From: Eledone cirrhosa
Taxonomy: Eukaryota
Assembly (NCBI GenBank): GCA_964016885.1
Contig: OZ024740.1
Location: forward strand, 19,220,001 to 19,284,000
DNA: 64,000 nucleotides
Direction: 5' to 3'
A program made the position numbers and the translations under genes. The stretch's first letter is position 1, and the number at the start of each line of letters is the position of its first letter. A model generated the notes under the pieces. That model worked only from the letters and a program-made list of their open reading frames with translations, did not search any database and was not told the DNA's origin. Of the stretch, positions 1-64,000 are shown one piece after another.

Positions 1-3000
1 TTACCACCAACACTACATTACCACAAACACTACCTTACCACCAACACTGTCTTACCACCAACATTACCTTACCACCAACACTATCTTACCACCAACACTA
101 TCTTACCACCAACTCTATCTTACCACCAACACTACATTACCACAAACACTACCTTACCACCAACACTATCTTACCACCAACACTACCTTAAGACCAACAC
201 TACCTTACCACCAACACTGTCTTACCACCAACACTACCTTACCACCAACACTGTCTTACCACCAACACTAACTTACCACCAACACTGTCTTACCACAAAA
301 ACTACCTTACCACCAACACTATCTTACCACCAACACTACCTTAAGACCAACACTACCTTACCACCAACACTGTCTTACCACCAACACTAACTTACCACCA
401 ACACTGTCTTGCCACGAACACTACCTTACCACCAACACTACCTTACCACCAACACTGTCTTACCACAAACACTACCTTACCACCAACACTATCTTACCAC
501 CAACACTACCTTACCACCAACACTACCTTACCACCAACACTAACTTACCACCAACACTAACCTACCACCAACACTACCTTACCACCAACACTGTCTTACC
601 ACCAACACTACATTACCACCAACACTAGCTTACCACCAACACTACCTTACCACCAACACTGACTTACCACCAACATTACCTTACCACCAACACTATCTTA
701 CCACCAACACTAGCTTACCACCAACACTATCTTACCACCAATTCTATCTTACCACCAACACTACCTTACCACCAACACTACCTTACCACCAACACTACCT
801 TACCACCAACACTAACTTACCACCAACACTGTCTTACCACGAACACTACCTTACCAGCAACACTATCTTACCACCAACACTACCTTACCAACAACACTAC
901 CTTACCACCAACACTACCTTACCACAAACACTACCTTACCACCAACACTATCTTACCACCAACACTACCTTACCACCAACACTGTCTGACCACAAACACT
1001 GTCTTACCACGAACACTACCTTACCACCCACACTATCTTACCACCAACACTACCTTACCACCAACACTATCTTACCACCAACACTACCTTACCACCAACA
1101 CTACCTTACCACCAACACTAACTTACCACCAACACTAACCTACCAAAAACACTACCTTACCACCAACACTGTCTTACCACCAACACTACATTACCACGAA
1201 CACTAGCTTACCACCAACACTACCTTACCACCAACACTGTCTTACCACCAACATTACCTTACCACCAACACTATCTTACCACCAACACTACCTTACCACC
1301 AACACTATCTTACCACCAACTCTATCTTACCACCAACACAACATTACCACAAACACTACCTTACCACCAACACTGTCTTACCACCAACATTACCTTACCA
1401 CCAACACTATCTTACCACCAACACTACCTTACCACCAACACTATCTTACCACCAACTCTATCTTACCACCAACACTACATTACCACAAACACTACCTTAC
1501 CACCAACACTATCTTACCACCAACACTACCTTAAGACCAACACTACCTTACCACCAACACTGTCTTACCACCAACACTACCTTACCACCAACACTACCTT
1601 ACCACCAACACTACCTTACCAGCAACACTACCTTACCACCAACACTACCTTACACCAACACTACCTTATCACAAACACTACTTTACCACCAACACTATCT
1701 TACCACCAACACTACCTTACCACCAACACTATCTTACCACTAACACTATCTTACCACCAACACTATCTTACCACCAACACTACCTTAAAACCAACACTAC
1801 CATACCACCAACACTACCTTAACACACACACTACATTACCACCTACACTACCTTACCACCAACACTGTCTTACCACAAACACTACCTTACCTCCAACACT
1901 GTCTTACCACCAACACTATATTACCACCAACACTACATTAACACCTACACTACCTTACCACCAACACTACCTACCACCAACACTACCTTACCACGAACAC
2001 TATCTTACCACCAACATTGTCTTAAAACCAACACTACCTTACCACCAACACTACCTTACCACCAACACTAAATTCCCCCTACACTACCTTACCACCAACA
2101 CTATCTTACCACCAACACAACCTTACCACCAACACTACCTTTCCATCATCACTAACTTACAACCAACACTATCTTACCACGAACACTGTCTTATCACCAA
2201 CACTAACTTACCAGCAACAGAACCTTACCACCAACACTACCTTACCACCAACACAACCTTACCAACAAACTACCTTACCACCTACACTAGCATACCACGA
2301 ACACTATCTTACCACCATCAGTACCTTACCACCAACACTAGCTTACCACCAACTCTACCTTACCACCAACACTATCTTACCACTAACACTATCTTAACAC
2401 CAACACTACCTGACCACCAACACTGTCTTACCACCAACACTACCTTACCACCAACACTACCTTATCACAAACACTACTTTACCACCAACACTATCTTACC
2501 ACTAAAACTACCTTACCACCAACGCTATCTTACCACCAACACTATCTTACCACTAACACTACCTTACCACCAACGCTATCTTACCACCAACACTGTCTTA
2601 CCACCAACACTAACTTACCACCAACACTGTCTTACCACCAACACTACCTTACCACCAACACTGTCTTACCACAAACACTACCTTACCACCAACACTATCT
2701 TACCACCAACACTATCTTACCACCAACACTACCATACCACCAACACTGTTTAACCACCAACACTGTCTTACCACCAACACTACCTTACCACCAACACTAT
2801 CTTACCACCAACACTGTTTAACCACCAACACTACCTACCACCAACACTACCTTACCACCAACACTAGCTTACCACCAACACTACCTTACCACCAACACTG
2901 TCTTACCACCAACATTACCTTACCACCAACACTATCTTACCACCAACACTACCTTACCACCAACACTATCTTACCACCAACTCTATCTTACCACCGACAC

Positions 3001-6000
3001 AACATTACCACAAACACTACCTTACCACCAACACTGTCTTACCACCAACATTACCTTACCACCAACACTATCTTACCACCAACACTACCTTACCACCAAC
3101 ACTATCTTACCACCAACTCTATCTTACCACCAACACTACATTACCACAAACACTACCTTACCACCAACACTATCTTACCACCAACACTACCTTAAGACCA
3201 ACACTACCTTACCACCAACACTGTCTTACCACTAACACTACCTTACCACCAACACTACCTTACCACCAACACTACCTTACCAGCAACACTACCTTACCAC
3301 CAACACTACCTTACACCAACACTACCTTATCACAAACACTACTTTACCACCAACACTATCTTACCACCAACACTACCTTACCACCAACACTATCTTACCA
3401 CTAACACTATCTTACCACCAACACTATCTTACCACCAACACTACCTTAAAACCAACACTACCATACCACCAACACTACCTTAACACACACACTACATTAC
3501 CACCTACACTACATTACCACCAACACTGTCTTACCACCAACACTACCTCACCACCAACACTGTCTTACCACCAACACTATATTACCACCAACACTACATT
3601 AACACCTACACTACCTTACCACCAACACTACCTACCACCAACACTACCTTACCACGAACACTATCTTACCACCAACATTGTCTTAAAACCAACACTACCT
3701 TACCACCAACACTACCTTACCACCAACACTAAATTCCCACCTACACTACCTTACCACCAACACTATCTTACCACCAACACAACCTTACCACCAACACTAC
3801 CTTTCCATCATCACTAACTTACAACCAACACTATCTTACCACGAACACTGTCTTATCACCAACACTAACTTACCAGCAACAGAACCTTACCACCAACACT
3901 ACCTTACCACCAACACAACCTTACCAACAAACTACCTTACCACCTACACTAGCATACCACGAACACTATCTTACCACCATCAGTACCTTACCACCAACAC
4001 TAGCTTACCACCAACTCTACCTTACCACCAACACTATCTTACCACTAACACTATCTTAACACCAACACTACCTGACCACCAACACCGTCTTACCACCAAC
4101 ACTACCTTACCACCAACACTACCTTATCACAAACACTACTTTACCACCAACACTATCTTACCACTAACACTACCTTACCACCAACGCTATCTTACCACCA
4201 ACACTATCTTACCACTAACACTACCTTACCACCAACGCTATCTTACCACCAACACTGTCTTACCACCAACACTAACTTACCACCAACACTGTCTTACCAC
4301 CAACACTACCTTACCACCAACACTGTCTTACCACAAACACTACCTTACCACCAACACTATCTTACCACCAACACTATCTTACCACCAACACTACCATACC
4401 ACCAACACTGTTTAACCACCAACACTGTCTTACCACCAACACTACCTTACCACCAACACTATCTTACCACCAACACTGTTTAACCACCAACACTACCTAC
4501 CACCAACACTACCTTACCACCAACACTAGCTTACCACCAACACTACCTTACCACCAACACTGTCTTACCACCAACATTACCTTACCACCAACACTATCTT
4601 ACCACCAACACTACCTTACCACCAACACTATCTTACCACCAACTCTATCTTACCACCAACCCTACATTACCACAAACACTACCTTACCACCAACACTATC
4701 ATGCCACCAACTCTATCTTACCACCAACACTACATTACCACAAACACTACCTTACCACCAACACTGTCTTACCACCAACATTACCTTACCACCAACACTA
4801 TCTTACCACCAACACTATCTTACCACCAACTCTATCTTACCACCAACACTACATTACCACAAACACTACCTTACCACCAACACTATCTTACCACCAACAC
4901 TACCTTAAGACCAACACTACCTTACCACCAACACTGTCTTACCACCAACACTACCTTACCACCAACACTGTCTTACCACCAACACTAACTTACCACCAAC
5001 ACTGTCTTACCACAAAAACTACCTTACCACCAACACTATCTTACCACCAACACTACCTTAAGACCAACACTACCTTACCACCAACACTGTCTTACCACCA
5101 ACACTAACTTACCACCAACACTGTCTTGCCACCAACACTACCTTACCACCAACACTACCTTACCACCAACACTGTCTTACCACAAACACTACCTTACCAC
5201 CAACACTATCTTACCACCAACACTACCTTACCACCAACACTACCTTACCACCAACACTAACTTACCACCAACACTAACCTACCACCAACACTACCTTACC
5301 ACCAACACTGTCTTACCACCAACACTACATTACCACCAACACTAGCTTACCACCAACACTACCTTACCACCAACACTGACTTACCACCAACATTACCTTA
5401 CCACCAACACTATCTTACCACCAACACTAGCTTACCACCAACACTATCTTACCACCAATTCTATCTTACCACCAACACTACCTTACCACCAACACTACCT
5501 TACCACCAACACTACCTTACCACCAACACTAACTTACCACCAACACTGTCTTACCACGAACACTACCTTACCAGCAACACTATCTTACCACCAACACTAC
5601 CTTACCAACAACACTACCTTACCACCAACACTACCTTACCACAAACACTACCTTACCACCAACACTATCTCACCACCAACACTACCTTACCACCAACACT
5701 GTCTGACCACAAACACTGTCTTACCACGAACACTACCTTACCACCCACACTATCTTACCACCAACACTACCTTACCACCAACACTATCTTACCACCAACA
5801 CTATCTTACCACCAACACTACCTTACCACCAACACTACCTTACCACCAACACTAACTTACCACCAACACTAACCTACCACCAACACTACCTTACCACCAA
5901 CACTGTCTTACCACCAACACTACATTACCACCAACACTAGCTTACCACCAACACTACCTTACCACCAACACTGTCTTACCACCAACATTACCTTACCACC

Positions 6001-9000
6001 AACACTATCTTACCACCAACACTACCTTACCACCAACACTATCTTACCACCAACACTATCTTACCACCAACTCTATCTTACCACCAACACAACATTACCA
6101 CAAACACTACCTTACCACCAACACTGTCTTACCACCAACATTACCTTACCACCAACACTATCTTACCACCAACACTACCTTACCACCAACACTATCTTAC
6201 CACCAACTCTATCTTACCACCAACACTACATTACCACAAACACTACCTTACCACCAACACTATCTTACCACCAACACTACCTTAAGACCAACACTACCTT
6301 ACCACCAACACTGTCTTACCACCAACACTACCTTACCACCAACACTACCTTACCACCAACACTACCTTACCAGCAACACTACCTTACCACCAACACTACC
6401 TTACACCAACACTACCTTATCACAAACACTACTTTACCACCAACACTATCTTACCACCAACACTACCTTACCACCAACACTATCTTACCACTAACACTAT
6501 CTTACCACCAACACTATCTTACCACCAACACTACCTTAAAACCAACACTACCATACCACCAACACTACCTTAACACACACACTACATTACCACCTACACT
6601 ACCTTACCACCAACACTGTCTTACCACAAACACTACCTTACCTCCAACACTGTCTTACCACCAACACTATATTACCACCAACACTACATTAACACCTACA
6701 CTACCTTACCACCAACACTACCTACCACCAACACTACCTTACCACGAACACTATCTTACCACCAACATTGTCTTAAAACCAACACTACCTTACCACCAAC
6801 ACTACCTTACCACCAACACTAAATTCCCACCTACACTACCTTACCACCAACACTATCTTACCACCAACACAACCTTACCACCAACACTACCTTTCCATCA
6901 TCACTAACTTACAACCAACACTATCTTACCACGAACACTGTCTTATCACCAACACTAACTTACCAGCAACAGAACCTTACCACCAACACTACCTTACCAC
7001 CAACACAACCTTACCAACAAACTACCTTACCACCTACACTAGCATACCACGAACACTATCTTACCACCATCAGTACCTTACCACCAACACTAGCTTACCA
7101 CCAACTCTACCTTACCACCAACACTATCTTACCACTAACACTATCTTAACACCAACACTACCTGACCACCAACACTGTCTTACCACCAACACTACCTTAC
7201 CACCAACACTACCTTATCACAAACACTACTTTACCACCAACACTATCTTACCACTAACACTACCTTACCACCAACGCTATCTTACCACCAACACTATCTT
7301 ACCACTAACACTACCTTACCACCAACGCTATCTTACCACCAACACTGTCTTACCACCAACACTAACTTACCACCAACACTGTCTTACCACCAACACTACC
7401 TTACCACCAACACTGTCTTACCACAAACACTACCTTACCACCAACACTATCTTACCACCAACACTATCTTACCACCAACACTACCATACCACCAACACTG
7501 TTTAACCACCAACACTGTCTTACCACCAACACTACCTTACCACCAACACTATCTTACCACCAACACTGTTTAACCACCAACACTACCTACCACCAACACT
7601 ACCTTACCACCAACACTAGCTTACCACCAACACTACCTTACCACCAACACTGTCTTACCACCAACATTACCTTACCACCAACACTATCTTACCACCAACA
7701 CTACCTTACCACCAACACTATCTTACCACCAACTCTATCTTACCACCAACCCTACATTACCACAAACACTACCTTACCACCAACACTATCATGCCACCAA
7801 CTCTATCTTACCACCAACACTACATTACCACAAACACTACCTTACCACCAACACTGTCTTACCACCAACATTACCTTACCACCAACACTATCTTACCACC
7901 AACACTATCTTACCACCAACTCTATCTTACCACCAACACTACATTACCACAAACACTACCTTACCACCAACACTATCTTACCACCAACACTACCTTAAGA
8001 CCAACACTACCTTACCACCAACACTGTCTTACCACCAACACTACCTTACCACCAACACTGTCTTACCACCAACACTAACTTACCACCAACACTGTCTTAC
8101 CACAAAAACTACCTTACCACCAACACTATCTTACCACCAACACTACCTTAAGACCAACACTACCTTACCACCAACACTGTCTTACCACCAACACTAACTT
8201 ACCACCAACACTGTCTTGCCACCAACACTACCTTACCACCAACACTACCTTACCACCAACACTGTCTTACCACAAACACTACCTTACCACCAACACTATC
8301 TTACCACCAACACTACCTTACCACCAACACTACCTTACCACCAACACTAACTTACCACCAACACTAACCTACCACCAACACTACCTTACCACCAACACTG
8401 TCTTACCACCAACACTACATTACCACCAACACTAGCTTACCACCAACACTACCTTACCACCAACACTGACTTACCACCAACATTACCTTACCACCAACAC
8501 TATCTTACCACCAACACTAGCTTACCACCAACACTATCTTACCACCAATTCTATCTTACCACCAACACTACCTTACCACCAACACTACCTTACCACCAAC
8601 ACTACCTTACCACCAACACTAACTTACCACCAACACTGTCTTACCACGAACACTACCTTACCAGCAACACTATCTTACCACCAACACTACCTTACCAACA
8701 ACACTACCTTACCACCAACACTACCTTACCACAAACACTACCTTACCACCAACACTATCTTACCACCAACACTACCTTACCACCAACACTGTCTGACCAC
8801 AAACACTGTCTTACCACGAACACTACCTTACCACCCACACTAGCTTACCACGAACACTACCTTACCACCAACACTGTCTTACCACCAACATTACCTTACC
8901 ACCAACACTATCTTACCACCAACACTGTCTTACCACCAACATTACCTTACCACCAACACTATCTTACCACCAACACTACCTTACCACCAACACTATCTTA

Positions 9001-12000
9001 CCACCAACTCTATCTTACCACCAACACTACATTACCACAAACACTACCTTACCACCAACACTATCTTACCACCAACACTATCTTACCACCAACACTACCT
9101 TACCACCAACACTGTCTTACCACCAACACTATCTTACCACCAACTCTATCTTACCACCAACACTAACTTAAGACCAACACTACATTACCACCAACACTAC
9201 ATTACCACCAACACTACCTTACCACTGACACTACCTTACCACCGACACTGTCTTACCACCAACACTACCTTACCACCAACACTACCTTACCACCAACACT
9301 ACCTTACCACCAACACTACCTTACCACCAACACTACCTTACCACTAACACTACCTTACCACCAACACTACCTTACCACCAACACTACCTTACCACCAACA
9401 CTAATTTACCACCAACACTAACTTACCACCAACACTATCTTACCACCAACACTGTCTTACCACGAACACTACCTTACCAGCAACACTATCTTACCACCAA
9501 CACTATCTTACCACCAACACTGTCTTACCACGAACACTACCTTACCACCAACACTAACTTACCACCAACACTGTCTTACCACGAACACTACCTTACCAGC
9601 AACACTCTCTTACCACCAACACTATCTTACCACCAACACTACCTTACCACCAACAATAACTTACCACCAACACTGTCTTACCACCAACTCTATCTTACCA
9701 CCAACACTATCTTACCACCAATACTATCTTACCACCAACACTACCTTACCCCCAACACTGTCTTACCACGAACACTACCTTACCAGCAACACTACCTTAC
9801 CAGCAACACTATCTTACCACCAACACTATCTTACCACCAACACTACCTTACCACAAACACTACCTTACCAGCAACACTACCTTACCACCAACACTGTCTT
9901 ACCACCAACACTATCTTACCACCAACACTATCTTACCACCAACACTACCTTACCACCAACACTACCTTACCACCAACACTACCTTACCACCAACACTATC
10001 TTACCACCAACACTACCTTACCACCAACACTATCTAACCACCAACACTACATTACCACCAACACTACCTTATCACCAACACTGTCTTACCACCAACACTA
10101 CCTTAGCACCAACACTACCTTACCACCAACACTACCTTACCACCAACACTATCTTACCACCAACACTACCTTACCACCAACACTGCCTAACCACCAACAC
10201 TATCTTACCACCAACACTACCTAACCACCAACACTGTCTTACCACCAACACTACATTACCACAAACACTACCTTAACACCAACACTATCTTACCACCAAC
10301 ACTATCTTACCACCAACACTACCTAACCACCAACACTGTCTTACCACCAACACTACCTTAGCACCAACACTACATTACCACCAACACTACCTTACCACCA
10401 ACACTACCTTACCACCAACACTATCTTACCACCAACACTATCTTACCACCAACACTACCTAACCACCCACACTGTCTTACCAACAACACTATCTTACCAC
10501 CAACACTATCTTACCACCGACACGATCTTACCACCAACACTGTCTTACCACCAACACTATCTTACCACCATCACTACCTTACCACCAACACTACCTTACC
10601 ACCAACACTACCTTACCACCAACTCTATCTTAACACCAACACTGTCTTACCACTAACACTATCTTACCACCCACACTGTCTTACCAACAACACTATCTGA
10701 CCACCAACACTATCTTCCACCAACACTATCTTACCACCAACACTATCTTACCACCATCACTACCTTACCACCAACACTATCTTACCACCAACACTGCCTT
10801 ACCACCAACACTGTCTTACCACCAATACTACCTTACCACCAACACTATCTTACCACCCACACTGTCTTACCACCAACACTACCTTAGCACCAACACTATC
10901 TTACCACCAACACTACCTTACCACCAACACTGTCTTACCACCAACCCTATCTTACCACCAACAATACCTTACCACCAACACTACCTTACCACCTAAACTA
11001 CCTTACCACTAACACTACCTTACAACAAACACTACCATACCACCAACACTACCTTACCACCAACACTACCTTACCACCAACACTACCTTGCCACGAACAC
11101 TGTCCTACCACCAACACTACCTTAAGACCAACACTACATTACCACCAACACTACCTTACCACCAACACTACCTTACCACCAACACTACCTTACCACCAAC
11201 ACTACTTTACACCAACACTACCTTATCACAAACACTACTTTACCACCAACACTATCTTACCACCAACACTACCTTACCACCAACACTATCTTACCACTAA
11301 CAGTATCTTACCACCAACACTATCTTACCACCAACACTACCTTAAAACCAACACTACCATACCACCAACACTACCTTAACACACACACTACATTACCACC
11401 TACACTACCTTACCACCAACACTGTCTTACCACCAACACTACCTTACCACCAACACTGTCTTACCACCAACACTATATTACCACCAACACTATATTACCA
11501 CCAACACTACATTAACACCTACACTACCTTACCACCAACACTACCTTACCACGAACACTATCTTACCACCAACATTGTCTTAAAACCAACACTACCTTAC
11601 CACCAACACTACCTTACCACCAACACTAAATTCCCACCTACACTACCTTACCACCAACACTATCTTACCACCAACACAACCTTACCACTAACACTACCTT
11701 TCCATCATCACTAACTTACAACCAACACTATCTTACCACGAACACTGTCTTATCACTACACTAACTTACCAGCAACAGAACCTTACCACCAACACTACCT
11801 TACCACCAACACAACCTTACCACCAAACTACCTTACCACCTACACTAGCATACCACGAACACTATCTTACCACCATCAGTACCTTACCACCAACACTAGC
11901 TTACCACCAACACTACCTTACCACTAACACTATCTTAACACCAACACTACCTGACCACCAACACTGTCTTACCACCAACACTACCTTACCACCAACACTA

Positions 12001-15000
12001 CCTTATCACAAACACTACTTTACCACCAACACTATCTTACCACTAACACTACCTTACCACCAACGCTATCTTACCACCAACACTATCTTACCACCAACAC
12101 TACCTTGCCACCAACACTGTCTTACCACCAACACTAACTTTCCACCAACACTGTCTTACCACCAACACTACCTTACCACCAACACTGTCTTACCACAAAC
12201 ACTACCTTACCACCAACACTATCTTACCACCAACACTATCTTACCACCAACACTACCATACCATCAACATTGTCTTACCACCAACACTACCTTACCACCA
12301 ACACTATCTTACCACCAACACTGTTTAACTACCAACACTACCTTACCACCAACACTACCTTACCACCAACACTAGCTTACCACCAACACTACCTTACCAC
12401 CAACACTGTCTTACCACCAATATTACCTTACCACCAACACTATCTTACCACCAACACTACCTTACCACCAACACTATCTTACCACCAACTCTATCTTACC
12501 ACCAACACTACATTACCACAAACACTACCTTACCACCAACACTATCTTACCACCAACTCTATCTTACCACCAACACTACATTACCACAAACTCTACCTTA
12601 CCACCAACACTGTCTTACCACCAACATTACCTTACCACCAACACTATCTTACCACCAACACTACCTTACCACCAACTCTATCTTACCACCAACACTACAT
12701 TACCACAAACACTACCTTACCACCAACTCTATCTTACCACCAACACTACATTACCACAAACACTACCTTACCACCAACACTATCTTACCACCAACACTAC
12801 CTTAAGACCAACACTACATTACCACCAACACTACCTTACCACCAACACTATCTTACCACCAACACTACCTTACCACCAACACTATCTTACCACCAACTCT
12901 ATCTTACCACCAACACTACATTACCACAAACACTACCTTACCACCAACACTATCTTACCACCAACACTACCTTACCACCAACACTGTCTGACCACAAACA
13001 CTGTCTTACCACCAACACTACCTTACCACCAACACTAGCTTACCACCAACACTACCTTACCACCAACACTGTCTTACCACCAACATTACCTTACCACCAA
13101 CACTATCTTACCACCAACACTACCTTACCACCAACACTATCTTACCACCAGCACTACCTTACCACCAACACTGTCTGACCACAAACACTGTCTTACCACC
13201 AACACTACCTTACCACCAACACTAGCTTACCACAAACACTACCTTACCACCAACACTGTTTACCACCAACATTACCTTACCTCAACACTATCTTACCACC
13301 AAAACTACCTTACCACCAACCCTATCTTACCACCAACTCTATCTTACCACCAACACTACATTACCACAAACACTACCTTACCACCAACACTACCTTAAGA
13401 CCAACACTACATTACCACCAACACTACCTTACCACCAACACTACCTTACCACCGACACTACCTTACCACCGACACTGTCTTACCACCAACACTACCTTAC
13501 CACCAACACTACCTTACCACCAACATAACCTTACCACCAACACTACCTTACCACCAACACTAACTTACCACTAACACTACCTTACCACCAACACTACCTT
13601 ACCACCAACACTACCTTACCACCAACACTAACTTACCACCAACACTAACTTACCACCAACACTACCTTACCACCAACACTAACTTACCACCAACACTGTC
13701 TTACCACGAACACTACCTTACCAGCAACATTATCTTCCCACTAACACTACCTTACCACCAACACTATCTTACCACCAACACTACCTTACCACCTACACTA
13801 CCTTACCACCAACTCTACTTACCACCAACTCTATCTTACCACCAACACTACCTTACCACCAACACTACCTTACCACCAACTCTATCTTACCACCAACACT
13901 ACATTACCACAAACACTACCTTACCAGCAACACTACGTTACCACCAACACTGTCTTACCACCAACACTATCTTACCACCAACACTACCTTACCACCAACA
14001 CTGTCTTACCACCAACACTACCTTACCACCAACACTACCTTACCACCAACACTACCTTACCACCAACCCTACCTTACCACTAACACTACCTTACCACCAA
14101 CACTACCATACCACCAACACTACCTTACCACCAACACTATCTTTCCACCAACACTACCTTACCACCAACACTACCTTACCACCAACACTGTCTTACCACC
14201 AACACTACCTTAGCACCAACACTACCTTACCACCAACACTACCTTACCACCAACACTATCTTACCACCAACACTACCTTACCACCAACACTACCTAACCA
14301 CCAACACTGTCTTACCACCAACACTACCTAACCACCAACACTGTCTTACCACCAACACTACATTACCACCAACACTACCTTACCACCAACACTATCTTAC
14401 CACCAACACTACCTAACCACCAACACTGTCTTACCACAAACACTACATTACCACCAACACTACCTTACCACCAACACTATCTTACCACCAACACTATCTT
14501 ACCACCAACACTACCTAACCACCAACACTGTCTTACCACCAACACTACCTTACCACCAACACTACCTAACCACCAACACTGTCTTACCACCAACACTACA
14601 TTACCACCAACACTACCTAACCACCAACACTGTCTTACCACCAACACTACCTAACCACCAACACTGTCTTACCACCAACACTACATTACCACCAACACTA
14701 CCTTAGCACCAACACTATCTTACCACCAACACAATCTTACCACCGACACTACCGAACCACCCACACTGTCTTACCAACAACACTATCTTACCACCAACAC
14801 TATCTTACCACCGACACTATCTTACCACCAACACTGTCTTACCACCAACACTATCTTACCACCATCACTACCTCACCACCAACACTACCTTACCACCAAC
14901 ACTACCTTACCACCAACACTATCTTACCACCAACACTGTCTTACCAACAACACTATCTTACCACCCACACTGTCTTACCAACAACACTAACTTACCACCA

Positions 15001-18000
15001 ACACTATCTTACCACCAACACTATCTTACCACCAACACTATCTTACCACCAACACTACCTTACCACCAACACTACCTTGCCACCGACACTACCTTACCAC
15101 AAACACTAATTTACCACCAACACTATCTTACCACCAACACTGTCTTACCATCAACATTACCTTAGCACCAACACTATCTTACCACCAACACTACCTTACC
15201 ACCAACACTGTCTTACCACCAATACTACCTTACCACCAACACTACCTTACCTCCAACACTGTCTTACCACCAACACTACCTTACCACCAACACTACCTTA
15301 CCACCAACACTACTTTGCCACCAACACTGTCTTACCATCAACACTAACTTAAGACCAACACTACATTACCACCAACACTACCTTACCACCAACACTACCT
15401 TACCACCAACACTGTCTTACCACCAACACTACCTTACCACCAACAGTACCTTACCACCAACACTACCTTACCACCAACACTACCTTACCACTAACACTAT
15501 CTTTCCACCAACACTACCTTACCACCAACACTATCTTACCACCAACACTACCTTACCACTAACACTACCTTACCACCAACACTACCTTACCACCAACACT
15601 ACCTTACCACTAACACTACCTTACCACCAACTCTACCTTACCACCAACACTATCTTTCCACCAACTCTATCTTACCACCAACCGTACCTTACCACAAACA
15701 CTACCTTACCACCAACACTGTCTTACCACCAACACTACCTTAAGACCAACACTACATTACCACCAACACTACCTTACCACCAACACTACCTTACCACCAA
15801 CACTACCTTACCACCAACACTACCTTACCACCAACACTACCTTACCACCAACACTACCTTACCACCAACACTACCTTACCACCAACTCTACCTTACCACC
15901 AACACTACCTTACCACCAACACTACCTTACCACCAACACTACCTTTCCACCAACACTACCTTACCACCAACACTACCTTACCACCAACACTACCTTACCA
16001 CTAACACTACCTTACCACTAACACTACCTTAGCACCAAGTCTACCTTACCACCAACACTACCTTACCACCAACACTACCTTACCACCAACACTATCTTAC
16101 CACAAACACTACCTTACCACCAACACTATCTTACCACCAACACTATCTTACCACCTACACTACCTTACCACCAACACTATCTTACCACCAACACTACCTT
16201 ACCACCAACACTATCTTACCACCAACTCTACCTTACCACCAACACTATCTTACCACCAACACTGTCTTACTAACATCACTATCTTACCACCAACACTATC
16301 TTACCACCAACACTACCTTACCACCAACACTGTCTTACCAACAACACTACCTTACAAACCAACACTGTCTTACCACCAACACTATCTTACCACCAACACT
16401 ACCTTACCACCAACACTGTCTTAACACCAACACTACCTTACCATCAACACTAACTTAAGACCAACACTACATTACCACCAACACTACCTTACCACCAACA
16501 CTACCTTTCCACCAACACTGTCTTACCACCAACACTACCTTACCACCAACAGTACCTTACCACCAACACTACCTTACCACCAACACTACCTTACCACTAA
16601 CACTATCTTTCCACCAACACTACCTTACCACCAACACTATCTTACCACCAACACTACCTTACCACTAACACTACCTTACCACCAACACTACCTTACCACC
16701 AACACTACCTTACCACTAACCCTACCTTACCACCAACTCTACCTTACCACCAACACTATCTTTCCACCAACTCTATCTTACCACCAACCGTACCTTACCA
16801 CAAACACTACCTTACCAGCAACACTACCTTACCACCAACACTGTCTTACCACCAACACTACCTTACCACCAACACTGTCTTACCACCAACACTACCTTAA
16901 GACCAACACTACATTACCACAAACACTACCTTACCACCAACACTACCTTACCACCAACACTACCTTACCAACAACACTACCTTACCACCAACACTACCTT
17001 ACTACCAACCAACACTACCTTACCACCAACACTACCTTACCACCAACACTACCTTACCACCAACATTACCTTACCACCAACACTACCTTACCACTAACAC
17101 TACCTTACCACTAACACTACCTTAGCACCAACTCTACCTTACCACCAAGACTACCTTACCACCAACACTACCTTACCACCAACACTATCTTACCACAAAC
17201 ACTACCTTACCACCAACACTATCTTACCACCAACACTATCTTACCACCTACACTACCTTACCACCAACACTATCTTACCACCAACACTACCTTACCACCA
17301 ACACTATCTTACCACCAACGCTATCTTACCACCAACACTACCTTACCACCAACACTACCTTACCACCAACACTACCTTACCACCAACACTACCTTACCAC
17401 CAACACTATCTTACCACCAACACTACCTTACCACCAACACTATCTTACCACCAACACTACATTACCACCAACACTACCTTATCACCAACACTGTCTTACC
17501 ACCAACACTACCTTAGCACCAACACTACCTTACCACCAACACTACCTTACCACCAACACTATCTTACCACCAACACTACCTTACCACCAACACTGCCTAA
17601 CCACCAACACTATCTTACCACCAACACTACCTAACCACCAACACTGTCTTACCACCAACACTACATTACCACAAACACTACCTTAACACCAACACTATCT
17701 TACCACCAACACTATCTTACCACCAACACTACCTAACCACCAACACTGTCTTACCACCAACACTACCTTAGCACCAACACTACATTACCACCAACACTAC
17801 CTTACCACCAACACTACCTTACCACCAACACTATCTTACCACCAACACTATCTTACCACCAACACTACCTAACCACCCACACTGTCTTACCAACAACACT
17901 ATCTTACCACCAACACTATCTTACCACCGACACGATCTTACCACCAACACTGTCTTACCACCAACACTATCTTACCACCATCACTACCTTACCACCAACA

Positions 18001-21000
18001 CTACCTTACCACCAACACTACCTTACCACCAACACTATCTTAACACCAACACTGTCTTACCACCAACACTATCTTACCACCCACACTGTCTTACCAACAA
18101 CACTATCTGACCACCAACACTATCTTCCACCAACACTATCTTACCACCAACACTATCTTACCACCATCACTACCTTACCACCAACACTATCTTACCACCA
18201 ACACTGCCTTACCACCAACACTGTCTTACCACCAATACTACCTTACCGCCAACACTATCTTACCACCCACACTGTCTTACCACCAACACTACCTTAGCAC
18301 CAACACTATCTTACCACCAACACTACCTTACCACCAACACTACTTGCCACCGACACTACCTTACCACCAACACTGTCTTACCACCAACCCTATCTTACCA
18401 CCAACAATACCTTATCACCAACACTACCTTACCACTAACACTACCTTACCACCAACACTACCTTACCACTTACACTACTTTAACACCAACACTATCTTAC
18501 CACCAACACTCTCTTACCACCAACACTATCTTACCACCAACACTATCTTACCACCAACACTACCTTACCACCAACACTGTGTTACCACCAACACTACCTT
18601 ACAACCTACACTACCTTACCACTAACACTACCTTACCACCAACACTACATTACCACCAACACTACCTTACCACCAACACTGTCTTACCACCAACACTACC
18701 TTACCACCTAAACTACCTTACCACTAACACTACCTTACAACCAACACTACCATACCACCAACACTACCTTACCACCAACACTATCTTATCACCAACACTA
18801 CCTTACCACCAACACTACCTTGCCACCAACACTGTCCTACCACCAACACTACCTTAAGACCAACACTACATTACCACCAACACTACCTTACCACCAACAC
18901 TACCTTACCACCAACACTACCTTACCACCAACACTACTTTACACCAACACTACCTTATCACAAACACTACTTTACCACCAACACTATCTTACCACCAACA
19001 CTACCTTACCACCAACACTATCTTACCACTAACAGTATCTTACCACCAACACTATCTTACCACCAACACTACCTTAAAACCAACACTATCATACCACCAA
19101 CACTACCTTAACACACACACTACATTACCACCTACACTACCTTACCACCAACACTGTCTTACCACCAACACTACCTTACCACCAACACTGTCTTACCACC
19201 AACACTATATTACCACCAACACTATATTACCACCAACACTACATTAACACCTACACTACCTTACCACCAACACTACCTTACCACGAACACTATCTTACCA
19301 CCAACATTGTCTTAAAACCAACACTACCTTACCACCAACACTACCTTACCACCAACACTAAATTCCCACCTACACTACCTTACCACCAACACTATCTTAC
19401 CACCAACACAACCTTACCACTAACACTACCTTTCCATCATCACTAACTTACAACCAACACTATCTTACCACGAACACTGTCTTATCACTACACTAACTTA
19501 CCAGCAACAGAACCTTACCACCAACACTACCTTACCACCAACACAACCTTACCACCAAACTACCTTACCACCTACACTAGCATACCACGAACACTATCTT
19601 ACCACCATCAGTACCTTACCACCAACACTAGCTTACCACCAACACTACCTTACCACTAACACTATCTTAACACCAACAATACCTGACCACCAACACTGTC
19701 TTACCACCAACACTACCTTACCACCAACACTACCTTATCACAAACACTACTTTACCACCAACACTATCTTACCACTAACACTACCTTACCACCAACGCTA
19801 TCTTACCACCAACACTATCTTACCACCAACACTACCTTGCCACCAACACTGTCTTACCACCAACACTAACTTTCCACCAACACTGTCTTACCACCAACAC
19901 TACCTTACCACCAACACTGTCTTACCACAAACACTACCTTACCACCAACACTATCTTACCACCAACACTATCTTACCACCAACACTACCATACCATCAAC
20001 ATTGTCTTACCACCAACACTACCTTACCACCAACACTATCTTACCACCAACACTGTTTAACTACCAACACTACCTTACCACCAACACTACCTTACCACCA
20101 ACACTAGCTTACCACCAACACTACCTTACCACCAACACTGTCTTACCACCAATATTACCTTACCACCAACACTATCTTACCACCAACACTACCTTACCAC
20201 CAACACTATCTTACCACCAACTCTATCTTACCACCAACACTACATTACCACAAACACTACCTTACCACCAACACTATCTTACCACCAACTCTATCTTACC
20301 ACCAACACTACATTACCACAAACACTACCTTACCACCAACACTGTCTTACCACCAACATTACCTTACCACCAACACTATCTTACCACCAACACTACCTTA
20401 CCACCAACTCTATCTTACCACCAACACTACATTACCACAAACACTACCTTACCACCAACTCTATCTTACCACCAACACTACATTACCACAAACACTACCT
20501 TACCACCAACACTATCTTACCACCAACACTACCTTAAGACCAACACTACATTACCACCAACACTACCTTACCACCAACACTATCTTACCACCAACACTAC
20601 CTTACCACCAACACTATCTTACCACCAACTCTATCTTACCACCAACACTACATTACCACAAACACTACCTTACCACCAACACTATCTTACCACCAACACT
20701 ACCTTACCACCAACACTGTCTGACCACAAACACTGTCTTACCACCAACACTACCTTACCACCAACACTAGCTTACCACCAACACTACCTTACCACCAACA
20801 CTGTCTTACCACCAACATTACCTTACCACCAACACTATCTTACCACCAACACTACCTTACCACCAACACTATCTTACCACCAGCACTACCTTACCACCAA
20901 CACTGTCTGACCACAAACACTGTCTTACCACCAACACTACCTTACCACCAACACTAGCTTACCAAAAACACTACCTTACCACCAACACTGTTTACCACCA

Positions 21001-24000
21001 ACATTACCTTACCTCAACACTATCTTACCACCAAAACTACCTTACCACCAACACTATCTTACCACCAACTCTATCTTACCACCAACACTACATTACCACA
21101 AACACTACCTTACCACCAACACTACCTTAAGACCAACACTACATTACCACCAACACTACCTTACCACCAACACTACCTTACCACCGACACTACCTTACCA
21201 CCGACACTGTCTTACCACCAACACTACCTTACCACCAACACTACCTTACCACCAACATAACCTTACCACCAACACTACCTTACCACCAACACTACCTTAC
21301 CACTAACACTACCTTACCACCAACACTACCTTACCACCAACACTACCTTACCACCAACACTAACTTACCACCAACACTAACTTACCACCAACACTACCTT
21401 ACCACCAACACTAACTTACCACCAACACTGTCTTACCACGAACACTACCTTACCAGCAACATTATCTTCCCACTAACACTACCTTACCACCAACACTATC
21501 TTACCACCAACACTACCTTACCACCAACACTGTCTTACCACCAACACTATCTTACCACCAACACTACCTTACCACCAACACTGTCTTACCACCAACACTA
21601 CCTTACCACCAACACTACCTTACCACCAACACTACCTTACCACCAACACTGTCTGACCACAAACACTGTCTTACCACCAACACTACCTTACCACCAACAC
21701 TAGCTTACCACAAACACTACCTTACCACCAACACTGTTTACCACCAACATTACCTTACCTCAACACTATCTTACCACCAAAACTACCTTACCACCAACCC
21801 TATCTTACCACCAACTCTATCTTACCACCAACACTACATTACCACAAACACTACCTTACCACCAACACTACCTTAAGACCAACACTACATTACCACCAAC
21901 ACTACCTTACCACCAACACTACCTTACCACCGACACTACCTTACCACCGACACTGTCTTACCACCAACACTACCTTACCACCAACACTACCTTACCACCA
22001 ACATAACCTTACCACCAACACTACCTTACCACCAACACTAACTTACCACTAACACTACCTTACCACCAACACTACCTTACCACCAACACTACCTTACCAC
22101 CAACACTAACTTACCACCAACACTAACTTACCACCAACACTACCTTACCACCAACACTAACTTACCACCAACACTGTCTTACCACGAACACTACCTTACC
22201 AGCAACATTATCTTCCCACTAACACTACCTTACCACCAACACTATCTTACCACCAACACTACCTTACCACCTACACTACCTTACCACCAACTCTACTTAC
22301 CACCAACTCTATCTTACCACCAACACTACCTTACCACCAACACTACCTTACCACCAACTCTATCTTACCACCAACACTACATTACCACAAACGCTACCTT
22401 ACCAGCAACACTACGTTACCACCAACACTGTCTTACCACCAACACTATCTTACCACCAACACTACCTTACCACCAACACTGTCTTACCACCAACACTACC
22501 TTACCACCAACACTACCTTACCACCAACACTACCTTACCACCAACCCTACCTTACCACTAACACTACCTTACCACCAACACTACCATACCACCAACACTA
22601 CCTTACCACCAACACTATCTTTCCACCAACACTACCTTACCACCAACACTACCTTACCACCAACACTGTCTTACCACCAACACTACCTTAGCACCAACAC
22701 TACCTTACCACCAACACTACCTTACCACCAACACTATCTTACCACCAACACTACCTTACCACCAACACTACCTAACCACCAACACTGTCTTACCACCAAC
22801 ACTACCTAACCACCAACACTGTCTTACCACCAACACTACATTACCACCAACACTACCTTACCACCAACACTATCTTACCACCAACACTACCTAACCACCA
22901 ACACTGTCTTACCACAAACACTACATTACCACCAACACTACCTTACCACCAACACTATCTTACCACCAACACTATCTTACCACCAACACTACCTAACCAC
23001 CAACACTGTCTTACCACCAACACTACCTTACCACCAACACTACCTAACCACCAACACTGTCTTACCACCAACACTACATTACCACCAACACTACCTAACC
23101 ACCAACACTGTCTTACCACCAACACTACCTAACCACCAACACTGTCTTACCACCAACACTACATTACCACCAACACTACCTTAGCACCAACACTATCTTA
23201 CCACCAACACAATCTTACCACCGACACTACCGAACCACCCACACTGTCTTACCAACAACACTATCTTACCACCAACACTATCTTACCACCGACACTATCT
23301 TACCACCAACACTGTCTTACCACCAACACTATCTTACCACCATCACTACCTCACCACCAACACTACCTTACCACCAACACTACCTTACCACCAACACTAT
23401 CTTACCACCAACACTGTCTTACCAACAACACTATCTTACCACCCACACTGTCTTACCAACAACACTAACTTACCACCAACACTATCTTACCACCAACACT
23501 ATCTTACCACCAACACTATCTTACCACCAACACTACCTTACCACCAACACTACCTTGCCACCGACACTACCTTACCACAAACACTAATTTACCACCAACA
23601 CTATCTTACCACCAACACTGTCTTACCATCAACATTACCTTAGCACCAACACTATCTTACCACCAACACTACCTTACCACCAACACTGTCTTACCACCAA
23701 TACTACCTTACCACCAACACTACCTTACCTCCAACACTGTCTTACCACCAACACTACCTTACCACCAACACTACCTTACCACCAACACTACTTTGCCACC
23801 AACACTGTCTTACCATCAACACTAACTTAAGACCAACACTACATTACCACCAACACTACCTTACCACCAACACTACCTTACCACCAACACTGTCTTACCA
23901 CCAACACTACCTTACCACCAACAGTACCTTACCACCAACACTACCTTACCACCAACACTACCTTACCACTAACACTATCTTTCCACCAACACTACCTTAC

Positions 24001-27000
24001 CACCAACACTATCTTACCACCAACACTACCTTACCACTAACACTACCTTACCACCAACACTACCTTACCACCAACACTACCTTACCACTAACACTACCTT
24101 ACCACCAACTCTACCTTACCACCAACACTATCTTTCCACCAACTCTATCTTACCACCAACCGTACCTTACCACAAACACTACCTTACCACCAACACTGTC
24201 TTACCACCAACACTACCTTAAGACCAACACTACATTACCACCAACACTACCTTACCACCAACACTACCTTACCACCAACACTACCTTACCACCAACACTA
24301 CCTTACCACCAACACTACCTTACCACCAACACTACCTTACCACCAACACTACCTTACCACCAACTCTACCTTACCACCAACACTACCTTACCACCAACAC
24401 TACCTTACCACCAACACTACCTTTCCACCAACACTACCTTACCACCAACACTACCTTACCACCAACACTACCTTACCACTAACACTACCTTACCACTAAC
24501 ACTACCTTAGCACCAAGTCTACCTTACCACCAACACTACCTTACCACCAACACTACCTTACCACCAACACTATCTTACCACAAACACTACCTTACCACCA
24601 ACACTATCTTACCACCAACACTATCTTACCACCTACACTACCTTACCACCAACACTATCTTACCACCAACACTACCTTACCACCAACACTATCTTACCAC
24701 CAACTCTACCTTACCACCAACACTATCTTACCACCAACACTGTCTTACTAACATCACTATCTTACCACCAACACTATCTTACCACCAACACTACCTTACC
24801 ACCAACACTGTCTTACCAACAACACTACCTTACAAACCAACACTGTCTTACCACCAACACTATCTTACCACCAACACTACCTTACCACCAACACTGTCTT
24901 AACACCAACACTACCTTACCATCAACACTAACTTAAGACCAACACTACATTACCACCAACACTACCTTACCACCAACACTACCTTTCCACCAACACTGTC
25001 TTACCACCAACACTACCTTACCACCAACAGTACCTTACCACCAACACTACCTTACCACCAACACTACCTTACCACTAACACTATCTTTCCACCAACACTA
25101 CCTTACCACCAACACTATCTTACCACCAACACTACCTTACCACTAACACTACCTTACCACCAACACTACCTTACCACCAACACTACCTTACCACTAACCC
25201 TACCTTACCACCAACTCTACCTTACCACCAACACTATCTTTCCACCAACTCTATCTTACCACCAACCGTACCTTACCACAAACACTACCTTACCAGCAAC
25301 ACTACCTTACCACCAACACTGTCTTACCACCAACACTACCTTACCACCAACACTGTCTTACCACCAACACTACCTTAAGACCAACACTACATTACCACAA
25401 ACACTACCTTACCACCAACACTACCTTACCACCAACACTACCTTACCAACAACACTACCTTACCACCAACACTACCTTACTACCAACCAACACTACCTTA
25501 CCACCAACACTACCTTACCACCAACACTACCTTACCACCAACATTACCTTACCACCAACACTACCTTACCACTAACACTACCTTACCACTAACACTACCT
25601 TAGCACCAACTCTACCTTACCACCAAGACTACCTTACCACCAACACTACCTTACCACCAACACTATCTTACCACAAACACTACCTTACCACCAACACTAT
25701 CTTACCACCAACACTATCTTACCACCTACACTACCTTACCACCAACACTATCTTACCACCAACACTACCTTACCACCAACACTATCTTACCACCAACGCT
25801 ATCTTACCACCAACACTACCTTACCACCAACACTACCTTACCACCAACACTACCTTACCACCAACACTACCTTACCACCAACACTATCTTACCACCAACA
25901 CTACCTTACCACCAACACTATCTTACCACCAACACTACATTACCACCAACACTACCTTATCACCAACACTGTCTTACCACCAACACTACCTTAGCACCAA
26001 CACTACCTTACCACCAACACTACCTTACCACCAACACTATCTTACCACCAACACTACCTTACCACCAACACTGCCTAACCACCAACACTATCTTACCACC
26101 AACACTACCTAACCACCAACACTGTCTTACCACCAACACTACATTACCACAAACACTACCTTAACACCAACACTATCTTACCACCAACACTATCTTACCA
26201 CCAACACTACCTAACCACCAACACTGTCTTACCACCAACACTACCTTAGCACCAACACTACATTACCACCAACACTACCTTACCACCAACACTACCTTAC
26301 CACCAACACTATCTTACCACCAACACTATCTTACCACCAACACTACCTAACCACCCACACTGTCTTACCAACAACACTATCTTACCACCAACACTATCTT
26401 ACCACCGACACGATCTTACCACCAACACTGTCTTACCACCAACACTATCTTACCACCATCACTACCTTACCACCAACACTACCTTACCACCAACACTACC
26501 TTACCACCAACACTATCTTAACACCAACACTGTCTTACCACCAACACTATCTTACCACCCACACTGTCTTACCAACAACACTATCTGACCACCAACACTA
26601 TCTTCCACCAACACTATCTTACCACCAACACTATCTTACCACCATCACTACCTTACCACCAACACTATCTTACCACCAACACTGCCTTACCACCAACACT
26701 GTCTTACCACCAATACTACCTTACCGCCAACACTATCTTACCACCCACACTGTCTTACCACCAACACTACCTTAGCACCAACACTATCTTACCACCAACA
26801 CTACCTTACCACCAACACTACTTGCCACCGACACTACCTTACCACCAACACTGTCTTACCACCAACCCTATCTTACCACCAACAATACCTTATCACCAAC
26901 ACTACCTTACCACTAACACTACCTTACCACCAACACTACCTTACCACTTACACTACTTTAACACCAACACTATCTTACCACCAACACTCTCTTACCACCA

Positions 27001-30000
27001 ACACTATCTTACCACCAACACTATCTTACCACCAACACTACCTTACCACCAACACTGTGTTACCACCAACACTACCTTACAACCTACACTACCTTACCAC
27101 TAACACTACCTTACCACCAACACTACATTACCACCAACACTACCTTACCACCAACACTGTCTTACCACCAACACTACCTTACCACCTAAACTACCTTACC
27201 ACTAACACTACCTTACAACCAACACTACCATACCACCAACACTACCTTACCACCAACACTATCTTATCACCAACACTACCTTACCACCAACACTACCTTG
27301 CCACCAACACTGTCCTACCACCAACACTACCTTAAGACCAACACTACATTACCACCAACACTACCTTACCACCAACACTACCTTACCACCAACACTACCT
27401 TACCACCAACACTACTTTACACCAACACTACCTTATCACAAACACTACTTTACCACCAACACTATCTTACCACCAACACTACCTTACCACCAACACTATC
27501 TTACCACTAACAGTATCTTACCACCAACACTATCTTACCACCAACACTACCTTAAAACCAACACTACCATACCACCAACACTACCTTAACACACACACTA
27601 CATTACAACCTACACTACCTTACCACCAACACTGTCTTACCACCAACACTACCTTACCACCAACACTGTCTTACCACCAACACTATATTACCACCAACAC
27701 TATATTACCACCAACACTACATTAACACCTACACTACCTTACCACCAACACTACCTTACCACGAACACTATCTTACCACCAACATTGTCTTAAAACCAAC
27801 ACTACCTTACCACCAACACTACCTTACCACCAACACTAAATTCCCACCTACACTACCTTACCACCAACACTATCTTACCACCAACACAACCTTACCACTA
27901 ACACTACCTTTCCATCATCACTAACTTACAACCAACACTATCTTACCACGAACACTGTCTTATCACTACACTAACTTACCAGCAACAGAACCTTACCACC
28001 AACACTACCTTACCACCAACACAACCTTACCACCAAACTACCTTACCACCTACACTAGCATACCACGAACACTATCTTACCACCATCAGTACCTTACCAC
28101 CAACACTAGCTTACCACCAACACTACCTTACCACTAACACTATCTTAACACCAACAATACCTGACCACCAACACTGTCTTACCACCAACACTACCTTACC
28201 ACCAACACTACCTTATCACAAACACTACTTTACCACCAACACTATCTTACCACTAACACTACCTTACCACCAACGCTATCTTACCACCAACACTATCTTA
28301 CCACCAACACTACCTTGCCACCAACACCGTCTTACCACCAACACTAACTTTCCACCAACACTGTCTTACCACCAACACTACCTTACCACCAACACTGTCT
28401 TACCACAAACACTACCTTACCACCAACACTATCTTACCACCAACACTATCTTACCACCAACACTACCATACCATCAACATTGTCTTACCACCAACACTAC
28501 CTTACCACCAACACTATCTTACCACCAACACTGTTTAACTACCAACACTACCTTACCACCAACACTACCTTACCACCAACACTAGCTTACCACCAACACT
28601 ACCTTACCACCAACACTGTCTTACCACCAATATTACCTTACCACCAACACTATCTTACCACCAACACTACCTTACCACCAACACTATCTTACCACCAACT
28701 CTATCTTACCACCAACACTACATTACCACAAACACTACCTTACCACCAACACTATCTTACCACCAACTCTATCTTACCACCAACACTACATTACCACAAA
28801 CACTACCTTACCACCAACACTGTCTTACCACCAACATTACCTTACCACCAACACTATCTTACCACCAACACTACCTTACCACCAACTCTATCTTACCACC
28901 AACACTACATTACCACAAACACTACCTTACCACCAACTCTATCTTACCACCAACACTACATTACCACAAACACTACCTTACCACCAACACTATCTTACCA
29001 CCAACACTACCTTAAGACCAACACTACATTACCACCAACACTACCTTACCACCAACACTATCTTACCACCAACACTACCTTACCACCAACACTATCTTAC
29101 CACCAACTCTATCTTACCACCAACACTACATTACCACAAACACTACCTTACCACCAACACTATCTTACCACCAACACTACCTTACCACCAACACTGTCTG
29201 ACCACAAACACTGTCTTACCACCAACACTACCTTACCACCAACACTAGCTTACCACCAACACTACCTTACCACCAACACTGTCTTACCACCAACATTACC
29301 TTACCACCAACACTATCTTACCACCAACACTACCTTACCACCAACACTATCTTACCACCAGCACTACCTTACCACCAACACTGTCTGACCACAAACACTG
29401 TCTTACCACCAACACTACCTTACCACCAACACTAGCTTACCAAAAACACTACCTTACCACCAACACTGTTTACCACCAACATTACCTTACCTCAACACTA
29501 TCTTACCACCAAAACTACCTTACCACCAACACTATCTTACCACCAACTCTATCTTACCACCAACACTACATTACCACAAACACTACCTTACCACCAACAC
29601 TACCTTAAGACCAACACTACATTACCACCAACACTACCTTACCACCAACACTACCTTACCACCGACACTACCTTACCACCGACACTGTCTTACCACCAAC
29701 ACTACCTTACCACCAACACTACCTTACCACCAACATAACCTTACCACCAACACTACCTTACCACCAACACTACCTTACCACTAACACTACCTTACCACCA
29801 ACACTACCTTACCACCAACACTACCTTACCACCAACACTAACTTACCACCAACACTAACTTACCACCAACACTACCTTACCACCAACACTAACTTACCAC
29901 CAACACTGTCTTACCACGAACACTACCTTACCAGCAACATTATCTTCCCACTAACACTACCTTACCACCAACACTATCTTACCACCAACACTACCTTACC

Positions 30001-33000
30001 ACCAACACTGTCTTACCACCAACACTATCTTACCACCAACACTACCTTACCACCAACACTGTCTTACCACCAACACTACCTTACCACCAACACTACCTTA
30101 CCACCAACACTACCTTACCACCAACCCTACCTTACCACTAACACTACCTTACCACCAACACTAGCATACCACCAACACTACCTTACCACCAACACTATCT
30201 TTCCACCAACACTACCTTACCACCAACACTACCTTACCACCAACACTGTCTTACCACCAACACTACCTTAGCACCAACACTACCTTACCACCAACACTAC
30301 CTTACCACCAACACTATCTTACCACCAACACTACCTTACCACCAACACTACCTAACCACCAACACTGTCTTACCACCAACACTACCTAACCACCAACACT
30401 GTCTTACCACCAACACTACATTACCACCAACACTACCTTACCACCAACACTATCTTACCACCAACACTACCTAACCACCAACACTGTCTTACCACCAACA
30501 CTACATTACCACCAACACTACCTTACCACCAACACTACCTTACCACCAACACTATCTTACCACCAACACTACCTAACCACCAACACTGTCTTACCACCAA
30601 CACTACCTTACCACCAACACTACCTAACCACCAACACTGTCTTACCACCAACACTACATTACCACCAACACTACCTAACCACCAACACTGTCTTACCACC
30701 AACACTACCTAACCACCAACACTGTCTTACCACCAACACTACATTACCACCAACACTACCTTAGCACCAACACTATCTTACCACCAACACAATCTTACCA
30801 CCGACACTACCGAACCACCCACACTGTCTTACCAACAACACTATCTTACCACCAACACTATCTTACCACCGACACTATCTTACCACCAACACTGTCTTAC
30901 CACCAACACTATCTTACCACCATCACTACCTCACCACCAACACTACCTTACCACCAACACTACCTTACCACCAACACTATCTTACCACCAACACTGTCTT
31001 ACCACCAACACTATCTTACCACCCACACTGTCTTACCAACAACACTAACTTACCACCAACACTATCTTACCACCAACACTATCTTACCACCAACACTATC
31101 TTACCACCAACACTACCTTACCACCAACACTACCTTGCCACCGACACTACCTTACCACCAACACTAATTTACCACCAACACTATCTTACCACCAACACTG
31201 TCTTACCATCAACATTACCTTAGCACCAACACTATCTTAGCACCAACACTACCTTACCACCAACACTGTCTTACCACCAACACTACCTTACCACCAACAC
31301 TACCTTACCTCCAACACTGTCTTACCACCAACACTACCTTACCACCAACACTACCTTACCACCAACACTACCTTACCACTAACACTACCTTAGCACCAAG
31401 TCTACCTTACCACCAACACTACCTTACCACCAACACTACCTTACCACCAAAACTATCTTACCACAAACACTACCTTACCACCAACACTATCTTACCACCA
31501 ACACTATCTTACCACCTACACTACCTTACCACCAACACTATCTTACCACCAACACTACCTTACCACCAACACTATCTTACCACCAACTCTACCTTACCAC
31601 CAACACTATCTTACCACCAACACTGTCTTACTAACATCACTATCTTACCACCAACACTATCTTACCACCAACACTACCTTACCACCAACACTGTCTTACC
31701 AACAACACTACCTTACAAACCAACACTGTCTTACCACCAACACTATCTTACCACCAACACTACCTTACCACCAACACTGTCTTAACACCAACACTACCTT
31801 ACCATCAACACTAACTTAAGACCAACACTACATTACCACCAACACTACCTTACCACCAACACTACCTTTCCACCAACACTGTCTTACCACCAACACTACC
31901 TTACCACCAACAGTACCTTACCACCAACACTACCTTACCACCAACACTACCTTACCACTAACACTATCTTTCCACCAACACTACCTTACCACCAACTCTA
32001 TCTTACCACCAACACTACCTTACCACTAACACTACCTTACCACCAACACTACCTTACCACCAACACTACCTTACCACTAACCCTACCTTACCACCAACTC
32101 TACCTTACCACCAACACTATCTTTCCACCAACTCTATCTTACCACCAACCGTACCTTACCACAAACACTACCTTACCAGCAACACTACCTTACCACCAAC
32201 ACTGTCTTACCACCAACACTACCTTACCACCAACACTGTCTTACCACCAACACTACCTTAAGACCAACACTACATTACCACAAACACTACCTTACCACCA
32301 ACACTACCTTACCACCAACACTACCTTACCAACAACACTACCTTACCACCAACACTACCTTACCACCAACACTACCTTACTACCAACCAACACTAACTTA
32401 CCACCAACACTACCTTACCACCAACACTACCTTACCACCAACATTACCTTACCACCAACACTACCTTACCACTAACACTACCTTACCACTAACACTACCT
32501 TAGCACCAACTCTACCTTACCACCAAGACTACCTTACCACCAACACTACCTTACCACCAACACTATCTTACCACAAACACTACCTTACCACCAACACTAT
32601 CTTACCACCAACACTATCTTACCACCAACACTACCTTACCACCAACACTATCTTACCACCAACGCTACCTGACCACCAACACTATCTTACCACCAACACT
32701 GTCTTACTAACATCACTATCTTACCACCAACACTATCTTACCACCAACACTACCTTACCACCATCACTGTCTTACCAACAACACTACCTTACAAACCAAC
32801 ACTGTCTTACCACCAACACTATCTTACCACCAACACTACCTTACCACCAACACTGTCTTAACACCAACACTACCTTACCACTAACACTACCTTACCACCA
32901 ACACTACCTTACCACCTACACTACCTTACCACCCACACTACCTTACCACCAACACTGTCTTACCACCAACACTACCTTACCACCTACACTACCTTACCAC

Positions 33001-36000
33001 TAACACTACCTTACCACCAACACTACCTTACCACCAACACTATCTTACCACCAACACTATCTTACCACAAACACTACCTTACCACCAACACTATCTTACC
33101 ACAAACACTACCTTACCATCAACACTAACTTACCACCAACACTGTCTTACCACCAACACAGTCTTACCACCAACACAGTCTTACCACCAACACTACCTTA
33201 CCACCAACACTACCTTACCACAAACACTACCTTACCACCAACACTGTCTTACCACGAACACTACCTTACCACCAACACTATCTTACCACCAACACTATCT
33301 TACCACAAACACTACCTTACCACCAACACTATCTTACCACCAACACTATCTTACCACAAACACTACCTTACCATCAACACTAACTTACCACCAACACTGT
33401 CTTACCACCAACACAGTCTTACCACCAACACTACCTTACCACCAACACTACCTTACCACAAACACTACCTTACCACCAACACTGTCTTACCACGAACACT
33501 ACCTTACCACCAACACTATCTTACCACCAACACTATCTTACCACAAACACTACCTTACCACCAACACTATCTTACCACCAACACTATCTTACCACAAACA
33601 CTACCTTACCATCAACACTAACTTACCACCAACACTGTCTTACCACCAACACAGTCTTACCACCAACACTACCTTACCACCAACACTACCTTACCACCAA
33701 CACTACCTTACCACCAACACTGTCTTACCACGAACACTACCTTACCACCAACACTACCTTACCACCAACACTGTCTTACCACCAACACTACCTTACCAAC
33801 AACACTGTCTTACCACCAACACTACCTTACCACCAACACTACCATACCAACAACACTACCTTACCACCAACACTATCTAACCACCAACACTACCTTACCA
33901 CCAACACTATCTAACCACCAACACTACCTTACCACCAACACTACTTTGCCACCAACACTGTCTTACCATCAACACTACCTTAAGACCAACACTACATTAC
34001 CACCAACACTACTTTACCACCAACTCTGCCTTACCACCAACACTACCTTACCACTAACACTACCTTACCACCAACACTACCTTACCACCAACACTAACTT
34101 ACCACCAACACTGCCTTGCCACCAACACTACCTTATCACAAACACTACTTTACCACCAACACTATCTTACCACCAACACTACCTTACCACCAACACTATC
34201 TTACCACTAACACTATCTTACCACCAACACTATCTTACCACCAACATTACCTTACCACCAACACTGTCCTACCACCAACACTACCTTACCACCAACACTC
34301 TCTTACCACCAACACTACCTTACCACCAACACTACCTTACCACCAACACTAGCTTACGACCAACACTACCTTACCACCAACACTATCTTACCACCAACAC
34401 TACCTTAACACCAACACTATCTTACCACCAACACTGTTTAACCACCAACACTACCTTAAGACCAACACTATGTTACCACCAACACTAGCTTACCACCAAC
34501 ACTACCTTACCACCAACACTAACTTACCACCAACACTGTCTTACCACCAACACTACCTTACCACCAACACTAGCTTACCACCAACACTACTTTACCACCA
34601 ACACTGTCTTACCACCAACATTACCTTACCACCAACACTATCTTACCACCAACACTACCTTACCACCAACACTACCTTACCACCAACACTAACTTACCAC
34701 CAACACTACCTTACCACCAACACTATCTTACCACCAACTCTATCTTACCACCAACACTACATTACCACAAACACTACCTTACCACCAACACTACCTTAAG
34801 ACCAACACTACATTACCACCAACACTACCTTACCACCAACACTACCTTACCACCGACACTACCTTACCACCGACACTGTCTTACCACCAACACTACCTTA
34901 CCACCAACACTACCTTACCACCAACACTACCTTACCACTAACACTACCTTACCACCAACACTACCTTACCACCAACACTACCTTACCACCAACACTAACT
35001 TACCACCAACACTACCTTACCACCAACACTAACTTACCACCAACACTGTCTTACCACGAACACTACCTTACCAGCAACACTATCTTACCACCAACACTAC
35101 CTTACCACCAACACTATCTTACCACCAACACTACCTTACCACCTACACTACCTTACCACCAACTCTATCTTACCACCAACTCTATCTTACCACCAACACT
35201 ACCTTACCACCAATACTATCTTACCACCAACTCTATCTTACCACCAACACTACATTACCACAAACACTACCTTACCAGCAACTCTACCTTACCACCAACA
35301 CTGTCTTACCACCAACACTATCTTACCACCAACACTACCTTACCACCAACACTACCTTACCACCAACACTAACTTACCACCAACACTAACTTACCACCAA
35401 CACTACCTTACCACCAACACTAACTTACCACCAACACTGTCTTACCACGAACACTACCTTACCAGCAACACTATCTTACCACCAACACTACCTTACCACC
35501 AACACTATCTTACCACCAACACTACCTTACCACCTACACTACCTTACCACCAACTCTATCTTACCACCAACTCTATGTAACCACCAACACTACCTTACCA
35601 CCAACACTACCTTACCACCAACTCTATCTTACCACCAACACTACATTACCACAAACACTACCTTACCAGCAACACTACCTTACCACCAACACTGTCTTAC
35701 CACCAACACTATCTTACCACCAACACTACCTTACCACCAACACTACCTTACCACCAACACTACCTTACCACCAACACTGTCTTACCACCAACACTACCTT
35801 ACCACCAACACTACCTTACCACCAACACTACCTTACCACCAACCCTACCTTACCACTAAACACTACCTTACCACCAACACTACCATACCACCAACACTAC
35901 CTTACCACCAACACTATCTTTCCACCAACACTACCTTACCACCAACACTACCTTACCACCAACACTGTCTTACCACCAACACTACCTTAGCACCAACACT

Positions 36001-39000
36001 ACCTTACCACCAACACTACCTTACCACCAACACTACCTTACCACCAACACTACCTTACCACCAACACTATCTTACCACCAACACTATCTTACCACCAACA
36101 CTACCTTACCACCAACACTACCTAACCACCAACACTACCTAACCACCAACACTGTCTTACCACCAACACTACCTTACCACCAACACTACCTTACCACCAA
36201 CACTATCTTACCACCAACACTACCTAACCACCAACACTGTCTAACCACCAACACTACATTACAACCAACACTACCTTACCACCAACACTATCTTACCACC
36301 AACACTATCTTACCACCAACACTACCTAACCACCAACACTGTCTTGCCACCAACACTACCTTACCACCAACACTACCTAACCACCAACACTGTCTTTCCA
36401 CCAACACTACATTACCACCAACACTACCTAACCACCAACACTGTCTTACCACCAACACTACCTAACCACCAACACTGTCTTACCACCAACACTACATTAC
36501 CACCAACACTACCTTAGCACCAACACTATCTTACCACCAACACTATCTTACCACTGACACTACCGAACCACCCACACTGTCTTACCAACAACACTATCTT
36601 ACCACCAACACTATCTTACCACCGACACTATCTTACCACCAACACTGTCTTACCACCAACACTATCTTACCACCATCACTACCTTACCACCAACACTACC
36701 TTACCACCAACACTACCTTACCACCAACACTATCTTACCACCAACACTGTCTTACCACCAACACTATCTTACCACCCACACTGTCTTACCAACAACACTA
36801 TCTTACCACCAACACTATCTTACCACCAACACTACCTTACCACCAACACTACTTTGCCACCAACACTGTCTTACCATCAACACTAACTTAAGACCAACAC
36901 TACATTACCACCAACACTACCTTACCACCAACACTACCTTACCACCAACACTGTCTTACCACCAACACTACCTTACCACCAACAGTACCTTACCACCAAC
37001 ACTACCTTACCACCAACACTACCTTACCACTAACACTATCTTTCCACCAACACTACCTTACCACCAACACTATCTTACCACCAACACTACCTTAGCACTA
37101 ACACTACCTTACCACCAACACTACCTTACGACCAACACTACCTTACCACTAACACTACCTTACCACCAACTCTACTTACCACCAACACTATCTTTCCACC
37201 AACTCTATCTTACCACCAACCGTACCTTACCACAAACACTACCTTACCACCAACACTACCTTACCACCAACACTGTCTTACCACCAACACTACCTTACCA
37301 CCTACACTACCTTACCACCAACTCTATCTTACCACCAACTCTATCTTACCACCAACACTACCTTACCACCAACACTACCTTACCACCAACTCTATCTTAC
37401 CACCAACACTACATTACCACAAACACTACCTTACCAGCAACACTACCTTACCACCAACACTGTCTTACCACCAACACTATCTTACCACCAACACTACCTT
37501 ACCACCAACACTGTCTTACCACCAACACTACCTTACCACCAACACTACCTTACCACCAACACTACCTTACCACCAACCCTACCTTACCACTAACACTACC
37601 TTACCACCAACACTACCATACCACCAACACTACCTTACCACCAACACTATCTTTCCACCAACACTACCTTACCACCAACACTACCTTACCACCAACATTA
37701 CCTTACCACCAACACTATCTTACCACCAACACTATCTTACCACCAACACTACCTTACCACCAACACTACCTAACCACCAACACTGTCTTACCACCAACAC
37801 TACCTAACCACCAACACTGTCTTACCACCAACACTACCTTACCACCAACACTACCTTACCACCAACACTATCTTACCACCAACACTACCTAACCACCAAC
37901 ACTGTCTTACCACCAACACTATATTACCACCAACACTACCTTACCACCAACACTATCTTACCACCAACACTATCTTACCACCAACACTACCTAACCACCA
38001 ACACTGTCTTACCACCAACACTACCTTACCACCAACACTACCTAACCATCAACACTGTCTTTCCACCAACACTACATTACCACCAACACTACCTAACCAC
38101 CAACACTGTCTTACCACCAACACTACCTAACCACCAACACTGTCTTACCACCAACACTACATTACCACCAACACTACCTTAGCACCAACACTATCTTACC
38201 ACCAACACTATCTTACCACTGACACTACCGAACCACCCACACCGTCTTACCAACAACACTATCTTACCACCAACACTGTCTTACCACCAACACTATCTTA
38301 CCACCATCACTACCTTACCACCAACACTACCTTACCACCAACACTACCTTACCACCAACACTATCTTACCACCAACACTGTCTTACCACCAACACTATCT
38401 TACCACCCACACTGTCTTACCAACAACACTATCTTACCACCAACACTATCTTACCACCAACACTATGTTACCACCAACACTATCTTACCACCAACACTAC
38501 CTTACCACCAACACTACCTTGCCACCGACACTACCTTACCACCAACACTAATTTACCACCAACACTATCTTACCACCAACACTGTCTTACCATCAACACT
38601 ACCTTAGCACCAACACTATCTTACCACCAACACAACCTTACCACCAACACTGTCTTACCACCAACACTACCTTACCACCAACACTACCTTACCACCAACA
38701 CTGTCTTACCACCAACACTACCTTACCACCAACACTACCTTACCACCAACACTACCTTACCACCAACACTACTTTGCCACCAACACTGTCTTACCATCAA
38801 CACTAACTTAAGACCAACACTACATTACCACCAACACTACCTTACCACCAACACTACCTTACCACCAACACTGTCTTACCACCAACACTACCTTACCACC
38901 AACAGTACCTTACCACCAACACTACCTTACCACCAACACTACCTTACCACTAACACTATCTTTCCACCAACACTACCTTACCACCAACACTATCTTACCA

Positions 39001-41502
39001 CCAACACTACCTTAGCACTAACACTACCTTACCACCAACACTACCTTACCACCAACACTACCTTACCACTAACACTACCTTACCACCAACTCTACCTTAC
39101 CACCAACACTATCTTTCCACCAACTCTATCTTACCACCAACCGTACCTTACCACAAACACTACCTTACCACCAACACTACCTTACCGCCAACACTGTCTT
39201 ACCACCAACACTACCTTACCACCAACACTGTCTTACCACCAACACTACCTTAAGACCAACACTACATTACCACCAACACTACCTTACCACCAACACTACC
39301 TTACCACCAACACTACCTTACCACCAACACTACCTTACCACCAACACTACCTTACCACCAACACTACCTTACCACCAACACTACCTTACCACCAACACTA
39401 CCTTACTACCAACCAACACTACCTTACCACCAACACTACCTTACCACCAACACTACCTTACCACCAACATTACCTTACCACCAACACTACCTTACCACTA
39501 ACACTACCTTACCACTAACACTACCTTAGCACCAACTCTACCTTACCACCAACACTACCTTACCACCAACACTACCTTACCACCAACACTATCTTACCAC
39601 AAACACTACCTTACCACCAACACTATCTTACCACCAACACTATCTTACCACCTACACTACCTTACCATCAACACTATCTTACCACCAACACTACCTTACC
39701 ACCAACACTATCTTACCACCAACTCTACCTTACCACCAAAACTATCTTACCACCAACACTGTCTTACTAACATCACTATCTTACCACCAACACTATCTTA
39801 CCACCAACACTACCTTACCACCAACACTGTCTTAACACCAACACTACCTTACCACTAACACTACCTTACCACCAACACTACCTTACCACCTACACTACCT
39901 TACCACCCACACTACCTTACCACCAACACTGTCTTACCACCAACACTACCTTACCACCTACACTACCTTACCACCAACACTGTCTTACCACCAACACTAC
40001 CTTACCACCTACACTACCTTACCACCAACACTATCTTACCACCAACACTATCTTACCACAAACACTACCTTACCACCAACATTATCTTACCACAAACACT
40101 ACCTTACCATCAACACTAACTTACCACCAACACTGTCTTACCACCAACACAGTCTTACCACCAACACAGTCTTACCACCAACACTACCTTACCACCAACA
40201 CTACCTTACCACAAACACTACCTTACCACCAACACTGTCTTACCACGAACACTACCTTACCACCAACACTATCTTACCACCAACACTATCTTACCACAAA
40301 CACTACCTTACCACCAACACTATCTTACCACCAACACTATCTTACCACAAACACTACCTTACCATCAACACTAACTTACCACCAACACTGTCTTACCACC
40401 AACACAGTCTTACCACCAACACTACCTTACCACCAACACTACCTTACCACCAACACTACCTTACCACCAACACTGTCTTACCACCAACACTACCTTACCA
40501 CCAACACTACCTTACCACCAACACTGTCTTACCACCAACACTACCTTACCAACAACACTGTCTTACCACCAACACTACCTTACCACCAACACTATCATAC
40601 CAACAACACTACCTTACCACCAACACTATCTAACCACCAACACTACCTTACCACCAACACTATCTAACCACCAACACTACCTTACCACCAACACTATCTA
40701 ATCACCAACACTACCTTACCACCAACACTACTTTGCCACCAACACTGTCTTACCATCAACACTACCTTAAGACCAACACTACATTACCACCAACACTACC
40801 TTACCACCAACACTACCTTACCACCAACACGACCTTACCACTAACACTACCTTACCACCAACACTACCTTACCACCAACACTAACTTACCACCAACACTG
40901 CCTTACCACCAACACTACCTTATCACAAACACTACTTTACCACCAACACTATCTTACCACCAACACTACCTTACCACCAACACTATCTTACCACTAACAC
41001 TATCTTACCACCAACACTATCTTACCACCAACATTACCTTACCACCAACACTGTCTTACCACCAACACTACCTTACCACCAACACTCTCTTACCACCAAC
41101 ACTACCTTACCACCAATACTACCTTACCACCAACACTAGCTTACGACCAACACTACCTTACCACCAACACTATCTTACCACCAACACTACCTTAACACCA
41201 ACACTGTCTTACCACCAACACTACCTTACCACCAACACTATCTTACCACCAACACTACCTTAACACCAACACTATCTTACCACCAACACTGTTTAACCAC
41301 CAACACTACCTTAAGACCAACACTATGTTACCACCAACACTAGCTTACCACCAACACTACCTTACCACCAACACTACCTTACCACCAACACTGTCTTACC
41401 ACCAACACTACCTTACCACCAACACTACATTACCACCAACACTACCTTACCACCAACACTACCTTACCACCAACACTGTCTTACCACAAACACTACCTTA
41501 CC
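1..41502 (+). repeat. Satellite I: 17-bp tandem repeat, consensus ACCTTACCACCAACACT (variants ATC/GTC/AAC/AGC at the ACC position), roughly 2400 monomers with higher-order repeats; continues beyond window start
   Basis: 17-nt periodicity read directly; the 17-aa period in spurious ORFs (PPTLSYHQHYLTTNTTL = 3 monomers) confirms it; + strand is very G-poor. Confidence 0.98.
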
Positions 41503-43768
41503 TGTGTTGGTGGTAAGACAGTGTTGGTGGTAAGTTAGTGTTGATGGTAAGGTGGTGTTTGTGGTAAGATAGTGTTGGTGGTAAGGTAGTGTTTGTAGTA
41601 AGATAGTGTGGTGGTAAGGTAGTGTTTGTGGTAAGGTAGTGTTTGTGGTAAGATAGAGTTGGTGGTAAGATAGTGTTGGTGGTAAGATAGTGTTGGTGGT
41701 AAGGTAGTGTTGGTGGTAAGGTAGTGTTAGTGGTAAGGTAGTGTTGTTGGTAAGATAGTGTTGGTGGTAAGATAGTGTTGGTGGTAAGGTAGTGTTGGTC
41801 TTAAAGTAGTGTTGGTGGTAATGTAGTGTTGGTGGTAAGGTAGTGTTGGTGCTAAGACAGTGTTGGTGGTAAGACAGTGTTGGTGGTGAGACAGTGTTGG
41901 TGGTAAGACAGTGTTGGTGGTAAGGTAGTGTTGGTGGTAAGACAGTGTTGGTGGTAAGGTAGTGTTGGTGGTAAGGTAGTGTTTGTGGTAAGACAGTGTT
42001 GGTGGTAAGGTAGTGTTGGTGATAACGTAGGGTTGGTGGTAAGGTAGTGTTTGTGGTAAGACAGTGTTGGTGGTAAGGTAGTGTTGGTGGTAAGGTAGTG
42101 TTGGTGGTAAGACTGTGTTGGTGGTAAGACAGTGTTGGTGGTAAGTTAGTGTTGATGGTAAGGTAGTGTTTGTGGTAAGATAGTGTTGGTGGTAAGGTAG
42201 TGTTTGTGGTAAGCTAGTGTTGGTGGTAAGGTAGTGTTTGTGGTAAGGTAGTGTTTGTGGTAAGATAGAGTTGGTGGTAAGATAGTGTTGGTGGTAAGGT
42301 AGTGTTGGTGGTAAGGTAGTGTTAGTGGTAAGGTAGTGTTGGTGGTAAGATAGTGTTGGTGGTAAGATAGTGTTGGTGGTAAGGTAGTGTTGGTCTTAAA
42401 GTAGTGTTGGTGGTAATGTAGTGTTGGTGGTAAGGTAGTGTTGGTGCTAAGACAGTGTTGGTGGTAAGACAGTGTTGGTGGTAAGACAGTGTTGGTGGTA
42501 AGATAATGTTGGTGGTAAGGTAGTGTTGGTGGTAAGACAGTGTTGGTGGTAAGGTAGAGTTGGTGGTAAGGTAGTGTTGGTGGTAAGGTAGTGTTGGTGG
42601 TAAGACAGTGTTGGTGGCAAGGTAGTGTTGGTGGTAAGATAGTGTTGGTGGTAAGGTAGTGTTGGTGGTAAGATAGTGTTGGTGGTAAGGTAGTGTTGGT
42701 GGTAAGATAATGTTGGTGGTAAGGTAGTGTTGGTCTTAAATTAGTGTTGGTGGTAATGTAGTGTTGGTGGTAAGGTAGTGTTGGTGGTAAGGTAGTGTTG
42801 GTGGTAAGACAGTGTTGGTGGTAAGGTAGTGTTGGTGGTAAGACAGTGTTGGTGGTAAGATAGTGTTGGTGGTAAGGTAGTGTTGGTGGTAAGACAGTGT
42901 TGGTGGTAAGGTAGTGTTGGTGGTAAGACAGTGTCGGTGGTAAGGTAGTGTTTATGGTAAGGTAGTGTTGGTGGTAAGATAATGTTGGTGGTAAGGTAGT
43001 GTTGGTCTTAAAGTAGTGTTGGTGGTAATGTAGTGTTGGTGGTAAGGTAGTGTTGGTGGTAAGACAGTGTCGGTGGTAAGGTAGTGTTGGTGATAAGTTA
43101 GTGTTGGTGGTAAGGTAGTGTTGGTGGTAAGACAGTGTTGGGGGTAAGTTAGGGTTGATGGTAAGTTAGTGTTTATGGTAAGATAGTGTTGGTGGTAAGG
43201 TAGTGTTTGTTGTAGGATAGTGTTGGTGGTAAGGTAGTGCTGGTGGTAAGGTAGTGTTGGTGGTAAGGTAGTGTTGGTGGTAAGGTAGTGTTGGTGGTAA
43301 GACAGTGTTGGTGATAAGACAGTGTTGGTGGTAAGGTAGTGTTTTTGGTAAGATAGTGTTGGTGGTAAGGTAGTGTTGGTGGTAAGACAGTGTTGGTGGT
43401 AAGGTAGTGTTGGTGGTAAGACAGTGTCGGTGGTAAGGTAGTGTTTATGGTAAGATAGTGTTGGTGGTAAGGTAGTGTTTGTGGTAAGATAGTGTTGCTG
43501 ATAAGGTAGTGTTTGTGGTAAGGTATTTTTGGTGGTAAGACAGTGTCGGTGGTAAGGTAGTGTTTGTGGTAAGACAGTGTCGGTGGTAAGGTAGTGTTGG
43601 TGGTAAGACAGTGTTGGTGGTAAGGTAGTGTTGGTGGTAAGGTAGTGTTGGTGGTAAGGTAGTGTTGGTGGTAAGACAGTGTCGGTGGTAAGGTAGTGTT
43701 TATGGTAAGATAGTGTTGCTGATAAGGTAGTGTTTGTGGTAAGGTAGTGTTGGTGGTAAGACAGTGTT
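41503..43768 (-). repeat. Satellite I, inverted block (~133 monomers, reads GGTAAGGTAGTGTTGGT on +)
   Basis: Abrupt switch at ...cactaccttacc|tgtgttggtggtaag...; ends at ...acagtgtt|aacggcccg; internal ~0.6-kb duplication (41502 vs 42113). Confidence 0.97.
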
Positions 43769-44055
43769 AACGGCCCGAGTGATTGGGCCTTCTCTGTTTA
43801 TAAGCCTGTAGGTTGAGGAAGAGAGCAAAAGGAAGAAAGGAGCACTTGCACAACACGCTCCTCGAGTTGAGGGTTGTTCTATCGACGGGGTATTAAACAA
43901 CCCATTTGTGGCGCCTCCCTCCTATTGGGGATTTCGATTGTTGAAATTGTTTTTTTTTATATTTTTTACACGACTATGTAAAATCCCCGGCATGTCTTTG
44001 TATTGTCCCCTTTCTTGTTGCACGCTTGTGGCTAATAAAGAAATCTATCTATCTA
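43769..44055 (+). mobile_element. 3' terminal stub (~290 bp) of a Tx1/L1-clade non-LTR retrotransposon
   Basis: Near-identical to 46500-46784 (about 5 substitutions and one 2-bp indel by eye); last ORF codons, 3' UTR, AATAAA at 44034-44039, (TCTA)3 tail. Confidence 0.93.
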
Positions 44056-44061
44056 TTTTGA

Positions 44062-46784
44062 CGCAACGCAGCTAGAGTGTTAGCGTCGAGAACGGCACTG
44101 GACCAGTTCTTCGATGCGAAACACAAAGGCTGCGTGGTCAGAAGCAAAACACGTGCTCTAGGAAACGAAGGAGCGAAAGCTGTCAGCTGGGCCCGAGTGG
44201 CGGAGGCAAAAAGTGGCAACAAGTCCACGATTCAGTCTTTGAAAGACCAAAACGGACGCGTGCTACTTGACCCCAAGCAAATGTGCGCGGCCTTTCAGCG
44301 GCACTTTGCGCGACTGTTTGAGCAGAACGACGGTGAGCCGAACGGGGAAATGGACTTTAGTTCATACCTCGACGGCCTGCCGCGTCTCTCAAACACGGAG
44401 GCCGAGTTCTGCGAAAGACCGATCACGGACACTGAGATACGGGACGCTCTGGGCCGCTGCGGGAAACGCAAGTCACCCGGTCTAGATGGTCTACCCTACG
44501 AATTTTACATAGGCATGCCGGACTTGTTCTCTGGCGTCCTCGAAGCCGTCTACTGCAATTGGCAGCAGAACGGGAGAATTCCCAGTTCTGCAGGCAAGGG
44601 CGTAGTAACGCTGATCAGGAAAGACGAGAACAAGGGGGACGAAATTAACAACTTCAGGCCCATAAGTCTGCTCAACACAGAGTTAAAGATTTTGGCCAAG
44701 GTGCTAGCGACGAGGTTGGCGCTTGTCGTCGAGAACCTGGTAGGGAAAGCGCAAACGTGTGCAATCCCGACCAGGTCCATACACGACAACCTCCACCTCA
44801 TGCGATACATCATAGAGAGGGTGGGTAGTAAACCCGGCGTCGGTGGGGCTCTGATCAACTTGGATCAGTCTAAGGCATTCGATAGGGTCGACCATCGATA
44901 CTTGGAAGCGGTTCTCAAGGCGGCCGGTTTCGGTCCCGTATTCAGAGGATGGATCGAGGCGATGCACACCAGCATCTGCTCGAGGGTCAAGGTGAACGGC
45001 TACCTATCGGAGCCGTTCGCAATCACGCGTTCTATTCGACAAGGATGCCCTCTCTCCTCCATTCTGTATGTATTGACTCTAGAGCCACTACTGCGGAAAT
45101 TGGAGCTGTTGCAGGGCATCCCCCTAGAACTGGGACTGCGCAAAGCGGCGTCGGCTTATGCCGACGACGTGACAGTAATGGTGTCGAGCACCTCGGAAAT
45201 CGGGGTGATCGGCAACATACTGAAAGAATACGAAACGCTGACGGGAGCAAAACTAAACCCAGACAAGTCTGTCGGTTTGCAACTCGGTACGTGGAGAGGC
45301 AAACCGATGACATCCGACAGCGTCGTTGGACGCTGGACGGACGGACCGGTGAAATTGCTCGGGGTCTGGTTCAGTCCAGACCTCCAGGTGGAGAAAAACT
45401 GGAACGAGGTCACGGCCAAGGTGTTTGCACTCACTCAGAAGTGGGCAGAGTGCAAACTGTCCTTGAAAGGTCGAGCAGAGGTGGCGAACACTTTCATAGC
45501 GTCCGTCATCTATTACCGCTTGACTGTCGTGCCTTGTCCCCGTGAACACCTCGCTAAGATGGAACGCATGCTCTTCCAGTTTCTGTGGAAGAAGCAGGCT
45601 CCGCTGGTGAGGAGATCCGTCTGCTGTCAGCACCCTTCCAACGGAGGGCTGGGAATGCCGTGGCTGATGATGCGCAAACATGCGCTGAGGCTGCGGCATC
45701 TCCAGGTATTCCTCACCGACCCCCAACCGGTGTGGGCACCGGTTGTGAGACAGGCTTTCCCACAGCTCGTCTCGCTGACGGAGCTGCAGTCCTGGGTGAA
45801 GAAAAGACCGAAAACGATGGGCGCCTGGCACATTGAATGCGCTCAGGCGCTCACAGTCCTCTGGCAAGCGGGCGCAGCAATCAGTGGAGACTCCACTTCG
45901 ACATTCTATAGAGGGATTGTACGTTACAAGGGCGACGACGTGCTCGGAGAGACTCTGGGCGTCGAAGACGATGAGCTCACCAGTATGTTTGGTAGGACTT
46001 TCCGCCCGGGACCTATGGACAACTTCCAGAGGTCCCTGGCCTGGCAGTGCTACCGAGGAGCTCTACCGGTTCGTGACAAGATCTACAGGCACGGACGCCC
46101 TGGCAGCGATCCTTCCAAGAGGACGTGTCCAAGATGTGCGCAGGACATTGAAACAGTTCTGCACGCAATTGTACACTGCCCGGGCGTAAGCGACCTGTGG
46201 AACTATGCAGAACAACTGCTGTCGCATATGGGACAAATACAGTTGACTGCCGAGTCCATAGTAAGGATCAAACCGCCAGACTCTTTCAAAAACGAAAGAG
46301 AGGCGGTTTTCCTCTGTACGGTGGCTATGGTGAAAGAAGTTATATGGTGGACGAGGTTGAGAGGACTGAGGACAGATGCCTTTCTCTCCGGACAACAATT
46401 GATTCCCTTCTTTAAGTATCACTTTAGAAGGAGAATCAGGGTGGAGAGAGAGGCACTGCACCCCAGTAAATTTACTGAAAGGTGGGTGAATGAAGCGAAA
46501 ATGGCCCGAGTGATTGGGCCTTCTCTGTTTATAAGCCTGTAGGTTGAGGAAGAGAGCAAAAGGAAGAAAGGAGCACTTGCACAACACGCTCCTCGAGTTG
46601 AGGGTTGTTCTATCGACGGGGTATTAAACAACCCATTTGTGGCGCCTCCCTCCTATTGGGGATTTCAATTGTTGAAATTGTTTGTTTTTATATTTTTTAC
46701 ACGACTGTATGTAAAATCCCCGGCATGTCTTTGTATTGTCCCCTTTCTTGTTGCGCCCTTGTGGCTAATAAAGAAATCTATCTA
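44062..46784 (+). mobile_element. 5'-truncated Tx1/L1-clade LINE, young copy (RT + C-terminal zinc knuckle; endonuclease and ORF1 missing)
   Basis: Uninterrupted ORF2 fragment, 3' UTR, AATAAA at 46767-46772, (TCTA)2 tail; flanked by TTTTGACGCA (44056-44065) and TTTTGTCGCA (46785-46794). Confidence 0.93.
44077..46542 (+). CDS. Non-LTR retrotransposon ORF2 fragment (reverse transcriptase), Tx1/L1 type; N-terminally truncated, frame open from 44062
   Basis: Motifs KSPGLDGLPYEFY, NFRPISLLNTELKILAK, LDQSKAFDRVDH, IRQGCPLS, YADD (45157-45168), LSLKGR, GGLGMP, CCHC knuckle CPRCAQDIETVLHAIVHC; no APE domain. Confidence 0.92.
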   Translation: MLASRTALDQFFDAKHKGCVVRSKTRALGNEGAKAVSWARVAEAKSGNKSTIQSLKDQNGRVLLDPKQMCAAFQRHFARLFEQNDGEPNGEMDFSSYLDGLPRLSNTEAEFCERPITDTEIRDALGRCGKRKSPGLDGLPYEFYIGMPDLFSGVLEAVYCNWQQNGRIPSSAGKGVVTLIRKDENKGDEINNFRPISLLNTELKILAKVLATRLALVVENLVGKAQTCAIPTRSIHDNLHLMRYIIERVGSKPGVGGALINLDQSKAFDRVDHRYLEAVLKAAGFGPVFRGWIEAMHTSICSRVKVNGYLSEPFAITRSIRQGCPLSSILYVLTLEPLLRKLELLQGIPLELGLRKAASAYADDVTVMVSSTSEIGVIGNILKEYETLTGAKLNPDKSVGLQLGTWRGKPMTSDSVVGRWTDGPVKLLGVWFSPDLQVEKNWNEVTAKVFALTQKWAECKLSLKGRAEVANTFIASVIYYRLTVVPCPREHLAKMERMLFQFLWKKQAPLVRRSVCCQHPSNGGLGMPWLMMRKHALRLRHLQVFLTDPQPVWAPVVRQAFPQLVSLTELQSWVKKRPKTMGAWHIECAQALTVLWQAGAAISGDSTSTFYRGIVRYKGDDVLGETLGVEDDELTSMFGRTFRPGPMDNFQRSLAWQCYRGALPVRDKIYRHGRPGSDPSKRTCPRCAQDIETVLHAIVHCPGVSDLWNYAEQLLSHMGQIQLTAESIVRIKPPDSFKNEREAVFLCTVAMVKEVIWWTRLRGLRTDAFLSGQQLIPFFKYHFRRRIRVEREALHPSKFTERWVNEAKMARVIGPSLFISL

Positions 46785-46845
46785 TTTTGTCGCACTGAAA
46801 TACTCCCTGGTCGTCCGTTACAAATAATATCACACAAATACCACA

Positions 46846-46950
46846 AGCCGATGAGTTGACAGAGGTATTCGTTCCAGTTCACTGTGTTCTGAGTTCAAAT
46901 CCCACCGTGGTCAATTTTACTGTTTATCCTTTTGTGATCAATTAAAGTAC
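46846..46950 (+). mobile_element. Degenerate, 3'-truncated tRNA-derived SINE (same family as 55388 and 59482)
   Basis: B-box-like GAGTTCAAATCC at 46891-46902; aligns with the 59482 copy through ...atcctt...tc(a/g)at...taaagtac, then is replaced by satellite II. Confidence 0.75.
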
Positions 46951-49900
46951 TTACGTCCAGTACTTACATCCAGATCTTACGTCCTGTACTTACGTCCTGT
47001 ACTTACGTCCTGTACTTACGCCCTGTACTTACGTTCAGCACTTACGTCCTGTACTTACGTCCAGTACTTACGTCCTGTACTTACGTCCTGTACTTAAGTC
47101 CTGTACTTACGTCCTGTACTTACGTCCAGTACTTACGTCCAGTACTTACGTCCAGCACTTACGTCCTGTACTTACGTCCTGTACTTACGTCCTGTACGTA
47201 CGTCCAGCACTTACGTCCTGTACTTACGTCCAGTACTTACGTCCAGTACTTATGTCCAGTACTTACGTCCAGTACTTACGTCCAGTACTTACGTCCAGCA
47301 CTTACGTCGAGTACTTACGTCCAGTACTTACGTCCAGCACTTACATCCAGTAATTAAGTCCAGTACTTAAGTCCAGTACTTACGTCCAGTACTTACGTCC
47401 TGTACTTACGTCCTGTACTTACGTCCAGCACTTACCTCCAGAACTTACGTCCAGAACTTACGTCCAGCACTTACGTCCAGTACTTACGTCCAGCACTTAC
47501 GTCCAGTAATTAAGTCCAGTACTTACGTCCAGTACTAACGTCCTGTACTTACGTCCTGTACTTACGTCCAGCACTTACGGCCTGTACTTACGTCCAGCAC
47601 TTACGTCCAGCACTTACGTCCAGTACTTACGTCCAGTACTTACGTGCAGCACTTACGTCCAGTACTTACGTCCAGTACTTACGTCCAGTACTTACGTCCT
47701 GTACTTACGTGCAGCACTTACGTCCTGTACTTAGTCCAGCACTTACATCCAGCACTTACGTCCTGTACTTACGTCCAGTACTTACGGCCAGAACATACGT
47801 CCAGTAATTACGTCCAGTTCTTACGTCCAGCCCTTACGTCCAGTAATTAAGTCCAGTACTTAAGTCCAGTACTTACACCCAGTACTTACGTCCTGTACTT
47901 ATGTCCTGTACTTACGTCCAGTACTTACGTCCAGTACTTACGTCCAGTACTTACGTCCTGTACTTACGTCCAGAACTTCCGTCCTGTACTTACGTCCTGT
48001 AATTACGTCCAGTAATTAAGTCCAGTACTTAAGTCCAGTACTTCCGTCCAGCACTTACGTCCTGTACTTACGTCCAGCACTTACGTCCAGTACTTACGTC
48101 CAGAACTTACGTCCAGCACTTACGTCCTGTACTTACGCCCAGTACTTACGTCCAGAACTTACGTCCAGTACTTACGTCCAGCACTTACATCCTGTACTTA
48201 CGGCCAGTACTTACGTCCAGTACTTACGTCCAGCACTTACGTCCAGCACTTACGTCCAGTAATTAAGTCCAGTACTTAAGTCCAGTACTTACATCCAGCA
48301 CTTACGTCCAGCACTTACGTCCAGTACTTACGTCCAGTACTTACGTGCAGCACTTACGTCCAGAAATTAAGTCCAGTACTTAAGTCCAGCACTTACGTCC
48401 TGTACTTATGCCCAGTACTTACGTCCAGCACTTACGTTCTGTACTTACGTCGAGCACTTACGTCCAGAACTTACGTCCAGTACTTACGTCCAGTGCTTAC
48501 GTCCAGCACTTACGTCCAGTACTTACGTCCTGTAATTACGTCCTGCACTTACGTCCAGTACTTACGTCCAGTACTTACGTCCTGTACTTACGTCCTGTAC
48601 TTACGCCCAGCACTTACGTCCTGTACTTACGTCCAGCACTTACGTCAAGTACTTACGTCCAGAACTTACGTCCAGCACTTACGTCCTGTACTTGCGCCCA
48701 GTACTTACGTCCAGAACTTACGTTCAGTACTTACGTCCTGTACTTACGTCCTGTACTTACGTCCAGCACTTACCTCCAGAGCTTACGTCCAGAACTTACG
48801 TCCAGCACTTACGTCCAGTACTTACGTCCAGCACTTACGTCCAGTAATTAAGTCCAGTACTTACGTCCAGTACTTACGTCCAGTACTAACGTCCTGTACT
48901 TACGTCCTGTACTTACGTCCAGCACTTACGTCCAGCACTTACGTCCAGCACTTACGTCCAGTACTTACGTCCAGTACTTACGTGCAGTACTTACGTGCAG
49001 CACTTACGTCCAGTACTTACGTCCAGTACTTACGTCCAGTACTTACGTCCTGTACTTACGTGCAGCACTTACGTCCTGTACTTAGTCCAGCACTTACGTC
49101 CAGCACTTACGTCCTGTACTTACGTCCAGCACTTACGGCCAGAACATACGTCCAGTAATTACGTCCAGTTCTTACGTCCAGCCCTTACGTCCAGTAATTA
49201 AGTCCAGTACTTAAGTCCAGTACTTACACCCAGTACTTACGTCCTGTACTTATGTCCTGTACTTACGTCCAGTACTTACGTCCAGTACTTACGTCCAGTA
49301 CTTACGTCCTGTACTTACGTCCAGAACTTCCGTCCTGTACTTACGTCCTGTAATTACGTCCAGTAATTAAGTCCAGTACTTAAGTCCAGTACTTCCGTCC
49401 AGCACTTACGTCCTGTACTTACGTCCAGCACTTACGTCCAGTACTTACGTCCAGAACTTACGTCCAGCACTTACGTCCTGTACTTACGCCCAGTACTTAC
49501 GTCCAGAACTTACGTCCAGTACTTACGTCCAGCACTTACATCCTGTACTTACGGCCAGTACTTACGTCCAGTACTTACGTCCAGCACTTACGTCCAGCAC
49601 TTACGTCCAGTAATTAAGTCCAGTACTTAAGTCCAGTACTTACATCCAGTACTTACGTCCTGTACTTATGTCCTGTACTTACGTCCAGCACTTACGTCCT
49701 GTACTTACGTCCAGTACTTACGTCCAGTAATTCAATCCAGCACTTAAGTCCAGTACTTACGTCCAGTACTTACGTCCAGCACTTACGTCCAGAAATTAAG
49801 TCCAGTACTTAAGTCCAGCACTTACGTCCTGTACTTATGCCCAGTACTTACGTCCAGCACTTACGTTCTGTACTTACGTCGAGCACTTACGTCCAGAACT

Positions 49901-52900
49901 TACGTCCAGTACTTACGTCCAGTGCTTACGTCCAGCACTTACGTCCAGTACTTACGTCCTGTAATTACGTCCTGCACTTACGTCCAGTACTTACGTCCAG
50001 TACTTACGTCCTGTACTTACGTCCTGTACTTACGCCCAGCACTTACGTCCTGTACTTACGTCCAGCACTTACGTCAAGTACTTACGTCCAGAACTTACGT
50101 CCAGCACTTACGTCCTGTACTTGCGCCCAGTACTTACGTCCAGAACTTACGTTCAGTACTTACGTCCTGTAATTACGTCCTGTACTTACGTCCAGTACTT
50201 ACGTCAAGTACTTACGTCCTGTACTTACGTCCGGTACTTACGTCCAGTACTTACGTCGTGTACTTACGTCCAGCACTTACGTCCAGTACTTACGTCCAGT
50301 GCTTACGTCCAGAACTTCCTTCCAGTACTTACGTCCTGTAATTACGTCCAGTAATTAAGTCCAGTACTTAAGTCCAGTACTTAAGTCCAGTACTTCCGTC
50401 CAGCACTTACGTCCTGTACTTACGTCCAGCACTTACGTCCAGTACTTACGTCCAGTACTTACGTCCAGCACTTACATCCAGTAATTATGTCCAGTACTTA
50501 AGTCCAGTACTTACGTCCAGTACTTACGTCCTGTACTTACGTCCTGTACTTACGTCCAGCACTTACGTCCTGTACCTACGTCCAGCACTTACGTCCAGTA
50601 CTTACGTCCAGTACTTACGTCCAGTATTTACGTCCAGTACTTACGTCCAGTACTTACGTCCAGTACTTACGTCCAATACTTACGTCCAGTACTTACGTCC
50701 AGTACTTACGTCCAGTAATTAAGACAGTACTTAAGTCCAGTACTTACGTCCAGTACTTACGTCCAGTACTTACGTGCAGCACTTACGTCCAGTACTTACG
50801 TCCAGTACTTACGTCCAGTACTTACGTCCTGTACTTACGTGCAGCACTTACGTCCTGTACTTAGTCCAGCACTTACGTCCAGCACTTACGTCCTGTACTT
50901 ACGTCCAGCACTTACGGCCAGAACATACGTCCAGTAATTACGTCCAGTTCTTACGTCCAGCCCTTACGTCCAGTAATTAAGTCCAGTACTTAAGTCCAGT
51001 ACTTACACCCAGTACTTACGTCCTGTACTTATGTCCTGTACTTACGTCCAGTACTTACGTCCAGTACTTACGTCCAGTACTTACGTCCTGTACTTACGTC
51101 CAGAACTTCCGTCCTGTACTTACGTCCTGTAATTACGTCCAGTAATTAAGTCCAGTACTTCAGTCCAGTACTTCCGTCCAGCACTTACGTCCTGTACTTA
51201 CGTCCAGCACTTACGTCCAGTACTTACGTCCAGAACTTACGTCCAGCACTTACGTCCTGTACTTACGCCCAGTACTTACGTCCAGAACTTACGTCCAGTA
51301 CTTACGTCCAGCACTTACATCCTGTACTTACGGCCAGTACTTACGTCCAGTACTTACGTCCAGCACTTACGTCCAGCACTTACGTCCAGTAATTAAGTCC
51401 AGTACTTAAGTCCAGTACTTACATCCAGTACTTACGTCCTGTACTTATGTCCTGTACTTACGTCCAGCACTTACGTCCTGTACTTACGTCCAGTACTTAC
51501 GTCCAGTAATTCAATCCAGCACTTAAGTCCAGTACTTACGTCCAGTACTTACGTCCAGCACTTACGTCCAGAAATTAAGTCCAGTACTTAAGTCCAGCAC
51601 TTACGTCCTGTACTTATGCCCAGTACTTACGTCCAGCACTTACGTTCTGTACTTACGTCGAGCACTTACGTCCAGAACTTACGTCCAGTACTTACGTCCA
51701 GTGCTTACGTCCAGCACTTACGTCCAGTACTTACGTCCTGTAATTACGTCCTGCACTTACGTCCAGTACTTACGTCCAGTACTTACGTCCTGTACTTACG
51801 TCCTGTACTTACGCCCAGCACTTACGTCCTGTACTTACGTCCAGCACTTACGTCAAGTACTTACGTCCAGAACTTACGTCCAGCACTTACGTCCTGTACT
51901 TGCGCCCAGTACTTACGTCCAGAACTTACGTTCAGTACTTACGTCCTGTAATTACGTCCTGTACTTACGTCCAGTACTTACGTCAAGTACTTACGTCCTG
52001 TACTTACGTCCGGTACTTACGTCCAGTACTTACGTCGTGTACTTACGTCCAGCACTTACGTCCAGTACTTACGTCCAGTGCTTACGTCCAGAACTTCCTT
52101 CCAGTACTTACGTCCTGTAATTACGTCCAGTAATTAAGTCCAGTACTTAAGTCCAGTACTTCCGTCCAGCACTTACGTCCTGTACTTACGTCCAGCACTT
52201 ACGTCCAGTACTTACGTCCAGTACTTACGTCCAGCACTTACATCCAGTAATTATGTCCAGTACTTAAGTCCAGTACTTACGTCCAGTACTTACGTCCTGT
52301 ACTTACGTCCTGTACTTACGTCCAGCACTTACGTCCTGTACCTACGTCCAGCACTTACGTCCAGTACTTACGTCCAGTACTTACGTCCAGTATTTACGTC
52401 CAGTACTTACGTCCAGTACTTACGTCCAGTACTTACGTCCAGTACTTACGTCCAATACTTACGTCCAGTACTTACGTCCAGTACTTACGTCCAGTAATTA
52501 AGACAGTACTTAAGTCCAGTACTTACGTCCAGTACTTAAGTCCAATACTTACGTCCAGTACTTACGTCCAGCACTTACGTCCAGTATTTACGTCAAATAC
52601 TTACGTCCAGTACTTACGTCCAGTACTTACGTCCAGTACTTACGCCCAGTACTTACGTCCAGAACTTACGTCCAGTACTTACGTCCTGTAATTACGTCCT
52701 GTACTTACGTCCAGTACTTACGTCCAGTACTTACGTCCAGTACTTACGTCCTGTACTTACGTCCAGCACTTACGTCTAGCACTTACGTCCTGTACTTACG
52801 TCCAGTACTTACGTCCAGTAATTATATCCAGCACTTAAGTCCAGTACTTACGTCCAGTACTTACGTCCAGCACTTACGTCCAGAAATTAAGTCCAGTACT

Positions 52901-54904
52901 TAAGTCTATCACTTACGTCCTGTACTTATGCCCAGTACTTACGTCCAGCACTTACGTTCTGTACTTACGTCGAGCACTTACGTCCAGAACTTACGTCCAG
53001 TACTTACGTCCAGTACTTACGTCGAGCACTTTCGTCGAGCACTTACGTCCAGTACTTACGTCCAGTACTTACGTGCAATACTTACGTTCAGAACTTACGT
53101 CCAGTACTTACGTCCTGTACTTACGTCCAGTACTTACGTCCTGTACTTACGTCCAGTACTTACGTCCAGAACTTACGTCCAGCACTTACGTCCTGTACTT
53201 ACGCCCAGTACTTACGTCCAGAACTTACGTCCAGTACTTACGTCCTGTAATTACGTCCTGTACTTACGTCCAGTATTTACGTCCAGTACTTACGTCCAGT
53301 ACTTACGTCCTGTACTTACGTCCAGCACTTACGTCCAACACTTACGTCCAGCACTTACGTCCAGTACTTACGTCCAGTACTTACGTCCAGTTCTTACGTC
53401 CAGTACTTACTCCAGCACTTACATCCTGTACTTACGTCCTGTACTTACGTCTTGTACTTACGTCCAGCACTTACGTCCAGTACTTACGTCCAGTACTTAC
53501 ATCTTGTACATACGTCCAGCACTTACGTCCTGTACTTACGTCCTGTACTTACGTCCAGCACTTACGTCCAGTACTTACGTACAGTACTTACGTCCAGCAC
53601 ATAAGTCCAGTACTTACGTCCAGTACTTACGTCCAGAACTTACGTCCAGTACTTACGTCCAGCACTTACATCCAGTAATTATGTCCAGTACTTAAGTCCA
53701 GTACTTACATCCAGTACTTACGTCCTGTATTTACGTCCTGTACTTACGTCCAGCACTTACGTCCTGTACCTACGTCCAGCACTTACGTCCAGCACTTACG
53801 TCCAGTACTTACGTCCAGTACTTACGTCCAGTATTTACGTTCAGTACTTACGTCCAGTACTTACGTCCAGTACTTACGTCCTGTACTTACGTCCAGTACA
53901 TACGTCCAGTACTTACGTCCAGTACTTACGTCCAATACTTACGTCCAGTACTTACGTCCAGTACTTACGTTCAGTACTTACGTCCAGTACTTACGTCCAG
54001 CACTTACGTCCAGTAATTAAGACAGTACTTAAGTCCAGTACTTACGTCCAGTACTTAAGTCCAATACTTACGTCCAGTACTTACGTCCAGCACTTACGTC
54101 CAGTATTTACGTCAAATACTTACGTCCAGTACTTACGTCCAGTACTTACGTCCTGTACTTACGTCCAGTACTTACGTCCAGTACTTACGTACAGCGTTTA
54201 CGTCCAGCACTTACGTCTAGCACTTAGGTCCTGTACTTACGTCCAGTACTTACGTCCAGTAATTAAATCCAGCACTTAAGTCCAGTACTTACGTCCAGTA
54301 CTTACGTCCAGCACTTACGTCCAGAAATTAAGTCCAGTACTTAAGTCCAGCACTTACGTCCTGTACTTATACCCAGTACTTATGTCCAGCACTTACGTTC
54401 TGTACTTACGTCGAGCACTTACGTCCAGAACTTACGTCCAGTACTTACGTCCAGTGCTTACGTCCAGCACTTACGTCCAGTACTTACGTCCTGTAATTAC
54501 GTCCTGCACTTACGTCCAGTACTTACGTCCAGTACTTACGTCCTGTACTTACGTCCTGTACTTACGCCCAGCACTTACGTCCTGTACTTACGTCCAGCAC
54601 TTACGTCCTGTACTTACGTCCAGCACTTACGTCAAGTACTTACGTCCAGAACTTACGTCCAGCACTTACGTCCTGTACTTACGCCCAGTACTTACGTCCA
54701 GAACTTACGTTCAGTACTTACGTCCTGTACTTACGCACAGTACTTACGTCCAGTACTTACGTCTAGTACTTACGTCCAGTACTTACGTCCAGTACTTAAG
54801 TCCAGTACTTACGTCCAGTACTTACGTCTTGTACTTACGTCCTGTACTTCGTCCTGTACTTACGTCCAGTAATTAAGTCCAGTACTTACGTCCAGTACTT
54901 ACGT
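46947..54904 (+). repeat. Satellite II: 13-bp tandem repeat TACTTACGTCCAG (variants CCTG, CAGCAC, TAATTAAG), roughly 610 monomers with ~1.3-1.8 kb higher-order repeats
   Basis: 13-nt periodicity; 13-aa period in spurious ORFs; identical ORFs recur 1779 bp apart (48995/50774, 49837/51616). Confidence 0.98.
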
Positions 54905-54960
54905 TCTCCCTTTCTCTCTCTCCCCCTTCCCCTTCCCTCTCTCTCTCTATCTATCTCTTC
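54905..54960. repeat. Polypyrimidine (CT)-rich low-complexity tract
   Basis: ttctccctttctctctctcccccttccccttccctctctctctctatctatctc. Confidence 0.85.
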
Positions 54961-55043
54961 TTAGCTCTATACAGACTAGAGAGTGTTTAAAATACTCAAC
55001 ACTCAGTACTGAGCACTCAATGCTATACTCAATGCTATATATC

Positions 55044-55190
55044 GTGAAAGCGCATGGCTTAGGGGTTAGAGCATTGGGCTTGCAATCGAAAGGTTGTGAT
55101 TTCAATTCTAAGACCGGGTGATGTGTTGTGTCCTTGAGCAAGACACTTTATTTCACGTTGCTCCAGTTTACTCAGGTGTAGAAATGAGAT
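55044..55190 (+). mobile_element. tRNA-derived CORE-SINE (resembles octopus OR2 type)
   Basis: tRNA-like head (TGGCTTAGGGGTTAGAGC A box; GATTTCAATTC degenerate B box) followed by TGTGTCCTTGAGCAAGACACTT...CAGTTTACTCAGGTGTAGAAATG, matching the MIR/CORE domain pattern. Confidence 0.75.
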
Positions 55191-55387
55191 GATAGGACTG
55201 GGATCCATATCATTAAATTACTCAAGACACCTCCAACGAGATATACCTTGGCGGAGGCCAGCTAAACCTACGTAGGTGTGAGCTGTCACAACAACAACAT
55301 ACTATATATTACGACTGCTCCCCCTCTACAACGATGTTAGGAGTTGAAGGATAATGGTTGAAATATCTTAGTATCGTTATTTTTTTA

Positions 55388-55602
55388 GGATTGACATTAT
55401 CGGCAGAATGTCGGACACCGTGCTTTGCAGCATTAAGTTATAGCCCTTTACGTTCTCAGTTCAAATCCCGCCGAGGTTAACTTTACCTTTCATCCTTCAG
55501 GGTCGATAAAATAAAGTACCAGTAACACACTGGGGTCAATTTAATCGACTTTCCCCTCCCCTTCAAATTGCTGGACTTCTGCCTATTGTAGAAACAATTA
55601 TT
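55388..55602 (+). mobile_element. tRNA-derived SINE with conserved central domain CCTTTCATCCTT..GGTCGATAAAAT.AGTACCAG
   Basis: B box CAGTTCAAATCC; colinear with the copy at 59482-59675; AT-rich end GTAGAAACAATTATT. Confidence 0.82.
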
Positions 55603-55615
55603 CTTGTCTTTGTAG

Positions 55616-55808
55616 GCAACGACAGAAATATCTGGATGTGGTCAATGACAAACTGACCAGTCAAATGAAACAAATGACTAAAGTTGAGGAGGACAGAATA
55701 GCAAAAGCGGCTGAAGAGAAAGAAGCAGCGAGGTTGAAGCTCGAGGAAGAGAAGAGGAAACATCGCGAAAAAACTACTGAAGAAATCGCAGCTAGTAGAA
55801 AGTCTCAG
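55616..55808 (+). CDS. Internal coding exon (193 bp, phase 2 in / phase 0 out) of a charged coiled-coil protein, CFAP210/CCDC173-like (trichohyalin-plectin-homology type)
   Basis: Acceptor ttcttgtctttgtag|G and donor CAG|gtaagat; open frame QRQKYLDVVNDKLTSQMKQMTKVEEDRIAKAAEEKEAARLKLEEEKRKHREKTTEEIAASRKSQ; purine-rich; spacing N.L...K....E..IA...E.EA...K.E.EK.........IA..R recalls CCDC173 (from memory, not searched). Confidence 0.8.
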
Positions 55809-55820
55809 GTAAGATGAACA

Positions 55821-56445
<625 letters not shown>

Positions 56446-57220
56446 GGTGCTACTGGTAACATGTAACCCAGTACAAACTGTCGCATGGTCGAGTCGTCGG
56501 CGACTAAAACGGCAACCCCACCAAGTTTACTTGGTGAGGAGGGGCGTTTTGAACACCCTGCAGGACAAAAAACAAAACCTGACAAAGAGCGGAAGAACTC
56601 ATAAGAATCAACGGCCATCCAAAAGTGTGTAAATATGTTTATACACATGTACATATGGATGTATATGTATATGTATATGTGTATATACACGGGTGCATTT
56701 GTGTGTATATGCGCGGGGACATAGAAAAAGTCGGGCTGGATACCCGATCGCGCGGTTAAACAACTGGGAGTGAAGGACCCCTAGCCTTTGTCAGGGCATT
56801 CTTCTAGGAGAAGGCAACTCAGGAAACTGGGATAACTCCGATATAAAACCTGCGCCTCAGTAGTTACCGATGATGTTGATATTTTCTTCTTTTCGGGTTA
56901 TAGCTACTGTCGCTCAGAGAGTGGGATTGGCTCAGTGCACAGTCTTTCCTCACTTAAAAAAATATCTTCACGGACAGGCATTGCACGATATAATTAATTA
57001 ATAATTATTAATAATGGTATATTGTGCAATGGCCACACTCGATAACGAGGGGGCAGCCATCATGTATGTATGTATGTATGTATGTATGTATGTATGTATG
57101 TATGTATGGATGGATGAACAGGTGTATGTATCTATGTATGGATGGATGGATGGATGAACAGATGTATGTATGTATGTATGTATGTATGTATGTATGTATG
57201 TATGTATGTATGTATGTATG
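56446..57220 (+). mobile_element. Non-autonomous bipartite RTE derivative, copy B, with (TATG)n/(TGGA)n tail
   Basis: Starts GTGCTACTGGTAACATGTAACCCAG (shared with copies C and D); CTAGGAGAAGGCAACTC motif; 3' end GTGCAATGGCCACACTCGATAACGAGGGGGCAGCCATC is nearly identical to the RTE end at 61752-61788. Confidence 0.8.
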
Positions 57221-57400
57221 TCGGCTCACTCATGAGTGCTACTGGTAACATGTAACCCAGTGCAACCTGTCGCATGATCGGTGACTAAACCGGCAACCCC
57301 ACCAAGTTTACTTGGTGAGAAGGTTGATTTTGGACACCCTGCAGGACAAAAAGCAAAACCTGACAAAGGGCGGAAGAACTCATAAGAGTGAACGGCCATC
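57221..57400 (+). mobile_element. 5' portion of the same RTE-derived element, copy C
   Basis: Colinear with 56446-56620; ends at AACGGCCATC before a (TA)n tract. Confidence 0.78.
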
Positions 57401-57463
57401 ATATATATATATACATATATATATATAATATATATATATACATATATATATATAATAAATATA
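57401..57463. repeat. (TA)n microsatellite
   Basis: Direct reading. Confidence 0.9.
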
Positions 57464-59296
57464 TTTCCCTGTTTGCAAGGGTTGGACGGGTCCTATTCAG
57501 CACAGCATCTCTCCACTTGTCACGGTACTTCGTCATCTCCTCGGTGAGTTTCAGCGATCTGAGGTCTGCTTTCACCACCTCTGGCCATATTTTTCGTGGT
57601 CTACCTCTCCTACGTCTTCTCTCCACTGGGACTTCCTGGCACTTCTTCACCCACCAGTCATCCTCCATGCGCATCACATGTCCATACTATCTCAGCCTTC
57701 TCTCCTGCACACCACAACTTATCCCTCTTATACCCAGTTTCTTTCTCAACTCGTCTATGCTTGGTCGTTCACGCACATTGACATTGCACATCCAACGAAG
57801 AATACTTGCTTCATTTCTCTCCAGCCGTCGCATAAATTCAGCTGCCCATGTCTCACTACCATGCAGCATCGCGCATCTCACACAGGCATCATATAACTGT
57901 CCTTTCGTACGCAGGGAGAAACCTTTCTTTGTCAACAGAAGAAGCAGCTCCTTAAACTTCTTCCAACCCGTCCTTATTCTAGATACTATGGCCTCGAAAC
58001 ACCCCCTCCCATGCTAATCTTATCACCTAGGTACCGCAAGCTATCAATCAATTCTATAGAACCCACCTGCATTGGAAAAATGAGTCTATCACTGCGATTA
58101 CTACTGCCAACTTTCCCTGTACATCTACTGCATACGTAGTTTTCCCTACCTGTTAGTTTGCCTGCTATCCCACTACATCTCTTGTGTACCCAAGATCTGC
58201 ATTGCGTACATTTTATGGAATTTATGCCAGTTCCTTTCCTACATATCGAACATGGCCATTTCCCTGATGGAATCAGAGTATTGTCCTCTCTTCTACTTAT
58301 CAACACTGTTTTAGCTATGTTCACTCTCAGGCCTCTTGATTCCAACTGCTGTTTCCATAGCCAGAATTTATTCTCTAGCTCCTCTACTGATTCTGCTATA
58401 AGAACCAGATCATCAGCATAGAGAAGTTCCCATGGGCATCCAGTCTAAAAGTCCTCTGTTATGACTTGGAGGACTATAATGAACAATAGTGGGCTGAGGA
58501 CCGAACCTTGATGTACACCTACTTGTATCTGGAATTCCTCACTAAACTCCATTCCTATTCTCCCTTTACTGACAGCACCCTTGTACATAGCTTGTATTGT
58601 CCTCACAAGCCATTCCTCTACACCTAATTTCCTTAGGGACCACCAGATGACAGATCGGCGTACCTTCTCTAGGTCAACAAAAGCTAAGTATACTGGCTTA
58701 TTCTTCTCTAAGAACCTCTCTTGCAGTTGCCTCACTAAGAAGAGGGCATCTGTTGTACTTTTCCGAGGCACAAAACCAAACTGCATCTCATCTAAATTGA
58801 CCCTTTCTCTAACCAGTTGCGCTAATATTCACTCTGCTACTTTCATAACCTGATCCATCAGCTTTATGCCACTACAATTGCTCCTCTCTAGAGCATCCCC
58901 TTTACTTTTGTAGCAATTTATGAGAATACTGCTGCACCAGTCTGTGGGTATGACACCACCGTATATAGCTTGATTAATGATGCGTGTAACCAGTTTAGTG
59001 CCTACTTTTCCTGATGCTTTCAGCATCTCAGCAACTATCCCCGACGGTCCAGCAACCTTACCATTCTTCATTTCCTTAATTGCCTCTTGTACCCTATATT
59101 CGTCAATTTCAATAGCTGGTCCCTCTGCCGTGTCTACTGGGGGTAATTCCTCTCTGTCCCATTCGTTCTCTAGATCCATCGTCTCTCATTTCCAGGCCTC
59201 CTTCTTTTGATCATTCGTGACACTAAGTACACCGGCATCATTCCGGACACACTTATCTCCAACAACATCCTGATTCACACTGACACACTGCCTTGC
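57464..59296 (-). pseudogene. Decayed RTE-clade LINE ORF (RT with PHD-type finger), frameshifted, 5'-truncated
   Basis: Fragments GKVAGPSGIVAEMLK, QFGFVPRKSTTDALF, LAFVDLEK, HQGSVLSPLLF, ELLYADDLVL (near 58400-58430), MLHGSETW, RRGRPRKIW spread over several frames. Confidence 0.9.
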
Positions 59297-59439
59297 AATA
59301 TTCGATTCGTTTGCAATTATGCAAACAAGCCTCGATTTTAAAGCAATGTCAGTAGAATGAATCCTTCATTCTTGCTCTTGTGTTGGCATGTAAATAAAAA
59401 ATGAGGCTTGTTTGTATAATTGCAAACGAATCAAATGTT
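59297..59439. mobile_element. MITE-like fold-back element with ~43-bp imperfect terminal inverted repeats
   Basis: aatattcgattcgtttgcaattatgcaaacaagcctcgatttt vs reverse complement of aaaatgaggcttgtttgtataattgcaaacgaatcaaatgtt; internal hairpin AGAATGAA-tcc-TTCATTCT. Confidence 0.65.
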
Positions 59440-59481
59440 ATTATTAATATATATATATATATTATTAATATATATATATAA

Positions 59482-59675
59482 GGGCGGTGGATTGGCAGTA
59501 TCGGTAGAGGGTCGGACGCCATGCTTTGCAGCATAGAGTTACGGCCCTTGCCATTATGAGTTCAAACCCCGCCGAGGTTAACTTTGCCTTTCATCCTTAC
59601 GAGGTCGATAAAATAAAGTACCAGTAATACACTGGGATAATTGCTGGCCTTGTGCCAAAAGTAGATACAATTATT
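59482..59675 (+). mobile_element. tRNA-derived SINE, most complete copy in the window (family of 55388 and 46846)
   Basis: GGCGGTGGATTGGCAGTATCGGTAGA head, GAGTTCAAACCC B box, GCCTTTCATCCTTACGAGGTCGATAAAATAAAGTACCAG core. Confidence 0.85.
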
Positions 59676-59867
<192 letters not shown>

Positions 59868-60085
59868 TAGGAAATAAGTGGTTAGATTCCTAATTATGCG
59901 TTCGGGGTGCTAACTAAAAGTATTGCGTGGAAAATTGGCTGTATTATTTCATATGAGACATATCTAATATATCTTTTCCCAGACGGACGTCTCGTTTCAT
60001 TATAGGATTCCTACAATTTGGGTGAAATTATACCAATTTATGTAGGAGCTTGTATACCATCAATAGATATATATTCAAGTGGGCT

Positions 60086-60778
<693 letters not shown>

Positions 60779-60781
<3 letters not shown>

Positions 60782-61456
60782 GAAAGCTCTATGTGTGACA
60801 GTATAGAAGCTCTTCTGCTTAAGCAACGACTCCGTTGGAGTGGTCACATTGCCAGGATGAAGGATTCTAGAATACCAAAACAACTCTTTTATGGAGAGTT
60901 GGTTAAAGGAAAACGATCGCCACATAAACCAAAAAAGAGGTATAAGGATTCCTTGAAAGCCTCTCTGAAAGACGCTAACATCTCTGCTGATACATGGGAG
61001 AATATTGCTGTTGATCGTAATAAATGGAGAAAGACTGTATATGAGGGAAAAGTTGCCTTTGAGGCATCTCGAATCGCATACGAGAAAGTAAAGCGGGATG
61101 TGAGGAAGGGCATTGCTGTTGCACTTCCAGACGGTGAGGGTCCTCCTATGGTGCTGACATGCAGCGTATGTGCGAGACTCTGCCTAAGCAAAGCTGGACT
61201 CGAAAGTCATCTTCGCAGTCATAAAGTAAGACCAGTGGTTGACTACCAGGCTGCTGTTGGAGATGCTATTCATCATGCTTGCCAAACATGTGGTAGAGAA
61301 TGTAAATCAGCAGGAGGGCTCAAGCGACATGCAAAAGTACACGAACTCCAACCACAGCCGACTATTCCCAGTGAATGTTTTGGTTGCCGACTCTGTGCAA
61401 GACATTTTAGATCATTGGCTGGGCTAAAAAGCCACATTCGATCGCAGCGCTGTTAG
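60779..61456 (+). CDS. Truncated RTE ORF C-terminus with three C2H2-type zinc fingers (ATG supplied by upstream TATG repeat)
   Basis: CSVCARLCLSKAGLESHLRSH, CQTCGRECKSAGGLKRHAKVH, CRLCARHFRSLAGLKSHIRSQRC; no stops. Confidence 0.6.
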
Positions 61457-61803
61457 TTGCTATCGTGTGTGTGTGTGTGTGCAGATATGCTTATGTGCGT
61501 GCGTGTGTGTGTATATATATATATGTATATGTATATTATTATTGTTGTTGTCGTTATTATTATTGTTGTTGTTATTATTATTATTGTTATAAATGTATGT
61601 GTGTGTGTATATGTGTGTGAGTATGTGTGTGTGTGTGTGTGTATATATGTATATGTATATATATATATATTTCTTTTTTCTTCTTTTTTTTATTTTTTTT
61701 TTTTATTTTTTTTTTCTTTATTTATTATTTTTTTTTTTTTTTCTTCTCCTCGTGCAATGGCCATACTCGATAACGAGGGGCAGCCATCATGTATGTATGT
61801 ATG
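60782..61803 (+). mobile_element. 3' fragment of an RTE-clade LINE (ORF C-terminus to 61456, microsatellite-laden 3' UTR, (TATG)n tail)
   Basis: LRWSGHIARMKDSRIPKQLFYGEL...PKKRYKDSLK...WENIAVDRNKWR is a typical RTE C-terminus; three zinc fingers; terminal GCAGCCATCATGTATG. Confidence 0.9.
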
Positions 61804-62390
61804 TTTTTAGTCCTGCAGGATGTCCAAAGTCACCCTCCTCACCAAGAAACCTTGGTGGGGTTGCCAGTTTAGTCGCCAACGACCCGACCATGAGACAAAA
61901 CCTGTCAAAGGGCAAAGGAGATCGTAAGAGTCAATGGCCATCCAAAATCACCGGGAGAGATGACCCCTTAGCCTTTGTCAAGGCAGAATTCTAGGAGAAG
62001 GAAAACTCTGATATAACACCTGCAACCCTGATGGTATCCAATGATGTTGACTTGTTCTTCTTTTTGGTAAATATCACCTTGGTTAAGAGAGTGGGACTGG
62101 CTTTGTGCAATGCCTTTGCTCACTATAAAAGCTTCACGGCACAGGCATTGCTTTATATCTGGAGATCTCTCTGCACTTGTCGTGACATGGTACCATGGGC
62201 CCAGCACTATGTGTCAATAATTGTCACAAGTGTAGTGTTTGTACCAGAGTTTTCAAGTCGCTGGCTGGACTAAAAAGTCACACTCGTTCAGCGCATCAGT
62301 AGGGGTTCTCCTACATGGATATAAAGTAGTGGCCGTACTCGAAAACGAGTTGGCAGCCACCATGTATGTATGTATGTATGTATGTATGTA
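61804..62390 (+). mobile_element. Non-autonomous RTE derivative, copy E, with inverted 5' segment (61804-61897)
   Basis: 61804-61897 is the reverse complement of the family head; 61895-62362 is sense and matches copy A; (TATG)n tail. Confidence 0.85.
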
Positions 62391-62486
62391 TACGTGTATA
62401 TGTATGTGTATATGTATGGATGGATGGCTGTATGAATGGATGGATGTGTATATGTACGTATGTATGTATGCTTGTGTGTGTGTATT

Positions 62487-62540
<54 letters not shown>
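62391..62540. repeat. Mixed (TATG)/(TGGA)/(TA)/(TG) microsatellite
   Basis: Direct reading. Confidence 0.9.
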
Positions 62541-62542
<2 letters not shown>

Positions 62543-62609
62543 TCTGTATATGTATACTTATGTTCATGTCTACATTTCGAAATTAATTTTGATTCTTTTT
62601 TATTCAAAG

Positions 62610-64000
62610 GTATACGTGCTTATTAATATATGAAACGTTTCTGCTGTACACAGCTGATATTTTCGCTCCATATATATATGATGCAGACATTCCCACTGTA
62701 CACCAGGATATATTTTAATCTGTAATATACTGAATATATGTATACATATGTGTTTGATATCACTGCCGTTGATTGCTTTGATGCTGTTGCCTGTAAAGTT
62801 GGACATATACTCTGTTTTACCCTCGTTGAGGTGAAGGCCAACGAAGGCTGCTTCCTGGAAAGATATCAACAGTTGTTGCACATTTTCTAGGCAATCTGCA
62901 AGAAGTGCAATGTTACCCGCAAAGTCAAGTTCAGTGAGACGTTTAGAGGGGTGCCGAGAGCACAAGCAGGGTTTGATGGTTATACCTTTGTTATTGATTT
63001 TTTCAATTGAGAGTCTTAGAGCGTAATGTAGTGCAATGATAATGACGAATGGGGCAAGAGGTCACTCTGCAGCACACCTGCTGAGATGTCAAAGAACTCT
63101 GTTGAGCCATCGGGGTGATGATAGTGGCACTTGTGTTGAGATACAGAGCCTTAATTGCTTCCACAAGTCTTGCTGGTATGCCATACAAGAGTAGAATTTC
63201 AAACAGAATGTCTCTGTTTATGCTGTCAAAAGCTTTTCTAAAGTCAACAAAAACCAGAGCTATTTGACTGTTGGAGTTTCTCATGGCCTCCACTATTCTT
63301 CTCAAGGCCAAAATATGTGCAAATGTAGATCTACCATGCCTAAAATCGTTTTGGTTGATGTGAAGGATTGGATCAACATACGGAACTATACGGTTGAAGA
63401 TTAGCTTGTTGTAAACCTAGGTAGCAATGGGCATAAGTGATATTCCTCGGTAGTTTGGGGGGGATGAGAGTTCGCCTTTTGGGGGGACAGGAACTATGCC
63501 TGCTTTTAGTCAACTTGTTGAAGGAGTTTTGTTGCTTAAGGTGTCGTTTCAGATTGATAATAGGACGGAAGTAAGGTTTGGTTCTTTCCAAATTATACTG
63601 GATATGTTGTCGAGACCGGGTGATTTTTTTGTTTTCAAGTGTTTTGATCACCTGGTTGATCTCACTCAAGGTGAAAAGTCCAGTGGAGATGTCGAGTTCA
63701 GGCGATACCACAGGCTTTAGGAGTTCGCCTTCTACAGGGATGGTTCTCCTAGTAGACCCTTTAAGTGGTCAGTCCAGCTCTTTTTCCTAGCTTCTTGAGA
63801 TCCTCCTTTGATGATGGTGAAGGTTTTTATCTTCTGCCAGTTATTCCGTTGATTAAAGCCCATGCAGCTTGCGTGCTGTTTGTTTATATGAAGGGTCTTA
63901 AGTTTGTTTATTTTTCCTTCTACATACTCTGCAAGAGAAGTTGTGTCCGCCTCATCAAGGTCTTTTTTTGCATTGGGTCATTTCACTTTTCAGTAAACTA
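62610..64000 (-). pseudogene. Old, heavily decayed RTE-like LINE RT region; continues past window end
   Basis: FTLSEINQVIKTLENKK, ALRRIVE, LVFVDFRKAFDSINR, YGIPARLVEAIKALY, LDFAGNIALLAD (decayed FADD), VGLHLNEGKTEYM in shifting frames. Confidence 0.85.

Follow-up and report, generated by a model that had tools for sequence, protein, structure and literature searches.

Drosophila Y-loop genes (kl-3, kl-5 and ks-1/ORY) encode axonemal products and splice out introns that are mostly strand-asymmetric tandem repeat (PMC6508621, PMC11207136 and PMC6508613). The genes exceed 4 Mb (PMC11207136), and formation of the loops has been ascribed to Y linkage and not to the gene (PMC6508621). Human dystrophin-type introns of more than 100 kb with canonical GT-AG ends are also known (PMC11207136). 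In chicken, the LL2R and CNM arrays are transcribed from a single strand and are poor in polyadenylation signals, and LL2R is a non-coding unit transcribed from a LINE promoter. Donor-rich transcribed repeats have been proposed to impair splicing, while C-rich repeats free of splice sites recruit no snRNAs (bioRxiv 10.64898/2026.03.19.712899).

We analyzed a window of 64,000 nucleotides from Eledone cirrhosa (contig OZ024740.1, here C1). An earlier note had picked out a clean internal exon with a phase-2 start in this window, and contig alignment confirmed its borders. It is coding exon 6 of the eight exons of CFAP210/CCDC173 (Table 1), preceded by AG and followed by GTAAGA, with an open frame in which one base completes the upstream codon. 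The gene model has GT-AG borders throughout, an intact frame of 491 aa and all exons collinear on one strand, at the only CFAP210/CCDC173 locus in the assembly. The resemblance to CFAP210/CCDC173 proposed in that note was borne out by Octopus orthologues and by solved CFAP210/FAP210 chains. Over 509 columns the product is 55.8% identical to the O. vulgaris protein, and over 350 columns it is 58% identical to an O. sinensis CCDC173-like protein; collinear full-length similarity to named CFAP210 proteins is 55-58% for three Octopus proteins and 32% for a Ptychodera protein, and a PDB sequence search with the O. sinensis homologue matched the solved chains at E 6e-28 to 4e-8. The nearest named proteins are from Octopus, which agrees with the cephalopod origin suggested earlier and points to an octopod type. 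The TPH domain (PF13868) is precomputed in all 15 homologues, and against this profile the O. vulgaris orthologue stays below the cut-off (22.4 bits, cut-off 27). Searches with the 64-aa exon 6 peptide alone gave no TPH match in a Pfam scan (best DUF3298 at E 0.41), a single PDB match at E 0.053 and, for longer proteins, 0 of 377 candidates that passed; in the ESM Atlas the peptide led to clusters bearing TPH with a low recognition value, which we take as a lead only. By sequence comparison the gene is the orthologue of CFAP210/CCDC173, a TPH-family B-tubule microtubule inner protein. In humans, CFAP210 binds inside the B-tubule of the doublet microtubules, in its lumen, and it is a general motile-cilium protein, present in airway cilia too (PMC9564825). 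The protein is ordinary; the unusual part is the gene, whose coding span is 275 kb for 1.5 kb of coding sequence and is long even without arrays. Intron 5 minus its arrays measures 27.6 kb, similar to the other introns of the gene at 9.7-40.2 kb.

The earlier note had expected a satellite-filled intron of more than 55 kb and an upstream partner for the exon. Intron 5 is in fact 126,811 bp long (C1:19148805-19275615, GT-AG, phase 2) and its donor lies upstream of the window. The partner, exon 5 (86 bp, C1:19148719-19148804), was located on the same chromosome and strand with no gap in the gene, and together with the donor of intron 5 it lies 71.2 kb before the window. A 1,177-nt contig from public run X4 aligns exactly to 55616-55808 with 0 mismatches and also to exon 5, from which its loose end continues into window 55617-55646. 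Thus exon 5 is joined to exon 6 across the 126.8-kb intron in one assembled transcript, the splice evidence being this one contig from one run, with X4 taken as RNA only because the contig is spliced. A retrocopy was considered as the source of the contig and set aside: the assembly has one locus, and run X1 continues across the borders of both exons unspliced. A tblastn search with five homologues over 464 kb found no CFAP210 exon within window 1-55615, and satellite in that interval totals 51,726 bp, in agreement with the roughly 52 kb of exon-free satellite noted before. Over the whole intron, tandem repeat makes up 78% (99,185 of 126,811 bp). Recursive-splice sites (an acceptor directly followed by a donor) were not found in intron 5 above thresholds.

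Table 1. Features of the window (positions within the 64,000-nt stretch)
Feature	Position	Strand	Details
Intron 5, 3' part	1..55615	+	spliced contig and gene model; 55,615 bp inside window
17-mer array, last 41.5 kb	1..41502	+	C/A-rich 17-bp monomer
Inverted 17-mer block	41504..43768	-	133 copies, 2.3 kb
Extra copy of LINE 3' end	43769..44056	+	about 290 bp; adjoins following LINE
Young LINE, 5'-truncated	44062..46785	+	826-aa open frame, RVT_1
13-mer array	46946..54904	+	7,959 bp, 13-bp monomer, 613 copies
Exon 6 of 8, CFAP210/CCDC173	55616..55808	+	193 bp; starts in phase 2, ends in phase 0
Intron 6, start	55809..64000	+	36,503 bp in all, no array >=1 kb; exon 7 at window +92312

The larger of the two arrays begins 47.5 kb before the window and comprises 88,969 bp in about 5,240 copies of the 17-mer at 87% match. 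It carries local higher-order repeats of 1.7-10 kb, with offsets that are local, among them an exact duplication of 5,173 bp with an offset of 8,478 (window 13916 and 22394); these were read from k-mer diagonals. On the sense strand of the array, GTRAG, scored donors or acceptors and AWTAAA all number 0 per kb, while the inverted block has about 51 donor-like GTRAG per kb in sense and about 116 donor-like sites altogether. A fold-back artefact or mirror copy at 41502 was rejected, because the inverted block has 0 of 2,116 150-mers in common with the forward array. The satellite figure in the earlier note stands. One point that it missed is that 43769-46785 is a young LINE copy and not unique DNA: the element at 44062-46785 has at least 39 other copies at 99% identity, and its open frame has a zf-RVT match below that profile's cut-off. 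The 13-mer array starts within a SINE-like repeat, and its donor consensus is confined to the antisense strand. For the 17-mer (299+6 and 1,215+30) and the 13-mer (56+0) alike, exact counts over the whole genome equal the local counts, so that by exact matches both are private to CFAP210 intron 5 within the assembly, and a dispersed-satellite origin of the arrays was rejected on the same exact matches. An RNA-FISH probe to either monomer would therefore report a single locus, which makes transcription of the arrays testable.

Repeats of the same kind are common in the surroundings. In a contiguous stretch of 1,064 kb, arrays of at least 2 kb number 18 and cover 43.6%, and they occupy 39.6% of the CFAP210 gene versus 45.0% of its flanks; the 17 arrays that were compared share no recurrent 16-mer. 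Tiles with an array of at least 5 kb, set at round coordinates and not at random, number 11 of 20 at C1:10-29 Mb versus 3 of 39 elsewhere (Fisher p 1e-4). Arrays, each with its own monomer, make up about half of C1:10-29 Mb, and single arrays reach 85-98 kb. A neighboring, non-ciliary gene for an SLC22-like transporter has an 18.4-kb array between two exons defined and ordered by homology. This distribution points to arrays that track the region, not the gene. As the same kind of repeat covers about half of the region, the size of the intron is likely to be incidental to repeat growth in this area and not a sperm-specific design like that of the giant fly Y genes, and we consider it probable that intron 5 reached its size by growth of two locally born arrays, as unrelated arrays did region-wide. 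No regulatory role of the satellite intron is needed. A short seed would have turned into a monomer in place, from ACC/ACT triplet-like units for the 17-mer and from the SINE-like repeat for the 13-mer. The array may then have enlarged as blocks of 1.7-10 kb were duplicated locally time after time, for example by unequal exchange or replication slippage, which would account for the nested higher-order repeats; one array end would have been inverted and the LINE inserted. The gene may have tolerated this growth because RNA from the 89-kb array would present no predicted sites for splicing or 3'-end formation, so that joining of exon 5 to exon 6 would persist. Overall the locus is a transcript-backed mollusc case of a conserved ciliary gene spliced over about 99 kb of tandem repeat, and it provides a control that is missing in the fly system: satellite introns here follow the chromosome region and not gene function, which favors a neutral origin.

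It is improbable that assembly produced part of the size of this real intron, by collapsing the array too much or too little or by a false join where the inversion lies. The exact 5,173-bp duplication could be an assembler copy, and no read among the short-read contigs used spans the array. However, there is no N gap from C1:18,915,661 to 19,518,862, all eight exons lie in order on a single strand, the 1-kb words of the 17-mer array are 85% unique, the assembly offers no other locus from which the monomer could be borrowed, and the inverted block lacks every forward-array 150-mer. A shade less probable again, and compatible with local growth, is a reading in which the arrays form structural chromatin, near a centromere or in heterochromatin of another kind, that has engulfed CFAP210, as with genes embedded in heterochromatin. 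The array content of C1:10-29 Mb and the length of its single arrays would fit, but centromeric satellites usually form one shared family, whereas here each array has a private monomer.

Least probable of the three is a satellite intron that serves as a functional timer or RNP scaffold transcribed in spermatocytes, convergent with kl-3 and kl-5. An axonemal gene with a spliced, satellite-filled intron would suit this reading, as would a further CFAP210 intron with a 9.6-kb array and a predicted dsRNA stem, in which the inverted block pairs with the upstream array over 2.3 kb (89% matched) and could bind a dsRNA-binding protein, compare Blanks in flies (PMC6508613). Of the features of Drosophila-type gigantism, intron 5 shares the satellite majority; CFAP210 has neither a megabase intron nor a multi-megabase gene, and the arrays, common to the whole neighborhood, are not concentrated in axonemal or fertility genes. 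The parallel to kl-3/kl-5 drawn in the earlier note is not supported: with an intron of 0.13 Mb and a coding span of 0.275 Mb, CFAP210 is at least 15-fold smaller than the fly genes of more than 4 Mb (PMC11207136), and its product is a general motile-cilium protein (PMC9564825). The fly introns are megabases of simple 5-bp satellites, whereas intron 5 consists largely of private 13- and 17-mers, and unlike the Y-loop genes CFAP210 has flanks as array-rich as itself and a non-ciliary neighbor that is also affected. Loops are ascribed to Y linkage (PMC6508621), and octopus is reported as ZZ/ZO (PMC10925132). Dynein heavy-chain genes are not giant in the part measured: the 19 loci extend over 36-453 kb, with a median of 110 kb, with axonemal and cytoplasmic types pooled, the N-terminal tail left out and an unpaired Dynein_C match at C19:6840816 excluded. 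Whole spans were added since clustering would have split loci at gaps of at least 60 kb, and two of the genes, both on C2, reach 408 and 453 kb. In the TPH-family genes of C6 and C23, no gap between exons exceeds 22 kb. At a transcription rate of 2-4 kb/min, intron 5 would cost about 1 hour, not days. Intron 5 shares its size class and GT-AG ends with the human dystrophin-type introns, but differs from them in that 78% of it is two tandem arrays.

The satellite-patchwork domain and a possible filter on strand are the more interesting leads. In all three of the large CFAP210 arrays, GTRAG numbers 0 on the sense strand and 42-61 per kb on the antisense strand, and the only block with donors in sense stayed at 2.3 kb. 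As in chicken CNM, the sense strand of the 17-mer is C-rich and without splice sites, and the inverted block resembles LL2R in being donor-rich; LL2R is a non-coding unit, whereas the 17-mer array lies inside a protein-coding intron. Local growth of the two arrays may be part of a wider pattern, which we offer tentatively and hold to be rather doubtful: a gene-bearing domain of about 20 Mb, half of it private arrays, in which splicing acts as a strand filter, so that only arrays donor-free in sense could grow to 10-90 kb within active genes. Any such filter would not be absolute, since the inverted block has its sense donor-like sites and the exon 5-exon 6 junction is nevertheless normal. If it exists, the domain would represent an early stage of intron gigantism that does not involve a Y chromosome, and its many independent arrays would allow a filter by splicing to be counted. 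The predicted 2.3-kb stem, if formed in nascent RNA, would be a possible target of cephalopod A-to-I editing.

The exon at window positions 55616-55808 is preceded by AG and followed by GTAAGA, with one base leading into an open 64-codon frame, and Tandem Repeats Finder placed arrays upstream of it, all as the earlier note had described from the sequence. The peptide alone gave weak matches; the full HMMER search that had been proposed for it recovered one protein, a CCDC173-like protein of O. sinensis (E 1.8e-5). An O. vulgaris protein falls in the same cluster as this protein, the next match is O. bimaculoides CFAP210, and six of the seven solved chains that it matched are named CFAP210, CCDC173 or FAP210. 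Searching the assembly (3.0 Gb) with Octopus CFAP210/CCDC173 proteins identified a single locus of eight coding exons at C1:19,050,560-19,325,572, on the 442.9-Mb contig (C1) that carries the window at 19,220,001-19,284,000. Spliced in silico, the eight exons gave 491 aa with zero internal stops, GT-AG at every intron and 55.8% identity to the O. vulgaris protein. Together, the Octopus homologues, solved chains and single locus bear out the proposed assignment to CFAP210/CCDC173, and the protein identities point to an octopod source. An additional 5' exon may lie farther upstream. CFAP210 is also described in human airway cilia, where it lines the B tubule (PMC9564825), and is therefore a motile-cilium protein rather than a sperm-only one. 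Three public Octopus gene models (P0002, P0003 and P0017) disagree at the corresponding introns: one stops at exon 6, exon 7 is missing from another, and the third carries ~17 additional residues where exons 5 and 6 meet. This is probably annotation trouble, with exon-7 skipping a possible alternative source.

The preceding exon, which the earlier note had proposed to locate with cDNA, was sought in public sequencing runs and found upstream on C1. The exon-6 region was present in four sequencing runs, all from one study. In run X4, a 1,177-nt assembled contig aligns exactly to 55616-55808 (0 mismatches) and also to an 86-bp exon at C1:19,148,719-19,148,804; both alignments were assigned to one contig by equal length, equal depth and adjoining record positions. 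At the 86-bp exon, the loose rear end of the contig corresponds to window 55617-55646 and the front end to the end of exon 4. The contig joins the 86-bp exon to exon 6 and intron 5 is therefore 126,811 bp, a junction supported by one contig from one sample. The remaining part of the contig is compatible, on length alone, with exons 2-8, and run X1 contains unspliced read-through across both exon borders. The other CFAP210 introns measure 9.7, 24.8, 22.7, 40.2, 36.5 and 12.8 kb. Intron 6, in a largely by-eye reading, holds broken LINE-like fragments and SINE-like repeats at window 57450-59300, 60780-61460 and 62700-64000.

Arrays sum to 51,726 bp within the window and to 99,185 bp (78%) in the whole of intron 5 (17-mer, 88,969 bp; inverted 17-mer, 2.3 kb; 13-mer, 7,959 bp), leaving 27.6 kb of non-array sequence. 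Genome-wide counts of exact matches equaled the local counts for a 45-nt pattern (299+6), a 22-nt pattern (1,215+30) and the 13-mer (56+0), so by exact matching both monomers are private to intron 5 in the assembly. The 89-kb 17-mer array contains nested local duplications offset by 1.7-10 kb; of those that are exact, the longest measures 5,173 bp. The inverted block has 57 of 2,166 100-mers in common with the forward array and 0 of 2,116 150-mers, which rules it out as a mirror copy. Because no read spans the array, its assembled length may be in error by the 8.5-kb duplicated unit or more; the closest N gaps (18,915,462 and 19,518,862) both lie outside CFAP210. An extra copy of the 3' end of the intron 5 LINE stands in tandem just before it; at locus L188, too, a LINE copy has a related one directly behind it. 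Of 9,410 candidates, 40 were scored, and these included 39 further copies at 99% identity, which on this sequence criterion marks the family as very young. In two other copies the open frame reaches at least 1,172 aa within the flank examined.

Features of the CFAP210 region
Feature	Position	Strand	Remarks
17-mer array	window 1-41502		Tandem Repeats Finder
17-mer array, inverted	window 41504-43768		Tandem Repeats Finder
5'-truncated LINE, 826-aa frame	window 43769-46785		includes extra 3' end; between inverted 17-mer and 13-mer
13-mer array	window 46946-54904		Tandem Repeats Finder
9.6-kb array of 14-31-mer	C1:19,096,831-19,106,424		CFAP210 intron 3; donor-like motifs on antisense strand only
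SLC22-like MFS transporter gene	C1:18,777,670-18,836,308	minus	215 kb upstream of CFAP210
Alpha-tubulin gene	C1:19,369,963-19,372,209 (L020:5964-8209)	minus	downstream of, and convergent with, CFAP210

Satellite load tracks region rather than gene class. A contiguous stretch of 1,064 kb contains 18 arrays of at least 2 kb, which together cover 43.6% of it, with 39.6% inside the CFAP210 gene versus 45.0% outside; the three largest are 97.8 kb (cut by the edge), 89.0 kb and 85.0 kb. Seventeen arrays, compared by the first 20 kb of each, had zero recurrent 16-mers in common. When 10-kb tiles at round coordinates were surveyed, an array of at least 5 kb was found in 11/20 at C1:10-29 Mb versus 2/20 along C1 and 1/19 on other contigs (p 1.2e-4). 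Array cover in the C1:10-29 Mb tiles is 52%, the monomer differing from tile to tile (12-124 bp). This domain is thus about half long tandem arrays, far above the remaining genome as sampled by tiles. One monomer family fills both C1:19,649,031-19,684,000 and C1:20,000,001-20,010,000, an array of >360 kb if continuous.

Neighboring genes also contain or adjoin arrays. The SLC22-like gene is labeled from Sugar_tr/MFS matches, one weak PDB match and motifs that we take to point to SLC22. One of its introns, between two homology-defined exons, holds an 18.4-kb array of a 37-mer; another intron is ~27 kb. The alpha-tubulin gene is flanked by a 29.5-kb 81-mer array and an 85-kb 48-mer array. Its N-terminal loop appears divergent. 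By eye, a CCAAT/TATA-like stretch lies between two inverted ~200-bp copies upstream of exon 2 (L020:8640-9330) and the likely start codon has no GT after it; the first exon may be disturbed.

Dynein heavy-chain and TPH genes provided a further control. Distances from DHC_N2 to Dynein_C (without tails, and excluding one unpaired Dynein_C match) range from 36 to 453 kb among 19 dynein heavy-chain loci (median 110 kb), and DHC_N2 exon gaps have a median of 1.2 kb and a maximum of 27 kb (n=68). Exon gaps in TPH genes on contigs C6 and C23 are at most 22 kb. Counting against region over gene class, two dynein genes at ~4x the median, C2:188.98-189.43 Mb (453 kb) and C2:278.26-278.67 Mb (408 kb), may hold large introns. 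Two dynein copies at C19:6.70-6.81 Mb, head-to-tail opposed with identical match scores, reflect either a recent duplication with inversion or a duplicate produced in assembly.

These controls (flanks, tiles, neighbors and dyneins) weaken the parallel that the earlier note drew with the Drosophila Y-linked axonemal genes kl-3 and kl-5. Like those genes, CFAP210 has a spliced satellite intron, but it falls short in scale (a 126,811-bp intron versus genes >4 Mb) and in gene specificity, since its flanks are equally array-rich. Dystrophin, described alongside the >4-Mb Y-loop genes, has several introns >100 kb (PMC11207136). Y-loop genes are reported to take ~90 h of spermatocyte growth and to require Blanks and Heph, with loop formation ascribed to Y linkage and not to the gene itself (PMC6508621, PMC6508613); the octopus sex system is reported as ZZ/ZO (PMC10925132). 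Listings and abstract openings of the open-access literature mentioned neither a satellite-filled intron in a cephalopod or in CFAP210 nor a comparable array domain, and the word 'satellite' occurs 0 times in the main text of one recent paper on coleoid genomes (PMC13652810). What keeps the case of some interest is the confirmed junction, the private monomers and the array domain.

Beside the private monomers, nested duplications, inversion, LINE and correct junction that we observed, we infer how these arrays arose and persist. They may have been born from a local seed, as the start of the 13-mer array inside a SINE-like repeat suggests, may have grown through block duplication, and the RNA machinery may tolerate them. 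AG occurs 3.8 times per kb in the sense strand of the 89-kb array versus ~50 in an ordinary intron, and this strand has zero GTRAG, AWTAAA, or donors and acceptors scored by generic weight matrices made for the analysis; the antisense strand has 46 GTRAG per kb. Sense versus antisense GTRAG per kb is 0 versus 61 in the 13-mer array and 0 versus 42 in the intron 3 array. This common polarity (3/3 large CFAP210 arrays), spotted post hoc, has a chance of 1 in 8; outside the gene, 2/14 arrays are GTRAG-rich on any strand. The inverted block has 51 GTRAG per kb in sense, yet no acceptor within the preceding 89 kb. Its inversion would make the nascent RNA a 2,265-nt stem, 89% matched, and the predicted fold of 600 nt around the joint (-454 kcal/mol, z -33.7) is that expected of any inverted repeat. 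In chicken, a splicing stall has been proposed for a donor-rich transcribed array, and C-rich site-free arrays are described as without snRNAs (bioRxiv 10.64898/2026.03.19.712899).
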